Assembly: GCA_964626265.1 (NCBI GenBank)
Contig: CAZVCG010000006.1
Span: forward strand, 133-64,132
Source: an uncultured Rhodospirillaceae bacterium
GTDB lineage: Bacteria; Pseudomonadota; Alphaproteobacteria; UBA9219
Reading direction: 5' to 3'
Length of the DNA: 64,000 bases
Part shown: positions 1 to 64,000 of the stretch, in pieces
Layout: every line of letters begins with the position of its first letter
Numbering within the stretch: position 1 is the stretch's first letter
Position numbers and translations under genes: made by a program
The notes under the pieces: model-generated
Databases searched by the model: none
What the model saw: only the letters and a program-made list of their open reading frames with translations
Told to the model about the DNA's origin: nothing

Positions 1-53
1 TTATTCTTTGGGAACAGTCCGTTGAAGCCATTAAGAATGTCGAGCGCATCAGC

Positions 54-1025
54 TTGGAAAAAAGCGCATATTTTTCCAATCTTCTAAGAAATGAGTCGGA
101 TGCTGACAGTTATCTAACATCCATGAGTTACTACTTCTTCACGGGAAGAAAGGGATTGTGGATTTATAAAAACGGAGAGTCCTTTATTCCGTTTTGTTGG
201 CATCCCAACGTTCCCGATCAGGTGCTTGTATTCCCGCAACGAGGAAGAAGCTGCCCAGGCTTACTGGATGAGTTTCTTTCCAAAGTACCGATGCCTCCAG
301 CCGGAATCTCTTTGGTTCGCGTCAAAGAGAGCATTGATGCAGTCCCTTCGATCAAAGCGATAGGCTCTTTAGGTTCTGTTGTCCTATCCCCTGTCGTTGA
401 GCCTGTGCTGGACTGGAAGTATCCTGTTCGTGTGCTTTCCACAAAAACTGTTTCCGCAATGAATGGCCCTGAATTTCGCTACATTCGGAATCGCGTTAAG
501 CAGATAGAACGGGCCGATGGAAAAATCGCTGCTATGAAGGATGTTCCGGTTCTTTTTCTGGAAGAATTTATTCGTAGATGGGCTGGCTCCAACACGGAGT
601 TTTACACCGAAGAAGATGAGATGTTCTCACTCTATCAAAAGATTATTTCCTTCCGAGACAAAGCGGAGCTTGGCGTTGATGGTTTTGTCGTCTTTATAAA
701 CGGAGAAATAGAGGCCTTGACTATGTGGGATACCTCTAACGCGGGCACCCCTATTGCAAACCGTTTTGTCAATCTGTGCGATACAACGTATGGCGGCCTT
801 GCAGATTTTTGCACGGTATCTCTTGCTAGAAAGCTTGGAGCGCAAGGCATCGAATATCTGAATATCGGTGGCGCGGAGACGGAAAGCTTGGACCAGTTCA
901 AGAGAAAGTTTCAGCCTGCCTATAGCCTCAAGCTTCACTCTGTAGAAGTGAAAACAAAAACAACGAATGGCTTGTCTTTCAGACCCTATAGTTCTCTCAA
1001 TGCGGAGGCGGCATCTTATGCTTAA
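54..1025 (+). CDS. DUF2156/LPG_synthase_C-like (GNAT-fold) protein; the frame is open to the window edge, so the 5' end may lie upstream
   Basis: The 323-aa ORF ends in ...LNIGGAETESLDQFKRKFQP, which resembles the conserved C-terminal FK.KF.P signature of DUF2156 / MprF C-domain proteins. There is no stop codon upstream in frame back to position 3. Confidence 0.35.
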   Translation: MEKSAYFSNLLRNESDADSYLTSMSYYFFTGRKGLWIYKNGESFIPFCWHPNVPDQVLVFPQRGRSCPGLLDEFLSKVPMPPAGISLVRVKESIDAVPSIKAIGSLGSVVLSPVVEPVLDWKYPVRVLSTKTVSAMNGPEFRYIRNRVKQIERADGKIAAMKDVPVLFLEEFIRRWAGSNTEFYTEEDEMFSLYQKIISFRDKAELGVDGFVVFINGEIEALTMWDTSNAGTPIANRFVNLCDTTYGGLADFCTVSLARKLGAQGIEYLNIGGAETESLDQFKRKFQPAYSLKLHSVEVKTKTTNGLSFRPYSSLNAEAASYA

Positions 1026-1443
1026 GCTCAACGAAATTCATTCGATTAAAGTTGGCGACAAAGAAGTCCTTGGAAAATTGATCGGGATAGATTCCTACTT
1101 AATGGACGCTTTCGATGGCAAGCGCCATAAATGGAAAAGCTATACCTTTGTTTCCGATGCGAAAGGCGTTTTTGCGCGTTACTGGGTCACGGAGAGGAAA
1201 ACAGGTTGGTTTCTTTCAACGGCTTCAAAACGCAAAACCCCGCCCAAGAATGCTAAGGTTGTGAATGAGCGAAGCGGGATTGTTCAAATTGATTTTGAAG
1301 GAGAAAAAGGCGTTTCAACGCCATCGGCAGCTTTATTGGCGTATCAAACCGGAAAAAACCTTTTCTTCACCATCGAACGCTTCCTTGATTCAGAGATCAT
1401 GTTTTTTGACGGGCAAAAGCCCAAGGCTATGAAAATGCCGTGA
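1018..1443 (+). CDS. hypothetical protein, translationally coupled to the upstream ORF
   Basis: Its ATG at 1018 overlaps the upstream TAA (ATGCTTAA). The 141-aa product has no recognised domain. Confidence 0.45.
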   Translation: MLKLNEIHSIKVGDKEVLGKLIGIDSYLMDAFDGKRHKWKSYTFVSDAKGVFARYWVTERKTGWFLSTASKRKTPPKNAKVVNERSGIVQIDFEGEKGVSTPSAALLAYQTGKNLFFTIERFLDSEIMFFDGQKPKAMKMP

Positions 1444-1692
1444 TGTTTATGGTTGTCGGCCCTTATTGACGCAGACTATTTCGCCCCTTGTGTCCTTTGT
1501 CCATTCAATCCCCCATCAACGACAAGGGGCACCCTCATGATTAGAAAGGCTTATTTCTGGCAGATTCCCTGAAGCCAGTACGATTTTTATTGCTTTCGCC
1601 CCGATACGTTGGCATATTACCAACATTGTTGCCCGATGGGCTGTGGCGTCATTGAGGAGGAGCCTCTTCGCTGGAGAGGTCTGGTTTTGTTT

Positions 1693-1953
1693 ATGAGTTT
1701 TCAGGACGACTTGCTCCAGAAGGGCGTAACGGGACAAAAAGCCCACTATGCGGCGCAAGGATACCTCGAATTACTCCACGAACAACTGACCCTTGCCTCG
1801 GACGAGGCAGAACTTATCGTCGTTCTTTACACAGCGGGCCGGACGGATGAAATGAAGACTGCTCTTCAGGGGATGGGGCGGCGACTTGCCGATGCCGTCC
1901 AATCATACCAATCGGCTTCTTTGTTGATAGGAAAAGATGAGGATGCTGACTAG
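1693..1953 (+). CDS. hypothetical small protein
   Basis: An ORF of about 86 aa starting at an internal ATG, immediately upstream of the divergent repressor gene. Confidence 0.25.
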   Translation: MSFQDDLLQKGVTGQKAHYAAQGYLELLHEQLTLASDEAELIVVLYTAGRTDEMKTALQGMGRRLADAVQSYQSASLLIGKDEDAD

Positions 1954-1968
1954 ATCGGGTCGCTTTGA

Positions 1969-2385
1969 TTAAGCGGCCCCTTTTTGTTTTTGGGTCGTCC
2001 TCACGATGGAAAAAGCCAGCTCTTTCGTCTGCTCAACGCTTAAGTTGTGGCGGACGGTATCGTTGTAGATAAACGAAATCCACGAAGCCAGTTCCTTCGG
2101 GCCAAGAGTCACGCCCACATCTTCGCAAGCGTCATAGACGAAGCCTATCACGGAGCCTAAGAGCGCCTGGTCGCAGGTCGAAGGTAGGCCGAGGTCAATA
2201 TCGACAATTTCGTTTGGGGAGAGGTTCAGAACCTTGCTGAACTTAAGAAGCCATTCGATGGTGAGCTTTCGTTGGCCATTTATGACGCGGCTTACCTCTG
2301 TGTAATCCTCCCCCATTTCTTTTGCTAAGGGGCGGATTTTGAGGTCTCGCTTTGTAACAAGCTCTTTAAGTCGGTGCTTCATCAT
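1969..2385 (-). CDS. XRE-family helix-turn-helix transcriptional regulator (phage cI-like repressor)
   Basis: N-terminal HTH (LKIRPLAKEMGEDYTEVSRVINGQRKLT). It is divergent from the replication genes, the classic prophage repressor arrangement. Confidence 0.8.
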   Translation of the reverse strand: MMKHRLKELVTKRDLKIRPLAKEMGEDYTEVSRVINGQRKLTIEWLLKFSKVLNLSPNEIVDIDLGLPSTCDQALLGSVIGFVYDACEDVGVTLGPKELASWISFIYNDTVRHNLSVEQTKELAFSIVRTTQKQKGAA

Positions 2386-2556
2386 ACCCTGTCATTCCCG
2401 AAGATTCCTGAGAGAACATTATAGACAATTCTCGGTCTCGTTTCAACGGCCACGTTGCCATAACGCCAACGGTTTAGCAAGGCGGATGCAGACTGTTTTA
2501 CTTTCGTTCTCCATAAACAACACTAATTCCTGAAATTTTGTGAAGATTCTCTCTTG

Positions 2557-2587
2557 CCTAAGTGTTGGCATTATGCCAACACTTAGG
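2557..2587. promoter_or_regulatory. perfect 15+1+15 palindrome CCTAAGTGTTGGCAT-T-ATGCCAACACTTAGG, candidate repressor operator
   Basis: The inverted repeat is seen directly in the sequence. It lies in the divergent intergenic region between the XRE repressor and the primase gene. Confidence 0.5.
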
Positions 2588-2640
2588 GGACAGCGACAAA
2601 CAAAGCCGGACATTCTGTCTAAAATAGCCAGCCCGCTTGA

Positions 2641-3741
2641 ATGGTCGCCCTGATTTCTCTCACTTTTTCGGGTATCACCATGGACGAACGTAGAATAGTT
2701 ACGGACGCGATTGCGTCTGCTTTCAAAGGAAAAGCATCGGTCAAGCGGGTTGAAGCCAATCGCTCAATCCGACTTCAGGATATAGAACAAGCAAACGCGG
2801 CGCACGATCTTGTGGCCCTGGTGGGCGAAAAAGTCCGGCTGGCCCGAAGCGGCGATAAATGGCGCGGCTTTTGTCCCTTCCACGGCGACCAGCGTCTTTC
2901 GACGTTTACCGTCAATCCCAAAACCAACCGTTACGCCTGTTCCGTTTGTGGCGCGGAGGGGGACGCTCTTTCCTGGATCATGGAAACGCAGGGATTGAGT
3001 TTCGCCCAAGTGGTCGCTCTATCGCTCAAAAAACCTCTTATCGATCCCCGCGCCCAGCAAGAGCCCATCGGCGCGGCCCTCAATTACGCCGACCCGCCGC
3101 CCTCCGACGAAGCCATCCGGCAGCACAAGCGCGAGATGGCGGAAAAAATCTGGAGAGAAAGCCAGTCGCCAGCCCACAGCCTTGCCGAACGCTATCTCTA
3201 CACGAGGGGGCTTGTCCTTGACGGCCCTTTACCTGAAAGCATCCGCTTTCACCCGAACCTCTATCACGAACCAAGCCGGATGCAATTTCCGGCAATGGTC
3301 GCTATGGCGCAAACCACAGACGGCGCGTTCGCGGGCGTTCACCGCACCTATCTTGCGCCGAGCGGCATTGACGCGGCCCATGTCGCGCAAGGCAACGTCC
3401 GCCGCATGTTTGGCGAATGTTTCGGCGCGTTCGTCCACATCCAGGAAGGCAATCCCGAAAAGCTCGTCATGACCGAGACGATTGAATCGGCTTTGACGAT
3501 TGCGCGGGCCTGCCCCGACCTGACTGTCTATGCGTCGATGGCCTTGAACAATCTGAAGGCGCGTGTGCCGGAGACCGTCAAAGAACTGATCCTGTGTCCC
3601 GAAGGGAATAACGGAAATCCGCACATGGCCGAGCGCATTTTGGTGGAGGCCGCGCAGGATCATACCCAACGAGGCCATCGCGTGTTCGTTGCCCGTGCGC
3701 CGCAGGGATTGGAGTTTTCCGACCTGCTGCTGGTGGATTAG
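2641..3741 (+). CDS. phage DNA primase (CHC2 zinc finger plus Toprim domain)
   Basis: CHC2 motif GFCPFHGDQRLSTFTVNPKTNRYACSVCGAEGD. A C-terminal Toprim-like motif (VMTETIESALTIA) is present. The true start may be the ATG at 2680, which gives MDERRIV. Confidence 0.85.
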   Translation: MVALISLTFSGITMDERRIVTDAIASAFKGKASVKRVEANRSIRLQDIEQANAAHDLVALVGEKVRLARSGDKWRGFCPFHGDQRLSTFTVNPKTNRYACSVCGAEGDALSWIMETQGLSFAQVVALSLKKPLIDPRAQQEPIGAALNYADPPPSDEAIRQHKREMAEKIWRESQSPAHSLAERYLYTRGLVLDGPLPESIRFHPNLYHEPSRMQFPAMVAMAQTTDGAFAGVHRTYLAPSGIDAAHVAQGNVRRMFGECFGAFVHIQEGNPEKLVMTETIESALTIARACPDLTVYASMALNNLKARVPETVKELILCPEGNNGNPHMAERILVEAAQDHTQRGHRVFVARAPQGLEFSDLLLVD

Positions 3742-3756
3742 TCGAGGTGGGAGCTG

Positions 3757-4011
3757 ATGCACTATCAGCGTCTCCTCTCCTTGTGTTCCCATCTTGATGG
3801 CCATCGTACAGTTCCTTCCAAAATAGACCCCATAGCGAGCGTGCCGCTTGGGGAGGCCAGCGACCTATGCTGCCGCGACTCTTCAGGAAAGGGCCGCATC
3901 AGCGAGGCGTCTTTTCAAAAGATTCGCGCCTTCCGCCAGAAGATGGCGGAATGGGATCGCGATTACGGTGGGTTCGGCTCTGAAATCTCCGAAAGGAGCC
4001 GCCCCAAATGA
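3757..4011 (+). CDS. hypothetical protein
   Basis: Its stop overlaps the next gene's start (ATGA at 4008-4011), which suggests translational coupling. Confidence 0.3.
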   Translation: MHYQRLLSLCSHLDGHRTVPSKIDPIASVPLGEASDLCCRDSSGKGRISEASFQKIRAFRQKMAEWDRDYGGFGSEISERSRPK

Positions 4012-5066
4012 CAATCTCTTATCCGTGGAGCAAGTTCTACTGGAGCGATTGGGAGAATGATCCCGCGCTCCGCGTATGCTCACTCGCTGCCCAGGGCCTC
4101 TGGATGCGGCTCCTGTGCATTGCGGCAAGATCCACCCCGACTGGGTTCATAGTCGTGGCCGGACGACCTTGCTCCTCTACGGACCTCTCTCTTTTGACGG
4201 GGGTTGCCGAACGGGAGGTCGAAAGGCTTCTCGATGAGCTTTCCCAAAACGGTGTGTTTTCCCGCGATGTGAAGGGCCGCATTTTTTGCAGGCGCATGGT
4301 GCGCGACACGCATCTACGAGCCAGATTGCGCAAGAATGGCGCGAAAGGAGGCCAAAGCAGCTACTTGAATCAGAAAGGCATTTTTGCGCGGAACGAGCAA
4401 ACGTCCGAGCAAGGCTCCGAGCAGGAGTCCGAGCCTAAGAAACAAGAGTCAAAAATTCAGAAATTAAAAACCCCCGAAAGCCCCCCTGTGGTTTTTGACG
4501 GTCACGGCGAAGCTGCGTCCGATGCCAAACGGGGCAGGCCCAAAGCCGTTGTCAGCAAGCTTTCATCGGACTGGTCATTGCCCGATGAATGGCGAGACAC
4601 GGCGCTTGAGCGCAATTGGGCAAGCGGGGCGGTCAGCAAACAGGCCATGAAGTTCAAGCAGTATTTTGGCTTTGGCAAAGGCAGCGATATTCGGCGTAGC
4701 GAAAAAGGCTGGCGACAAACATGGCTGAATTGGCTGGATCGAGCGTTGAAGATTGATCCTAACGCGGCAACGTTCGGGCAAGCGGAAAGTCCGGCATTGC
4801 CAGCGAACTATCCGCCCTTGCCGGAACCTGTGCGCCAAAAACTGCAAGGCCATTACGCCTTTAACGAAACCTTCCTTCAACGATGGCTTGCGCCTTGTCT
4901 CATTGACCTTGAGACGGGCCGCATCACCGCGCCGTCGAGCTTTCACGCCGAGTATCTGGAAACCCGTTACGGCGCGGCGCTGGAACATGCGCTGGGCCGC
5001 TCCCTGTCTTTCGCCGTCGGCAAAACGCATCCCGCAAACATACATACAGGAGAAAGCAAGAAATGA
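4008..5066 (+). CDS. DUF1376-family phage protein (replication-module associated)
   Basis: The N-terminus YPWSKFYWSDWENDPALRVCSLAAQGLWMRLLCIAA fits the DUF1376 signature that is common in alphaproteobacterial prophages. Confidence 0.6.
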   Translation: MTISYPWSKFYWSDWENDPALRVCSLAAQGLWMRLLCIAARSTPTGFIVVAGRPCSSTDLSLLTGVAEREVERLLDELSQNGVFSRDVKGRIFCRRMVRDTHLRARLRKNGAKGGQSSYLNQKGIFARNEQTSEQGSEQESEPKKQESKIQKLKTPESPPVVFDGHGEAASDAKRGRPKAVVSKLSSDWSLPDEWRDTALERNWASGAVSKQAMKFKQYFGFGKGSDIRRSEKGWRQTWLNWLDRALKIDPNAATFGQAESPALPANYPPLPEPVRQKLQGHYAFNETFLQRWLAPCLIDLETGRITAPSSFHAEYLETRYGAALEHALGRSLSFAVGKTHPANIHTGESKK

Positions 5067-5162
5067 TGGGAAAACGGCCTTTTTCGGCAAAAAACCTTTC
5101 GTTAATCAACGAAGCGGAAAGGTTGTTTTGCCATAATAATCAGAACACTTGGAAAGTGTGCC

Positions 5163-5669
5163 GTGGGCCACGGGCGGTGGCTCATGGCTAAGAGGCGCAA
5201 GGCGAAGAAATGGATGCCCGTGCGCCTGGGGGAGCGTGCAACAATGGAGCTTCGGGCACAATGCGGCGGTGTGATAACGGAAGTCATAGATCGGGATTTG
5301 CGCGGCAACCCGTATATGATCCGCGACCGTGTGCGCATTGAGTGCGCGTTGGATTATTATTTTTGGGACGGGCGGTTGACACAAGGCGAATATGAGGCGG
5401 GGCTAAAGTTCCGCCGCGCCTATCAACGCGCCGTTCTTGGGCTTAAGGTCGAAGATCCCGCATCGAGCGGAGCCTATGATCCAGAGATGGCCATGCTGAT
5501 TGTGCCAATCAGCGAGGAGATATTGCGCGACGCTTATGGCGAATTGTCAGCAGCGCAAAAGAAAATCATCATCGACGTGTGCGGTCACAACAAATACGCA
5601 GGCACGACGGATCGCGTTGAAACGTTGCATCGCGGCCTCGAAAAACTGGCGACGTTGTGGCGGCTGTAA
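5163..5669 (+). CDS. hypothetical phage protein
   Basis: A 168-aa ORF in the phage early region with no recognised domain. Confidence 0.4.
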   Translation: MGHGRWLMAKRRKAKKWMPVRLGERATMELRAQCGGVITEVIDRDLRGNPYMIRDRVRIECALDYYFWDGRLTQGEYEAGLKFRRAYQRAVLGLKVEDPASSGAYDPEMAMLIVPISEEILRDAYGELSAAQKKIIIDVCGHNKYAGTTDRVETLHRGLEKLATLWRL

Positions 5670-5921
5670 AACTTTTTTGCATCCACCACAAAAAAACTGC
5701 TTGACGATCCCACGTAGAGGCCCTACGACTTAGGTAACGTTGCGAGACGTGGGTAAGGAGCCGCCGAAAGATTTTTCGAGCGGTTTTTTTGTTGGCTTTC
5801 TCATGCCCCCCCCGCGTTCTTTCGCCCTCCTGCAACGTCCTGATCTTCAAGGTACTTCCAGCCCGAAATGCTAAGGGGGCGGGCGTAGCGCGGGACTTCT
5901 CTAGCGACAGAATCAAAAAAG

Positions 5922-5982
5922 GGTGGACACTTTTGACGAAGGTGGACAGGTGGACACCTGTCCTTTTGTCCACGCGTGGACA
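5922..5982. promoter_or_regulatory. array of GTGGACA half-sites including a perfect 16-bp palindrome TGTCCACGCGTGGACA, operator- or parS-like
   Basis: Repeats are seen at 5922-5930, 5944-5963 (GGACAGGTGGACACCTGTCC) and 5967-5982, ending 20 bp upstream of the ParB-like gene start. Confidence 0.4.
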
Positions 5983-6001
5983 GTCGGGAGGACAGCATTT
6001 C

Positions 6002-6631
6002 ATGGACGCAAAACTTCCACGCATGGCTGAACGCATTGAGTTTTGGCCGACAGAAAAGCTGAAGCCTTACGAAAAGAATCCACGCCTTCATAGCGACGAA
6101 CAAATCAGCCAGCTTGCGGCGAGCTTCATTCGCTTCGGCATGGTGATGCCGATCCTCGTTGATAAAGATGCGGGCGTGATCGCTGGGCATGGACGGCTGG
6201 AAGCGGCCAAGCTTGTCGGCCTTGAAAAGATTCCCGTTGTCGTTCTCGACAATCTCACCGACGAAGAAAAACGCGCCTACGTCATTGCCGACAACAAGCT
6301 GGCCGAGAATGCGAGCTGGGATAAGGAGCTTTTGGGCGAACATGTCGAAGTCCTTTTATCCAAGGATTTTGATATGGGCGTGATCGGGTTCTCCAAAGAT
6401 GAATTGGAACAGCTTTTAGCCGAAGCACAAGACGATTTGAGCGACGGCTTCGACGATGATGAGAAAAGCGATGAAATACAGGACGAATCCGACACGCAAT
6501 GCGTCGTCGGCTCCTACCGCATCCCGATCCCCCGCGCCGATTATCTACGTTGGCATGATGCCATCCGCTCGGCGGTGGGCTTTGAGAAAGACTGCATCAA
6601 AAACGAAATCAAGAGACGCCTGAAAATATGA
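6002..6631 (+). CDS. ParB-like nuclease domain protein
   Basis: ParB N-terminal domain motifs (KPYEKNPRLHSDEQISQLAASFIRFGMVMPILVD...IAGHGRLEAAKLVGLEKIPVVV). The ORF track starts at 5789, but the ATG at 6002 (MDAKLP) is the likely start. Confidence 0.8.
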   Translation: MDAKLPRMAERIEFWPTEKLKPYEKNPRLHSDEQISQLAASFIRFGMVMPILVDKDAGVIAGHGRLEAAKLVGLEKIPVVVLDNLTDEEKRAYVIADNKLAENASWDKELLGEHVEVLLSKDFDMGVIGFSKDELEQLLAEAQDDLSDGFDDDEKSDEIQDESDTQCVVGSYRIPIPRADYLRWHDAIRSAVGFEKDCIKNEIKRRLKI

Positions 6632-8130
6632 TAAAGCTCCTTCCGATCAACGCCGTGCGGCCAAGCGCCTATAACCCCCGCAAGGCCGATCCTGTGCGCC
6701 TGAAGGTTATTGAGCTATCGCTTCGCAAGCTGGGCTGGCTTCTCCCCATTTATGCGGATGAAGATGGCGAGATCCTTTCCGGCCACCAACGCCATCTTGT
6801 CGCAACGCGCATGGGAATGAAGCAAGTGCCTGTGGCCTACGTGCCGCGCATGACGCTGGAGGAACGCAAGGCGATCAACATTGCGTTCAATCGCGGCACG
6901 AACGACATGCAAAACTCGGACGCGCCCGACACGCTGAAGCTGGCGCTTGAGGAATGTAACGTTTTCGACATTGCCGCCGCCCTGCCGGATCAAGAAAACA
7001 TTTGCCCCTGCTTAAATGCGGAAAGCGTTTCTCTCGTGCCGTTCCTTGAGGCGAATAAAGGGCGGTGGGTTCCTTACACGCGCAATCTCGCGCAAATGCT
7101 CCGCAAGCGCAGCATCCAAATGCCCGTTGTGGCCACAAGAGATTATAGGATCGTCAATGGTCTTGGCCGTGTCGAACTTGCAGCAGAGCGCGGCGAAAAA
7201 GAAGTTCCTGTTGTTTGGATCACGGAAGCGCAGGCCGCACTTGCAAGCGCCATGCTGAACTTTTTGAGCATGGATTTTGATATTCACACCCGTTACGCCG
7301 ACTTGCTCCGGTATAATTCGTTCCGGCGGGTGCGGCGCGTTCGGGAAACGCTGGGTTGGGGTTTTATCTTCGCGCATTACCGGAAAAGCATCGTCAAAGA
7401 ATATGACGTGACAACGCCGGAGAACGCCAAACAATGGAAGAGCCTCTACGGAACGTCTGTTGTGGACTTTGGCGCGGGGCATTTGACCGAGACCAAAATC
7501 CTGCGTTCCATCGGCGTGCGCGTATCAGCCTTTGAGCCTTTTCGGATCGGGGAAAAAGATGAAATCGACAAGGCCGAAAGCCTGCGCGTGGCGCGGGACT
7601 TTCTCGCGGACGTGGCCGCTGGCATAAAGTACGACTCCGTTTTCATTTCCTCGGTCTTGAACAGCGTCCCGTTCAAAGAGGATCGGGAACATATTGCCTG
7701 TTTGTGCGCCGCGCTATGCGGCCCCAAGACGCGGCTTTATGCAGCGGCTTCGGCGCGGTCTCATGCCAATTGGAAGAACCTTGCCGGATGCAACCAAATA
7801 TCAGAACGCCGCCTGAAAGAATGCCTGTTCCGGCTGGATTATGAAGACGGCGTTTCGCTGGGCGACTTTCAGTCGAAGCCGAAGGTTCAGAAATACCATT
7901 CGCAGAAAGAGTTCTACGAACTGTTCCAGCCTTTCTTCGAGCGGGTACAGGTGGAGGATCGGGCGCACAACGTGACGGCCATTTGTGCGATTCCGAAACC
8001 GATAAGTTCGGCGCAATTAAAAGCAGCTATCGCTTTTGAGTTTGATTTACCGTATCCTGATGGGAGCCGTATGGGGTTGGTCGATGAGGCCGTCGCCGCT
8101 TATGAAAAACGGCTGGGCATGAAGCTATGA
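6628..8130 (+). CDS. fusion protein with two ParB-like N-terminal domains and a C-terminal class-I SAM-dependent methyltransferase-like domain (possibly CmoB-like)
   Basis: Two ParB-like segments (LPINAVRPSAYNPRK...ILSGHQRHLVA and MPVVATRDYRIVNGLGRVELAAERG). The C-terminal region has VVDFGAGHLTETKILRSIGVRVSAFEP (motif I-like) and YDSVFISSVLNSV (post-II-like). No DPPY motif is present. The ATGA overlaps the upstream gene. Confidence 0.65.
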   Translation: MIKLLPINAVRPSAYNPRKADPVRLKVIELSLRKLGWLLPIYADEDGEILSGHQRHLVATRMGMKQVPVAYVPRMTLEERKAINIAFNRGTNDMQNSDAPDTLKLALEECNVFDIAAALPDQENICPCLNAESVSLVPFLEANKGRWVPYTRNLAQMLRKRSIQMPVVATRDYRIVNGLGRVELAAERGEKEVPVVWITEAQAALASAMLNFLSMDFDIHTRYADLLRYNSFRRVRRVRETLGWGFIFAHYRKSIVKEYDVTTPENAKQWKSLYGTSVVDFGAGHLTETKILRSIGVRVSAFEPFRIGEKDEIDKAESLRVARDFLADVAAGIKYDSVFISSVLNSVPFKEDREHIACLCAALCGPKTRLYAAASARSHANWKNLAGCNQISERRLKECLFRLDYEDGVSLGDFQSKPKVQKYHSQKEFYELFQPFFERVQVEDRAHNVTAICAIPKPISSAQLKAAIAFEFDLPYPDGSRMGLVDEAVAAYEKRLGMKL

Positions 8131-8546
8131 TTATTCTTTTAGACCTGAATTACACGCTGGTTTCCAACAGCCAAGAAAAGATCAAACCCTTTGCTCGTCA
8201 AATCGACAATGAACGTTATTCGTCCGATCTTTTGAGCCGCATCAAAGACAGAACCGTTATTTTGATAACGGCGCGGCCCAAACTTCATAAAGACCGAACC
8301 CTTCAAAGCATCCGATACAAGACGGGATGGTTGCCGCAGGACGCTTATTTCAACGAGTGGTTCTTGACGCCTCCGTCCTGCAAAAAGAAAATCCTCGAAA
8401 AATACATCTTCCCCAAATATGGCGCGAACCCTGAAAGCTATGTTGCCATCGAAAGCAACCCTTCGACCCGCGCCATGTACGAAAAGTTTGGCATCGTCGC
8501 CCTGACACGGGACACGGTGCTTGAGACCTTTCGTCCCAAAGATTGA
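8127..8546 (+). CDS. HAD-like fold protein with degenerate motif I (DxN instead of DxD)
   Basis: IILLDLNYTLV (motif I-like), TVILITARP (motif II-like) and VAIESNPSTRA (motif IV-like). It has 4-bp overlaps with both neighbours. Confidence 0.35.
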   Translation: MIILLDLNYTLVSNSQEKIKPFARQIDNERYSSDLLSRIKDRTVILITARPKLHKDRTLQSIRYKTGWLPQDAYFNEWFLTPPSCKKKILEKYIFPKYGANPESYVAIESNPSTRAMYEKFGIVALTRDTVLETFRPKD

Positions 8547-8584
8547 TCCCTAAAACATTGTTGAAAGAAAATGGAGGTTCTGCC

Positions 8585-9250
8585 ATGCGGATTCCGAGAG
8601 AGTGGACTTTTGCCAATCGGTCTGTGGCCGAAGGGTTCGACCACCATGTGCGCGAACAATTGCCTTGGTACGATCTTCTGACTTCTGCCGTTTCCTATAT
8701 CGGGCGGCATTACATCCCGCAAGGCGGCCTTGTTTATGACATCGGGGCTTCCACGGGCAACATTGGCCGCGCCTTGCAAACAACGCTGGACTCCCGCAAT
8801 GCCGAACTGATTGCGATTGAAGAAAGCACGGAGATGGCCGCGCTTTATGACGGCCCTGGCTCTTTGGCGATCACGAACGCTTTGTCTTTTCCTTATCAGC
8901 CGTTCGATCTGGCCATTTGCTTTTTGGTTCTCATGTTCTTTCCGCCGAGCGAACGAGAACGGTTTCTTGATCGGCTCAAAGAAAATCTGCGTCCAGGCGG
9001 CGCAATCCTCGTGGTCGATAAATGTGAGGCCGTGCAGGGCTATCCCGCGACCATCCTTTCCCGCATTGCGCTTTCTCACAAGATTGCGGCTGGCGTTCAT
9101 CCGCAGGAGATTATCGAAAAAGAACTAAGCTTGAGCGGCGTGCAGCGCCCGATTGATCCGGCCATTCTGGGAGACGAAGCCGTTCCGTTCTTCCGCTTTG
9201 GCGAGTTTGCCGGATGGATTCTCGACTACAACAACCTGCATCGCAGCTAA
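8585..9250 (+). CDS. CmoA-family protein (carboxy-S-adenosyl-L-methionine synthase homolog / class-I SAM methyltransferase)
   Basis: It aligns collinearly with E. coli CmoA. EWTFANRSVAEGF...PWY matches DWTFDERVAEVF...PGY. VYDIGASTG matches VYDLGCSLG. ELIAIEESTEMAA matches KIIAIDNSPAMIE. FFPPSERERFLDRLKENLRPGGAILVVDK matches [29 protein letters not shown]. A strong RBS (GGAGG) lies upstream of the ATG at 8585. The ORF track begins at a TTG at 8543. Confidence 0.75.
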   Translation: MRIPREWTFANRSVAEGFDHHVREQLPWYDLLTSAVSYIGRHYIPQGGLVYDIGASTGNIGRALQTTLDSRNAELIAIEESTEMAALYDGPGSLAITNALSFPYQPFDLAICFLVLMFFPPSERERFLDRLKENLRPGGAILVVDKCEAVQGYPATILSRIALSHKIAAGVHPQEIIEKELSLSGVQRPIDPAILGDEAVPFFRFGEFAGWILDYNNLHRS

Positions 9251-9260
9251 GACAAAATGA

Positions 9261-9800
9261 ATGATGGGCCTGTCAATCCGAGCTTATGCCGCGCACAGGG
9301 GGTGTTCAAAAAGCGCGGTCATGAAGGCCGTTCAAAGTGGCCGGATTACCAGAGACGAAGACGGCAAGATTGATCCCGCCAAGGCCGATCTTCAATGGGA
9401 ACGAAATAGTGATCCTGGACAAGTGGAAGCGCAGAAAGAGGCACAACAACCAGCCCCTCCAGCGAAGCCCAAAACCAAAACAGACGAAACCGCACCCGCT
9501 GCATCATCTGCCGAAGGGCCGACCTACATCCAAAGCCGCGCCATCCGCGAGCTGTACGTCGCACGACTTCGGAAAATGGAATACGAGGAAAAGGCCGGAC
9601 GGCTCGTCCCCTTGGAAAAAGTAACCGTCCGCTGGTTCAATCTTGCGCGGCAATTGCGCGACCAGCTTTTGGGCATTCCCAACCGGATTGACGCTATCGT
9701 TGCGGCAGAAAGCGACCGTTTCAAGGTCAATCAGCTTTTAAGCGAAGAGCTTTCCCGCGTGTTGGAAGAGTTCTCCAAATCCGACCCCGAAAATCTTTAA
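9261..9800 (+). CDS. phage terminase small subunit (HTH-type)
   Basis: N-terminal HTH (GLSIRAYAAHRGCSKSAVMKAVQSG), and it sits immediately upstream of the large terminase. Confidence 0.7.
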   Translation: MMGLSIRAYAAHRGCSKSAVMKAVQSGRITRDEDGKIDPAKADLQWERNSDPGQVEAQKEAQQPAPPAKPKTKTDETAPAASSAEGPTYIQSRAIRELYVARLRKMEYEEKAGRLVPLEKVTVRWFNLARQLRDQLLGIPNRIDAIVAAESDRFKVNQLLSEELSRVLEEFSKSDPENL

Positions 9801-9804
9801 CAAT

Positions 9805-11721
9805 ATGCGCGATCCGCAAGAAACAGCTTTTATCCTTTCCTATCTGGAAGGGCTAAAGCCAGACCCCGTTTTGCTGGTTTCGGAATGGGCAGATAACAAC
9901 CGCTTTCTCTCCGGCAAGGCGGCGGCTGAACCTGGCCCCTGGCGCACAAACCGCACGCCGTATTTGCGTGAGATCATGGATTGCCTGTCGGCAAGCTCTC
10001 CCGTCGAACGGGTTGTTTTTATGAAAGGGGCACAGGTCGGCGGAACGGAATGCGGGAATAACTGGATCGGCTATATCATTCATCATACGCCTGGGCCGAC
10101 GATGCAAGTCAACCCGACGGTTGAAAACTCGAAGCGCAATTCCAAACAGCGCATCGACCCGCTGATTGAAGAAAGCCCCGTACTGCGGGAACTGGTCAAG
10201 CCAGCGCGATCCAAGGATTCCGGCAACACGGTTCTGACCAAAGAGTTTCCTGGCGGCATTCTTGTCATGGCGGGGGCGAACAGCGCGGCGGGGCTGCGCT
10301 CCATGCCCGTGCGGTTTTTGTTTCTGGACGAAGTGGACGCCTATCCTGGAGACGTGGAAGGTGAAGGCGACCCCATTGCTTTGGCCGAAGCGCGAACGCG
10401 CACCTTTGCGCGGCGCAAGATTTACCTGGTCTCGACGCCGACGATTAAAGGCCTATCTCGTATCGAGCGAGAATATGAAATCAGCGATCAACGTCGCTTT
10501 ATGCTGCCGTGCCCACGTTGCGGCGCGTTCCAATGGCTCAAGTTCCCACAGCTTAAATGGCCGCACAATCAGCCGGAGAAAGCGGCCTATGAGTGCGAAC
10601 ATTGCGGCCAGCTTTTTGATGAGCATCACAAAACGGACATGATGGCCAATGGTTATTGGCAGGCCCATGCCGAAGGCGATGGGCGCACGGCTGGTTTCCA
10701 TGTTTCCAGTTTGTATTCGCCGCTCGGCTGGCGAAGCTGGGCGGAAATTGCCCGCGCTTGGCTTGACGCGCAAGGTTCGGACGCTTCGATCAAATCGTTC
10801 AAGAATACCGAGCTTGGCGAAACCTATGTCGAAAGCGGCGAAGCGCCGGAGTGGCATCGCCTCTACGAACGCCGCGAAGATTACCGCATTTGCACCGTTC
10901 CGATGGGCGGCTTGTTTCTCACGGCTGGCGTGGATGTGCAAAAAGACCGCCTTGAACTGGAAATCGTAGCATGGGGCCGTGACCGCGAATGCTGGTCGGT
11001 GGATTATCGGGTTCTGCAAGGCGATCCCGCCAAGCCGGAGGTCTGGCAGGCGCTTGACGCTATCTTGGGTGAGAGCTTTACGCATGAAGCTGGCGTCAAT
11101 CTCGCCATCCTCAAACTGGCCATCGACACGGGCTATGCAACGCAGGAGGTTTACGACTGGGTACGTCATCAGCAAGGCGATAGGGTTATAGCCGTCAAGG
11201 GCGTTGACCGCCTTGGTGCGCCGCTGGGTGCGCCCAGCCCGATGGATGTGACGATACGGGGCAAGCGCAAGCGTCGCGGTCTTCTCGTTTGGCCCGTTGG
11301 CTCCTCCTTCAGTAAATCCGAAATCTATGGATGCCTGCGCAAAGACGCGCCGACCGACGAACAAAAAGCGGAAGGCACAGGCTTTCCCCCTGGCTATTGC
11401 CACTTCCCGAAATACGGCGAGGAGTATTTCAAGCAGCTCACAGCCGAGCGGCTTGTGACGATCAAAGACAAACGAGGCTTTCCGCACCGCGAATGGCACA
11501 AAGAGCGAGAACGCAACGAAGCCCTCGATTGCCGCGTGTACGCCCGCGCCGCCGCCGCCAGCGTCGGTATCGACCGCTTCACCGAGGCCATCTGGCAGAG
11601 GCTCGAAAAGGCTTTGGGCGTTAGTGATGAAGTCAACAGCCCCACAGATGAAGCCCCCACCTCACAAGCCAAGTCGCCACCCGTCCTCCAACGCCGCACG
11701 ATAAGGAGCAGTTATGTATGA
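9805..11721 (+). CDS. phage terminase large subunit (lambda GpA family)
   Basis: A 638-aa product with LLVSEWADNNRF...PWRTNRTPYLREIMD...KGAQVGGTE, characteristic of GpA-type TerL. Confidence 0.9.
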   Translation: MRDPQETAFILSYLEGLKPDPVLLVSEWADNNRFLSGKAAAEPGPWRTNRTPYLREIMDCLSASSPVERVVFMKGAQVGGTECGNNWIGYIIHHTPGPTMQVNPTVENSKRNSKQRIDPLIEESPVLRELVKPARSKDSGNTVLTKEFPGGILVMAGANSAAGLRSMPVRFLFLDEVDAYPGDVEGEGDPIALAEARTRTFARRKIYLVSTPTIKGLSRIEREYEISDQRRFMLPCPRCGAFQWLKFPQLKWPHNQPEKAAYECEHCGQLFDEHHKTDMMANGYWQAHAEGDGRTAGFHVSSLYSPLGWRSWAEIARAWLDAQGSDASIKSFKNTELGETYVESGEAPEWHRLYERREDYRICTVPMGGLFLTAGVDVQKDRLELEIVAWGRDRECWSVDYRVLQGDPAKPEVWQALDAILGESFTHEAGVNLAILKLAIDTGYATQEVYDWVRHQQGDRVIAVKGVDRLGAPLGAPSPMDVTIRGKRKRRGLLVWPVGSSFSKSEIYGCLRKDAPTDEQKAEGTGFPPGYCHFPKYGEEYFKQLTAERLVTIKDKRGFPHREWHKERERNEALDCRVYARAAAASVGIDRFTEAIWQRLEKALGVSDEVNSPTDEAPTSQAKSPPVLQRRTIRSSYV

Positions 11722-11894
11722 CGCTTCCCGATTTCGAGAAATACAGAGGCTACATGGGCGAGTTTGATATGACGGATCAGGAGCGGGACGAAGTGACTTT
11801 GGCTTTATGGACGATCATCAATCACTTTATTGACCAAGCCTTCGGAGAGCATCCCGTTCAATTGTGCAAAAAGGCCACAAAAACAACCACTTGA
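11718..11894 (+). CDS. small ORF (58 aa) in the position of a gpW-like head-tail joining gene
   Basis: MTLPDFEKYRGYMGEFDMTDQERDEVTLALWTIINHFIDQAFGEHPVQLCKKATKTTT. Its start overlaps the terL stop. It is not in the ORF track because it is shorter than 60 aa. Confidence 0.3.
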   Translation: MTLPDFEKYRGYMGEFDMTDQERDEVTLALWTIINHFIDQAFGEHPVQLCKKATKTTT

Positions 11895-11949
11895 CCCGTG
11901 AATTTTGCCGCACCCTTTGCTATAATGGCGAGTTACTTCAGGAGGTGAA

Positions 11950-12291
11950 ATGACCCATAACGCATATATCTATTGCCGTTCCGCGACGCGCGATCCAACA
12001 GACCCGTTGCCGGAGTCCATAAAAAAACAAGACCGCTTTTGTCGGCTATACGCAGAAAAAGAAAACATCAACGTCATAGAAACTGTGACTGATATAGGCA
12101 TTTCGGGACTTTCCGAAAACCGTGAGGGATTTGATCGTCTTTTGGCCTTGTTGAACGACTTACCCAAGCCACGGGTCGTTATCATTTCCTCCCATGATCG
12201 TCTGGCTCGAAGCTTTGACGTCCTAATCCGCCTAAAAGAAAAAATTGAGGAAGCCGACGCCACGCTCCTTTTTGCTTATAAAGGTGATTAA
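11950..12291 (+). CDS. serine-recombinase resolvase-domain paralog, truncated (113 aa) and likely catalytically inactive
   Basis: It aligns to the N-domain of the downstream recombinase (DRLARS, VII, G.SG blocks), but the catalytic RVSS motif is replaced by RSAT. It has a strong RBS (AGGAGG) and a TATAAT box upstream. Confidence 0.65.
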   Translation: MTHNAYIYCRSATRDPTDPLPESIKKQDRFCRLYAEKENINVIETVTDIGISGLSENREGFDRLLALLNDLPKPRVVIISSHDRLARSFDVLIRLKEKIEEADATLLFAYKGD

Positions 12292-12299
12292 AACTTCGC

Positions 12300-13847
12300 A
12301 TGATCCATTCCGCCGTTGTCTATTGCCGCGTTTCCAGCCCTAAACAAGTCAAAGAGGGGCACGGGCTGGGGTCGCAAGAGACGCGGTGCAGGGAATACGC
12401 GAAGTTCAAGAATTATGATGTGATCCAAGTTTTCCAAGACGAAGGCGTTTCGGGCGGCATGATTGACCGCCCTGGCATGCAAGCCATGCTGACTTTCTTG
12501 AGAAAGCAAAAGAAAGAACCTCTCGCCGTCATCATTGACGACATAAGCCGCCTTGCGCGTGGGCTTGAAGCCCATTTGGAATTGCGGACGGCCATCGCGC
12601 AAGCTGGCGGTAAATTGGAATCCCCTTCGATTGAGTTTGGCGAGGATTCCGACAGCCGCCTTGTCGAAAACCTTCTGGCCAGCGTCTCGCAACACCAACG
12701 GCAAAAGAATGCCGAGCAAGTCGTGAACCGCATGAGGGCGCGTGCGATGAATGGCTATTGGGTCGCATGTCCGATTATCGGCTATCATTATCAGAACGTT
12801 CCAGGCCACGGCAAAATGCTTGTAAGGCAAGAACCTGTGGCCTCGATTGTTCAAGAAGCCTTGGAAGGCTTCGCGCACGGACGTTTTGAAACCAAAAGCG
12901 AGGTCAAAAGGTTTTTGGAAGAGCAAGAGGGCTATCCCAAAGATCGTAAAGGCGAGGTTCATCTTCAGCGCGTTGAAAACATTCTTCGCCGCGTCGCCTA
13001 TGCGGGCTACCTCAACACACCAGAATGGGACATTCATTTCCTTCCGGCCAAGCACGAGCCGCTTATCAATTTCGAGACGTGGCAGAAAATACAAGAACGT
13101 CTTGATGGCGCGGCGAAGGCTCCGGTGCGAAAGGATCTTCGGGAAGATTTTCCTTTGCGCGGATTTGTCCTGTGCGCCCATTGTGGGAAGCCCATGACAT
13201 CTTGTTGGTCGAGGGGCCGCAACGGAAATTATCCCTATTACTTCTGCGACACGAAGGGCTGTCCCGACTACCGGAAATCAATTCGTAAAGAAAAGCTGGA
13301 AAGCGATTTTGAGGTCTTGCTGGAAGGCCTTTGCCCTTCGGAGAAGTTTGTCGCCCTTGCCAAGGAAATGTTTCGGGAAAGCTGGGAGGCGCGAAACGCC
13401 AACAAGAAGGAAGGCCTTCTCCTCTGCAAAGCAGAGCTTCAGGCGCTTGAACGAAAAGAGGCCCAATTTCTGGATCGACTTGTCGAGGCCGACAATCCGA
13501 ACCTGATCCTTGCCTATGAAAACCGGATCAAGGAACTGGGGCTTCGGAAGATCGTTTTGAGGGAAAAAATCGAGGCCAGCGGGCGGCCTCAGCAAAGCTT
13601 CAACGAGATTTATCGAACCGCCTTCGATTTTCTCAAAAATCCGCAGAAACTCTGGGTTTCCGGCGATATTATGGCCCAAAGAACCGTCCTAAAACTCACT
13701 TTTGAGGAGAACCTGAAATACGGTAGAAATGAGGGTTTTCGAACCGCTCTAACTACTTGTCCTTTCAGGTTTTTTCGGGACTTTAGTGCCGATAACTCCT
13801 TAATGGTGCCCCAGGAGGGACTTGAACCCCCACATCCTTGCGGATAG
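12300..13847 (+). CDS. large serine recombinase (phage integrase)
   Basis: Resolvase domain (VVYCRVSSPKQ), recombinase domain, zinc ribbon (CAHCGKPM...YYFCD..C) and a coiled-coil region. The 3' end runs into the tRNA-Leu gene. Confidence 0.9.
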   Translation: MIHSAVVYCRVSSPKQVKEGHGLGSQETRCREYAKFKNYDVIQVFQDEGVSGGMIDRPGMQAMLTFLRKQKKEPLAVIIDDISRLARGLEAHLELRTAIAQAGGKLESPSIEFGEDSDSRLVENLLASVSQHQRQKNAEQVVNRMRARAMNGYWVACPIIGYHYQNVPGHGKMLVRQEPVASIVQEALEGFAHGRFETKSEVKRFLEEQEGYPKDRKGEVHLQRVENILRRVAYAGYLNTPEWDIHFLPAKHEPLINFETWQKIQERLDGAAKAPVRKDLREDFPLRGFVLCAHCGKPMTSCWSRGRNGNYPYYFCDTKGCPDYRKSIRKEKLESDFEVLLEGLCPSEKFVALAKEMFRESWEARNANKKEGLLLCKAELQALERKEAQFLDRLVEADNPNLILAYENRIKELGLRKIVLREKIEASGRPQQSFNEIYRTAFDFLKNPQKLWVSGDIMAQRTVLKLTFEENLKYGRNEGFRTALTTCPFRFFRDFSADNSLMVPQEGLEPPHPCG

Positions 13848-13890
13848 CAGATTTTGAGTCTGCCGCGTCTACCAATTCCACCACTGGGGC
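13804..13890 (-). tRNA. tRNA-Leu(CAA), 87 nt with a long variable arm and an encoded CCA end
   Basis: Folded by hand from the minus-strand sequence GCCCCAGTGGTGGAATTGGTAGACGCGGCAGACTCAAAATCTGC...CCTGGGGCACCA. The 7-bp acceptor stem, the anticodon stem GCAGA/TCTGC and the loop CTCAAAA give anticodon CAA. Confidence 0.85.
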
Positions 13891-13969
13891 GAATACCAAA
13901 AACCGAGGGATAATAACGGGATGTTCAGCTTGGTCAATCGGATAATGAACGTATTGCAAAATAAGGTCT

Positions 13970-15154
13970 TTAACCCTTATCCCGCTGGGCTTGGCGCAAA
14001 AAATCCTGGGCTTTGTCCTTCATAGTATCCTCTATGCGGGCAGCCGCCTGCCATATGAGGCGGCTGACTGCGGGCAGAGCCTCCCCCCCCTTGTCGAGGA
14101 CCAGCCGAACGGCCCCCGTGCGCAGAGCCATGAAAATGATGGGATCACCGCCGTAATTCGCCGTCTCTCGCGCGATGCCTGCCATTATGTTAGCCATTTC
14201 GTCGCGCGTGGGGCCATCATCGGGCTGGCGCAAAAGCTTTGCCCGTTCTTCGACCAAGGCCCGCGCCAAAGGATGCGAGAACTCGCGCTTCGGAATCGTG
14301 ACCGTCATTTTGCCGCTCGTGGCCGTGTTGCCCGCCGCGTCTGTGACCTCAAGCTGAAGATCGACAGGCGATCCTGCCCACGGCAAGAAAGTGAGATCCT
14401 CAATGACGGCCTCTTTCACATGGCGTGTTTTCGGCGAAGAAAGAAAAACCGTCATGCCCTGTTGGACAAAATCGGTTTGCAGGCCGTTCACGGGGCGAAC
14501 CCGCAACGTAATCGAATGTATGCCGTAATCATCGGACGCTTCATAGGACAAACGCGTTGCCTTATGCTCGTATGTCATGGGAGGATCGACAAACGCCACG
14601 CGCGGCGCTGCATCGCGGATCACGCGCGTTTTCCACGAAGCCAATTCGGTCCAGCCCTGATGCAGCGTTATGGAATCGCCGCTTTCAAGCTCCGCGCTCG
14701 CCACAAGACGGCCCTTGCCGTTGAGCTTGAGGGGGATGGTCTTCCCTGCCACCTCGAGCGTGGGGGGATCGTCCTGATCGGGAAGATCGACGCGTAACGT
14801 GCTGCCCGCCGGGACGTCGATATTTCTGCCTGATTGAACCTCGCCGGACTCGACAGCCAGGACTATCGGCGGCAGGTCGGTATATTTCGGCGGAAAGATT
14901 GACGCGTTCAACTCAAGTGGCTTTTTGGACGCGATAAGCGACGAGATGACCGGCCAGCTCTTCGGGCCCCAGCCAGCAACGCTCAGACCCAAGCCGACGA
15001 GGACGACAAACAATGCCAGATAGCGTAATTTGAAGCTGAAGCGCCCGCTCGCGTTCCGTAATTTGGCGGCATGAATCCCTTGCCCAAGCCGAAGCCCGCG
15101 CGGAGATTCGAAGGAGAACAAGCGATTCGAAGACTTGGGATGTAATGACATCAA
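13970..15154 (-). CDS. alphaproteobacterial membrane protein (TIGR02302/DUF4175-like) adjacent to lysA
   Basis: N-terminal TM segment. Its position downstream of lysA matches the typical alphaproteobacterial neighbourhood. The assignment comes from synteny and composition rather than from motifs. Confidence 0.4.
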   Translation of the reverse strand: MMSLHPKSSNRLFSFESPRGLRLGQGIHAAKLRNASGRFSFKLRYLALFVVLVGLGLSVAGWGPKSWPVISSLIASKKPLELNASIFPPKYTDLPPIVLAVESGEVQSGRNIDVPAGSTLRVDLPDQDDPPTLEVAGKTIPLKLNGKGRLVASAELESGDSITLHQGWTELASWKTRVIRDAAPRVAFVDPPMTYEHKATRLSYEASDDYGIHSITLRVRPVNGLQTDFVQQGMTVFLSSPKTRHVKEAVIEDLTFLPWAGSPVDLQLEVTDAAGNTATSGKMTVTIPKREFSHPLARALVEERAKLLRQPDDGPTRDEMANIMAGIARETANYGGDPIIFMALRTGAVRLVLDKGGEALPAVSRLIWQAAARIEDTMKDKAQDFLRQAQRDKG

Positions 15155-15274
15155 AGGGTTAATAGCGCGTTTGGGTTAATTGGCGTCCTTCAAGGGCGAA
15201 TCATCATGCCTTTTTAGCACAGTTTGCGGCCAAAAGGTGACGATCAAATAATAAGCCTTAACACACGGCGGTCA

Positions 15275-16549
15275 TCACGCCGCCGCCGTCGCGTTTATCC
15301 ACGAAGGCAACGTTTCCCAAGCGATTTGCTCAGCCACCGACACCCGACGCCGGACAACCGCGAATTGAGTGCCGTTGACCATGACCTCGGGGATCAGCGG
15401 ACGCCCATAATAAGTGGACGCCATCGAACTGCCGTAGGCACCCGCCTGTAATATGGCTATCAAGTCGCCCTGCATCATCGGCGGCATGAAGTAGCTCTCG
15501 CCGAACACATCGACGGGTTCGCACAACGGTCCCGCTACCGTCATCGGCATAAGGGCCACGCCCTGATTTTCCTTCACGGGCAATATGCCGTGCCGCGCGC
15601 CGTGTAACGCCGGGCGAATCAGATCGTTCATGCCCGCATCAATGATAAGGTAGTTTTTCAGCGGCGTTTTCTTGAATTGTATGGCCCGCGCCACCAATAT
15701 CCCCGCGTCTCCCACAAGCCTGCGGCCCGGCTCGACGGATATGGCGCAGTTCAAAGGCGCGATAATATCCTTCACGATGTTAACATAATCGATGAAAGGC
15801 GCGACATTCTGGCCTTCATAAGCGATGCTGAACCCGCCGCCGAGATCGAGCCGCTCTATGGCGATGCCTTGGGCGCGGCAGATGTTCACCATGTCGGCCA
15901 GCGTTTGGTACGCCTGACGGAACGGCTCGTAGTCGTAGCCATGCCCGCCGACGTGCACGGCAAGCCCTTTAAGCTCAAGCCCCGGCAATGACGACGACAA
16001 CATGATCGCCTCTGCCAGTTGCGCGACGTCGATCCCGAATTTGGAATCCTTGTAGTTCGGCGTCGATTTTTTGAGGGCCTTAACGTCAAGGTCTGGATTG
16101 ATCCGCAAGACGACGGGCGCAGGACGGTCAAGCGACAGGCTGACCTGACTGATCATCTGAAGCTCGGGGATGGAATCAGCGTTGATCTGATACGCCCGCG
16201 AAAGGATGGCGGACGCAATGTCGTCCCGGGTCTTGCCGACGCCGTTGAAGACGATTTTTTCAGGTTGAACACCCGCCTGAAGCACGCGCTCCAACTCTCC
16301 CACCGATGTGACATCGGCTCCCGCCCCGCAATCGGCCAGCGTACGGATAACCGCCTGATTTGTGTTGGCCTTGGTCGAGTAATGAAGCGTGACGTTCATG
16401 CCCACGAACGGTTCGTCGAACGCCTTGTAATTCTGTTTCAAGCGCTCTGTGGAATAGCAATAGAACGGAGTTCCGACCTCTTCCGCGATTTGCGTTAACG
16501 GGACCGATTCCGCAGATAAGACATTGTTACGATAATCGAAAATGTACAT
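15275..16549 (-). CDS. lysA: diaminopimelate decarboxylase
   Basis: Orn/DAP/Arg decarboxylase family-2 motifs (GTPFYCYS, HYSTKAN, GELERVLQAG). The start is set at MYIFDYRNN. The ORF track extends to 16633. Confidence 0.9.
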   Translation of the reverse strand: MYIFDYRNNVLSAESVPLTQIAEEVGTPFYCYSTERLKQNYKAFDEPFVGMNVTLHYSTKANTNQAVIRTLADCGAGADVTSVGELERVLQAGVQPEKIVFNGVGKTRDDIASAILSRAYQINADSIPELQMISQVSLSLDRPAPVVLRINPDLDVKALKKSTPNYKDSKFGIDVAQLAEAIMLSSSLPGLELKGLAVHVGGHGYDYEPFRQAYQTLADMVNICRAQGIAIERLDLGGGFSIAYEGQNVAPFIDYVNIVKDIIAPLNCAISVEPGRRLVGDAGILVARAIQFKKTPLKNYLIIDAGMNDLIRPALHGARHGILPVKENQGVALMPMTVAGPLCEPVDVFGESYFMPPMMQGDLIAILQAGAYGSSMASTYYGRPLIPEVMVNGTQFAVVRRRVSVAEQIAWETLPSWINATAAA

Positions 16550-16559
16550 AATGATCGTC

Positions 16560-16712
16560 TCAAGACGGCGGATCGGTGGACGGATCAGGATATGTGCGTG
16601 GGAAAACGGCGGTTGAGCCAACGGGCGGATCAACCTGTCCGGGCTTTTTGCCGCATCCCGTCAACGTCCCTCCGGCGATCAGGAGAGCTAGCGCAATGAG
16701 GAATGCCCTCAT
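16560..16712 (-). CDS. small lipoprotein (LptM/YifL-like) upstream of lysA
   Basis: MRAFLIALALLIAGGTLTGCGKK carries a lipobox. This position is conserved next to lysA. Confidence 0.5.
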   Translation of the reverse strand: MRAFLIALALLIAGGTLTGCGKKPGQVDPPVGSTAVFPRTYPDPSTDPPS

Positions 16713-16795
16713 TTGAGGGCGCGGGCCGTTCTTGACGATTTGTTGACGAATGACATTGATCATGGGGAAACCCAACAGGAAGCGGCCAATACTTT

Positions 16796-17356
16796 ATGAT
16801 GATTAAGAGAGTTTACGCAACATTCGTTTTTCTCCTCATGTTCTGCGGGCCTGTCGTCGCCAACGGCGATTCCCCACGCGATCTGAGCGCCAGTTTCCAA
16901 ATGTTGGATACGCCATGGGAAGTCCCCGACCTTCTGTTTCGGGACGGCAACGGACGGGAATACACGCTGCACAACATGCTCAATAACGAATTGAAGGGGC
17001 ATTACGTCCTTTTGGCCGTATGGGCAACCTGGTGCACGCCGTGCATGATGGAAATGCCGTCGCTCGACGCCTTACAAGGCATGATGGGGGCGAGAAACTT
17101 GACCGTTCTGGCGTTATCTCAGGAGCGCGAGGGAGCCGTTCTCGTGCCGGCCTTCTATCGACGACACGGCATCACAAACCTTAAAGTCTTCGTCGATTCC
17201 GACGGGCGCGCGATTCGACGCCTGCGCCTGCGCGGCATTCCTACGACCATCCTGATCGCGCCCGACGGCAACGAAATAGGACGCATATCCCGGCGCATAG
17301 AATGGGACCGGCCCGACAACGTCGCCGCGCTCGAAGCGATCATGGCGTCGCGTTAG
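16796..17356 (+). CDS. tlpA: TlpA/ResA-family periplasmic thiol:disulfide oxidoreductase
   Basis: Signal peptide and a WATWCTPC thioredoxin motif. Confidence 0.75.
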   Translation: MMIKRVYATFVFLLMFCGPVVANGDSPRDLSASFQMLDTPWEVPDLLFRDGNGREYTLHNMLNNELKGHYVLLAVWATWCTPCMMEMPSLDALQGMMGARNLTVLALSQEREGAVLVPAFYRRHGITNLKVFVDSDGRAIRRLRLRGIPTTILIAPDGNEIGRISRRIEWDRPDNVAALEAIMASR

Positions 17357-17404
17357 AGCCAGTTCAAATAATTTACGTATAAGTATATGCTTTGCCGTTA
17401 GTGT

Positions 17405-17578
17405 CCTCTCCCCTTGCGGGAAAGGATAGTTTTTCTTAACGAGCAATGCATAGCATTGCGAGTTTAGAAAAACTTGGTGAGGGGTTACTCCTCAAATAAT
17501 ATCGACCCCTCACCTGCAAAAACTAAGGGGTTACTTGCGTAACCCAAGTTTTTGCTTCCTCTCCCGCAAGGGGAGAGG
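17405..17578. repeat. REP-like hairpin cluster (CCTCTCCCCTTGCGGGAAAGG, GGTGAGGGG...CCCCTCACC, GCAAAAACTAAGGGGTTAC...GTAACCCAAGTTTTTGC, CCTCTCCCGCAAGGGGAGAGG)
   Basis: Inverted repeats seen directly in the sequence, between the convergent genes tlpA and flgD. They are members of a dispersed family. Confidence 0.6.
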
Positions 17579-17639
17579 TTTGCGAGCTTCATCGCCTAGC
17601 TTGGCTTGGAAAATTATACGTTATGATTATAATTCGGCT

Positions 17640-18395
17640 TTAGGCCGCGGCTGTCGTAATGCCGCTGTAAACGGCTTTGATGTCAGTAGGCTGAATTTCC
17701 TTTCTACCAAGCGAAAGCGTCGTCATGCCGTCGCTGTCCGTCTGGATGCTGCTGACCTGCGCGATAACGTTGACGTTGGACGTGGTCATCGCCTTGCCAT
17801 TACCATCGGTGGCGACGATTTTCAATTTATAGACTCCGTCCGGCAATTGCGCGCCGTTGTATTTCACGCCATCCCAGGAAACGCGGTTGACTCCCGAAGT
17901 TTTCGGCCCGCTCATCGACGCAAGCGTGTTGCCGGAGCTGTCGGTCACTGTGATCGCCACGTTCTGCGCGGCGTAGGGCAACGTATAGGTGAAGTTCGCG
18001 GCGCCGCCTTGCAGGACAAGCTCACCGTCAGCCGGGACTTCGACGGTCTTGCCGACATAGTTCAAGTAAGGCGTTATGCCGTTGGAGTTGAAGGCCTTGA
18101 TAAGCGTGTCAAGCTTGGCGTTCGTGTTGATCTGCTGTTCGACGCCCGAGAATTGCACAAGTTCCTGCGTAAACTGGTTCGTGTCGGTCGCGTTCATGGG
18201 ATCCTGATTTTGCAATTGCGTCGTCAGGATTTTCAGGAACGTGTTGAAGTCGCCCGTCACTTTGCTGAGCGATGTCGACGACGTCGTACTGGCCGCTTTT
18301 GCTTTGGCGGCAGCGGTCTGAGTTTTCAACTGGTCGATGTAGCTGTTGAGAAGCGCCGCGTTGTCTGTGCCTGCGATGGCTGCTGTCGTGCCCAT
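17640..18395 (-). CDS. flgD: flagellar hook capping/assembly protein FlgD
   Basis: FLKILTTQLQNQDPMN...FTQELVQFSGVEQQ signature. Confidence 0.9.
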   Translation of the reverse strand: MGTTAAIAGTDNAALLNSYIDQLKTQTAAAKAKAASTTSSTSLSKVTGDFNTFLKILTTQLQNQDPMNATDTNQFTQELVQFSGVEQQINTNAKLDTLIKAFNSNGITPYLNYVGKTVEVPADGELVLQGGAANFTYTLPYAAQNVAITVTDSSGNTLASMSGPKTSGVNRVSWDGVKYNGAQLPDGVYKLKIVATDGNGKAMTTSNVNVIAQVSSIQTDSDGMTTLSLGRKEIQPTDIKAVYSGITTAAA

Positions 18396-18405
18396 GTGTG
18401 TCCCC

Positions 18406-20160
18406 TTATACGCGTAAGTTGATGCGGCCAGGCGTCAGGTAATAAATCTCCGCGCCGTATTCCGGTTCGATGTCCGCCACATCGGCAACGGATGGCGCAT
18501 AGCCAGACGAAGAACCATTGCCCGAATGGCCGTTGCTGTTGGCGTTGAACAAGTTCTGTTGGCCGTCGCCGCGCAGACTGAACTGCAAACTGCCGGGGTC
18601 AGCGCGCAAACCTGCGTCCTGCAGGGCTCGCTGGAGGCTCCCCACATCCTTGAGGAGTAAGTCCAGCGTCGCCGGATTGTCGGCGACGACGGTTCCTTGA
18701 ACGGTTTTATCCGCGCTGAACGTTAGCTTGATGTCGATGCGGCCCAAATCCGCAGGGCGCAGGTGAACCGTCATCTGGTTTTGCCCTTCCTTGATGCCCT
18801 TGTGCAGTTGCAGAGCGACCTGCTCCACCGCGGTTGGCAATCCGGCAGACCCTCCGCGCGCCGCGCGCGCCGCAGAAAGCTGGCTGGCGAAATCGTATGA
18901 ACCTACGGGTTTCGCGCCTTCGGTCAGCATCGCATGTTGCGACCCTTGAGCATGCGAAGAAGCCGCAGCGGCCGACCCAACCTCACCAGCCCCTGTGACT
19001 TCGGCTGCTACTCCCGCCTTGACAACCGTTGCGTCAACAATGCCCTTGGCTGGCGCGTTGGAGGCAACGCCTGCGTTGACGTTGAATAAAGTGAGAAAAT
19101 CGTCGCCCGCTTTATGCGCGGTTGCGCCATCGGTCGCTTTTTCCTGCGGCTTCCCCTTTGCGCCCGCGAGCGATGGCATGAGCGTTTCAAAAGCCTTGCC
19201 GCCCATGACAGCATTCGCGGCATTTGTGTCAGCCCCAGAATCGGCATCGGCCGTGAGCGGCAACGCGCCTTGCGCGGAACCTTTCGCCAGCTTCGGCAAA
19301 GCCAACGACATTGCCTGACCTCCAAAAACCGTTTCAACGGGATCTGTTACCGTTGCGCCCGTCTCCTCAGCCGCATTTCCCAGCGCGGCATCGGCCACGG
19401 TCTCCCTATCATTTAAGCCTTGTTTCAGCTTTTCAGCCTTATCCTGCATCAATTTGCTGATGAGCAAGAGCGCGGCCTGTTCCGCCGACATCAGGTCGTC
19501 AAGCAACGCTTTAACTTCGGTTTCGTCCATAATCTCCTTCGCCGGATTTTTGGAACCTGCCGTATCCGCTGCGCTTTTCGTTTCAGGGTCCGTTAGAAGA
19601 AGCTTGGCCATTTCGATGACCTTGCTGTCGGTCAAGACATCGAATTCATTGCCGGAATCGCAGTCTTCGCCTTCGTAGAGGCAAACTGCCGTGTCTTCCG
19701 TTTCCTCTACGGCCGCGATTTCTTCCGGAGCCGTCGTTTGCGTTTGGCCGGGAACCGCCTGTTTTGCCGTTTCGTCTTTGACGGGATTTTCCTGGGCCTC
19801 GGCCTGATCCGCTTTCCTGTCGAGATGGCGAATGCGCTGGCGATTTTGATAAAGGGCTTTCGCGTCTTCGCGAATGCGTTGCAAAAGCGACCGCAAGGCC
19901 GCGCGGTCTTCGGCGGCCGTATCGGGCGATGTATTTGCGGTTGCAACGCCACTTTGCGCGCTGGAAGGCGTTCTTGGCTTTATGTCAGCCAATTTACGGC
20001 TAATGACAGGCTCGGGCGCGACCGTCGTTTGCGACAAAATGTCCGCAAATAGCTTGGCTTCGAGTCCGTCCAAACTCAGACCAGAACGCAGCGTGGCCAT
20101 GCTTGCGCCTACGCCGCCTGATTTGGATGTCTGGACCCCGGGATTGATATATGCGGGCAT
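18406..20160 (-). CDS. fliK: flagellar hook-length control protein FliK
   Basis: C-terminal Flg_hook domain (MTVHLRPADLGRIDIKL...LQFSL) and a Pro/Ala-rich central region. The start is set at MPAYINPG, which has an RBS. The ORF track extends to 20352. Confidence 0.8.
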   Translation of the reverse strand: MPAYINPGVQTSKSGGVGASMATLRSGLSLDGLEAKLFADILSQTTVAPEPVISRKLADIKPRTPSSAQSGVATANTSPDTAAEDRAALRSLLQRIREDAKALYQNRQRIRHLDRKADQAEAQENPVKDETAKQAVPGQTQTTAPEEIAAVEETEDTAVCLYEGEDCDSGNEFDVLTDSKVIEMAKLLLTDPETKSAADTAGSKNPAKEIMDETEVKALLDDLMSAEQAALLLISKLMQDKAEKLKQGLNDRETVADAALGNAAEETGATVTDPVETVFGGQAMSLALPKLAKGSAQGALPLTADADSGADTNAANAVMGGKAFETLMPSLAGAKGKPQEKATDGATAHKAGDDFLTLFNVNAGVASNAPAKGIVDATVVKAGVAAEVTGAGEVGSAAAASSHAQGSQHAMLTEGAKPVGSYDFASQLSAARAARGGSAGLPTAVEQVALQLHKGIKEGQNQMTVHLRPADLGRIDIKLTFSADKTVQGTVVADNPATLDLLLKDVGSLQRALQDAGLRADPGSLQFSLRGDGQQNLFNANSNGHSGNGSSSGYAPSVADVADIEPEYGAEIYYLTPGRINLRV

Positions 20161-20179
20161 GGCGTACCTTTCAAATGTA

Positions 20180-20647
20180 TCAGGCCGTGCGACTGACGGC
20201 CAAAGGTTGGCAGGTGGGACTATAGGCTCCAAGATTGAGGTTCGCCTTGCGCGGATCGTCGTATCCTTGCTTGGGCAAGGCTTCTTCCTTGACTTGCCTG
20301 ATGATGTGATTGATGAGCCTTTGCGAACATTGAGCCGCCGTGCGCAATGCAAGCGCGTTACGCTCCGTCACTTCGGCGAGTTTAATGCCTCTTGTCTTGA
20401 GTTTGTCGCGCATGGCGGGAGTCGCCTTGGCCAGCATGTCGCCATGCGCAACCAAGGACTTCAGGCGCGATTGATAGTCGATAACGAGTTTGTTCTTGCG
20501 CGGCGTTATCTCTTTTAACCCCGTCATGTCGTGCTTTGCCAAAAGCGCTATTTCGTCGGCAAGCACTTTTTCCAGCTCGCTCATCACGGAAAGCGCGTCT
20601 TCAAGAACGGATCCGGGTTTCGCGGCGGGTTGTTGAACTGACCTCAT
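20180..20647 (-). CDS. putative flagellar chaperone/assembly protein (FlgN-like)
   Basis: A 155-aa helical protein lying between the rod-binding protein gene and fliK, in the same operon with 4-bp overlaps. The sequence is only weakly diagnostic. Confidence 0.35.
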   Translation of the reverse strand: MRSVQQPAAKPGSVLEDALSVMSELEKVLADEIALLAKHDMTGLKEITPRKNKLVIDYQSRLKSLVAHGDMLAKATPAMRDKLKTRGIKLAEVTERNALALRTAAQCSQRLINHIIRQVKEEALPKQGYDDPRKANLNLGAYSPTCQPLAVSRTA

Positions 20648-20994
20648 ATGATACCCCCCACTGCTTTGTTATCCGCCTGGCTTTGCAGCTTGATCATTTC
20701 GCTTTTGATGATGTCGGCCAGCTTTCCGCCGGAACCTGCGGAAACGGCCTTGCCGTATTCCTGAACAAGAAAGCCGCGCATCAGCTCTTCGCCGTGGCCG
20801 CCGCCGAACATTTCGTTGACGCCAAGACCTTCGAACATAGGTTGAAGCATCTGCGCCATGAACATTTCCTCGAATTTTTTGGCCGATGCGGCGAAATCGG
20901 CATCCGTACGTGCTTTGCCGACGCGGCTGAGCGTCCTCGATGCCAACGCGTCTTCCATGCCGATGGGATTGATGGCGAGCAACACCTCACTCAT
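20644..20994 (-). CDS. flagellar rod-binding protein (FlgJ N-terminal-like)
   Basis: KKFEEMFMAQMLQPMFEGL rod-binding motif in a 116-aa product. Confidence 0.7.
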   Translation of the reverse strand: MSEVLLAINPIGMEDALASRTLSRVGKARTDADFAASAKKFEEMFMAQMLQPMFEGLGVNEMFGGGHGEELMRGFLVQEYGKAVSAGSGGKLADIIKSEMIKLQSQADNKAVGGII

Positions 20995-22181
20995 CAGATG
21001 ACCTCCAGATCGGCCTGCAACGCACCAGCCGCCTTGATCGATTGCAAAATTGTGATCATGTCACGCGGTCCGATGCCGAGCGCATTCAGGCTTTGCACCA
21101 CGTCATGCAGGCTCACGCCAGGCTTGAACAAAGCGAGCTTGTTCCCCTCGCCTTCATTCACGTTAATTTCGGTGCGCGGCACGACCTGCGTTGTTCCGCC
21201 CTGCGATAATGGTGTGGGTTGTGAAACTTGCGGCGTTTCGTTGATGCGGATCGTCAGGCTGCCCTGCGCGATGGCAACGGTGTTGATCCTCACGTTCTCG
21301 CCCATCACGATCACGCCCGACTGCTCGTCGATCACGACTCGCGCGGGTTGATCGGGCTCTACCTGCAATTGCTCGACTTCAGTCATAAGGCCGACGACGT
21401 CATGGCGGCGCGCGTCGGGTACCAACATCCGGACCGTGGCGGAGTCGACTGCCTCGGCGGCCTGCATCTTCAAATGCTGGTTGATCGCGGCGGCAATGCG
21501 GCGAGCGGTGGTAAAATCGGGATTCTTTAAAGACAGCCGCATGGAGCCGAGTTCCGACAAGCGGAATTTTATCTCGCGCTCGACAATTCCGCCGTTCGCT
21601 ATGCGTCCGGCCGTTGGCACGCCTTTGGTGACCGAGGTGCCCTGCCCTTGCGCGCTGAAGCCACCAACCGCCACGGAACCTTGAGCCACGGAATAGACTT
21701 CGCCATCGGCGCCCAAGAGAGGCGTGACCAGCAGTGTGCCGCCGATCAGGCTTTTCGCATCGCCAAGCGTAGAGACCGTAACGTCGATATGCGACCCTTG
21801 CGCCGCAAAGGCCGGAAGCGTCGCCGTGACCATCACGGCCGCGACGTTCTTGGTCTTCATGCTGGAACCGCGGGTATTGATCCCGAGGCGTTCCAACATA
21901 CCGACAAGGCTGGCTTCGGTGAACGGCGAATTCGTCAGGCTGTCGCCCGTGCCGTTCAGGCCGACCACAAGGCCGTAACCGACCAGCATATTGTCGCGCA
22001 CGCCTTCGAAATCGACGACATCCTTAAGGCGCGAGGACGCACGAGCGTCCTGAAATGGGTTGAGGATCAGGAGCGCAAGGCCTATGGCCGCAATCAGGGA
22101 ATACTGGCGGGCGCGGCTCCACCTCACCGCCAGCGGGGGGGCCAAGGGAGAGAACAGACCTTGAGTTAGAAAGGCAAACAT
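20994..22181 (-). CDS. flgI: flagellar P-ring protein FlgI
   Basis: MLVGYGLVVGLNGTGD signature with a signal peptide. Confidence 0.9.
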   Translation of the reverse strand: MFAFLTQGLFSPLAPPLAVRWSRARQYSLIAAIGLALLILNPFQDARASSRLKDVVDFEGVRDNMLVGYGLVVGLNGTGDSLTNSPFTEASLVGMLERLGINTRGSSMKTKNVAAVMVTATLPAFAAQGSHIDVTVSTLGDAKSLIGGTLLVTPLLGADGEVYSVAQGSVAVGGFSAQGQGTSVTKGVPTAGRIANGGIVEREIKFRLSELGSMRLSLKNPDFTTARRIAAAINQHLKMQAAEAVDSATVRMLVPDARRHDVVGLMTEVEQLQVEPDQPARVVIDEQSGVIVMGENVRINTVAIAQGSLTIRINETPQVSQPTPLSQGGTTQVVPRTEINVNEGEGNKLALFKPGVSLHDVVQSLNALGIGPRDMITILQSIKAAGALQADLEVI

Positions 22182-22447
22182 GACGACTCCTAATCCTCTG
22201 CCGTCCCCTTATGCAGACCTCATGCCAGAATCGCCCATCGACCGCTTTTTGTGAGAAATTTTTCAACAACCTGTTGATCAATTTGCCTTTTTATGGCTAA
22301 CGTTGCCGCAGGATTTGGCTTAGACTACATTCTGCCAAGGCAATGAACGCCGTCCGACGCAATGCTGTCGCGGAATCGGTGGAAGAATTTGCCGGGTTTT
22401 TATGAGTCATAACAAAGGGCTGGAACGACGGATTATGAGGTCAGACC

Positions 22448-22891
22448 ATGATTAGCAAGATCGACGGCCCCGGCCCTGTCCGAACCCCGCCCACCGTCCG
22501 GCGCGCCAGCAAGACCAGCAAAACGGGCAGCACGAGTTTTTCATCCCACCTTGGGGCCACCGATGAAACTGAAGCAACGACAGCGGCATCAAGCGCCAAC
22601 GCGCTGGGCGCGGTTGCAGGCGTATATGGGATTCAAGAAGTCGATGACGCGCTCGCCCGCGCCGCCAAAGGCAAGTTGAGGGCCACGGATATACTCGACC
22701 GCCTGGAAGACCTTCGACTTGAAATCCTTAACGGCACGCTGTCGGCCGACAAACTGCGTCAGTTGTCGCATATCGTGAATATGCGCCGGCCTGAAGTTAC
22801 TGACCCCCGTCTGGCTGAAATTCTTGACGAAATCGACTTGCGCGCCCAGATAGAATTAGCCAAATTCAGTTATCAGCAATCCGGTGCATGA
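22448..22891 (+). CDS. fliX: flagellar assembly regulator FliX-like
   Basis: A 147-aa product divergent from flgI, as in Caulobacter. It has a low-complexity N-terminus and a helical C-terminus. Confidence 0.55.
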   Translation: MISKIDGPGPVRTPPTVRRASKTSKTGSTSFSSHLGATDETEATTAASSANALGAVAGVYGIQEVDDALARAAKGKLRATDILDRLEDLRLEILNGTLSADKLRQLSHIVNMRRPEVTDPRLAEILDEIDLRAQIELAKFSYQQSGA

Positions 22892-22960
22892 TTCAGGGGT
22901 TTATAGCGGCAGTCCGCAAACGTTTACAAATGAGCAGCACATCTTAGTCATGGAGATTCA

Positions 22961-23389
22961 ATGAGCACAGTAACCTTGCCCAATAATTACAAGCCCACGG
23001 AAAAAGAACCGTACATGAACCCGGTTATGCTTGAATATTTCCGTCAAAAATTGTTGGCTTGGAAAGAAGAGATCATCAAGGAAGCCGATATGACCCTGCA
23101 AGAGTTGCAGGAAGAAGGCGGACTTCAGGAACCCGATGTCGCCGACCGCGCTTCGGTCGAGACCGAAGTCGCGCTTGAGCTTCGCGCCCGCGACCGCCAG
23201 CGCAAGCTGATTAGCAAGATCAACGAAGCTCTGGATCGCATCAAGAGCGGCGAATACGGCTATTGCGAAGAGACGGGCGATCCCATCGGCATCAAACGCC
23301 TCGAAGCGCGGCCCGTCGCCACGCTTTCCATCGAGGCCCAGGAACGTCATGAACGCAAAGAACGGACCCAGCGCGATGAACGGGAATAA
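22961..23389 (+). CDS. dksA: RNA polymerase-binding transcription factor DksA (a variant without the zinc finger)
   Basis: Coiled-coil region and the C-terminal motif GEYGYCEETGDPIGIKRLEARP, in which only one of the four Cys residues is retained. Confidence 0.8.
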   Translation: MSTVTLPNNYKPTEKEPYMNPVMLEYFRQKLLAWKEEIIKEADMTLQELQEEGGLQEPDVADRASVETEVALELRARDRQRKLISKINEALDRIKSGEYGYCEETGDPIGIKRLEARPVATLSIEAQERHERKERTQRDERE

Positions 23390-23942
23390 ACTTCGTTTTC
23401 TTGCCGCCGTTATCGCTTCCGCCTTGGCCGTGTGCGGGGCGGCTCCTGTTCTAGCCGTCGAAGGCTCGGCGCCGGCCATGTCCGGCATTCAGGAAATGGT
23501 AGTGCAAGACATACGATTCGGCAGCGAAGAGAAAAAGACGATTTGCGGCATTAAACCGGATCAACTTTATATGCATATCGTAAAATCGCTTAAAAACTTC
23601 GGATTGCCCGCGATGTCGGTGCTTGAAGCAAAGCCTGTAAAAATGGGGACCGCACGCATCGAAATCGTGCCGGAAGTCTTATCGTCGAATTCCCAAGGCA
23701 TCGAATGTACGTCTTGGGTTTCCTTGACCGCGCAGTCGCACAATACCGTGAAAGTTCTTCCCATCGAAACGCCGCGCAACCTGATCGTGACTTATTGGCG
23801 CGCCAATGTCCTGGTGAGCAGCATAGAAAACTCGCACTTTCAGGTGCTGAAGGACTCGTTCGACAAGCTGATCCGTAAGCTCGCGCAGCAATACAAGATG
23901 GATCAGCCACCGCCTTTGCCCCCGCTCGAAGAGCAAAATTAG
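23376..23942 (+). CDS. hypothetical periplasmic protein
   Basis: Signal peptide MNGNKLRFLAAVIASALAVCGAAPVLA. No recognised domain. Confidence 0.45.
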   Translation: MNGNKLRFLAAVIASALAVCGAAPVLAVEGSAPAMSGIQEMVVQDIRFGSEEKKTICGIKPDQLYMHIVKSLKNFGLPAMSVLEAKPVKMGTARIEIVPEVLSSNSQGIECTSWVSLTAQSHNTVKVLPIETPRNLIVTYWRANVLVSSIENSHFQVLKDSFDKLIRKLAQQYKMDQPPPLPPLEEQN

Positions 23943-25252
23943 CTCTTCCGTCCGCGGCCGATCGACGTATACTTAAAGCCCGCTTCCTTCATGTCTTCCG
24001 GCTTATAGATGTTGCGCAGATCGACGAACACCGGCTGACGCAACAGCGATTTGACTCGTTGAAGATCAAGCGCGCGGAATTCGTTCCATTCCGTCAATAT
24101 CGCTAAGGCATCGGCGCCTTCCAGAGCGTCATAAGCTCCTTCGCACCACACGATGTTTTGCAAAAGCTTTTTGGCTTCGTTCATGCCTTCGGGATCAAAG
24201 GCGCGGATCGTCGCCCCCGCTTCTTGCAACATCGGAACGATGTCCAGACTCACGCTGTCGCGCATATCGTCCGTGTTAGGCTTAAACGTCAGCCCCAAAA
24301 GCGCAACCGTCTTGCCCTTCACCGAACCGCCGCATGCGTTGATGATGCGGGCGGCCATATCCTTTTTGCGTTTGGCGTTGACTTCAACCGTCGTCTCGAC
24401 AAGACGAAGCGGCGCGCCGGCATCCTTGGCCGTGTGGATGAGCGCGAGCGTGTCCTTGGGGAAGCACGATCCGCCATAACCGGGGCCGGCGTGCAGAAAC
24501 TTGCGCCCGATACGGCCATCGAGGCCGATGCCTTTCGAGACCGTTTGCACGTCCGCCCCGACCTTTTCACACAGGTCGGCGATTTCGTTGATGAAGGTGA
24601 TCTTCGTCGCCAAAAACGCGTTGGCAGCGTATTTTATAAGTTCGGACGTTTCCAAAGTCGTGATGACCATGGGCGTTTCTATCAGGTACAGGGGCCGATA
24701 AAGCTCGCGCATAACCGCAGCGGCTCGCTCCGTCTGGCAACCGATCACGACGCGATCGGGACGCATGAAATCGCCCAGCGCCGCGCCCTCGCGCAAGAAT
24801 TCTGGATTCGACGCCACGTCAAAATCGGCCTTGGGGTTGGCTTCGCGCACGATGCGTTCGATCTCGCGGCCCGTGCCGACGGGAACCGTCGATTTCGTGA
24901 CAATGACGGTGTAGCGCGACAAATGTTTCGCGATGTCTTTCGCAGCTTGATATACGTAACTCAAATCTGCGTAACCGTCGCCGCGGCGCGTGGGCGTGCC
25001 GACGGCGATGAACACAGCATCGGCCTGCGCGACCGCCGGACCTAGCTCCATCGTGAACGTCAAGTTGCCGTTCTTCATTCCCTTGAGCACAAGCTCGTCA
25101 AGGCCCGGTTCGAAGATCGGGATAATGCCTTTCTTCAGATTCTCAACGCGCGTCGCATCCGTATCGACGTTCGTGACCTTGACGCCGAACTCGGCGAAAC
25201 ACGCGGCCGACACGAGACCGACATAACCAGCGCCCACAACAACAATCTTCAT
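23939..25252 (-). CDS. ugd: UDP-glucose 6-dehydrogenase
   Basis: MKIVVVGAGYVGLVSAACFAEFG Rossmann motif and family-wide collinearity. Confidence 0.9.
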   Translation of the reverse strand: MKIVVVGAGYVGLVSAACFAEFGVKVTNVDTDATRVENLKKGIIPIFEPGLDELVLKGMKNGNLTFTMELGPAVAQADAVFIAVGTPTRRGDGYADLSYVYQAAKDIAKHLSRYTVIVTKSTVPVGTGREIERIVREANPKADFDVASNPEFLREGAALGDFMRPDRVVIGCQTERAAAVMRELYRPLYLIETPMVITTLETSELIKYAANAFLATKITFINEIADLCEKVGADVQTVSKGIGLDGRIGRKFLHAGPGYGGSCFPKDTLALIHTAKDAGAPLRLVETTVEVNAKRKKDMAARIINACGGSVKGKTVALLGLTFKPNTDDMRDSVSLDIVPMLQEAGATIRAFDPEGMNEAKKLLQNIVWCEGAYDALEGADALAILTEWNEFRALDLQRVKSLLRQPVFVDLRNIYKPEDMKEAGFKYTSIGRGRKS

Positions 25253-25263
25253 AACTTTCGCTC

Positions 25264-26139
25264 CTAGTTAACGATCTTCTTCAATACATCACGCACTTGC
25301 GCGCCCATCTGGGGATGCGCCAAAGCAAACGCCACGTTGGCCGCGATAAAGCCGATTTTGTCGCCACAATCGTAGCGGACGCCTTCATAGCGCAGGCCGT
25401 GGAACGGCTGGCGGCCAATGAGACGCGCCATGCTGTCCGTCAACTGGATTTCGCCGCCCGAACCTGCGCGCTGATTTTCAAGTTCAACGAACACTTCGGG
25501 TTGAAGGATATAACGGCCAATAATGGACAGCGTGGATGGCGCTTTTTCCGGCGCGGGCTTTTCGACCAGGCCTTTGATGCTCGCCAAGCGTCCGTCGTCC
25601 TTTTCAACGTCTAGAATGCCGTAGCGGTTCGTTTGCTCGCGCGGCACGTCGACGACGGCGACCATGTTGCCGCCGATCTCGTTATAGGCTTCGATCATCT
25701 GCTTGAGGCACGGCTTCTCCGACAACACGACGTCGTCGGCCAGCAAAATCGTGAACGGCTCGTCGCCGACAAGATGACGCGCGCACCACACCGCGTGGCC
25801 GAGGCCAAGCGGCTCGCGCTGGCGCGTGAACAGCAATTGGCCGGAGTCGATATCCGTCGCTTTCAACAATTCCATTTCGCGAGTCTTATTCCTCGCTTCG
25901 AGCGTGCGCTTCAAATCCTCGTTGCGGTCGAAGTGATCTTCAAGCGCCCCCTTGCCGCGGCTCGTCACGAAAATAAACTGCTCGATGCCTGCCGCGCGCG
26001 CTTCATCAACGGCGTGCTGAATAAGGGGCTTATCAACCAGCGTCAGCATTTCCTTAGGCATGGCCTTGGTCGCGGGCAAAAAACGCGTACCTAAACCGGC
26101 GACAGGAAAAACGGCCTTGCGAACAAGTTTTTTCATCAA
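25264..26139 (-). CDS. galU: UTP--glucose-1-phosphate uridylyltransferase
   Basis: KAVFPVAGLGTRFLPATKAMPKEMLTLVDKPLIQ signature. Confidence 0.9.
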   Translation of the reverse strand: MMKKLVRKAVFPVAGLGTRFLPATKAMPKEMLTLVDKPLIQHAVDEARAAGIEQFIFVTSRGKGALEDHFDRNEDLKRTLEARNKTREMELLKATDIDSGQLLFTRQREPLGLGHAVWCARHLVGDEPFTILLADDVVLSEKPCLKQMIEAYNEIGGNMVAVVDVPREQTNRYGILDVEKDDGRLASIKGLVEKPAPEKAPSTLSIIGRYILQPEVFVELENQRAGSGGEIQLTDSMARLIGRQPFHGLRYEGVRYDCGDKIGFIAANVAFALAHPQMGAQVRDVLKKIVN

Positions 26140-26154
26140 TATCTCCTTTTGAAT

Positions 26155-26523
26155 TTAAGCGGGTAATCCGGGTTCTGCGAGCGCGTCCCTAACGGCCTGG
26201 CATATTTCTTCAAGCGAAAAAGGCTTCGCTATGATGCGGTGAGCCAGAGCGTCCATGTTATGGGCGCGCATGCGTTCCTGCGCGTAGCCGGAAATCATGA
26301 CGATTTTGAGATCGGGATGCACCCTCACGGCCTTCAGCGCCAAAGCTATCCCATCGACATTCGGCATAACGATATCCGTCACCAGCACATCAAACTTTTC
26401 GCGAGCCAGAACATCCAGCGCTTGCTGGCCGTCCGTCACGCCAACGACGGAGCAGCCCATGGTTTGCACCGACCGCACGATAAACTCCCGTACGGCCGGG
26501 TTGCCTTCCGCTACCAGCATCTT
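26155..26523 (-). CDS. cpdR: single-domain response regulator (CpdR-like)
   Basis: Receiver domain with a VLVTDIVMPNVDGIALA motif matching Caulobacter CpdR. The start is set at MLVAEGNP to avoid overlap with the neighbouring gene. Confidence 0.65.
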   Translation of the reverse strand, partial: KMLVAEGNPAVREFIVRSVQTMGCSVVGVTDGQQALDVLAREKFDVLVTDIVMPNVDGIALALKAVRVHPDLKIVMISGYAQERMRAHNMDALAHRIIAKPFSLEEICQAVRDALAEPGLPA

Positions 26524-26545
26524 GACGTCGGGGCTCCAAAGAGCC

Positions 26546-27343
26546 TCAGGGTTTGTCGTCATGTCGCGGCTCGGCAAAGCTCAGGTTAACCTCCATCACC
26601 GTGCCGGGCGGGGTCACGATCGACGAATGGAAGGGCGCCGAAGCGCCGGCAGGCAATGTAGCCTTTGGAGCCTCGATACGCCAGCTTTGTATTATTTTCT
26701 TATCAGGGCCTAAGGCGTTAACATTAATGTCGGGAACGGGCCGCATTTCGTCGGCCTCATTAAGAATTACCCCCTCAACGACAAGCTGCATACCACCGTT
26801 TTCGTACCTGCGTTCCGAGCGCACGCCCTGCAGGCTGAATCCCTCCCCTGCCAAAGGATTGGTTAATCCGACCGCGTAAAAGAGTTTTTCGGTCTCGCGG
26901 ACGCAACGGGACATATATGGGCTGTTAACCAAAAAAACGATTAAACCCGCGGCGATTACTCCTCCCATGCTGATTTCAAGTGCAGTGCGAATCTTGCCCC
27001 ATGCCATCGTTGACCGCACGGCAGGCAGATTTTTCGCCGGCGGGAGCGATTCGGCAACGTCAGTTTTTTCTTTCCTTGCGAGTGGCGGCTCCGGCGTTGC
27101 GAAAGCCGGGTCTGTCGAAACGTTAGGCGGCAACACGGTAGCAGGATTGGGCTTGGCTTCAGACTCTGGATGATGCGTCCTCGACGTGTGCGACGCTTCC
27201 ATTGGCATGGCGGTCGTCTTGGGGGGGAGGTCGGCCATCCAAGCGTGTGCGCAACGCGCGCATTTGACCTGCCGCGGTCCGTTGGCAAACACAGAGGCCG
27301 GCACGAGGTAGCTGGCCTTGCAGGCGTTACAGACGAGAATCAT
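26546..27343 (-). CDS. MJ0042-type zinc-ribbon domain protein (DUF3426-like)
   Basis: N-terminal MILVCNACKASYLV...VKCARCAHAW zinc ribbon, a Pro-rich linker and a TM segment. Confidence 0.6.
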   Translation of the reverse strand: MILVCNACKASYLVPASVFANGPRQVKCARCAHAWMADLPPKTTAMPMEASHTSRTHHPESEAKPNPATVLPPNVSTDPAFATPEPPLARKEKTDVAESLPPAKNLPAVRSTMAWGKIRTALEISMGGVIAAGLIVFLVNSPYMSRCVRETEKLFYAVGLTNPLAGEGFSLQGVRSERRYENGGMQLVVEGVILNEADEMRPVPDINVNALGPDKKIIQSWRIEAPKATLPAGASAPFHSSIVTPPGTVMEVNLSFAEPRHDDKP

Positions 27344-27518
27344 CCTTGAAGGTTATAGGAAATTTCAAGGGCATCAAGCAACCGGAAGGGTGTCTTCATC
27401 AGACTCGGCGCCTTGATGAATCCTCTACCTGAGTCTTCTTTTACGCTTTCATGGGGACTGACGCGCCGTTAGAATCTTTAACGGCGCGAATCACCCACTT
27501 TAACCATCAACTTTTCTC

Positions 27519-28193
27519 ATGCTCGTAAACTTTGAACACGTTCATTTGCGCTATGGCGCGCACAAGCCCGTCCTGACGGACATAAGCTTTACCCTTGAAC
27601 CCGGCTCGTTTCACTTCCTGACAGGGCCGAGCGGCGCGGGCAAATCATCGCTTTTGCGCCTCATCTACATGGCCTGCCGCCCGACGCAGGGCAACATCAC
27701 GCTCTTCGGCAAAGATGCTGCGCATATGCCGCGCGACAAGGTTCCCGCTTTGAGGCGGCGGCTTGGTTTCGTATTTCAGGATTTCCGTTTGATCCCGCAC
27801 CTCACCGCGTTGGAAAACGTCGCCCTGCCCTTGCGGCTGGCGGGCGGCAAGGATGAACAGGTGCGCGGGCACGTGACCGAACTTCTGGAATGGGTCGGGC
27901 TTGGCGAACGTGTTAACGCTTATCCATCCGACATGTCCGGTGGCGAACAGCAACGCGTCGCCATCGCGCGGGCTGTCGTCAACAACCCAAAGCTTCTGTT
28001 GGCCGATGAGCCAACGGGCAACGTCGATACCGAATCGGCAATGAAGCTCCTTCGCCTGTTCGTTGAACTTAATAAGATGGGAACGGCGGTTCTGTTGGCG
28101 ACGCACCAACAAGGCATGGTGGAGCATATGGGTTATCCCGCATTACGCTTAACCAAGGGGCGCCTTCTTGCCCCGATGGCCGAAGCGGCTTAG
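27519..28193 (+). CDS. ftsE: cell division ATP-binding protein FtsE
   Basis: Walker A GPSGAGKSS, ABC signature LSGGEQQRVAIARA, and the adjacent ftsX. Confidence 0.9.
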   Translation: MLVNFEHVHLRYGAHKPVLTDISFTLEPGSFHFLTGPSGAGKSSLLRLIYMACRPTQGNITLFGKDAAHMPRDKVPALRRRLGFVFQDFRLIPHLTALENVALPLRLAGGKDEQVRGHVTELLEWVGLGERVNAYPSDMSGGEQQRVAIARAVVNNPKLLLADEPTGNVDTESAMKLLRLFVELNKMGTAVLLATHQQGMVEHMGYPALRLTKGRLLAPMAEAA

Positions 28194-28204
28194 TCTCCCT
28201 TCCA

Positions 28205-29098
28205 ATGAACGTACCTGCCAATCTTTTTACGTCCGCGTTTCGCGAGCAGCGGTTGGGATTGATGTTCACGGTTCTCGTGGCTGCGCTTGTCTATCTGGCG
28301 TCATTGGCCGTTGCTGCGCAAGGCGGTCTTGCCGTCGTGTCGAGCGGTTGGAGCCGCAACGTCCAGGGCCGCCTGACCGTCGAAGTTCCGTTTCCCGACG
28401 ACGGCAACGCGCAAGCGCACAACGATCACGTCAAGAAAATCACCGCCGCTTTGAAAGCCATGCCTGACGTGACGTCCGTGGCCCCATTGTCTGATTCCGA
28501 GATTGCGAGTTTGCTCAAGCCGTGGTTTATGGAAGGGCCTGTTCTGGCTTCATTGCCCCTGCCCGCCCTGATCGACATCGACTTGAAGAACGTTACGCCC
28601 GCGACGACGCAGGAACTCAGGAAAAAACTGATGCCGATTGACGGCGATGTGCGCATTTCAAGTCGCGCCGAAGGGCTGGATCAACTGATGCGTTTGATCG
28701 ACGGGCTGCGGATCGTGGCTGGCGTGATGATCGCGCTCACGGGCCTGACGCTGGTGATCGCCATAAGTTTGATCTGCCGCGCGGCGATGGCGGTGCAACA
28801 CGACACGATCGAGCTCTTACATTTCATGGGAGCGACGGATTCCGACATCGCCGGACAATTCGTGAATCACGCGCGGCGGTTGTCTCTGCCCGCTGCCTTT
28901 CTGGGGTTTTTAGGCGCGGCGGCGACTTCTGTTCTCCTGTTTTATCTTATGCAAGGATTTTGGGGACTGACGCTGGCGGCGGGTCACAGCTGGTTCGCGC
29001 CGGGAATCGTCATGGCGTTCGTGCCGTTGGCGGCTATAATAGTCGCCCTGGTGACGACACGCGTGTCGGTACTTACTTTCTTGCGCCGGATGCCGTGA
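28205..29098 (+). CDS. ftsX: cell division permease FtsX
   Basis: Four-TM FtsX-like topology with a periplasmic loop, downstream of ftsE. Confidence 0.8.
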   Translation: MNVPANLFTSAFREQRLGLMFTVLVAALVYLASLAVAAQGGLAVVSSGWSRNVQGRLTVEVPFPDDGNAQAHNDHVKKITAALKAMPDVTSVAPLSDSEIASLLKPWFMEGPVLASLPLPALIDIDLKNVTPATTQELRKKLMPIDGDVRISSRAEGLDQLMRLIDGLRIVAGVMIALTGLTLVIAISLICRAAMAVQHDTIELLHFMGATDSDIAGQFVNHARRLSLPAAFLGFLGAAATSVLLFYLMQGFWGLTLAAGHSWFAPGIVMAFVPLAAIIVALVTTRVSVLTFLRRMP

Positions 29099-29712
29099 TG
29101 TTCAGATTTTTGCGTCGATTGACTTTCTTTCTTTGCGGACTCGCCTTCGGCGCGTGGCTGGCGGGATTTTTCATCTACATAGCGCAGGTCAGCACGGCCA
29201 GCGAACCACTTATCGACGCGCACCTGCCCGCGACCGACGCCATCGTCGTGCTCACCGGCGGCAGCGAGCGGATTTCCACCGGCCTCGATCTCTTGAGCGC
29301 GGGCAAAGGCCGCAAGCTTTTGATCTCCGGCGTGCCACAGAACTTGACGTTAATCCACGTTCTCGCCAACCACAACGTATCGCCCGAACTGCGCGAATGT
29401 TGCATCATGCTAGGCCACGATGCCGTCGATACCGTGGGCAACGCGGAAGAAACGAAAACCTGGGTGAAAGCCGAGAACATCCACACGCTTCGCCTTGTCA
29501 CCGCGCACTACCACATGCCGCGAAGCCTTTTGTTGTTCCGCAGAATGCTGCCGGATACGGTCATCACGCCGCACGCCGTCGCACCGAACAGCGTGCCGCT
29601 CGACGGCTGGTGGAAACGTTATGGCACGACAAGTCTTCTGATCACCGAATACAATAAGTACGTCGTCGCTATGCTGCGCGAATGGTGGGAAATGAAACAT
29701 GGGAAAATTTGA
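29098..29712 (+). CDS. DUF218/YdcF-like (ElyC/SanA family) protein
   Basis: N-terminal TM segment then IVVLTGGSERISTGLDLL...LLISGV, a DUF218 signature. Its ATG overlaps the ftsX stop. Confidence 0.65.
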   Translation: MFRFLRRLTFFLCGLAFGAWLAGFFIYIAQVSTASEPLIDAHLPATDAIVVLTGGSERISTGLDLLSAGKGRKLLISGVPQNLTLIHVLANHNVSPELRECCIMLGHDAVDTVGNAEETKTWVKAENIHTLRLVTAHYHMPRSLLLFRRMLPDTVITPHAVAPNSVPLDGWWKRYGTTSLLITEYNKYVVAMLREWWEMKHGKI

Positions 29713-30421
29713 AGTCGTCATCCGCTCTGTCATTTTCAACATCTTTCTTTACTTCTGGATGTTCGTGCCGACGTTCGCGATGCTCTGGATCATTCTGTTG
29801 CCCGACCGCCAGTTTTTCGCGTGCGTAAGGTGGTGGCAATGCCAAGTTGAACGAATGGAACGGCTTATCCTCGGCCTTCGCTATGAAGTCATAGGGCGCG
29901 AGAACATCCCCGAAGGCCCGTGCATCATCGCCTCAAAGCACCAATCGGCATGGGAAACGTTGCGGCTCAACGTGTTGTTTGACGCGCCCGCCATCGTGCT
30001 CAAGCAGGAATTGGTGAAAGTTCCCATATGGGGCTGGTACGGCTGGCGATGCGGCATGATCCCCGTCGACCGGAGCGCCAGCGTCAAAGCCCTTCAACGC
30101 ATGATGAAAGCCGCCAACAAGGCCATAGCCAAAGGCCGCAAGATTTTCATTTTCCCGCAAGGCACGCGCGTCTTGCCCGGCGTGAAAACGCCCTATAAAT
30201 CCGGCACGGCCGCGCTATACAAACAACTCAATCTGCCCGTGGTGCCGATGGCGGTGAACTCGGGCCTTTTCTGGCCGAAAGGCGCATTCATCAAAAAGCC
30301 GGGGACGATCACGATTGAGTTTCTGCCGCCCATTCCGGCGGGCCTGTCTCGCGCTCAATTCATGCGCGAGATCGAAGAAAAGATCGAAACCGCAAGCGAC
30401 AGGCTGGCAGGATTGGTTTAG
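29699..30421 (+). CDS. plsC: 1-acyl-sn-glycerol-3-phosphate acyltransferase
   Basis: H(X4)D-type acyltransferase motif (ASKHQSAWETL) and the FPQGTR motif. Confidence 0.8.
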   Translation: MGKFEVVIRSVIFNIFLYFWMFVPTFAMLWIILLPDRQFFACVRWWQCQVERMERLILGLRYEVIGRENIPEGPCIIASKHQSAWETLRLNVLFDAPAIVLKQELVKVPIWGWYGWRCGMIPVDRSASVKALQRMMKAANKAIAKGRKIFIFPQGTRVLPGVKTPYKSGTAALYKQLNLPVVPMAVNSGLFWPKGAFIKKPGTITIEFLPPIPAGLSRAQFMREIEEKIETASDRLAGLV

Positions 30422-30855
30422 CCCCAAAGATAATCTTCGAATTCGCCGCCTTTTTTCTCGAAGTCGTAGCCGCCGCATGCGCCATCGGGCCGAATTGGCT
30501 TGGCGACCATCATAAAGCCGTCGTCGAATAGAAACGCCGAACGCGCTTTTTGCGCGGCTTTTTTGGCGGCTTTCATCACCGGCCCGCCTTTGAGGCTTTT
30601 AGCCGAACCGCCTCTGGCATCCTTTGATGGTTTTACGGAAGGCGCAAAATCGTCCGGCTTCTTTTCATCCTTGATGGGTCTCCCCTCCAGCGCGTGCCTG
30701 TAGGCATTCGGCGGCGGCTTGAGGGTTTTAATATGGTAATGCGCCTCTGGAGCCACCGCATACTTCACGCCAACCTCATATGCCGTCAAAGACGCGGGCG
30801 CTCGTGGCTGCAATTGCGCATAAAATCCCGTCGAGCGTGAATTAAATTCATTCAT
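30418..30855 (-). CDS. hypothetical protein
   Basis: A 145-aa ORF with no recognised domain, the second gene of a two-gene minus-strand unit. Confidence 0.35.
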   Translation of the reverse strand: MNEFNSRSTGFYAQLQPRAPASLTAYEVGVKYAVAPEAHYHIKTLKPPPNAYRHALEGRPIKDEKKPDDFAPSVKPSKDARGGSAKSLKGGPVMKAAKKAAQKARSAFLFDDGFMMVAKPIRPDGACGGYDFEKKGGEFEDYLWG

Positions 30856-30857
30856 AA

Positions 30858-31319
30858 TTATGGCTCAGGCTCTACCTTGATCCTGTTTCCGGTGAAAGCA
30901 AAAGATGGATACGCGGGTGCGGGGCTCGCCAGAAAAGAACTTATCGCTGCTGCGATCATCACGGCTCCTTTTGCGCCTGGCCCGCCATTCTTTGCGGGGT
31001 CTTTGGGGGCTTCATCCTGCACAGGAGGTTTCTTTTTTGTTGCCGCCTTGTCTTGAACGACATTTTGATAAGCTTCCGCCGGAGGTTTCGGCGTGCTTCT
31101 TTCATAGCGTCTTTCTAAGGAAGGAGCCTCCCTGATTGCGACAATCATCGCCCAATCATGTACACGCCGCCCGTAATCATCTGCAGCCACGACGCGGCCC
31201 GAAGACACGTTCAACAACTCTGCAATGGTGGAGTGTGTTCGATTGAGTGGACCGTAACGGCCTGGCAGTCTTTGCAATCTTTCTTCTTCACGACGGGCAG
31301 CAACACGCATGGTACGCAC
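30858..31319 (-). CDS. hypothetical protein (possible N-terminal HTH)
   Basis: A 153-aa ORF with an AT-rich upstream region. Its function is unknown. Confidence 0.35.
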   Translation of the reverse strand: MRTMRVAARREEERLQRLPGRYGPLNRTHSTIAELLNVSSGRVVAADDYGRRVHDWAMIVAIREAPSLERRYERSTPKPPAEAYQNVVQDKAATKKKPPVQDEAPKDPAKNGGPGAKGAVMIAAAISSFLASPAPAYPSFAFTGNRIKVEPEP

Positions 31320-31413
31320 CCTTTAGGACATTAAATATAGCCTGATGATATAGCGAAACACCCCGCTTGAAAAGCGTGACGATTATTTACTTTAGCTCTT
31401 AATGGTATTGTTT

Positions 31414-31875
31414 TTAGGCCTTTTTGCCGAGCCCCGTTGAGCCAAAGCCGCCTTCACCGCGTTCGGATTCAGGAAGCTTATCAACGGTTTGCCAAGCGAT
31501 CCTCGCGTAAGCCGCGACGACCATCTGGGCGATCCGCATCCCGCGCGTTATGGTAAACGGCTCTTTACCAAGATTGGCGAGAATAACCTGCACTTCGCCG
31601 CGGTAATCGGCGTCGATGGTGCCAGGCGAGTTCAACACCGACAAACCGTTTTTCAACGCAAGGCCGGAACGCGGGCGCACCTGCGCTTCATAGCCTTCTG
31701 GCAAAGCAATTGCCAAACCCGTCGGGATCAATTTCCGTTCGCCCGGCGCGAGAATAACGTCTTCTTTCACCGCCGCGCACAAATCCATCCCCGCCGCGTG
31801 TTCGGTTGCGTACGCGGGAAGCTCCAGCCCTTCGGCGTGAGGCAACTTGGTGATGGCGACGTTTATGCGGGACAT
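31414..31875 (-). CDS. dut: dUTP diphosphatase
   Basis: dUTPase motifs ([27 protein letters not shown]). The ORF track's N-terminal extension to 32019 comes from a repeat element and is rejected. Confidence 0.9.
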
Positions 31876-31894
31876 AGTGTTCCTCAAAAATTCC

Positions 31895-32031
31895 GTGTCA
31901 TTCCCGCGACCGTCTTCGCTAAAGCTCCGGCGCGTCCGCAGGGAAAAGTCGCGCCGAAGCCCGAAGGGCGTATGACTCATATGGCTCGCGGACGCTCGCC
32001 GCTGGATCCCCGTTTGCACGGGAATGACGCA
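31895..32031. repeat. compound palindromic repeat element (GTGTCATTCCCGCG ... CACGGGAATGAC family), copy R1
   Basis: Homologous copies at 35094-35302 (inverted and longer), 63806-63915, 46000-46085 (with compensatory stem changes), 41082-41140 and 32665-32710 (degenerate). Confidence 0.7.
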
Positions 32032-32059
32032 TGTGTGTTTGCGTTTAATTCCGTTCTAA

Positions 32060-32617
32060 CTAAGTGAGACTCAACAGCCTGTTTAACAACAAAGGAAACT
32101 TCGTACAACCCGCCTCAGCGTTGAGGTGGCCGCCATTCGGGATTTCGACCATCTCGGCCCCTGCTTTTTCGGCGATTTTCCTCGGCATCGCCAACGGCAC
32201 ATAGGGATCGTCGTCCCCCGCTATGCAAACGATGTGTTTGGCTCCAGCTTTAACGTCGTTCCAATTCGGCTCTGGACGGATGAACGTCGTGTTAAGTACA
32301 TCGAACATTTCCAACCCCAACTCGTGCATAAATGGGCAAACAGCAAACACGGCCCTGAAGGGAAATGCCGTGCGCTCAGCCAGGCGCAACACAAACGCCG
32401 CGCCAATACTGTGACCGATTAAAATGGTGTCGCCAAGTTTATGATCTTTTAACGCTTCCTTGGCCATAGGATACCAATTGTTCCATGTCTGCCCTTCCGG
32501 CGTAGGAAAAGCGGGAACGTCCGCCGTGTGGCCTTCCTTTTCCAGTTCGGCCTTCAGCCACGGAAACCAGTTTTCCTGCGGATGTCCATAGCTGCCATGA
32601 ACGATAAGGAAGTGCAT
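32060..32617 (-). CDS. YdeN/RBBP9-family serine hydrolase (alpha/beta fold)
   Basis: GHSIG nucleophile elbow, a 185-aa product and family-typical layout. Confidence 0.7.
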   Translation of the reverse strand: MHFLIVHGSYGHPQENWFPWLKAELEKEGHTADVPAFPTPEGQTWNNWYPMAKEALKDHKLGDTILIGHSIGAAFVLRLAERTAFPFRAVFAVCPFMHELGLEMFDVLNTTFIRPEPNWNDVKAGAKHIVCIAGDDDPYVPLAMPRKIAEKAGAEMVEIPNGGHLNAEAGCTKFPLLLNRLLSLT

Positions 32618-32742
32618 TGCGTTATCCCAATATGGTAGCGCGGGGTTGCACCCCCGCGCCTAATCCGTCATTCCCGCAATTCCCCTTCGCGCGGCACGCT
32701 TCGATGACATGATTTTTTATAAAATGCCGAAATCTTCATGCA

Positions 32743-33063
32743 TTAACCTTGCGCCGCTTTCGCTTCGATGGCTTCGCGGGCGTCGGTTTCGGCTTTGAGG
32801 ACGAGGTGGGCGATTTCTTCGGCATCCTGCCATCGGCGGCGCAGGATGTTGAGGTATTCTTCGCGTTCTTGCGGAGTGCGGTTTTGCGTTTCCGGCGCGT
32901 CGAGTCGTTTTTTGTATTGTTCGTAATATTGCTCGGCGCGGTATTCGAAATAGGGAACCAGCTCTTCGATCTCGACCTTGTCGAACTCTTCCAGCGTCAA
33001 CGCCTGCCGCACCAGTTCGGCGGTATAGCCGTCAAATCGCTCGCTAAGTTCGTCAAAGCGCAT
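32743..33063 (-). CDS. hypothetical acidic protein
   Basis: A 106-aa ORF with no recognised domain. Confidence 0.35.
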   Translation of the reverse strand: MRFDELSERFDGYTAELVRQALTLEEFDKVEIEELVPYFEYRAEQYYEQYKKRLDAPETQNRTPQEREEYLNILRRRWQDAEEIAHLVLKAETDAREAIEAKAAQG

Positions 33064-33076
33064 TTAGAAATCCATT

Positions 33077-33292
33077 TCAATGCCTTGTTTGGTAAAGGAC
33101 GCTTTCTCCCATCAATCGGTAAACATTATCGAGCCGTTCTTCTTTCGACATGCCCGAAACCCATTCTTCGCGCACACCCTCGAATTGTTCAAGGGTTTTC
33201 AGAATGGCCATCGCGCTTTCACTGCCAAAACGTTCCACCAAATCCGAGTAACAAAGCGCTTCACCATTGGCCTTATTCAACATGCGCCTCAC
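33077..33292 (-). CDS. hypothetical small protein
   Basis: A 71-aa ORF. Confidence 0.3.
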   Translation of the reverse strand: MRRMLNKANGEALCYSDLVERFGSESAMAILKTLEQFEGVREEWVSGMSKEERLDNVYRLMGESVLYQTRH

Positions 33293-33389
33293 CTATGAAA
33301 TTATTCGCGAAAATATACGCACTCAATGTACTACCTATTTTCAATAATAAATTGCCAAAAATGGGTTGTAAAGAGGGTGTATAACGATT

Positions 33390-33704
33390 TTAAATCGACC
33401 CCGGCCCGAGGGTGATTTTGAGGCCATCGAGTTGTTTTGTAAAAAAGATTTGGCAGGCAAGGCGCGAATTTTCGTTGACGCCGAAAGCGCCGTCCATCAT
33501 GCCGATTTCTTCCTCCGAGGGTTCTGGGATTTTGTCCTTCCAGGCCGGATCGACGTAGATGTGGCACGTGGCGCAGGCACAGGAGCCGCCGCATTGCCCG
33601 AGGATCGGAATGCCGCCTTCACGGATGATCTCCATGATGCTCCACTCTTCGGTGGCTTCCAGTTCGTGGACTTTGCCTTCAATGTCGGTGCAGAAAATTT
33701 TCAT
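33390..33704 (-). CDS. 2Fe-2S ferredoxin (adrenodoxin type)
   Basis: CGGSCACATCH...C cysteine ligand pattern. Confidence 0.85.
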   Translation of the reverse strand: MKIFCTDIEGKVHELEATEEWSIMEIIREGGIPILGQCGGSCACATCHIYVDPAWKDKIPEPSEEEIGMMDGAFGVNENSRLACQIFFTKQLDGLKITLGPGSI

Positions 33705-33710
33705 GATCGT

Positions 33711-34856
<1,146 letters not shown>

Positions 34857-34890
34857 TCACTCTTGCGGAGAACGCCCACTTTCTAAAGAA

Positions 34891-34966
34891 GCCGAAAGCT
34901 TCAACCAAAAGGGCCGAAAGCGCCGAAATCTTCACTCAAATCGCCCCAAAAAGCCGAAATCTTCAC
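34891..34966. promoter_or_regulatory. three direct repeats GCCGAAA(G/T)CTTCA at ~31-bp spacing upstream of the FNR/ferredoxin operon
   Basis: Repeats at 34891-34904, 34923-34936 and 34953-34966, lying 140-220 bp upstream of the minus-strand start codon. Confidence 0.3.
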
Positions 34967-35093
34967 CCGCCTAAAATTTTACGGTTAATAGGAATATATT
35001 CTTTACTTCCGCCCCAATCCGTGCTATTGACAATGCCACGGCCTATTGCGCCCAAGGACGGCGAGAGCCGTTTATCCCAAAAACCTGAACTGC

Positions 35094-35302
35094 GTCATCC
35101 CCGTGCAAACGGGGATCCAGCGGCCCGCGTCTGCGGGCCGTGTGACTCATGCATCGCGTAGACACGCGATGCTGGATTCCCGCTTTCCTCCTACGCCCTT
35201 CGGGCTTCGGCGCAACTTTTCCCTGCGGACGCGCCGGAGCTTTAGCGAAGGCGGTCGCGGGAATGACACAACGCGTGGATGACGCGGGGTGGGAATGACA
35301 CG
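35094..35302. repeat. compound palindromic repeat element, copy R2 (the longest copy, with an internal extra hairpin)
   Basis: It matches R1 in inverted orientation. It generates the spurious ORF 35046-35282. Confidence 0.7.
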
Positions 35303-35323
35303 AAAAAAAAGGACACCAACACC

Positions 35324-36332
35324 ATGAAACAAGAGTTCATCGCCCGCGAGATGCGACACGATCTTGACGAGAATTTGAAGAAACCTGTCCGCGTTGCCGA
35401 CGCGCCAAAGAACGGATGCATACGCGCAACGCGCCTTGCCTTGAACATGTCGACGGCGCAGTTGGGCGCAAGGATGCGACTTACAAGAAACTGCATTATC
35501 AAGAATGAAGGATCCGAAATGCGTGGCGAAATTACGCTAAGTTCCATGCGCCGCGCGGCGGAGGCGATGAAGTGCAGACTGGTTTATTTCTTCGTGCCTG
35601 AGGAAGGCTCACTGGAAAAAACGTATGAAAGCCGCAAGCTTTTCATGGCTCGGGGACAGATCGAAGCCAGAATGGCTCCGGAGAAAATCGACCGGAACAC
35701 GTTGAACGAAATGGCCAAAAAATATGCGCGGGGTTTGCCGCCCGAGGAAGTTTGGAACGTTCTTGCGGACGTGGACGAATTGGCCCCATTGGAGGAGGAC
35801 AGCGCGGAAGCGGAAAAAAAAAGCGCGCAAAACCGACGAGCGCGACGCCATGCGGCAGGAACGCGACAGACAACGCGCCTATAACGAGATACTTCAAGAT
35901 GCAAAGAAGAAATTGAGGGACATTCGCGATAATCAAGCGGCACATAAAAGCGAAGAGAACGCCGACAAAGAGAAAATGGAATTTTTGGATGACTTAGGCA
36001 TGGCGATGACCAACTCCAAATTGATAACGGAGCATTATTTGAAGGCGGTGGAGGAAGGAAGATGCGACCCGTTGCCGGAAGAAGTAGTGAGGCAATCGTT
36101 CGCCAATTGGTCTTTGCGGAATGGCGAACCGATGGAGCGGCAAAACGAGGCGGAAGCTCCTGATTGCGTTTCAGAAGAGAAGAAGGTGAAGTATGTTTGG
36201 CGAACCGATTGCTTTGGCAACGCCTTTAGAGAACCGGCGGGATCGGGCGGAACGTCAAATGTTTGGGGTAATACGGTTATGGACGAAAGCGAATTTGAAA
36301 AGAGCGTGGATGTCAGGGGTGAGGATGGATGA
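35324..36332 (+). pseudogene. HTH-domain protein gene interrupted by a +1/-1 frameshift at an A9 homopolymer (~35812-35820)
   Basis: ORF 35324-35884 (frame 2) and ORF 35724-36332 (frame 0) join seamlessly across GGAAAAAAAAAGC. The N-terminal part contains an XRE-like HTH (NMSTAQLGARMRLTRN). Confidence 0.4.
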
Positions 36333-36379
36333 TTATAGGTGTAATACACTCAATTTGATCTGACATTTTGGTTGTTGTT

Positions 36380-37600
36380 GTGGCATGAAAGCTGTGGGAA
36401 ACGCCTTTTTGCGTTTTCCACAGACTTTCAGGTCTCAGCTGCGATCACAACCTTAACCGTAAAGAGAATGTCAGATGACAAGCATGGAACAGAAAGTAAT
36501 CAAGCCGAAGCTGGGGTTGTTGGAACTCGCCAAACAGCTTGGCAGCGTGTCGCAAGCCTGTAAAGTGATGGGATACTCGCGCGATAGTTTTTACCGTTTC
36601 AAGGAGTTGTATGAGACGGGCGGCGAAGAGGCGCTGATGGACATCAGCAAGAAAAAGCCGATCATGAAGAACCGCGTGCCGGATCATGTCGAACAGGCCG
36701 TGGTCGAATTGGCCATCGCCAACCCGGCGCTTGGGCAGCTGCGGGCCGCGAACGAACTTCAGAAAAAAGGCATCATGATCTCGTCAACCGGCGTACGCTC
36801 GGTCTGGCTGAGGCATGATCTGGAGACGATGAAGAAACGGCTCAAGGGGCTTGAAGCCAAGTCCGCGCAAGACGGCATCCTGCTGACCGAGGAGCAACTC
36901 GCGGCTCTTGAAAAAGCCAAGGAAAAGCGCGAGGCCGCAGGCGAGATCGAGACCGAGCATCCGGGCTATCTCGGCTCTCAGGACACGTACTATGTCGTCA
37001 CGATGAAGGGCGTGGGACGCATTTACCAGCAGACCTTCGTTGATACGTATACGCGTGTGGCGGATGCCAAGCTCTACACCGAGAAAACGGCGATCACCGC
37101 TGCCGACATGCTCAACGACCGCGTGGTACCGTTCTTCGAGGAGCAGGACGTGCCGCTTTTGCGCATCTTGACGGACAGAGGCACCGAGTTCTGCGGCAAG
37201 ATCGAGAACCACGCCTATCAGCTCTATCTGGCTGTGGAAAACATCGACCACAGCCGCACGAAAGCCTACACGCCACAGACCAACGGCATCTGCGAACGCT
37301 TCCATAAAACGCTCAAGAACGAGTTCTATGACACGGCGTTTCGCAAGAAACTTTACACGTCGCTGGAGGAGCTTCAGGCCGATCTTGACCAGTGGCTGAA
37401 GTTCTACAACAATGATCGTCCGCATTCAGGAAAATACTGCTACGGTAAGACGCCGATGCAAACGTTCCTTGATGCCAAACACATTGCACAGGAGAAGAAC
37501 CTTTCTTCTCTTGCGTCACAACAACACTCATCGGACAGCCAAACCCTGGCCGCCTTATGTGTCTGTCAGGTCAAGTGTGGAGTTTTACACTTCATGATTA
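36380..37600 (+). mobile_element. IS481-family insertion sequence (boundaries approximate, terminal IRs not resolved)
   Basis: It contains a single IS481-type transposase gene. The GC content drops sharply at ~37595. Confidence 0.45.
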
Positions 37601-37701
37601 GTGCGCATTCACAACTTGCATTTGCACTATTTGCATATAAGCACGACCAAGATGGTTCTCGATCATTTTATAACATGGTGTCGCTTGTAATGTCACGATA
37701 G
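36475..37701 (+). CDS. IS481-family transposase (HTH plus rve DDE integrase core)
   Basis: N-terminal [23 protein letters not shown] typical of IS481. DDE-core motifs are present ([34 protein letters not shown]). The C-terminal ~40 aa probably read through into flanking DNA. Confidence 0.8.
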
Positions 37702-38521
37702 AAGCATGATGAACGCTCAACACCAAATCTTGAAGTTTCTGGTCATCCTCCAGTTTAGTTATGTGGCTGCCAAATAACTCCGTCGCCTCTACTAATCCGA
37801 TGTGGCGACCATGGTTTTTCGTAGTCTGTTTTTCAGTTAAGTGATCTATAATTTTTGCAATTTTAATATCAGCTTTTTTATCCCGCTTAAACATTCCAGT
37901 TTTTAGAAACCTTTTTGCCATTTGCTTAGACCAATCAATAGCATTCTCACATTCAGTAATAAACCCCGGTTGAATTTTCCGAAGTATAGGTTCCCACAAC
38001 AATGCGTTTGAAGGATCACTCTTTATTTCTTTTCTAATTCTCTCAAACTCATACAAAAGTCCGTTTGCAGCCATACTGCCAAATTGAGGGTCAATTGGTC
38101 CTATACAAGATTCCTTTCCCATAACAATTTTATTACATGAAAGAGCAATGATTGTTCCTCCTGACATAGCAATCTGAGGAATAATCGCGCGAATGTCTGA
38201 CCCAAATATCGAGCGCAGATAGTCAATGAGAGACTCCGTAGCCGCCATATCGCCGCCCGGCGTATGTAAAAGGAGGTCTAATCCTTTACTTTTGTCTAAT
38301 CGGTGAATAGCAGCCATAAACCCGTTTTTGTCAGCATCTGTTATGCCTAACTGCACAGCAGGTTCATGATTAAGGTGAGGTTTTTGCAACCAGCCCGAGT
38401 AATATATTATGGTATTTCGTTTTGTATATGCTTGAAGGAGTTTCAGATATTTTCTACGGATAACATCGTGCGTACTGCCCGCCGCTTTAGTTTCGTTAAG
38501 TAGTTCTTGCCATGCAACCAT
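37598..38521 (-). CDS. SDH-family (ClpP/crotonase-fold) serine protease
   Basis: [16 protein letters not shown]...[29 protein letters not shown] matches the serine dehydrogenase proteinase family. The gene lies in a low-GC (~40%) islet. Confidence 0.7.
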
Positions 38522-38522
38522 T

Positions 38523-38726
38523 TTACAACGAAGAATTACATGCTGGGTACGAAATGAAAGTTACTTTTCGCACCTCCATGGATTTCATTTTTTCCATCAT
38601 TTCTTTAATGTGCATCATCCTATCGTCTTTCTCGATCAAGGGAGCGCAAAAATCATTGTCATCAACTGCTGCTCCTCTTGTTTTTTTTGCAGGTTTCCGA
38701 CGCTTCATTGCATCTCTCCTTATCAT
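38523..38726 (-). CDS. small basic protein (67 aa), candidate partner of the SDH protease
   Basis: It ends 2 nt before the protease start and has a Lys/Arg-rich N-terminus. An 86-aa hydrophobic ORF on the opposite strand (38512-38772) is an alternative reading. Confidence 0.3.
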   Translation of the reverse strand: MIRRDAMKRRKPAKKTRGAAVDDNDFCAPLIEKDDRMMHIKEMMEKMKSMEVRKVTFISYPACNSSL

Positions 38727-38864
38727 AAGGAATGGGCATAATGATTATTACATAAACATTAAACCACTGTAAACAAACTAATTATGCTTGAACATCCGAG
38801 GAGAACATCCGGGAGACAATGGTCAGCCACCCGTTTTCTGCCCGATGCTATAAGCAATTTTTGC

Positions 38865-39566
38865 TCAAAAACTATACGTCAACTGCGCCGTGATGACGTG
38901 GGCGTTGAAGTCGCCTTCTCTGCCCGTTACGCCGCCGCCGGAGGACGTGTTTCCGCTGTCGATCCATAGATATTGATAGCGGCCGCCGAGCGAAAGTTTG
39001 TCGGTGATGGAATAATTCGCGCCGGCGAGCGCATCCATCGCGAAAAACGTTTCGCTGTGTTTTGAATTGACCGTTTCCGTGTTGCCCTGGAAGGTCAGCC
39101 TGTTCACTTTGGTTTCCGTCGCGGCGAAGCCGACGCCGACGCCGAAATAGGGCGAAAACCCCTTTGCGCCCCACGGCGTGACGATGCCGTTGAACAGGCC
39201 CAGAATGGCGCTCGCGCTTCCATCGACGCCGATGCTGCCGCTGCCCGTGCCGAGGTTGCCCGCCGTCAGCGTTCCCGAAATGTCGTCGTAATCGACCGAG
39301 GCGTAGCCAATCTCGATTTCACCCGACAAGTATTTGTTGAAATGATAGCCGCCCATGCCCATCACGGCCACGTCGCTTTTAAAATTGATGTCGCCCGCGC
39401 CCGTTACGGAACCGCTGATGTCGACTTTCGTGCTTTGCGGGATTACGGCGCCCACGCCCACGCCGCCATAAAAATCGCCGAACTCGACATGCCGGGGAAG
39501 TTCCGCGCGCGCGGCAGGCGGCGCCAGCAGCAACGCCGCAGCCAATAACATCCAGCAATTTTTCAT
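38865..39566 (-). CDS. outer-membrane beta-barrel protein (Omp25/OmpA-like barrel)
   Basis: Signal peptide, alternating amphipathic strands, Gly-rich loops and a C-terminal aromatic residue (…TYSF). Confidence 0.7.
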   Translation of the reverse strand: MKNCWMLLAAALLLAPPAARAELPRHVEFGDFYGGVGVGAVIPQSTKVDISGSVTGAGDINFKSDVAVMGMGGYHFNKYLSGEIEIGYASVDYDDISGTLTAGNLGTGSGSIGVDGSASAILGLFNGIVTPWGAKGFSPYFGVGVGFAATETKVNRLTFQGNTETVNSKHSETFFAMDALAGANYSITDKLSLGGRYQYLWIDSGNTSSGGGVTGREGDFNAHVITAQLTYSF

Positions 39567-39730
39567 GGCGGGACCTCATAAAAAGAGGAAGAGGCGCTAT
39601 AGAAATGGACGCTGCGAAAAAGCCTCAGAGACGCGGTTAATAAAGTACTAATAAATCCTTAAGTCAATCATAAAAACATATGCGTCAATTGATTGTTGGA
39701 TGATCGGCGGGATTATCAATATGTTGTGGA

Positions 39731-39790
39731 GCGATGGGGACACGAGCGATGGGGACACAATAATTATTGTGTCCCCAATGAAAATTTGTC
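39731..39790. repeat. minimal MITE copy: abutting terminal inverted repeats GGGGACACAATAA|TTATTGTGTCCCC plus a duplicated half TIR
   Basis: GCGATGGGGACAC GAGCGATGGGGACACAATAATTATTGTGTCCCCAATG. Confidence 0.6.
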
Positions 39791-40579
39791 TTACGTCCCC
39801 TTGAATTTTGGCGGGGAGCCTGAAGAAAAGGCGCGGAGGTAGTCGCGGAAGTCGAAACCGCGCATATTCGCCCCGAGGAACGAGTGTTCGATACTGAGAT
39901 GGCCGTGAAGGTCTTGCTCGAACGCGCGAAGCGCGAGCTTTTTCACTGCGCCATAGGATTTCGTCGGGCCTTCGGCGAGTTGCGAAAGCCATTCCATGGA
40001 TTCCGCCGTAAGCTTGTCGTCATCGACCACTTTGTTCACGATTCCTAGTTGCTGGGCCTCGACCGCATCGAACGTGCGGCCCGTCATCAACAGCTCGACC
40101 GCGCGGCCCATGCCCGCCTTGCGCGTCAGAAAATAGGAACACGCGCCATCGGGCGACAAGGCCATCTCGACAAACCTGGGCGTGAACCTTGCGCTGCGCG
40201 CAGCAATGACCAAATCGCAGGCCAGCATGAGGCTAAGCCCCTGCCCCGTAACCTCGCCCTCGACGCTCGCCAGAACGGGTTTGTCCATCGCCTGAAGCTC
40301 GCGAATGATGTTGTGATAAGGCCCCACAAGCGCGTTCGCGTTTTCAAGCGCGCGGCCAAGGTCGCCCTTGAAAACGTCCATCTCAAGCCCCGCCATGAAA
40401 TTGCCCCCCGCGCCGTTCAGCATCACGGCGCGCACGCCGCGATCGGTCGTCGTGTTTTTAAGGATCAGGAACGCCTGGCTTGCCATATCCATGGTCAAGG
40501 CGTTCTTGCGGCCGGGACGGTTGAACGTCAGGATCAGCGCGGAACCGTTGCGGACGGAAAGGACTTCGTTGGAGGGCAT
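39791..40579 (-). CDS. enoyl-CoA hydratase/isomerase family protein
   Basis: Crotonase-fold motifs (LTFNRPGRKNAL, GAGGNFMAGLEM, oxyanion-hole region). The start is set at MPSNEV with an RBS. The ORF track extends to 40876. Confidence 0.85.
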   Translation of the reverse strand: MPSNEVLSVRNGSALILTFNRPGRKNALTMDMASQAFLILKNTTTDRGVRAVMLNGAGGNFMAGLEMDVFKGDLGRALENANALVGPYHNIIRELQAMDKPVLASVEGEVTGQGLSLMLACDLVIAARSARFTPRFVEMALSPDGACSYFLTRKAGMGRAVELLMTGRTFDAVEAQQLGIVNKVVDDDKLTAESMEWLSQLAEGPTKSYGAVKKLALRAFEQDLHGHLSIEHSFLGANMRGFDFRDYLRAFSSGSPPKFKGT

Positions 40580-40624
40580 TTGCGGGGCTCCGAGGGACGG
40601 GATGTGAGGTTCGCAAGGAATTAC

Positions 40625-40703
40625 GACGGGGACACAATTAAAAGGCCAAAGGCAACCGTATAAACTTTCAACAGGTTTTGCAGGCCTTATTATTATGTCC
40701 ACG
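40625..40703. repeat. MITE copy with a degenerate right terminus
   Basis: GGGGACACAATTAAAAGGCC...GGCCTTATTATTATGTCCACGC. Confidence 0.55.
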
Positions 40704-40802
40704 CTACTGAGTCGGGAGGGATTAAAACGCGGACAGCGGCATTTGGCAATCAAAAGGGAATAAGGCGTTGACGCGGCGCTCCAATCATAGAAAAACATTG
40801 AT

Positions 40803-41003
40803 ATGAACAAGCCAACCCAGCCCCAAGGCGATGTTATTTTCGAGCATACGCGCATCGGCTCAATCGTGCGAGTCACCGCCGTTCATGCCGCCACCGGGAC
40901 TGAAGCCGTCATTCAAGGCCCGGCAACGTCATCGCCGGGCGAGCTTCAGCGCGTCGCGCTGGCGAAATTGAACTACGTGATGCGGAAGCAGGCGGAAGGA
41001 TAG
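40803..41003 (+). CDS. small conserved hypothetical protein (66 aa)
   Basis: Resembles a conserved ~70-aa alphaproteobacterial protein family (…FEHTRIGSIVRVTAVHAATGTEAVIQGP…). Confidence 0.45.
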   Translation: MNKPTQPQGDVIFEHTRIGSIVRVTAVHAATGTEAVIQGPATSSPGELQRVALAKLNYVMRKQAEG

Positions 41004-41081
41004 GGGGCACTCATCAGAGGTCAGCATTCAGGGATGGTATGCGGATAACCAAACCTATAGCTGATTAACATTTTATTGGGT

Positions 41082-41140
41082 CGTCATTCCGGACGATTTT
41101 CTTTTCGACCATGAAATGGGCGAAAGAAAATTGGAATGAC
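41082..41140. repeat. compound palindromic repeat element, short copy R5
   Basis: GTCATTCCGGACG...GGAATGAC. Confidence 0.5.
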
Positions 41141-41210
41141 AAAGAGCTTTGTATCAACAAAAAGTTAAACGGCTATAACACCCTGAATACCGATCCCTGA
41201 CCCCTGAATG

Positions 41211-41990
41211 CTATTTACCCAACAGCTTCTTCAGCCAGCCGCCGGATTCTTTCTTCGGCTGTTGCGCAGGAGCCGGCGGAGTCGGAGTCACAGTCGACGG
41301 CACAGGCGCGGGCATCGCTTCCGGCACGGCGGGCGTTTCAACCGCAGGCGCGGCGGGCATGTCAGGAACAGCGGGCGCCTCCGGAATCGCTGGGGACGTA
41401 TTGTGGTCCTGCGTTGCCGTCGCTGGCGGCGGCGCACGGTGCTTCATTTGCGCGGGCAGTTGCGGCTCCGGACGTTTGTTGGCTTCCGGCGTGAACGACG
41501 GCGGCGTCAAAACGGCGTCCATCACATGCACGACGCCGTTTGGCGCGGGCAAATCCGGCACAGTGAAGCCCGCCGTGTTGACCTTGACCTTTTCGCCCGT
41601 GCCTTCGAAGCCGAGCGTTTCGCCGCTCATCGCGGCGGGGCCGGCGCGGCGCCCCTTGATGTTCGTGAAGTAAACCACGCTGCCGCTGATCGCGTGATAT
41701 TTGACGAAGGTCTGCAGAGCCGCTTTGTCGGATTTGATCTTTTTGGAAACTTCAGAAGGCATTTTGCCGATCGCGTCGTTCGACGGCGCGAAAACCGTGT
41801 ATTGGTTTTTGGATTCGAATTCCTTTTCAAGCCCGGCTTCCTTGATCATATCGGCGAACCTGGCCAGATCCTTGCGTTCTTCGATGACCTGCATCACATT
41901 GGCGGGAGCTTTTTCCTCTTTTGCGGAAGCCAATGACGGCAACGCAACCGCCACCATCAAGATAAACAACGAGCGCAGGACATATTTCAT
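41211..41990 (-). CDS. fasciclin (FAS1) domain protein with a Pro/Ala-rich C-terminal tail
   Basis: Signal peptide and FAS1 motifs (TVFAPSNDAI, VHVMDAVL). Confidence 0.8.
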   Translation of the reverse strand: MKYVLRSLFILMVAVALPSLASAKEEKAPANVMQVIEERKDLARFADMIKEAGLEKEFESKNQYTVFAPSNDAIGKMPSEVSKKIKSDKAALQTFVKYHAISGSVVYFTNIKGRRAGPAAMSGETLGFEGTGEKVKVNTAGFTVPDLPAPNGVVHVMDAVLTPPSFTPEANKRPEPQLPAQMKHRAPPPATATQDHNTSPAIPEAPAVPDMPAAPAVETPAVPEAMPAPVPSTVTPTPPAPAQQPKKESGGWLKKLLGK

Positions 41991-42157
41991 CGGTATCTCC
42001 CTTTCGGATACGTGGGATCAGCGTCACATGAAGCTAAACAAACCGAATGCGCCGGTCAATGAGCGTTTTCCCTTCGTTGCATGTTGATTTGCGACCCCTG
42101 AATCATGTTAGCCTAGAGAATTCGACAATAACGATAATAAGTCAGGGAGACAAAATT

Positions 42158-43144
42158 ATGGCACGGAAGAAAATTGCCCTGGTCGGCGCCGGGCATATCG
42201 GCGGCGCGTTGGCATTCATGGCGGCGCAGAAGGAACTGGGCGACATCTACCTCATCGACGTGGTGGAAGGCTTGGCCGAGGGCAAAGCCCTCGACCTCAC
42301 CCACGCCACGCCCGTCGGCGGCTTCGCCTGCACGTTCGTCGGCGGCACTGATTACGCCCTGATGCAGGACGCCGATGTCGTCGTCGTGACCGCGGGCGTG
42401 CCGCGCAAGCCCGGCATGAAACGCGACGATTTGATCGGCATCAACACCGGCATCATCAAGACCGTGGCCGAGAACATCAAGAAATACGCGCCAAAGGCTT
42501 TCGTGATCGTCGTGACCAACCCGCTCGACGTGATGGTGTGGGTCATGCAGCAGGTGACGGGATTCCCGACCCATCAAGTCGTCGGCATGGCGGGCATTCT
42601 GGACACGACGCGCTTCCGCGCCCTGCTCGCCATGGAGTTCAACGTCTCGGCGCAGAGCGTCGAAGCCTGCGTTCTGGGCGGGCACGGCGACACGATGCTG
42701 CCGCTCGACAGGTTCTCGAGCGTCGGTGGCATACCGCTGCACGACCTCGTCAAGATGGGCAAGATCACAAAAGAACGCCTGAGCGAAATCGTCGAGCGTA
42801 CGCGCGACAGCGGAACGGAAATCGTCAAGCTGCTCAAGACCGGTTCGGCGTTCATGGCGCCCGCCGCCTCTATCACCGAGATGATCGAGAGCTTCGTCAA
42901 CGACAAGAAGCGCATTCTGCCCTGCGCCGCTTATCTGAACGGCGAATATGGCCAAAAGGACATCTATGCGGGCGTGCCGATCATCCTCGGCGCAGGCGGC
43001 GTGGAAAAGGTCATCGAGCTGCCGCTGAACGACGAGGAAAAAGCGCTGTTCGCCAAGTCCGTGCAGGCCGTGCGCGATCTGGTGGAAGTCGCCAAGCCTA
43101 TGCTCAACGGCTGCTGTAAGCCCAAAGAGCGGAATGTGGCGTAG
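42158..43144 (+). CDS. mdh: malate dehydrogenase (LDH-like type)
   Basis: [12 protein letters not shown] Rossmann motif, [18 protein letters not shown], and IVVTNPLD. The start is the ATG at 42158 with an RBS. Confidence 0.9.
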
Positions 43145-43224
43145 GGGGAGCGTTCAGCATTTAGGGGGTGACCCTGTGCGGACGAATATCAATGCTCGCG
43201 TAACGATTGCAGGGTGAAGGGCAA

Positions 43225-43301
43225 GGGGGACACAATAAAAAAGGCAATAATAGCTGCTAAAAGACGTATGCGTGTTGAAGCCTTTTTTTTATTGTGTCCC
43301 C
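43225..43301. repeat. MITE (about 77 bp) with ~20-bp terminal inverted repeats GGGGACACAATAAAAAAGGC / GCCTTTTTTTTATTGTGTCCCC
   Basis: A full copy. Other copies lie at 44191-44265, 63394-63468, 40625-40703, and a minimal form at 39731-39790. Confidence 0.75.
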
Positions 43302-43324
43302 ATCGTTTTTTGCGTTCGATGTAA

Positions 43325-43352
43325 CCCCTCTCATCCTTGTCGGGGAGAGGGG
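43325..43352. repeat. REP-like hairpin CCCCTCTC-ATCCTTGTC-GGGGAGAGGGG
   Basis: A member of the CCTCTCCC/GGGAGAGG family, lying downstream of mdh. Confidence 0.55.
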
Positions 43353-43399
43353 ATTAAGGGGTATGGTCACGTCCTTCATAATGTTCTAAACATCCCCGC

Positions 43400-44176
43400 A
43401 TGGACTTTACGGATCTGCTTCCACAAATCACGCTTTATCTCGTCGGCGGGATGCTGGGCCTGATCAGCGCCGGACTGGGCGGGCATTTCGGCTACCGCTC
43501 CGCCGACCGCTTGCCCGGCGAAAGCCGCATGCCGCATTGCGTGTTCTGTCTGCGTGGGCTGAAATGGTATGAGTATTGCCCGCTGCTCGGCTGGCTTCTC
43601 AGACACGAGCCGCTCACCCTCCCCTGCCCGTGCGGCAAGCAACGCGGACTCTGGGCGCAACCGCTCGCGGAAATCATCGGATTTATTCTTGGCCTCGCCG
43701 CCGTCGCGCTCGACGGATGGTCGTGGAGCATAGTGCCGTTGTGCCTAGGTTTGGGATTGTTGCCCGCCATCGCGATGGTGGATCTTTTTTTTGGACTCAT
43801 CCCGGATGAGTTGAACATCCTGCTCGGTTCATTCGGTTTTTTCTGGTTGATCATGGGCGATGGCGACGTGTTTATGGGACTCGTCACCGCGACGGGCTTG
43901 CTGGCGTTCAGCCTCTTCCTCGCGATCTTTTACAGCAAGTGGCGCGGGCGTGAGATGCTCGGCCTCGGCGACGTGAAACTTTTCGCCGCTGCGGGATTAT
44001 GGCTGCCCGTGCTTATCGTGCCGTGGTTTTTGTTCGCGGCGGGCATCATCGGCGCGGGCTTCGGCCTTTTGTGGAAACGTGCGGGCGGCGGCAAGGAATT
44101 CCCCTTTGCCCCCGCGCTGTGCGTCTCGCTGGCCGGATGCGTGTTTTACCAGCTTTATGTGATGGGGTGGGTTTAG
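43400..44176 (+). CDS. pilD: type IV prepilin leader peptidase (A24 family)
   Basis: N-terminal Cys cluster (CVFC...CPCG), multiple TM segments and the GLGDVKLFAAAG motif. Confidence 0.85.
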   Translation: MDFTDLLPQITLYLVGGMLGLISAGLGGHFGYRSADRLPGESRMPHCVFCLRGLKWYEYCPLLGWLLRHEPLTLPCPCGKQRGLWAQPLAEIIGFILGLAAVALDGWSWSIVPLCLGLGLLPAIAMVDLFFGLIPDELNILLGSFGFFWLIMGDGDVFMGLVTATGLLAFSLFLAIFYSKWRGREMLGLGDVKLFAAAGLWLPVLIVPWFLFAAGIIGAGFGLLWKRAGGGKEFPFAPALCVSLAGCVFYQLYVMGWV

Positions 44177-44190
44177 GGATTCAGGGCATC

Positions 44191-44265
44191 GGGGACACAA
44201 TAAAAAGGCCCGAAACGATCATTAGAATTTCGAAGGATTTCATCGGCCTTTTTTATTGTGTCCCC
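44191..44265. repeat. MITE copy
   Basis: GGGGACACAATAAAAAGGCC...GGCCTTTTTTATTGTGTCCCC. Confidence 0.75.
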
Positions 44266-44288
44266 ATCGTATCGCAATCTGATTTTCA

Positions 44289-44362
44289 CCCCCTCTCCTG
44301 CGAAAACTAAGCCGTTACGATGTAACGGCAAGTTTTCGCTTCCTCCCCCTCGAGGGGGGAGG
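44289..44362. repeat. REP-like compound hairpin (CCCCTCTCC; GCGAAAACTAAGCCGTTAC-GAT-GTAACGGCAAGTTTTCGC; CCTCCCCCTCGAGGGGGGAGG)
   Basis: It has the same architecture as 17515-17578 with compensatory base changes in the stems. Confidence 0.6.
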
Positions 44363-44376
44363 TAAAGTCCCGCCCC

Positions 44377-45942
44377 ATGTCCTTTGCGCGTTCACTTGCC
44401 ACGGTTAGCGGTCTTACGGTTATCAGCCGGATAGGCGGGTTTGTGCGCGACCAGTTGACGGCCATCTTTTTGGGCGCGGGGTTTGAGGCGGACGCGTTTT
44501 TTGTGGCGCAAAAACTGCCCAACCTGTTCCGCAGCCTGTTCGCCGAGGGCGCTTTCACGGCGGCGTTTGTGCCGCTCTATGCCGCCGAGCATCAAAAGAA
44601 AGGTTTCGAGCGCGCGCAACAGTTTGCGGCGAATGCTTTTGCCTTGCTGGTTTCCGTTCTGACGCCGTTTTCAGTGTTGATGATTATCTTCATGCCATAT
44701 GTGATTTTGGTCATTGCGCCGGGGTTTCAGGACGAGCCGGAGAAATACAATCTCGCCGTGTCGTTTTGCCGCGTGACTTTTCCCTATCTGCTGCTCATAT
44801 CCATCACCGCTTTGCAGAGCGGCGTTTTGAACGCGCATAACCGTTTCGGGCCGCCCGCCGCCGCGCCGATTGCGCTCAACATCGTGATGATCGCGGGCTT
44901 GCTGCTCGCTTGGGCGTTCAAGATGCCCGTTGGGGCGACATTATCGTGGGCGCTGACAGTATCTGGAGCCGTGCAATGCTTTTGGCTTTATCTGAGCTGC
45001 CGCCGCGCGGGGCTGACCATTTCTGTCGTCAAGCCCAACATGGGCGCGACAAGCATGCGTTTGTTCAAGCAGGTGGGCCCGGGCGCCATCGGTTCGGGCG
45101 CGGCGCAGATCAACATTATGCTGTCGACCATTTTGGCGTCGTTTTTGCCGACGGGCGCGGTGTCTTATTTGTATTACGCCGACAGGCTAAACCAGTTGCC
45201 TTTAGGCATCGTTGGTATAGCCGTAGCGACGACATTGTTGCCCACATTGTCGAGGCACGAGGCGAATGCCGACAAGGACAAGGTGCGCCATTACACCAGC
45301 CGCGCCATCGAGTTTTCTTTCCTGTTGGGTTTGCCTGCGGCCGTCGGCCTTGCGCTCGCCGCGCAGCCGATTATCCAAACGCTTTTCCAGCACGGCAAGT
45401 TCACGCAAACGGATACTTCCGAAACGGCAAAGGTTTTGGCGGCTTATGCTCTTTGCGTTCCGGCGTTTTTGCTGGTGAAGGTGTTCAGCGCGCGGTTTTT
45501 CGCGCAGCAGGACACTAAAACGCCGGTTGTGGTAGCGATTTATTCCATGATTACGAACGTGATCGTCTCTCTATTACTTATCGGAATATTACAACATGTC
45601 GGCATCGCTCTGGCGACCAGCATCGCCACGTGGACGAACGCAGGACAGCTTTACTGGCGTTTGCGCAAACGCGGGGAGTTGATCGCCGACGACAAACTGC
45701 GGCTGCGACTGCCTCGTTTAGCGTTCAGCGCGGCTGGAATGGCGCTTGTAACGCTGCTGGTTGTGCAAGCGCTTGCAAGCTGGTATACGGGAAAAAGCAT
45801 ATATTACGAGATTACGGCGTTAATCATGATACTCGGCGCATCCGCACTTTCCTATGCCGTGCTCCTGCAACTCACGGGGGCCATGCGATGGCGCGAAGCC
45901 ATGACTTTGTTAAGGCGCGAAGACGCGTCCACGCAGGCGTGA
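44377..45942 (+). CDS. murJ: lipid II flippase MurJ
   Basis: A 521-aa polytopic protein. The N-terminus LTVISRIGGFVRDQLTAIFLGAG...FRSLFAEGAF is typical of MurJ/MviN. Confidence 0.9.
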   Translation: MSFARSLATVSGLTVISRIGGFVRDQLTAIFLGAGFEADAFFVAQKLPNLFRSLFAEGAFTAAFVPLYAAEHQKKGFERAQQFAANAFALLVSVLTPFSVLMIIFMPYVILVIAPGFQDEPEKYNLAVSFCRVTFPYLLLISITALQSGVLNAHNRFGPPAAAPIALNIVMIAGLLLAWAFKMPVGATLSWALTVSGAVQCFWLYLSCRRAGLTISVVKPNMGATSMRLFKQVGPGAIGSGAAQINIMLSTILASFLPTGAVSYLYYADRLNQLPLGIVGIAVATTLLPTLSRHEANADKDKVRHYTSRAIEFSFLLGLPAAVGLALAAQPIIQTLFQHGKFTQTDTSETAKVLAAYALCVPAFLLVKVFSARFFAQQDTKTPVVVAIYSMITNVIVSLLLIGILQHVGIALATSIATWTNAGQLYWRLRKRGELIADDKLRLRLPRLAFSAAGMALVTLLVVQALASWYTGKSIYYEITALIMILGASALSYAVLLQLTGAMRWREAMTLLRREDASTQA

Positions 45943-45999
45943 GGCCTGCTCTCTTTAATCTTAACAACTATTCGTAATGAGATTTGCATCACACCTATT

Positions 46000-46085
46000 C
46001 GTCATTCCGGCGAAAGCCGGAATCCAGTGGACATTGACAATGGAAAATCCTTGTCGAAACATTCACTGGATCCCGACTTTCGTCG
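46000..46085. repeat. compound palindromic repeat element, copy R4 with covarying stems (ATTCCGGCG-AAA-GCCGGAAT; ATCCCGAC-TTTC-GTCGGGAT)
   Basis: It has the same architecture as R1-R3, and the stem sequences are changed in a compensatory way. Confidence 0.6.
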
Positions 46086-46142
46086 GGATGACGCAAATGG
46101 GTTTAATCAGGCCTGTTATGAAATACTTAAGGAGCTAAAATA

Positions 46143-47141
46143 ATGCGACGCATATTTTCGGGAATGCAGCCGACTGGCAATCTGCACCTGGGCAATTATC
46201 TAGGCGCGCTCAAAAATTGGGTGAAACTACAAGACGATTATGAGTGCTTTTACTGCGCGGTGGATCTGCACGCGATCACCGTGCCGCACGATCCCGCGAA
46301 GATGAAACAGGCGACGCGCGAAGTGTGCGCTTCGTACATCGCGGCGGGCATCGACATCAAGAAAAGCACGCTGTTCGTGCAAAGCGCCGTGCCGCAGCAC
46401 ACGGAACTCGGCTGGATTTTGGGAACGCAGACGCCCATGGGTTGGATGAACCGCATGACGCAGTTTAAGGAAAAGTCGGCCAAAAGCCGCGACCTTCAAC
46501 TGCTCGGCCTTTACAGTTACCCCGTTCTCATGGCGGCGGACATTTTGCTGTATAAAGCGACGCACGTGCCCGTGGGCGAGGATCAGAAACAGCATCTGGA
46601 GCTTTGCCGCGATCTGGCGATTGCGTTCAATTTGCGGTATGGGCAGGAATACTTCCCTGTGCCGGAGCCGCAGATTTTGGGCGAGGCGGCGCGCGTGATG
46701 TCTTTGCGCGATGGGACGAAGAAGATGAGCAAGTCGGACGAATCCGATTATTCGCGCATCAATTTGACTGACGACGCGGACGCCATCGCGCTGAAAATCC
46801 GCAAGGCCAAGACCGATCCCGAACCTTTGCCCGATACGCTGGCGGAACTGGAAAAGCGGCCCGAGGCCGACAACCTTGTGACGATCTATGCCACACTCAC
46901 CGACAGCAAGCGGACGGACGTTTTGAAGGCGCACAAGGGCGCGCAGTTCTCGGCTTTCAAGAAGGACCTGACCGAAGTCGCGGTGGCCAAGCTTTCGCCG
47001 ATCACGTCACGGATGCGCGAGCTGATGGGCGACCCGGCCGAAATCGACCGCATTCTGGCCAAAGGCGCGGAAAAAGCCGCCACGCTCGCTGAAAAGCACA
47101 TGCGGGAGATTAAGGATATTCTGGGGTTTTGGAGGGTTTAG
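46143..47141 (+). CDS. trpS: tryptophan--tRNA ligase
   Basis: HIGH-like motif (TGNLHLGNY) and KMSKS. Confidence 0.95.
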
Positions 47142-47142
47142 G

Positions 47143-49212
47143 CTAACCCGCCTGAGCCTTGGGAGTTGTTGCGGCGGGGGCTTCTTTGCGTCCTTGCACC
47201 TGCTCGCGCATGACTTCGTCGCGATAGACGTATAAAGGAACGTTTTCGCTGACCATGGCTTTGTCGTCGCTGGCCGTGAATTTGTAGACGCGAACGGACG
47301 GAAAGGCTTTTTCTTCTTCCGTCAGTCCCGTCACGACGTCGAACCTGTTGTAAGCTTCGCGTTCATAGCTCTTGATCGGCCTGCCTTGGCGCTCCGTTAC
47401 GGGCCGCGATTTACGGACATAGCCGATGCGCAAACGGCAATCTTGCCCGAATATTTCCTGCACGACAGGATCGAGCATTTCATGAACTTTTGCCGCATCG
47501 ACTAAGCCATCAGAGCCTCTGAATTTCGAACGGGCTATATGCTTTTCTTCTTCCCACAGTTCGTTGACCGGCAATTTGCTGTGTCCCGTTGAAGATCCCG
47601 GCGTCAGGTTCACGCGAACGGGTCTGTTAGCAGGCGTTTTATGTGAGAAAGGCTGCGCCCCATCGGCATCGCGCCGTTTCACGACTTCGCGTTTCGCATC
47701 GGCCAGTTTTCTTATGAACGTTTTCGGCGACCCAACGATGTAAAACAGACGCGCAATAAGCCCGGCGATCATGCCCGTGTGGGATTCATGCTTTGCGACA
47801 CAGGATTCTATATATTCCTGCGTATAATTTTCAGGGTTAGGAACGTCGCGGAGAAGCTCCAGATAACCTTTCATGATTTTATCGCTGTCGGTCATGACTT
47901 GGGTAAGGGACGACACGACCGTCTCCTCTGACGACAACCACAAGGCGATTTTGCGGGGATGATGGAAAATTCGCCCCGCTTTCTTTTCTCTTTTAATAAG
48001 GTCGGGATTGACGACTTCGCGCAGGTGCGTGAACTTGAAGCCTCCCTCGACCGCCTCCACAAACGCGCCAATACGCAGCCGCGCAGGATCGTCCGAACGC
48101 TGGAAATGGGCTTCATTGGGCAAAGGCGTAGGGCCGTAGATTACGCATGAAGGCAACGGCGTCCCTCTTTCAGCCAGCTTTTCGATGACTTCCTCGATAA
48201 CCATATGCTTTTCGTTTTCAACAGCCAGATCATGGGCTTTCCGGTCAAATTCGACGTGGGGAACCTTCCGCAACGCATCCACATACGGCTGAAGTTCCTG
48301 TCTTTCCTCTTTTGTCGCGGCGTTGTCGTAATGGTACTGGATAACCTGGGGCAACGACATTTTAGCGAGCTGCTCGTCCGAGACCAGGCCAAGTACTTTC
48401 CTGACATGATTGGGATTCTTCGAAGCTTCTTTCAATTGTCTGACTTTTTCAGGATCGAAAAGTATCGGCGCGCTGTAATAATTGTTTAAGCCGTTCGCGC
48501 GATCTTTTTTCTTGTCTTTCTTTTTCTTGCCGTGGTTGTTGTTTGCCCCGTTTTGCGGCCCGGGCGGACTTCTATCGGCGCAATAATTCAGGATGACGAA
48601 AAGTTTGGTGATGTAATGCCCGAATGCGGCAAGCTGCGCGTTGGCCTCCAGTTGTTCACGCGGCGAGTTCCTTTTTCCCATAAATGTCTCATGTTCAAGG
48701 GAATCGGCGTTTATTCCCGTTTGCGAAGAAACGGTAATTTCAGGACCTTTGAGGCTAAAGCTGGCCTTCGCGCCATCGACAACTTTTTCTTCGGTGATCT
48801 CGCGCGTGACGGGATGCTGATAGCGCCTTGTGACGAAGTTCGGTTCAAGCGTTTCATCGACTATCGTGAGCTTAAAGCCGTCGGACTCGTTCGTCGGCTT
48901 GATAAGGTAGCCGATCCGCGCCGTCTGTTGACCGTGCGTTTTGATCCGGCTTTCGATAAATAACGGTTTTTGCGGATCTGCCGGATTCATAAACGGCAAC
49001 CCTTCGAGCCGAAGTTTGTCCTGAAACTCGTAGAGAGGAATGTCGCGGCCACAGTCCAGAACCAACTGGATCAATCCGTTGTCGAGCGACAGCCTGGTTG
49101 CGCGCTCGATGTCGCGCATTACGCGGCGCTGGATTTCCGCGACCTCAGGTAACGATCTATTTTTGTTGCAAAATTTGGCGAGACTAAGCGCAAATGTGTC
49201 TTGTCGATCCAT
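47143..49212 (-). CDS. large hypothetical protein (689 aa) with no recognised domain
   Basis: A long uninterrupted ORF with normal codon composition and no signal peptide or TM segment. It contains a Lys-rich stretch (HGKKKKDKKKDR). Confidence 0.55.
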   Translation of the reverse strand: MDRQDTFALSLAKFCNKNRSLPEVAEIQRRVMRDIERATRLSLDNGLIQLVLDCGRDIPLYEFQDKLRLEGLPFMNPADPQKPLFIESRIKTHGQQTARIGYLIKPTNESDGFKLTIVDETLEPNFVTRRYQHPVTREITEEKVVDGAKASFSLKGPEITVSSQTGINADSLEHETFMGKRNSPREQLEANAQLAAFGHYITKLFVILNYCADRSPPGPQNGANNNHGKKKKDKKKDRANGLNNYYSAPILFDPEKVRQLKEASKNPNHVRKVLGLVSDEQLAKMSLPQVIQYHYDNAATKEERQELQPYVDALRKVPHVEFDRKAHDLAVENEKHMVIEEVIEKLAERGTPLPSCVIYGPTPLPNEAHFQRSDDPARLRIGAFVEAVEGGFKFTHLREVVNPDLIKREKKAGRIFHHPRKIALWLSSEETVVSSLTQVMTDSDKIMKGYLELLRDVPNPENYTQEYIESCVAKHESHTGMIAGLIARLFYIVGSPKTFIRKLADAKREVVKRRDADGAQPFSHKTPANRPVRVNLTPGSSTGHSKLPVNELWEEEKHIARSKFRGSDGLVDAAKVHEMLDPVVQEIFGQDCRLRIGYVRKSRPVTERQGRPIKSYEREAYNRFDVVTGLTEEEKAFPSVRVYKFTASDDKAMVSENVPLYVYRDEVMREQVQGRKEAPAATTPKAQAG

Positions 49213-49346
49213 GAATCATTCCCAAAATTATATTTTTTCTAAATACGCGCGATAATGCCTTGAAATGCAAAGCTACTTTCCCGCTTCGGATCAGGCAAGA
49301 GGATCAATGTTTTCGTTATTATTGTTATATTTCAACGCGTTGTCGT

Positions 49347-50153
49347 CTAGACTTTAAGCCTGTGCTCCATGTCCTCGGCCGGACGGGCGGGGGTTTGGGC
49401 GCGGATGACCTTGGCCGGGATGCCCGCCACCGTCACGTGCGGCGGCACGTCGTCAAGAACAACCGAGCAAGCCGCGACGCGGGCGCCTTCGCCAACTTTG
49501 ATATTCCCGAGCACCGTCGCGCCCGCACTGAGCAATACGCCGGGGCCGATTTTAGGATGGCGGTCGCCCTGCTCCTTGCCGCTGCCGCCGAGCGTCACGC
49601 CGTGAAGGATCGACACGTCGTCGGCCACAACGCTCGTCTCGCCGATGACGACGCCCGTCGCGTGATCGACGAACACGCCCATGCCGAGCTTTGCCGCCGG
49701 ATGAATGTCGACCTGAAAAATCTGCGAACACAAGCTTTGCAGATGATAAGCCAACACGGGTTTGCGGTTGTTCCAGAGCCAATGCGCAATGCGGTGAGTG
49801 TGCAGCGCGGCCGGACCTTTGAAATAGAGAAACGGTTGCACCCACGTGCGGTTCGCCGGGTCGCGCTCGCGGCTCGCGTTCATGTCGCGGATCGCGCCTT
49901 GAAGGATATCGGGATCGCTTTCAATGGCCTTGCGACACACGTCGCGGATCATCGCGGCGTTGTTGTCCACGACGCCCAGACGCTGCCCGAGAAAATGCGC
50001 GAGGGCTTCGCCCATGGAGGCATGATCGAGAATGAAGGTCTTAAGCGTGGCTTCCATCTCCGGTTCCTTGCCGATGATGTCGGCGGCTTCCTTGCGGAGA
50101 GCTTCCCACACCACGCCTTCCTTGATCGTTTTCGTATCGGGCGCTGTTTGCAT
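49347..50153 (-). CDS. cysE: serine O-acetyltransferase
   Basis: SATase N-domain and hexapeptide repeats (IHPAAKLGMGVFVDHATGVVIGETSVVADDVSILHGVTLGG). Confidence 0.9.
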   Translation of the reverse strand: MQTAPDTKTIKEGVVWEALRKEAADIIGKEPEMEATLKTFILDHASMGEALAHFLGQRLGVVDNNAAMIRDVCRKAIESDPDILQGAIRDMNASRERDPANRTWVQPFLYFKGPAALHTHRIAHWLWNNRKPVLAYHLQSLCSQIFQVDIHPAAKLGMGVFVDHATGVVIGETSVVADDVSILHGVTLGGSGKEQGDRHPKIGPGVLLSAGATVLGNIKVGEGARVAACSVVLDDVPPHVTVAGIPAKVIRAQTPARPAEDMEHRLKV

Positions 50154-50156
50154 GGC

Positions 50157-50693
50157 TTACTTTTTCTTCTTTACGGTTTTGTCAGGGTTGTGCGGCACCG
50201 ATGCCGTTTGCGCCGCGCGCCACAAGCGCAGTTTGTTCGCAACGTCCTTGTCGCCAAGCGCAAGGATGGCAACGGCCAGAAGGCCGGCGTTGATCGCGCC
50301 GGCCTTGCCGATGGCCAGCGTGCCGACAGGAATGCCTGCAGGCATCTGGACGATGGAAAGCAAGCTGTCCATGCCGTTGAGCGCCTTGGATTGCATCGGA
50401 ACGCCCAGAACGGGCAACGTTGTCATGGCCGCCATCACGCCCGGCAGATGGGCCGCGCCCCCTGCCCCGGCAATGATGACCTTAAGGCCGCGCTTTTCCG
50501 CCGTGGCGGAATAATCGAGCGCGCGGTGCGGCGTGCGGTGCGCCGAGGCGACGAGAGCTTCGAACGGGATGCCGAAATCCTTCAGGATATCGGCGGCGTT
50601 TTGCATGACCTCCCAATCCGACTGGCTGCCCATCACGATGCCGACGAGTGGCTGTTTTTCGGATTTGGACGATGTTTTGGCTTTGCGCGGCAT
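50157..50693 (-). CDS. purE: N5-carboxyaminoimidazole ribonucleotide mutase
   Basis: [14 protein letters not shown]...ASAHRTP...[15 protein letters not shown] signature. The start is set at MPRKAK. Confidence 0.9.
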
Positions 50694-50787
50694 AGTCAAC
50701 CCCATGGAAAAAGGAAGCCGCAAAAGTAGTGTTTTTTTAGCTGATTGACCAGCCCTTTAATGTCAGGTCTTATACAGGGTTAATACC

Positions 50788-51429
50788 GTGATTCACCGAA
50801 TTTTGAGGCCTTTCGTGGACAGTTCTCTCGACTTGATCAATGATCCGCTAGCCGACGCCGATTTAACGGTCGAACAACGCCAGACATGGGAAATGACCCG
50901 CTCCGAGCTGCTCATCGCGCGCGAACGCATCGAAGAACTGGAGCTGCGGCTGAAGTCATTGGAAAATAACGCGCATGAAGCCGGCATCGTTCAAACCGTG
51001 CTTTCGCGGCCCGAGTTCAACCGCGAAGTCGCCCGTATGCTGGCGTTCGACGAACGTTATGGCGGCATGTCGAGCGTTTTGTATTTCGACGTCGAAAATC
51101 TTTCCGATATTCACAAAAGCCACGGCAAGGACGTGGCCGACAAAGTCGTGCGCGTCGTTTGCGACGCGCTGACCCATCACATACGCAGTTCCGATATCGT
51201 GGGACGGCTGGCGACCGACGAGTTTGGCGTGCTGCTGGCGCGATGCGACAACGAGGCCGCCTGGAAGAAAGGCGAATCCCTTGCGGAATCGTTGCTAAGC
51301 GAGCTTGAGAAAGTTCCGGGCTGCGAAACGCGCCCTGTCATCAACTATGGCGCCTATACGTTCCGCGAAAAGGAAAACGTCGCCACGGGATTGAAACAGG
51401 CGGCCGAGACGGTGACGAGGAAAGAGTAG
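50788..51429 (+). CDS. coiled-coil protein with a degenerate GGDEF domain (GGDEF replaced by ATDEF)
   Basis: The C-terminal region resembles a diguanylate cyclase fold (YFDVENLSDIHKSHGKDVADKVV...RLATDEFGVLL), but both signature glycines are lost. Confidence 0.55.
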   Translation: MIHRILRPFVDSSLDLINDPLADADLTVEQRQTWEMTRSELLIARERIEELELRLKSLENNAHEAGIVQTVLSRPEFNREVARMLAFDERYGGMSSVLYFDVENLSDIHKSHGKDVADKVVRVVCDALTHHIRSSDIVGRLATDEFGVLLARCDNEAAWKKGESLAESLLSELEKVPGCETRPVINYGAYTFREKENVATGLKQAAETVTRKE

Positions 51430-51450
51430 CTAGCGTTGAACGGACTATAT

Positions 51451-51471
51451 CCTCTCCCGCAAGGGGAGAGA
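51451..51471. repeat. REP-like hairpin CCTCTCCCGCAAGGGGAGAG between convergent genes (terminator-like)
   Basis: It is identical to the hairpin at 17558-17578. Confidence 0.6.
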
Positions 51472-51480
51472 ATTTCAATA

Positions 51481-51681
51481 TCACGCAATAATATCCGGCA
51501 GGACCTGGCTTTCGAGCTTGTTGATCTCGTCGCGCAAAAGCAGTTTTCTGCGCTTGAGCCTTTGCAGCTGCAGCATGTCGGGTCTCATGCGTTGCGAAAG
51601 GGCTTGGATGGCATCATCGATATCGCGATGCTCGGCTTTGAGTTCTTCCAGCCGCTCGATTAGTTTTTCCTGATTGCTCAT
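51481..51681 (-). CDS. DUF465 (YdcH-like) family small protein
   Basis: LIERLEELKAEHRDIDDAI...LKRRKLLLRDEINKLE matches DUF465. The start is at the internal ATG. Confidence 0.55.
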   Translation of the reverse strand: MSNQEKLIERLEELKAEHRDIDDAIQALSQRMRPDMLQLQRLKRRKLLLRDEINKLESQVLPDIIA

Positions 51682-51804
51682 TCCGTCATTTCTATTAAAA
51701 ATTAAGACCATAGCTCCATAGCAGAGAATCGGAGTATTTTCCACGGTTCCTTATGGCGATAAACACTATTATTCGCTCTATTTAACTGTTTTTTCGAGGT
51801 TTTC

Positions 51805-52923
51805 ATGGCACCCTACTCCAAACGCGTTGCCCTGCTCACGTCCGGAGGCGATTGCGCCGGACTTAACGCCTGCCTTCGAGCTGTCGTTTTGCACGCCGCC
51901 AAATACAATTGGGAGGTCGTCGGCATCGAATCCGGCACGACCGGCCTTTTGGACGATCCGCCTTCAGCGCGCGTCCTGAACGTCAGCGACGTCGATACCT
52001 TTATGCTGCGTCAGGGCGGAACGGTTCTTGGCACAACGAACAAAGGCAACCCTTTTGCCTATCCCATGCCGGACGGGTCGCTGAAGGATTTGTCCGAAGA
52101 CATCATCAACGGTTTCAAAAAACTTAGGTGCGAAGCGTTGATCGGCATCGGCGGCGACGGCAGTCTCGCCATCCTGCATCGTTTGTCGCAACAAGGCGGC
52201 TTCCCGCTGATCGGCATTCCGAAAACCATCGATAACGATCTTGGCATAACCGAAACCTCCATCGGCTTCGATACGGCCGTTGCCGTAGCGACGGAAGCGC
52301 TTGACCGTCTGCAACCAACAGCGGCGAGCCATGACCGCATTATGGTGCTGGAGGTCATGGGACGCGACGCGGGTCATATCGCCCTTGCTTGCGGCATTGC
52401 GGGCGGGGCCGACGTCATCCTCGTGCCGGAAATCCCCTATTCGCTCGAAGAAATCGCGGCGCACATCAAGCGCATCCGCGAAGGCGGGCGCAACTTCGCG
52501 CTGATCGTCGTTTCGGAAGCCGTGCGCACGCAAGAAGGCGAAAGCGTCACGCAATCCTATTTCGGCGGGCAAAACCGTTTCGGGGGCATCGGCCATTACA
52601 TCGGCAAACAGATCGCCGATATGTGCGAGGCGGAAACGCGCGTCACGGTTCTCGGCCATGTTCAACGCGGCGGACAGCCGAGCGCGCAAGACCGCTTGCT
52701 CGCCGCCGCCTTTGGCGTTCATGCCGTGGAATTGATCAAGGCGGGCAAATACGGGCGCATGGTGGCGTGGTCGAACCGCAGGGTCATCGACGTGCCGATC
52801 AGCGAAGCGATCCAACACTACCAAGCCATTGAACCGGATAGCGCCTTGGTCAAAACGGCCCGCGGTTTGGGGATTTGCCTGGGCGATAAGCCGGGGACCG
52901 CGCCGGAAGACGCCTTACCATGA
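51805..52923 (+). CDS. 6-phosphofructokinase (PfkA family)
   Basis: LTSGGDCAGLNA and GIPKTIDNDL motifs. Confidence 0.9.
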   Translation: MAPYSKRVALLTSGGDCAGLNACLRAVVLHAAKYNWEVVGIESGTTGLLDDPPSARVLNVSDVDTFMLRQGGTVLGTTNKGNPFAYPMPDGSLKDLSEDIINGFKKLRCEALIGIGGDGSLAILHRLSQQGGFPLIGIPKTIDNDLGITETSIGFDTAVAVATEALDRLQPTAASHDRIMVLEVMGRDAGHIALACGIAGGADVILVPEIPYSLEEIAAHIKRIREGGRNFALIVVSEAVRTQEGESVTQSYFGGQNRFGGIGHYIGKQIADMCEAETRVTVLGHVQRGGQPSAQDRLLAAAFGVHAVELIKAGKYGRMVAWSNRRVIDVPISEAIQHYQAIEPDSALVKTARGLGICLGDKPGTAPEDALP

Positions 52924-53103
52924 TTCCGTTAAAATTCACGTAACCACGTCCCCAAAAAATATTCTCTTTTTCAAGAAGATAATAGATAAAATGCGCCCCA
53001 ATTCGCACACGCAAAAATTTAATCGTCACAAAATTTCGCCCAATTTGGGTTATAATGACCTCTTAGTCGAATAAGCCAAATTGTAACTTGAGGAGGCTCT
53101 AAA

Positions 53104-53286
53104 ATGGCACGTGAACAGCGTATTGAGTCTTTACAGAAACGTCACTCCACTATCCAATCGCAAATCGAATTCGAGGAGGCCCGGCCCGCACCAGATACAG
53201 CCCTCATTCAACAACTTAAGCGGGAGAAATTATTGCTGAAAGACGAGATTACGCGACTGACAACCCAACGTCAGGAAGCCGCATAG
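53104..53286 (+). CDS. DUF465 (YdcH-like) family small protein, paralog
   Basis: A 60-aa product with the LKREKLLLKDEITRL motif. Confidence 0.6.
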   Translation: MAREQRIESLQKRHSTIQSQIEFEEARPAPDTALIQQLKREKLLLKDEITRLTTQRQEAA

Positions 53287-53348
53287 AACTATCGCAGCCT
53301 TTACATGGCACAACTGCAAAGGCCCGGTTTCCGCCGGGCCTTTTTTTA

Positions 53349-54065
53349 TCAACCCATCCCGCGGGTCATGTCATCGGGATCGATGTCGGGTTGTTCCTGT
53401 GACCCCAGATCGACGATGTCCATTGTTTCAGCCGTATCTTCCGGCTCAACGTTTTCAATAGGCGGCATATCGGGCTGCGGCAATTGCGACGGGTCTTGCA
53501 TCTGTTGTTCCGCGTTTTTCGCGGCGGCTTTGGCTTCACGCGCGACACGTCGCTGGGCGCGCTTCAAGGCGGCATCCAGATCGGATTGCTTGCACAGGCC
53601 GATGAGCACAGGGTTGCGCGGCTTGATGTTCGACGCGTTCCAGTGCGTGCGGTCGCGCACTTTGGCGATCGTGTCTTTCGTCGTGCCGAGCAAACGCGCG
53701 ATTTGCGCGTCCAGCAATTCGGGATGCGTCTTGACCAGATAAGCAATGCCGTCCGGTTTATCCGCACGTTTTGAAACGGGCGTGTAGCGCGGCCCCTTGG
53801 TGCGCGCCACGGGCTGCGGCAAGTCGCTGCGCACCATCTTGAGGCGCGCGCGGGGATCGGCTTCGCAGCGTTTGATTTCTTCGGCTGTCAGCTGACCCGA
53901 AATGACAGGATCCATGCCGATGATGCCGGCGGCGACTTCGCCATCGGCGATAGCCTGCACCTGCAGTTTATGCAGTCCGCAAAACTCGCCGATTTGCTCG
54001 AACGTTAGCATCGTGTTTTCCACGAGCCAAACAGCGGTCGCCTTGGGCATAAGGGGTAAAGGCAT
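53349..54065 (-). CDS. DUF1013-family protein (alphaproteobacterial cell-cycle associated)
   Basis: MPLPLMPKATAVWLVENTMLTFEQIGEFCGLHKLQVQAIADGEVAAGI. The start is at the ATG with an AAGGAG RBS. Confidence 0.6.
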   Translation of the reverse strand: MPLPLMPKATAVWLVENTMLTFEQIGEFCGLHKLQVQAIADGEVAAGIIGMDPVISGQLTAEEIKRCEADPRARLKMVRSDLPQPVARTKGPRYTPVSKRADKPDGIAYLVKTHPELLDAQIARLLGTTKDTIAKVRDRTHWNASNIKPRNPVLIGLCKQSDLDAALKRAQRRVAREAKAAAKNAEQQMQDPSQLPQPDMPPIENVEPEDTAETMDIVDLGSQEQPDIDPDDMTRGMG

Positions 54066-54274
54066 AGTCATCTCCTTGAAACAATCATACTTCGGGGGCC
54101 ATCCGCTCACGCCTAATGAGCGGACGATCCAAAAGGCCCTTGTTTTTCTGGATCGATTAAAGCGGTACCGCAGCGCATGGGGCCGGGGCGGCTTCAACGC
54201 CTATCTTACCAGCCTTGGGGCCGGATTCCATCTTTTTATAAAGGCTGGAACAAAGATGGTTAAAGTTAATGTTT

Positions 54275-54565
54275 CTAACGGTTTTTTCCGCTCGTGCAAC
54301 CGCAGTCGTTGCCCACGCAGACGGTCTTTTTGGGCTTATTCGCCCCCGCGATGGTTCTGGTTTGCATAGGCTTGAAGGCGTTCTTGCCTTGCGGAAAGGC
54401 GTCTTGCGAAGCGCCGGTTCGAGCTGAACGGGGGTTGATATTGGTTCTGGAAATGGGGTATTTCGCGGCGAAATCGTTCATATCGTTCGGGTACGTTTTT
54501 GTAGCCCATACCGGCGAACTTACCGACATCAACGCCGCGATAACAACTATCGTCAATCCGCGCAT
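54275..54565 (-). CDS. small secreted hypothetical protein
   Basis: Signal peptide MRGLTIVVIAALMSVSSPVWA and a Cys-containing C-terminus. Confidence 0.35.
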   Translation of the reverse strand: MRGLTIVVIAALMSVSSPVWATKTYPNDMNDFAAKYPISRTNINPRSARTGASQDAFPQGKNAFKPMQTRTIAGANKPKKTVCVGNDCGCTSGKNR

Positions 54566-54652
54566 TCTTAACCTCCTCGACAAATGGCCAAAGCGAGGCC
54601 ACTATAGGAGATTATAGTGCCCATGTCTCCACTCTAATGTTTGCGGCCCGCC

Positions 54653-54838
54653 ATGATCAACCTCGACGACCTCGATCCCCCGCGTCCGGTTCTTAAACCG
54701 CTCGATTTGCAACAAATGTCGATTGAAGATTTGGAAAACTATATTTTATCTCTTGAGGGCGAAATCATACGCGCGCAAGACATGATCGCCAGCAAGCAAG
54801 CCCACAGGAACGGGTTGGACAGTCTTTTCAAGAAATGA
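54653..54838 (+). CDS. DUF1192-family small protein
   Basis: MINLDDLDP...SIEDLENYILSLEGEIIRAQDMIASKQ fits the alphaproteobacterial DUF1192 pattern. Confidence 0.5.
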   Translation: MINLDDLDPPRPVLKPLDLQQMSIEDLENYILSLEGEIIRAQDMIASKQAHRNGLDSLFKK

Positions 54839-54848
54839 TTCGCAGGCG

Positions 54849-55241
54849 TTATTTCTTAGCGGGCGGCGGCTGAGGCCCTTGCGCCAACGGCGTTGGTCCC
54901 GGAGACTGCAAATTAGGGGCCTCCATGACGATATATAGGACGATCCTTTCGCCCTCCATCTTGACGCACTTGCGGCTGTTGCGCGGCAGAATGATGTTGT
55001 TCTCGACGCAAAACTGAATAACGGGGCCGAGCAAATCCCCCAGCTTGAAACAGAAGTCCATGTTCTGGACGTTCTTGCCATAGGCCATTTTCACGGAGAC
55101 GTTTAACGTCGATTCCGGCCCGCCCTGACAGGAAACGATGTCGCCATGCGGCAGGAAATCAGGAACAGTGCGGCGATAGGCGTCCATTGCGCCTACGATC
55201 TCTTCTTTCGTAAGGATGATTTTTCGCAGTTCCTCGACCAT
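54849..55241 (-). CDS. hypothetical protein
   Basis: A 130-aa ORF with a Pro-rich C-terminus. Confidence 0.4.
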   Translation of the reverse strand: MVEELRKIILTKEEIVGAMDAYRRTVPDFLPHGDIVSCQGGPESTLNVSVKMAYGKNVQNMDFCFKLGDLLGPVIQFCVENNIILPRNSRKCVKMEGERIVLYIVMEAPNLQSPGPTPLAQGPQPPPAKK

Positions 55242-55421
55242 GAAGAACTCCTGTTCTTGTTTTGCAAAATGAAAAAAATATCCAAAATGTCGAAATTATG
55301 CTTACCCAAAAAGATACCATAGAAAGCTTAAAAAAGTTTTCCGATTGCCTAAAATGCAAGACATTTCTTGCGGTTAGCGAAAAAAGCTTTGAATTTGCAA
55401 GCAATTTATAAAGCCCCTGTT

Positions 55422-55673
55422 TTAAGAGGTTTTTATCCTTTCTTTCAATTCGCTTAAAATCAGCAGCCTTAAGGCACTCGAAAGGTTGCCGGAACGGGAC
55501 CGGTCGGTCTTTTCTATCAGTTTATTAAGCGAAATTCCCTTTTGCAAAGCGACGCTTTTGAGTTCCTCCCAAAATGCCGGCTCAAGCGAAACACTTGTCC
55601 TGTGTCCGGCGATTTTGACGGACCGCTTGATCATGCGTCGCGCAACGGCGGTATGAAATTCCTTGTTTTTCAT
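55422..55673 (-). CDS. ribbon-helix-helix domain protein
   Basis: KRSVKIAGHRTSVSLEPAFWEELKSVA...SLNKLIEKTD matches the RHH_4-like family. Confidence 0.55.
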   Translation of the reverse strand: MKNKEFHTAVARRMIKRSVKIAGHRTSVSLEPAFWEELKSVALQKGISLNKLIEKTDRSRSGNLSSALRLLILSELKERIKTS

Positions 55674-55787
55674 GACGAACTTGTCCTCAGGGATAAACGT
55701 CTATAACATCCGGCCGCATGGACATCACCCTTTTTTTGCCATGTTAACCGGATAGGTTTTTTCGCAAACCACAACACAGCGCGATCC

Positions 55788-56360
55788 ATGCACAACCGTT
55801 TTATGTTAGCGGCGTTTGTAACGATAGGCATTACAAGCCTGTCTTTGGAGTCTTATGCCGAAAAACCATCGGCGGCTCTTGTCGGAACGCCTGTCGTGCG
55901 CGATTCTAGCGTGATGATGCTCGGCGGCAGGAGTTTTTCATTGTGGGGCGTTATGCCGCTCGCCGGTGACCAAAAATGCTGGAACGAGAAGAGTTCCTGG
56001 GACTGCGGCGAGCAGGCGACGATAGCTCTCAAGCATTTCGCGGAAAACGGTTACCTTGAATGCCATATCATGGACGAGCCCGTCGAGGGACGTCTCAAAG
56101 CGCAATGCTTCCGCAAGAAAGGCGACAAGTCGATCGATGTCGCGCAGTTCATGGTCAGGCACGGGTGGGCGATGGATGACGCCGAAACGTCCGGCGGCCA
56201 ATATGCCAAGGATCAGGAGGAAGCCGTCAGGAAAAAACGCGGCATCTGGGGAAGCCGTTTCCAGACCGCCGAGGACTGGCGCGCCGGAATTCAAAAGTTC
56301 GTGGAATGTCCCGAGGACAAGGAAAAAGACAAAGCTAAGGACAAAGACAAAGATCAATAG
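55788..56360 (+). CDS. thermonuclease (SNase-like) family protein with substituted catalytic positions
   Basis: Signal peptide and SNase-like fold cues (…GIWGS C-terminal match to SNase …LNIWS). The DGDT/DTPE catalytic motifs are not conserved. It has a KDKAKDKDKD tail. Confidence 0.5.
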   Translation: MHNRFMLAAFVTIGITSLSLESYAEKPSAALVGTPVVRDSSVMMLGGRSFSLWGVMPLAGDQKCWNEKSSWDCGEQATIALKHFAENGYLECHIMDEPVEGRLKAQCFRKKGDKSIDVAQFMVRHGWAMDDAETSGGQYAKDQEEAVRKKRGIWGSRFQTAEDWRAGIQKFVECPEDKEKDKAKDKDKDQ

Positions 56361-56364
56361 CTTA

Positions 56365-59300
56365 TCAGGGCTGCGCCGTGGGTTCCGCCGTATTTGTTTC
56401 AGGTTCCTGTTTCTTTCCGTCTTTCGTCTCAGGTTTCGATTCTGTCATTGGCGGCGGAATCGAGGTATCGAAAAACAGGTTGCGCAAGAAACCTGGCGTG
56501 AGAAGCGAAACCGGATTCACGCCGATGCTGGGATCGTTCAGCTTGCCCTCGACGCTGTAGGCGACGGCAAGCACGCCGCCGCCCTCCCCGCCGGTTATCA
56601 CGTCGCCCAATAGCGGAATCACGTTGATGATCCTATTGAACAGGCTGAACGGCACCATCGTGCCCTTCAAGTTCGCGTGCCCCGAATTGAGATCGACGCG
56701 ACCGTCGATGTTCAGGCCGAACACCGAACCGGCGGCGCGAACTTTAATCAAATCCACCGTATCGTCTTGCCAGCGGAACTGGCCTTCCAGATGGTCGAAG
56801 CTGGCATTGCCCGTCACGAAGTCGATCAAGCCGAAAGGCGACGCGGCGCTCAGGAGCCGCGCCAAAACCGGCAATCCCGAAACGACGAAGCGGCCGATCT
56901 TGACGGTGCCTTCGATCAGACGAGGATTATCGGGCGCGCTTTCGCCTTTGATTTCGATCGGCCCGTCCTTGACGGTGTCGGTGAAGCCCATGCCTTTAAG
57001 GGCCTTGCCGAAGTCGTCGCAAATCATGCTGAAAACGCGCTTGCCGTTTTTAGCCGCGAGTGAAATATCGAGCGGGTGCCCGCCGTCGGCCATCCCGTGC
57101 AGTTCGATTTCGCTCCAGCCCTGCGCGTCACGCTTCGCTTTGGCCGTTATGTCCGAAATAAAGCCGTTTTCGCTTGTATGAAGCTTCCCAAGTTTCAGGG
57201 AATAGGCCTTGGGACGCGGATCGCTGCGGGCGGGGTCCTTGCCGCCCGTAAGGCCGCTGACGTCGAAAGATTCGCCCTCCGCAGAAAAGCTCAACTCTCC
57301 CTTGTCATCTGCCGTCTGCCGGAAACGCAGGTTCGCGTTCGTGCGGCCCAGAACAAGAGGAGTCAAATCCAGCTGCAGAAGACGTTGCGTCGCGCGGTCA
57401 AGTTCCGCCGAACCTTTGGCGTTTAGACCCGCGCCTTGCAAAATGATCGTCTTGACGTGGATGTTCTTGCCTTCCTCCATCTCGGCCTCAAACTTCAGCG
57501 CGGCGGCAATGCCAGCCAGTTTTTTCCACCCCAATTCATCGAACTGGATTTCGGCCTGCCTGAAGTCGATGTCGGCGGCGATTTTCGCCGGGCCTGACGC
57601 GAATTCGGCATATTCCAGATTGACGATCGACGGACCTTTCAGCTTGCCCGTAAGGTCGACGCCGAGTTGCGTCCATTGCTCGCCCGTGATCTGTCCGGAA
57701 ATGTTGGCTTTGTTTTTAGGTTCCGTTGAGTCCTTGTCAGGCGCGCTGAAGCGGCTCGCCCACATCAGATGCACAGGAACCTTGTTCAGGGACGCAGGGC
57801 CTTTCAGCGCATAGCTCTCCTTGTTGAGGTCCAAAGACAAATTCGACTGCGTTATGTCTATGCCGGGAATGATTTTTTGCGCGCTGAAGTTCGTCAATTG
57901 CGCTTGCGCCTTGATGTTAACGTCCTTCATAAGAAGAGATTTAAGCAACGGGAAACGCAATTCCAGCGTGCCTTCAAGCGCGCCGTCCGTATTGTCCGCG
58001 CTCAGGCCAACCGCTTTTGCGTAACCGAACGGCGGATTGTCCATCAACCTGATTACGTCGCGGACCGGGCCTTTAAGTTTAACCGGAAGGGTGATGTTTT
58101 GGACATTCTTTTGGAAATCCGTCATCTCGACCGTGAAAGGCACGACTTTCAAAGCGCCTATCCCGCCCGAAAAGACGTTCACGGTCATATGATCGAGATC
58201 GAAAGTCGCCTCGGCGTTGACCCCTTCGACTTTGGGCATCCCCTCAATGTAGGCGACAGTCGCGTTCGAAGCTGCGATGTGGCCTTCGGCGGATGCCAGC
58301 ACCATATTCCCAAGATCGTTCCACGCAAAAGACCCCTTGAGCGTCACGTCGCCTTGCGGAAACTTGCCTTTGCTCAGGTTAGCGACGATCCATTCCGAAG
58401 CGTTCGTGATGATCGGCTTCGGCCATACGTCGGCGTAGCGGTCCATCGGCAGGTCGGCGAGGCGTATGGTCGCGGTAAAAGCCATATCCGCCGGTTGCTG
58501 ATCCGAAGTGACTTTGGGCACGGGCGGTTTTCGGCCATCCACTTTCATGGTAAGCTTTGTAGCGCCGTCGAAATCCAGATCGGCCAAGGGAATGGCGAGG
58601 CGGCCCGTCTCGCGGTCATATGAGCCTTCAAGCCGCGCGGATTTGAAGGGACGCTTTTTGTCCCAGAACAAAGGAGCGTTTACATACCCTTCCCCGCCTT
58701 CGACGCGTCCATTGATCGAAACGATGTTGATGTCCTCGTCCGTCACGAACGCAAATCCTCCCGTGAGCGGCATATCGACATAAAGCCGTTCAGCCGTCTT
58801 CGGGCTGAGCGCGCCGAGCACGGACGGATTGATGTTCTTGAACTCCACGCTCACTTTGTGTTGCGAGCTTAAACGGTCAAAGGCGTATTGCGCCTCAAGC
58901 AACGTGCTGTGGTCTTTTTGAAAGACTTCGATTTTCGCGCGGCCTTTGAGGCTCTTCCACCCTTTTTTCAACGCGACTTCGGGAATGTTGATCGCCCAAT
59001 CCTGCGCCGTTTCTTCGTCGTGTACGGACAAAACGGCGTTCCTGACCGAAAGATCGTGCAAAGGCCCGACGCGCGTCAGGCCCCGCACGAAATGCTTGAT
59101 GCCTTCCCAGATGGATACGGCGTTCGGATCCCGCTCGCCGCCCCCCGTCGCCATGCCGCCGAACCAGACCGTGCCGTCGGCCTTGCGCACAAGCCATATC
59201 TGAGGATTTTCTATCTCCATTTCGGCAGGTAAAAATTGGCCTTTGAAATAGCCAAGAACATTCAATTTGAACTCGATAACGGGAATTTCCGCGATGATCC

Positions 59301-59562
59301 CGCCCGCCTCGTCGCGCAAGACCGCCTGTTCCCCCTGGATGGCCAGCGAATAATCCGCATTGTCCCATGCGATGCGCGTGCGGGCTATGCTGGCCTTCGT
59401 CTTGGGAAAGAGGGATTCTACGGCTGTTTCAATGTAAGGCGTCAGCGTAGTGGAGGCGATAGGCTTCGTCGCCACGCGCCAAACGGCGAGGCCCACGATA
59501 AGCATGTAGACGGCAATGAAAACCGCGACAAACTTGAACAATTTGACGAGCCAACGCTTCAT
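56365..59562 (-). CDS. AsmA/YhdP-family large envelope protein (DUF3971 plus AsmA_2 C-terminus)
   Basis: A 1065-aa product with an N-terminal TM anchor, a long beta-rich body, and the C-terminal motif GTMVPFSLFNRIINVIPLLGDVI...VAYSVEGKLNDPSIGVNPVSLLTPGFLRNLF. Confidence 0.75.
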   Translation of the reverse strand: MKRWLVKLFKFVAVFIAVYMLIVGLAVWRVATKPIASTTLTPYIETAVESLFPKTKASIARTRIAWDNADYSLAIQGEQAVLRDEAGGIIAEIPVIEFKLNVLGYFKGQFLPAEMEIENPQIWLVRKADGTVWFGGMATGGGERDPNAVSIWEGIKHFVRGLTRVGPLHDLSVRNAVLSVHDEETAQDWAINIPEVALKKGWKSLKGRAKIEVFQKDHSTLLEAQYAFDRLSSQHKVSVEFKNINPSVLGALSPKTAERLYVDMPLTGGFAFVTDEDINIVSINGRVEGGEGYVNAPLFWDKKRPFKSARLEGSYDRETGRLAIPLADLDFDGATKLTMKVDGRKPPVPKVTSDQQPADMAFTATIRLADLPMDRYADVWPKPIITNASEWIVANLSKGKFPQGDVTLKGSFAWNDLGNMVLASAEGHIAASNATVAYIEGMPKVEGVNAEATFDLDHMTVNVFSGGIGALKVVPFTVEMTDFQKNVQNITLPVKLKGPVRDVIRLMDNPPFGYAKAVGLSADNTDGALEGTLELRFPLLKSLLMKDVNIKAQAQLTNFSAQKIIPGIDITQSNLSLDLNKESYALKGPASLNKVPVHLMWASRFSAPDKDSTEPKNKANISGQITGEQWTQLGVDLTGKLKGPSIVNLEYAEFASGPAKIAADIDFRQAEIQFDELGWKKLAGIAAALKFEAEMEEGKNIHVKTIILQGAGLNAKGSAELDRATQRLLQLDLTPLVLGRTNANLRFRQTADDKGELSFSAEGESFDVSGLTGGKDPARSDPRPKAYSLKLGKLHTSENGFISDITAKAKRDAQGWSEIELHGMADGGHPLDISLAAKNGKRVFSMICDDFGKALKGMGFTDTVKDGPIEIKGESAPDNPRLIEGTVKIGRFVVSGLPVLARLLSAASPFGLIDFVTGNASFDHLEGQFRWQDDTVDLIKVRAAGSVFGLNIDGRVDLNSGHANLKGTMVPFSLFNRIINVIPLLGDVITGGEGGGVLAVAYSVEGKLNDPSIGVNPVSLLTPGFLRNLFFDTSIPPPMTESKPETKDGKKQEPETNTAEPTAQP

Positions 59563-59691
59563 AGCGCGGGAGAATAGAGGCCGCTTATCGCGCTGTCATG
59601 CTAAATATGAAACCGTTTCAAGCCCCCCTTTTCTTATTGATAAAACTGATATAGTTTCCCCTCCAACTGGCTACTTTTCAACGAGGTTCCC

Positions 59692-59793
59692 ATGCCCTGT
59701 ATGTGCAAATGCAAAGCGTCGTCCTGCGCCAAGCCCGCGGCCAAAAAGGCCAAGACCGCCAAGCCCAAAGCCAAGAAAGCCAAAAAGAAGTAG
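59692..59793 (+). CDS. 33-aa Cys/Lys-rich small ORF (MPCMCKCKASSCAKPAAKKAKTAKPKAKKAKKK), translationally coupled to tsaC
   Basis: It has a GAGG RBS 6 nt upstream. Its TAG stop overlaps the GTG start of the downstream gene (TAGTG). Confidence 0.35.
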   Translation: MPCMCKCKASSCAKPAAKKAKTAKPKAKKAKKK

Positions 59794-60770
59794 TGACCTC
59801 TTTCCCGCGCATAGTCGCCGCCACGCCTGACGTGCTGGAGAAGGCCGCCGCATGTCTTCGCGACGGAAGGCTTGTCGCCTTCCCAACGGAGACGGTGTAC
59901 GGACTTGGCGGCGATGCAACCAACGATAAAGCCGTCGCGGCGATATATGCCGCCAAGGGACGGCCGCAGTTCAATCCTCTCATCATCCATGTGACGGAAA
60001 CAAGCGACGCCGAAAATCTCGTCGTCTGGAACGAAGCGGCGCAACTACTGGCGCGTACGTTTTGGCCGGGACCTTTGACGCTCGTCCTGCCGCGCAAGCC
60101 GGATTGCCCTGTATCGCTTTTGGCGAGCGCAGGGTTTGATACGTTGGCTATACGCATTCCCGCGCATTCCGTCGCGCGCGATTTGATCAAAGCCGCCGGA
60201 GTCCCCATCGCCGCGCCAAGCGCAAACGCGTTCGGGAAACTTAGCCCGACCACGCCGCAACATGTCGCGGATTCTCTCGGCGGCAACGTCGATATGATTT
60301 TGGACGGCGGCCAAACGAAAGTCGGCGTCGAATCCACGGTGCTTGATCTTACGTCGTCCCCGCCCGCGATTTTGCGGCCCGGCGGCATTACTTGCGAACA
60401 ACTCGAAGAGGTTATCGGCCCGATTGAGCTTGCGACGGGTCCAAGCAGCGGCAAGCTGAAAAGCCCCGGCTTGTTGTCCAGCCATTACGCGCCCCAACAT
60501 CCTTTGCGCTTGAACGCCGCCGAAGCCAAAGCTGACGAGGGCCTGCTGTGCTTCGGGAACGACAAGGACGTCAAAGGCGGAGCCGTGCGGCTTAACCTAA
60601 GTCCTTCGGGCGATCTTTGCGAAGCGGCGGCCAATCTCTTTTCGATGCTGCGGCAGCTCGATCAAGAGTCAGTGCGCCGCATCGCCGTCATGCCCATCCC
60701 CGACACGGGGCTGGGCATGGCTATCAACGACCGCCTGACCCGCGCCGCCGCGCCGCGTGGAAGTTTATGA
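59793..60770 (+). CDS. tsaC: L-threonylcarbamoyladenylate synthase, Sua5 type (YrdC plus Sua5 domains)
   Basis: RLVAFPTETVYGLGGDA and SANAFGK motifs with a C-terminal Sua5 domain. The start is the GTG at 59793. The ORF track begins at 59703 in the same frame. Confidence 0.85.
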   Translation: MTSFPRIVAATPDVLEKAAACLRDGRLVAFPTETVYGLGGDATNDKAVAAIYAAKGRPQFNPLIIHVTETSDAENLVVWNEAAQLLARTFWPGPLTLVLPRKPDCPVSLLASAGFDTLAIRIPAHSVARDLIKAAGVPIAAPSANAFGKLSPTTPQHVADSLGGNVDMILDGGQTKVGVESTVLDLTSSPPAILRPGGITCEQLEEVIGPIELATGPSSGKLKSPGLLSSHYAPQHPLRLNAAEAKADEGLLCFGNDKDVKGGAVRLNLSPSGDLCEAAANLFSMLRQLDQESVRRIAVMPIPDTGLGMAINDRLTRAAAPRGSL

Positions 60771-60790
60771 CCTGAGTACAGAACTGCCAT

Positions 60791-61450
60791 TCACCCCGCC
60801 ATATCGCCCTGAGGGCAAAGATTTTTATACGTTATCATGTTCCATATGCCGTCCAAGCACTGGTACAAATACTCTTCGCAATTATTAATATTTCTATACA
60901 CGGTTTGCCCGCTCTGGTAGCTCCCCCCTACCCCCACAATATACCCATCACACCCCTTAAGGGTTGTGGGTGTTGATCCCCCACTTATAGGAACACAAAC
61001 GGGTGTACCATTGTTTATTGAGTTGATGGCTTTGCCGGAGGGACATGTGACGGTCTGTGCAAAGGATTTACATACCGGCTGGCCATTCTGAATGGCCGTA
61101 AGAGCCAAGCCTGCCGGACAATCTATGTTAGGAAGCTTTGCGTCACCGCTGCCATCGGCGCATAACGGGGCGCCGTTTTGGATGCCCACCAAAAACTGCC
61201 CTTCCGCGCACTTCGCCTGCTGGCCATTGACTTGCGTGGATATGTAAGGCGAAGGATCAACGCATTTGACAACGCAATCGCTCCCGTTGCATGTCCATCT
61301 TAGCATTTGGTCGTTGCCCGGACATCCGTTAACGCCATTGCTCCCTTCGGGAGGGAATAGCGTTCCTGCAAGCGCGAAGGACGATGATAAAACGATTACG
61401 GCGAAAAACAGATTTGAGAGAAACGAACGCATAGCAACCTCCGCCAACAT
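60791..61450 (-). CDS. secreted Cys-rich repeat protein
   Basis: Signal peptide and three or more repeats of C-x2-G-x-[AF]L-x-[GA]IQNG-x-P-[LV]-C. The region has lower GC. Confidence 0.5.
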   Translation of the reverse strand: MLAEVAMRSFLSNLFFAVIVLSSSFALAGTLFPPEGSNGVNGCPGNDQMLRWTCNGSDCVVKCVDPSPYISTQVNGQQAKCAEGQFLVGIQNGAPLCADGSGDAKLPNIDCPAGLALTAIQNGQPVCKSFAQTVTCPSGKAINSINNGTPVCVPISGGSTPTTLKGCDGYIVGVGGSYQSGQTVYRNINNCEEYLYQCLDGIWNMITYKNLCPQGDMAG

Positions 61451-61596
61451 TAAGGAAACAGCCTAAGCTAAAAAACTATGTTTAACTAAAGGTTAATCGC
61501 TGTTGGCTCGCGTCTTCTCCGATTAATAGTGTACCAAATGAGGCTTATATGATATATGGGTGTTGTTGAACTCCCCATTCGACAGAGGATGCCGTA

Positions 61597-61782
61597 ATGA
61601 CTCGCTACGCTGGCCCACTGGTTGCTGAAGTTTGCTATCCATACAAACTCGTAATAATCGTCCCCCCTACCGAAGGTCAGGAAATTTGCGAGGTGGAACA
61701 TCCCCACATAGGCAACGGCAAATCGTTCGGCTCTTATTGGATCGACCACGCTTTCAAAAAACAGCGCAAGCATCATCTCTGA
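61597..61782 (+). CDS. 61-aa His-rich small protein, paralog A
   Basis: AGAGGA RBS upstream. It shares EVC...HPHIG...F(K)..R.HHL with the ORF at 62060-62245. Confidence 0.4.
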   Translation: MTRYAGPLVAEVCYPYKLVIIVPPTEGQEICEVEHPHIGNGKSFGSYWIDHAFKKQRKHHL

Positions 61783-62059
61783 CCGCCTAAATGCGGTATT
61801 CCTACCTATTGCCGTTCATCTTTTTCCAGAATGAAGGCTGGGCTGATTCGCGCCTGAACGCACGAGTCGAGACGGTCTCATATCGCCCATGAAACGACCT
61901 TGCTTTTCGCGCAATGAAACACAAAACGGCAATGCGCGCACGATCGTTTTATTATCCTCAAACGCCCCGCAAAAGCACAATAATTAGCGTGGAAACGCGC
62001 ATGTTTTTTTGATAGAAGGCGCTCGCGGTCCCTCGCCTTTTTGATCGTTCGAGCCTTTC

Positions 62060-62245
62060 ATGACTCATATCTACCGACAGACAGAAATCGAAGTTTGCGG
62101 CGCCCGTATTCATCATCATTACCACCATCCATCGCATCATGGCGACGACCATCCCCATATCGGTCCTCATCCGCATGACGGCTATCTTTGGGGAACGTAC
62201 GGCGACGAACACCGTTTCAAGCACCGCCGCCATCATCATCTCTAG
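62060..62245 (+). CDS. 61-aa His-rich small protein, paralog B (20 His residues)
   Basis: MTHIYRQTEIEVCGARIHHHYHHPSHHGDDHPHIGPHPHDGYLWGTYGDEHRFKHRRHHHL. It is collinear with paralog A. Confidence 0.4.
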   Translation: MTHIYRQTEIEVCGARIHHHYHHPSHHGDDHPHIGPHPHDGYLWGTYGDEHRFKHRRHHHL

Positions 62246-62269
62246 AGAGTGGCGATTTAAGGACCGATC

Positions 62270-62325
62270 ACCCTCCCCATGCGGGAGGTTCGAAATCGCT
62301 TTGGCGATTTCGGGGAGGGGTTAGT
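62270..62325. repeat. REP-like hairpins (CCCTCCCCATGCGGGAGG; CGAAATCGCTTTGGCGATTTCG; GGGGAGGGG)
   Basis: They lie between convergent genes. Confidence 0.5.
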
Positions 62326-62371
62326 ATTTAACGAACCCTTCACCTTGTTTACTTCATCATTCCCTAGTCGT

Positions 62372-63436
62372 TTATCCGACTATGCCCGTGGCATACACGC
62401 TTGAGCGGCGTCTGTTCTCGTCATCGCGCGCATAGAGCGACTGGCGCGCCGTTGCCGTCAATGCGTCGGCATCCATCTGCGCGATCATCATGGCGGCAAC
62501 CGGCGATGACATCGTCGAAGCCGCTTTGCCGGATTTCGTCAGCGGCAGCATGGCCGCCGCAGATGATGGCGCGTTCATGCCCGCAACGCCGGATGCCGCC
62601 ACATTGTAAGACGAACGCGTTTTTGATCCCGCAAACTGCGTTGCGCCCGATGAGCCGCTCGTTGAGTGTTCAAACTTTTGGGCGAAGCGTTTGTACACTT
62701 GCGCCACGGTCTGCGGTTGGCCGTTTTTGTCGTAGAAAACCGATGCATTGGCCGAAGCCGCCGTGGGCAACACATCGGCGGCGATGGCGTTCGGGTTTTG
62801 GCGCATCGTGTTTATGAAGTTGGCTGCGCCGCCGATGCCAAGGAAATGCGCGAGATAGAGTTCCGTGTGGCCGATCTTTCCGCCGACTTCGCTTTTCAAG
62901 GCGGTCTTGTTTTCGTTCGTGAGTTCAGCCGCCAAATGGGCGGAGACTTCGGGGTCTTTGCGCAGGGCCAAAATCTCTTTTTTTATTTGCTTGTCGGCCA
63001 CGCGGGCAATGCCGTCTGAACCTATAGAAATGCGATCCGCCGCTTCGCCTAGGCCATACTTGTTTCCATATAACTTGACCATTCGCAGCCATGTTTGCTC
63101 GACGAATTGGAACAGGCCCGTGGCGGTGCTTGTCTTGGCCTTGGCTGTGGGGTTCAAACCGCTTTCTTGCGTGGCGTTCTTGAGCAAATAGGAAAATTCT
63201 ACCCCCGACGTGGCGCTTGCCTTTTGAAGGGATTGCGTGACGCGATGGACAGGATTCACATCCTGCCATGCAAACCCTTGATAAGAGTGAATATTGCTCA
63301 ACGCCTCGACCACTTTCGAACTCCCTTGTCTGGCCCTGACTTCCTGACACCCCCTCATTAGCAAGCGGTGTGCCAAAACGATCAGAAAGCAATGGGGACA
63401 CAATAAAAAAAGCTCATAAAACATGTTAAAATTCAA
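62372..63436 (-). CDS. lytic transglycosylase (SLT domain) protein
   Basis: ESGLNPTAKAKTSTATGLFQFVEQTW catalytic-region motif. It has a Ser/Ala-rich C-terminus. Confidence 0.7.
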   Translation of the reverse strand: MNFNMFYELFLLCPHCFLIVLAHRLLMRGCQEVRARQGSSKVVEALSNIHSYQGFAWQDVNPVHRVTQSLQKASATSGVEFSYLLKNATQESGLNPTAKAKTSTATGLFQFVEQTWLRMVKLYGNKYGLGEAADRISIGSDGIARVADKQIKKEILALRKDPEVSAHLAAELTNENKTALKSEVGGKIGHTELYLAHFLGIGGAANFINTMRQNPNAIAADVLPTAASANASVFYDKNGQPQTVAQVYKRFAQKFEHSTSGSSGATQFAGSKTRSSYNVAASGVAGMNAPSSAAAMLPLTKSGKAASTMSSPVAAMMIAQMDADALTATARQSLYARDDENRRRSSVYATGIVG

Positions 63437-63468
63437 AGGCTTGTTTGTAGCTTTTTTATTATGTCCCC
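63394..63468. repeat. MITE copy
   Basis: GGGGACACAATAAAAAAAGC...GCTTTTTTATTATGTCCCC, in a divergent promoter region. Confidence 0.7.
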
Positions 63469-63573
63469 ATCGCCTTTCTGCGATCTTAAGGCCGTTTTAA
63501 GCCTAATCGGGCATACTTGGAACATTAGGGAACAAGGATTTATAAGACTATATATTTCCAAGGGTATTTGATC

Positions 63574-63786
63574 ATGTCGAGCATTGAAACTATCGGCTCC
63601 GCCACTGCGTCCGCGCAAACTTCGCACAGCGAATCGTCGGCAAAAGCTGCCGGACAAACGGCTGAATATTCTAAGGACAAGACCCCGCCCCCCCCGCCAC
63701 AGGAAGAAGGCCAAACCTTCAGCGCCTACGACACCGTGCAAAGCGCCAGCAGCTCCACGGTCAAAGGCGTGAATGTGGTGATTTAG
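63574..63786 (+). CDS. small low-complexity hypothetical protein
   Basis: A 70-aa Ser/Ala/Pro-rich ORF. Support is weak. Confidence 0.2.
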   Translation: MSSIETIGSATASAQTSHSESSAKAAGQTAEYSKDKTPPPPPQEEGQTFSAYDTVQSASSSTVKGVNVVI

Positions 63787-63805
63787 AAATTTTCTTTGAA
63801 GTTAA

Positions 63806-63915
63806 GTGTCATTCCCGCGAAAGCGGGAATCTAGCATCGCGCGTCTGCGCGATTTATGACTCATATGGCTCGCTGACGCTCGCCGCTGGATCCCCGTTTT
63901 CACGGGGATGACACG
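63806..63915. repeat. compound palindromic repeat element, copy R3
   Basis: GTGTCATTCCCGCGAAAGCGGGAATC...GGATCCCCGTTTTCACGGGGATGACAC. Confidence 0.7.
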
Positions 63916-64000
63916 TTAGGTTAACGGAAAAACTGACCTATTCCACCGCCAACAATTTGGCTTGGATAACCGTGCGGCGGAGTTCGAGCGCATCGCGCTC

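Follow-up and report, generated by a model that had tools for sequence, protein, structure and literature searches.

A phage-derived integrative element of uncultured Alphaproteobacteria with a complete terminase and no particle genes

What kind of element keeps a phage repressor, replication genes and a terminase without genes for a phage particle, and how could it be transmitted? This question is raised by positions 1–13,890 of a 64,000-nt stretch of DNA (the window), which covers nearly all of a MAG contig of 64,889 nt. The region is the right-hand ~14 kb of an integrative, phage-derived element of ~19–20 kb, a total size that is estimated, attL having been located in none of the copies. 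The element is one copy of a mobile element that recurs in uncultured Alphaproteobacteria, and its combination of terminase, replication genes and repressor without particle genes is undescribed among known phage satellites. Judging from its sequence, it is most likely transmitted in capsids and tails borrowed from a related complete phage.

Gene content and the tRNA-Leu junction

The gene order and coordinates of the original prediction were borne out by ORF calls together with Pfam and PHROG matches (Table 1), and all the long ORFs of the element are intact. No portal, capsid, tail or lysis genes were found in positions 1–13,890, and the ORFs of 15 complete related phages matched nothing between 14 and 64 kb or to the left of position 5990, in agreement with the predicted lack of virion structural genes.

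Table 1. Features of the element in positions 1–13,890 of the window.
Feature	Position	Strand	Evidence or remark
Variable cargo slot	1–1443	+	Window begins inside slot
LPG_synthase_C-like protein	54–1025	+	Pfam LPG_synthase_C, E = 1.2e-9
158-aa ORF in cargo slot	967–1443	+	
114-aa ORF, left edge of conserved core	1609–1953	+	Homologues in L005, L001
XRE-type repressor	1969–2385	-	Pfam HTH_3, E = 3e-8, residues 6–60 of 138
DnaG-type primase	2641–3741	+	Pfam CHC2 zinc finger, DUF7146, Toprim
84-aa ORF and 352-aa putative replication initiator/replisome organizer	3757–5066	+	Weak PHROG matches
168-aa ORF	5163–5669	+	phrog_31762; 90% identical in L005
Non-coding control region and candidate packaging signal	5695–6004	+	
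ParB_N protein, 208 aa	about 6005–6631	+	Pfam/PHROG
ParB_N protein, 500 aa	6628–8130	+	phrog_5475
139-aa ORF	between 500-aa ParB_N protein and SAM methyltransferase	+	
SAM methyltransferase	8543–9250	+	Pfam/PHROG
TerS, small terminase subunit	9261–9800	+	phrog_57, E = 1e-32
TerL, lambda gpA type	9805–11721	+	GpA_ATPase and GpA_nuclease
p58, 58-aa helical protein, gpW position	11718–11894	+	
Small resolvase-catalytic-domain paralogue	11950–12291	+	Pfam Resolvase, E = 5.5e-17
Large serine recombinase (LSR, integrase)	12300–13847	+	Pfam Resolvase, Recombinase, Zn_ribbon_recom
attR	13780–13830	.	Alignment of window, L170, empty sites L177, L178
tRNA-Leu(CAA), intact, host target	13804–13890	-	ARAGORN; Rfam tRNA, 53.9 bits

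The cassette of HTH, LPG-like and 158-aa genes in the cargo slot is also present left of the core in the related copies L001 and L170, the latter lacking the 158-aa ORF; it recurs in the unrelated islands L002 and L003, and in L002 a tyrosine integrase and a tRNA-Gln adjoin it. In L005/L182 the slot holds HTH and Methyltransf_33 genes instead, with conserved element DNA on either side. The cargo slot gave no PADLOC or PHROG matches. Nucleotide homology with L005/L006 begins at position 1554, and the 114-aa ORF has homologues of 66–88% identity in L005 and 54% in L001. The XRE repressor, which is 89% identical in L005 and just 27% in L004, is an HTH only and lacks the LexA-like S24 peptidase domain. 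The primase is conserved in L001, L005, L010 and L170, whereas the complete phages L007 and L180 have an AAA_25 protein in its place. The 352-aa protein, predicted to be a DUF1376 protein, did not match that domain even at E ≤ 1, and showed weak PHROG matches to replisome organizer (4e-7) and O-like proteins (3e-5). Just ahead of the late-operon control region lies the 168-aa ORF, which from this location may encode a late regulator.

The control region has a promoter-like site (TTGACG), a hairpin that includes a T-run at about 5760–5790, a GC block GGGGGCGGGCGTAGCGCGGG at 5877–5896 and five exact GTGGACA heptamers at 5923–5982, so that five of the nine GTGGACA copies of the whole window are packed within 60 nt. 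The sequence GGGCGGGCG sits 3.84–3.93 kb upstream of TerL in every family copy and in the complete phages L007, L180 and L011, and is followed by 4–5 GTGGACA repeats in the family versus 2–3 in the complete phages. By its position and by what we take to be a resemblance to lambda cosN, the GC block is a candidate cos-like site, but may alternatively act as a late promoter or operator. The four genes that follow (6005–9250) also precede TerS in L007 and L180. The N-terminal 40 residues of TerS, its DNA-binding end, are nearly invariant between family members and these two phages, and TerL is full length (GpA_ATPase positions 1–247 of 247 and GpA_nuclease 1–290 of 294, with 341 and 326 bits). 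The DNA-binding end of TerS and the cos-like block hardly differ from their counterparts in the complete phages, and no packaging discrimination is evident. Furthermore, no capsid-size or interference gene was recognisable in the element.

The 58-aa ORF was correctly placed at the gpW position, but its kinship to gpW was rejected (hhalign probability 0.4%). The p58 protein is family-specific, with just 11 clusters among 5.8 billion proteins, and stays linked to the recombinase in decayed copies without TerL; its AF2 model is a helical hairpin (pLDDT 78) that gave no fold match. Of the two predicted serine recombinase genes, the large one stood. The first encodes a truncated catalytic domain without helix E and any DNA-binding domain, and in the alignment its nucleophilic serine is changed to alanine (YCR[ST]A in 4/4 copies versus YCRVSS in large recombinases); this paralogue is thus predicted to be catalytically dead. 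The LSR is 87% identical to that of L170, 75% to those of L172–L175 and 62% to those of L004/L005, and no relative of it was found in IMG/VR. Its ORF enters the tRNA-Leu by 44 nt on the opposite strand, the last 14 codons being tRNA antisense.

The tRNA-Leu(CAA), the sole tRNA in the window, is identical in sequence to that of L177, which together with L178 provides the unoccupied site (attB). Identity with the unoccupied site stops 3 nt past the CCA end of the tRNA, at about 13,801–13,803. The alignment places the recombinase crossover within 3 nt of the CCA end, an event that would leave the tRNA intact and no tRNA repeat to mark attL; the direct repeat of the tRNA-Leu 3′ segment that had been proposed for locating attL was searched for, and no such repeat exists. 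The left boundary lies outside the window, as predicted, since tRNA-Ser(CGA), which comes after tRNA-Leu in the empty sites of relatives, is missing from the window and related copies reach ~5 kb further left, in an arm that carries regulators, NUDIX and a variable cargo slot but lacks structural genes.

Recurrence, selection and phage ancestry

The junction TerL–p58–small resolvase–LSR–tRNA recurs in L004 (NCBI MAG), L005/L006 (JGI, Logan) and L170 (Logan), and in L010 (IMG/VR) as far as the small resolvase, where the contig ends. The window and L170 are at tRNA-Leu(CAA), L004 and L005 at tRNA-Ala(GGC) with unrelated right flanks, and the decayed copies L172–L175, reduced to p60, the recombinase and a C-terminal piece of TerL, at tRNA-Lys(TTT). 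In 137 of the 166 loci that encode a TerL relative, a portal gene lies downstream, and the recombinase ending is limited to a clade with at least 85% TerL identity. As the same ending recurs in independent assemblies at tRNA-Leu and tRNA-Ala, the capsid-less state is no isolated deletion. About 8 TerL and 11 p58 clusters make up this small family, and metagenomes are its sole source.

The architecture is conserved, occurs at several tRNA targets and is under purifying selection. The dN/dS was 0.03–0.11 for TerL within the truncated clade (dS 0.25–1.06), 0.03–0.10 for the 500-aa ParB (ParB500), 0.03–0.14 for the ParB-to-methyltransferase block, 0.04–0.16 for the LSR, 0.08–0.25 for p58 and 0.17–0.39 for the small resolvase. 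The TerL of L170 is 98% identical to that of L005, yet its LSR is 87% identical to that of the window, with which it shares the tRNA-Leu junction, a mark of exchange of packaging and integration modules among the copies.

L007 and L180, the nearest outgroups by TerL (77% and 76% identity), are complete phages: both have genes for portal, protease, HDPD, capsid E, tail tube and tape measure. The block common to both kinds of element, running from the cos-like site through ParB, ParB/500 aa, 139 aa, methyltransferase and TerS to TerL, identifies lambda/WO-like temperate siphophages of Alphaproteobacteria as ancestors. Lambda-like and Wolbachia WO-like siphophages have the same module of ParB, methyltransferase, TerS and gpA-type TerL with a homologous GC block upstream, the TerL of WO phages being 56–58% identical to that of the element. 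A large serine recombinase is used by the complete relatives too, and in L180 it lies at the opposite (left) end. They continue directly after TerL with gpW and portal, then protease, decoration protein, capsid E, tail tube and tape measure, whereas in the element p58, the dead paralogue and the LSR, followed by the tRNA, replace gpW, portal, protease, decoration protein, capsid and tail.

Readings of the element

The original prediction offered a satellite or packaging hijacker and a prophage with its morphogenesis module lost or replaced. The former is supported as the present state, and the latter as the evolutionary origin only. The element is probably a helper-dependent phage satellite supplying its own complete terminase, a reading that draws on the conservation of the truncated architecture at no fewer than two tRNA genes, on purifying selection, on module exchange and on the remaining TerL relatives being complete phages.

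Alternatively, the element could be a domesticated defective prophage without particle transfer, moved occasionally by its recombinase and kept for a host benefit from the terminase/cos, the ParB/methyltransferase genes or the cargo, a benefit that could lie in sabotaged packaging of related phages that infect the host. Purifying selection proves a function and not which one; the terminase and cos-like site, near-identical in specificity determinants to their counterparts in complete phages, would be suited to competing for phage concatemers or cleaving them; defence-carrying islands typically have a variable cargo slot; and interference or capsid-size genes were not found in the element. We nevertheless consider domestication unlikely. 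The full lysogeny switch, the element's own primase and initiator, and the integrase have all been kept, which suggests a life cycle with excision and self-replication and not a locus fixed in the host. In addition, copies with 78–87% nucleotide identity lie at different tRNA genes and have unrelated flanks, the cargo has no PADLOC match, and defence and satellite transfer are compatible with each other.

A complete or bipartite prophage, with morphogenesis and lysis genes further left or at another chromosomal locus outside the window, is improbable, although the left end lies outside the window, no copy has yielded attL and the source MAG contig covers only part of a genome. The gpW/portal position after TerL is taken by the integration module and tRNA. 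Portal, capsid or tail genes just upstream, which would have argued against the satellite reading, were absent from the two related copies with 10 kb upstream readable: in L001 this stretch, to the left of the equivalent of the window start, has regulators, NUDIX and small ORFs followed by PurA (464 bits) and further genes of host type, and in L181/L182, covering 10 kb left of L005, nothing matched the ORFs of the 15 complete phages or a Pfam or PHROG structural family. Neutral decay of a non-functional deletion remnant, of which L172–L175 would be examples, is already disfavoured and very improbable given the intact long ORFs, dN/dS of 0.03–0.16 for TerL, ParB500 and LSR at dS up to about 1, identical boundaries at different tRNA targets and modules recombined between copies.

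Proposed life cycle and comparison with known satellites

For a helper-dependent satellite, the following cycle can be envisaged from the gene content. In the lysogen, the XRE repressor, having no autocleavage domain, would silence the element until a related complete phage of the L007/L180 type, resident or infecting, triggered derepression. The serine recombinase would then excise the element, p58 and/or the dead resolvase possibly setting its directionality, and replication with the element's own primase and initiator would be followed by expression of the ParB-to-TerL operon. TerS and TerL of the element would cut its concatemers at the shared cos-like site and package them into helper procapsids, and particles would be released with helper tails and lysis functions.

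The satellites known to encode TerL, namely cfPICI and Streptomyces satellites, all have capsid genes as well (PMC10085698, PMC10690885). The cfPICIs are likewise integrative satellites of ~10–20 kb with integrase, regulator and primase and, unusually among satellites, TerS and TerL (PMC10085698; 10.1101/2022.09.08.507074), but they are defined by their own major capsid protein, protease, portal and head–tail adaptor/connector and steal tails only. The element has none of these structural genes, and differs in its large serine recombinase at a tRNA 3′ end and its lambda gpA-type terminase. The PICIs and SaPIs, including cos-type and Gram-negative ones, share the layout of repressor, primase/replication, packaging and cargo, lack structural and lysis genes, have a repressor without SOS-cleavage domain and use helper capsids, as proposed here (PMC10085698, PMC5052747). 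In contrast, PICIs carry TerS at most, or Rpp/Ppi, need the helper's TerL, and mostly have tyrosine integrases and capsid-remodelling genes, whereas the element, about twice the median PICI size, has a complete terminase and the ParB/methyltransferase block. PLEs and VEIMEs are also satellites that integrate via large serine recombinases; TerL is not reported in them, VEIMEs having TerS at most (PMC9618062), and they show no sequence relation to the element.

The element is about half as long as its complete relatives (40–48 kb contigs), and may thus be packaged as a dimer. Pseudomonas AH14b and P4-type satellites would be the model: packaging of a capsid-less satellite as a multimer in full-size helper capsids has a precedent there, although AH14b lacks terminase genes and has a tyrosine integrase (PMC4936722).

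Gene content and absence of virion genes

The gene order originally predicted for the element, running from an XRE repressor through primase, a ParB/methyltransferase module, TerS and TerL to serine recombinase genes and a tRNA, was reproduced by six-frame ORFs, ARAGORN, Pfam and PHROGs apart from the DUF1376 label of the 352-aa ORF, which had no match to Pfam PF07120 at E ≤ 1 (Table). The genes for the ParB_N protein, the 500-aa ParB_N protein (ParB500), the 139-aa ORF and the SAM methyltransferase form a closely packed operon, and a PDB sequence search with ParB500 returned no relative. The TerL covers positions 1-247 of 247 in PF05876 and 1-290 of 294 in PF20454, representing the full ATPase and nuclease, and contains KGAQVGGT and LFLDEVD, which we take to be Walker-type motifs. 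The Rfam scan gave nothing besides the tRNA. The window represents nearly all of a 64,889-nt NCBI contig, and the host genes to the right of the element encode a DUF4175 protein and LysA. The DUF4175 protein spans only 143-493 of the 825-position Pfam profile, and because its homologues in this lineage have equal length (~385-394 aa), this shortness was not caused by the insertion. Two stretches stand out by low GC content (0.43-0.47 vs about 0.55-0.58 in the host DNA around them) and are possible further islands.

Table. Positions of features in the window and in related loci
Locus	Feature	Position (nt)	Strand	Remarks
Window	Cargo cassette	1-1443		
Window	XRE repressor	1969-2385	-	HTH only, without S24 peptidase domain
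Window	DnaG-type primase	2641-3741		next ORF is 84 aa
Window	352-aa protein	after 84-aa ORF		weak matches to replisome organizer and O-like proteins
Window	168-aa ORF	between 352-aa gene and ParB_N operon		
Window	Non-coding stretch	5670-6004		335 nt, upstream of ParB
Window	ParB_N protein	about 6005-6631		
Window	ParB500	6628-8130		500 aa, ParB_N
Window	139-aa ORF	between ParB500 and methyltransferase genes		
Window	SAM methyltransferase	8543-9250		
Window	TerS	9261-9800		phrog_57, 1e-32
Window	TerL, lambda gpA-type	9805-11721		complete length; 341 and 326 bits
Window	p58	overlaps TerL stop codon		58 aa
Window	Small resolvase	11950-12291		113 aa, resolvase domain
Window	LSR	ends 13847		515 aa
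Window	LSR reading across attR	13804-13847		antisense to tRNA
Window	tRNA-Leu(CAA)	13804-13890	-	sole tRNA within 64 kb
Window	DUF4175 gene	13970-15154	-	host
Window	Low GC	37001-39000; 55001-56000		
L004; L005	328-aa ORF	2975-3961; 2992-3978		without Pfam match
L004; L005; L170	Small resolvase	12104-12508; 12122-12508; 12157-12507		
L004/L005	LSR reading across attR	14009-14073		antisense to tRNA
L172/L173	LSR reading across attR	11745-11770		antisense to tRNA
L170	Mosaic	10001-14035		junction between TerL and p58
L172	Decayed copy	6571-6663; 9702-11820		tRNA-Lys
L173	Decayed copy	8429-11820		tRNA-Lys
L001; L170; L002; L003	Cargo cassette	9231-11408; 328-2014; 9231-11403; 9228-11391		
L001; L182	Shared left block	6568-8729; 6393-8555		
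L177	DUF2460 gene	4251-4574		

Among the ORFs of the element, no Pfam or PHROG match to a portal, major capsid protein or maturation protease was found. When the ORFs of 15 complete related phages were compared with the window by tblastn, the matches were confined to 5990-11720 and to the primase, where a single weak match lies near 3172-3738. Tail and lysis genes were not found by the Pfam, PHROG and complete-phage searches, and the small ORFs could include holins. Thus, the window carries no recognisable virion structural genes, as predicted, and the element does not have the portal, capsid, protease, tail and lysis genes of a complete temperate tailed prophage. It is integrative, has its own regulation and replication, and is devoid of virion genes, as are phage satellites in general. 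This satellite-type architecture is conserved in the related copies L004, L005, L170 and L001/L010, and the TerS and cos-like determinants are common to the family and to the complete phages L007 and L180, an indirect hint that a helper phage may induce the element and package it in its particles.

The element was compared with the known satellite classes. In the SatelliteFinder scheme, terL separates cfPICI from PICI, and cfPICI also need capsid, protease, portal and connectors (PMC10085698). The element has the TerS and TerL of a cfPICI, but not the capsid, protease, portal and head-tail adaptor/connector genes, and it has the integrase, regulator, primase and TerS of a PICI but a full TerL as well (PMC10085698). 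Markers of P4-like elements (psu, delta, sid, alpA) and the PLE core genes had no Pfam or PHROG match among its ORFs of at least 58 aa. As assigned by Pfam and PHROG scans of the ORFs, the element therefore falls outside PICI, cfPICI, P4 and PLE, although it appears satellite-like in its working. In Streptomyces satellites the terminase is accompanied by capsid genes (PMC10690885), as it is in cfPICI, whereas here it stands without them; VEIMEs carry at most TerS, and some share with the element a serine recombinase (PMC9618062). Our literature search found no description of a capsid-less satellite with both TerS and TerL.

A family of copies and its phage relatives

The same architecture was found in several independent assemblies with TerL 85-86% identical to that of the window, namely an NCBI alphaproteobacterial MAG (L004), JGI and Logan assemblies (L005 and L006) and a further Logan assembly (L170). 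Two others, from a GTDB MAG (L001) and an IMG/VR contig with TerL 90% identical (L010), are incomplete, L001 stopping at TerS and L010 at the small resolvase. The order in complete copies is repressor, primase, initiator, ParB, ParB500, 139 aa, methyltransferase, TerS, TerL, p58, small resolvase, large serine recombinase (LSR) and tRNA. The tRNA-Ala copies L004 and L005 have an extra ORF of 328 aa between the primase and the 84-aa ORF, which is absent from the window. In L004 the primase is shorter and the repressor differs from that of the window (27% identity).

At least 166 TerL loci, collected from IMG/VR and metagenome scans together with loci already in hand, were classified by what follows TerL. 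Among the matches listed, a portal gene lies downstream in 137 of 166, 18 have no room downstream and 7 have neither portal nor recombinase; recombinases follow only in the four loci with TerL identity of at least 85% (L004, L005, L006 and L010). L170, which stands outside the 166, ends in recombinases too. The metagenome scan with TerL gave no close relatives among the matches listed. The nearest outgroups among the loci listed are two complete phages, L007 (TerL 77%) and L180 (TerL 76%), which share with the family the block ParB - ParB500 - 138 aa - methyltransferase - TerS - TerL, and continue after TerL into gpW, portal, protease, head decoration protein, capsid E, tail tube and tape measure; L180 has an LSR at its left end. 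The best TerL matches in an annotated phage collection were Ralstonia prophage records (60%) and Wolbachia phage WO (56-58%). The shared block and these TerL matches together indicate that the family descends from lambda/WO-like temperate phages through the loss of everything after TerL.

The copy L170 is a mosaic, with TerL 98% identical to the tRNA-Ala copy L005, and LSR 87% and p58 78% identical to the tRNA-Leu copy in the window, and so the packaging and integration modules have recombined between copies. In L010, where TerL is 90% identical to the window, p58 is 55% and the small resolvase 53% identical. Homologues of p58 led to four decayed copies at tRNA-Lys (L172-L175), which keep 100-235 C-terminal residues of TerL, a p60 and an LSR that is 75% identical. 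The left deletion end points of L172 and L173 differ. In L173 a ParB500 fragment abuts the C-terminal TerL fragment, and in L172 an isolated N-terminal fragment of gpW, apparently debris of a complete phage, lies 3 kb off.

Integration site, integration module and left arm

The LSR contains the Resolvase catalytic domain and the Recombinase and zinc-ribbon domains (Pfam) with the nucleophile motif YCRVSS, of the form YxRVS(S/T). The window's recombinase had no match when it was scanned against IMG/VR. The targets are tRNA-Leu(CAA) in the window and L170, with the same junction (alignment A1), tRNA-Ala(GGC) in L004 and L005, whose right-flank genes are unrelated, and tRNA-Lys(TTT) in L172-L175. 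The ORF of LSR extends 44 nt into tRNA-Leu on the opposite strand, and its stop codon lies inside the tRNA at tRNA-Ala and tRNA-Lys also. In the integrated state, the final 14 codons come from host DNA. Since the ORF crosses attR in all three target types, the C-terminal tail of LSR must differ between the integrated and excised states.

Unoccupied sites were found by searching with the host DUF4175 protein. The relative L177 has the order LysA - DUF4175 - tRNA-Leu(CAA) - 210 nt - tRNA-Ser(CGA), and this tRNA pair is also present in L178. L177 and the window agree throughout tRNA-Leu and for 3 nt beyond its CCA end (…GGGGCACCATTA), where the identity ends (alignment A5), which places the crossover at the very 3' terminus of the tRNA. 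A crossover within 3 nt of CCA, with no long target duplication and a short attB/attP core, is what is expected of a serine recombinase. The direct repeat of the tRNA 3' segment that had been anticipated at attL was not seen; neither it nor any other att-like repeat rose above shuffles at the left ends of the window, L004, L005, L172 and L173. An attB-like string at 1528-1552 of the window (GGGGCACC...ATTAGAAAGGCTTATT) was rejected, being in the wrong orientation and not significant. In L177, a gene for DUF2460, a family linked to gene-transfer agents and phages, lies ~1 kb from the unoccupied site.

The 58-aa ORF, earlier placed at the gpW position, is not gpW: tblastn gave no match and hhalign a probability of 0.4% against gpW of the related phages, which is 68 aa long (MSYTEAQRDAL…) and unrelated to p58. 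Only 11 clusters of p58 occur among 5.8 billion proteins. AF2 models it as a helical hairpin (pLDDT 78), for which fold searches of BFVD and PDB gave no significant match, and the PDB sequence search gave none either. Because p58 accompanies LSR in the decayed copies, it is tied to the integration module. The serine recombinase genes of the original prediction comprise one with an intact motif, the LSR, and one without. The small resolvase lies directly upstream of LSR, with overlapping coding regions in the relatives, and aligns to the LSR catalytic domain but ends before helix E, and its nucleophile position is Ala in 4/4 copies (YCR[ST]A vs YCRVSS of LSRs). It is missing from the tRNA-Lys remnants. 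It looks like a "dead" paralogue conserved by purifying selection, perhaps acting as a regulator or directionality factor.

The left boundary lies beyond the window, as predicted. The tRNA-Ser(CGA) is absent from it, so the inserted DNA passes its left edge, and related copies continue leftward. Two IMG/VR contigs, L181 and L182, match L005 with full identity and reach 10 kb further left, and L001 is their equivalent for the window type. A left block of L001 and L182 is 77% identical in nucleotides, similar to the core. Its ORFs are one for an XRE-type HTH protein of 244-246 aa and four smaller ones, of 170 aa, 70 aa and, twice, ~125 aa. Beyond the block to the left come genes for a NUDIX hydrolase and additional HTH proteins, and in L001 then PurA and further genes of host type. 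A variable slot separates this arm from the core. It holds HTH, LPG_synthase_C-like and 158-aa genes in the window and L001, the first two of these in L170, HTH and Methyltransf_33 in L005/L182, and Methyltransf_33 in L004. A left end at ~1554, where homology to L005 starts (element ~1554-13803, 12.3-13.3 kb), was rejected because of the conserved arm past the slot in L181/L182 and L001, and Methyltransf_33 was rejected as host flank of L004/L005, as the two proteins are 23% identical and sit in the slot. From this layout the window begins inside the slot, and by analogy ~5 kb of the element would lie to its left, giving a whole of ~19-20 kb. Nothing informative came from PADLOC and PHROG for the ORFs of the cargo and left arm, and the left arm of L181/L182 had no match to the ORFs of the 15 complete phages. 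Structural genes just upstream, which would have spoken against a capsid-less element, were thus not found in the left arms of L001 and L181/L182. The three-gene cassette (XRE-HTH ~215 aa, LPG_synthase_C-like, 146-158 aa) moves between different islands; it is also found in the unrelated islands L002 and L003, in L002 next to a tyrosine integrase and tRNA-Gln.

Candidate packaging signals and a proposed mode of transfer

The non-coding stretch upstream of ParB has family-wide features, namely a TTGACG promoter-like site, a hairpin with a T-run, the block GGGGGCGGGCGTAGCGCGGG and an array of the heptamer GTGGACA, five exact copies of which occur in the window within a 60-nt stretch vs four in the remaining 64 kb. 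The family has 4-5 copies and L007 and L180 have 2-3. The sequence GGGCGGGCG is located 3.84-3.93 kb upstream of TerL in all family members and in the complete phages L007, L180 and L011. The lambda cohesive end is GGGCGGCGACCT, and based on resemblance to it we propose the GC block as a putative cosN, accompanied by a TerS- or ParB-binding array. The N-terminal ~40 residues of TerS hardly vary between the family and L007/L180, and a common recognition site is therefore probable. In the window, 5695-6004 contains the promoter-like site and an intrinsic terminator, resembling a lambda pR'/tR'-type antitermination set-up, and then the GC block and the dense GTGGACA array overlapping the ParB start. 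The 168-aa ORF next to this stretch could be a regulator.

The helper-dependent satellite, one of the readings offered originally, gains its support from comparative genomics, and on that basis we consider it fairly probable that the element is a satellite bringing its own terminase. The mechanism could be as follows. A helper phage of the L007/L180 type would derepress the element, LSR would excise it, directionality perhaps being set by p58 and/or the dead resolvase, and its own primase and initiator would replicate it. On expression of the ParB-to-TerL operon, packaging would start at the shared cos-like site, the element's own terminase filling procapsids made by the helper, which would also provide the tails and lysis functions that finish the particle. 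Its complete relatives (contigs of 40-48 kb) are about twice as long as the element, which makes dimer packaging plausible by analogy; AH14b is packaged as trimers (PMC4936722). The fuller account, to which we give even chances, would be a previously undescribed alphaproteobacterial satellite family that retains, of the ancestral morphogenesis operon, only the packaging half (cos-like site, ParB/methyltransferase block, TerS and TerL), packages itself, probably as a dimer, into helper capsids, and is moved by an LSR module at the CCA ends of tRNAs (Leu, Ala, Lys), with a dead resolvase paralogue and p58 that may control directionality.

Known satellites form two groups, those that borrow the helper terminase, redirected by TerS, Rpp or the cos site, and those with terminase and own capsid (cfPICI and Streptomyces satellites). 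If the proposal is true, a whole terminase without capsid fills the gap between the two strategies, the packaging motor alone can be a retained "selfish" module, and satellites extend to uncultured Alphaproteobacteria. With this family, competition of a foreign terminase for the helper's portal can be studied in a concrete system. The LSRs, which act at the very 3' terminus of three different tRNA genes and have a dead paralogue as partner, might serve studies of specificity and directionality and could be potential genome-engineering tools.

Other explanations were weighed against a satellite with its own terminase. That the element was domesticated and is no longer transferred, being kept for defence or cargo, is unlikely; the LPG cassette may represent a defence or accessory module of uncharacterised type, and PADLOC found no match in it. 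Less likely again is that it forms part of a bipartite prophage; the left-arm ORFs contain no structural family in Pfam, PHROGs or the 15 complete phages. A neutral remnant is very improbable, as dN/dS (Nei-Gojobori, within the truncated clade) is 0.03-0.11 for TerL at dS of 0.25-1.06, and selection has thus kept the terminase long after the structural genes were lost. The corresponding dN/dS values are 0.03-0.10 for ParB500, 0.10-0.14 for the 139-aa ORF, 0.04-0.16 for LSR, 0.08-0.25 for p58 and 0.17-0.39 for the small resolvase.
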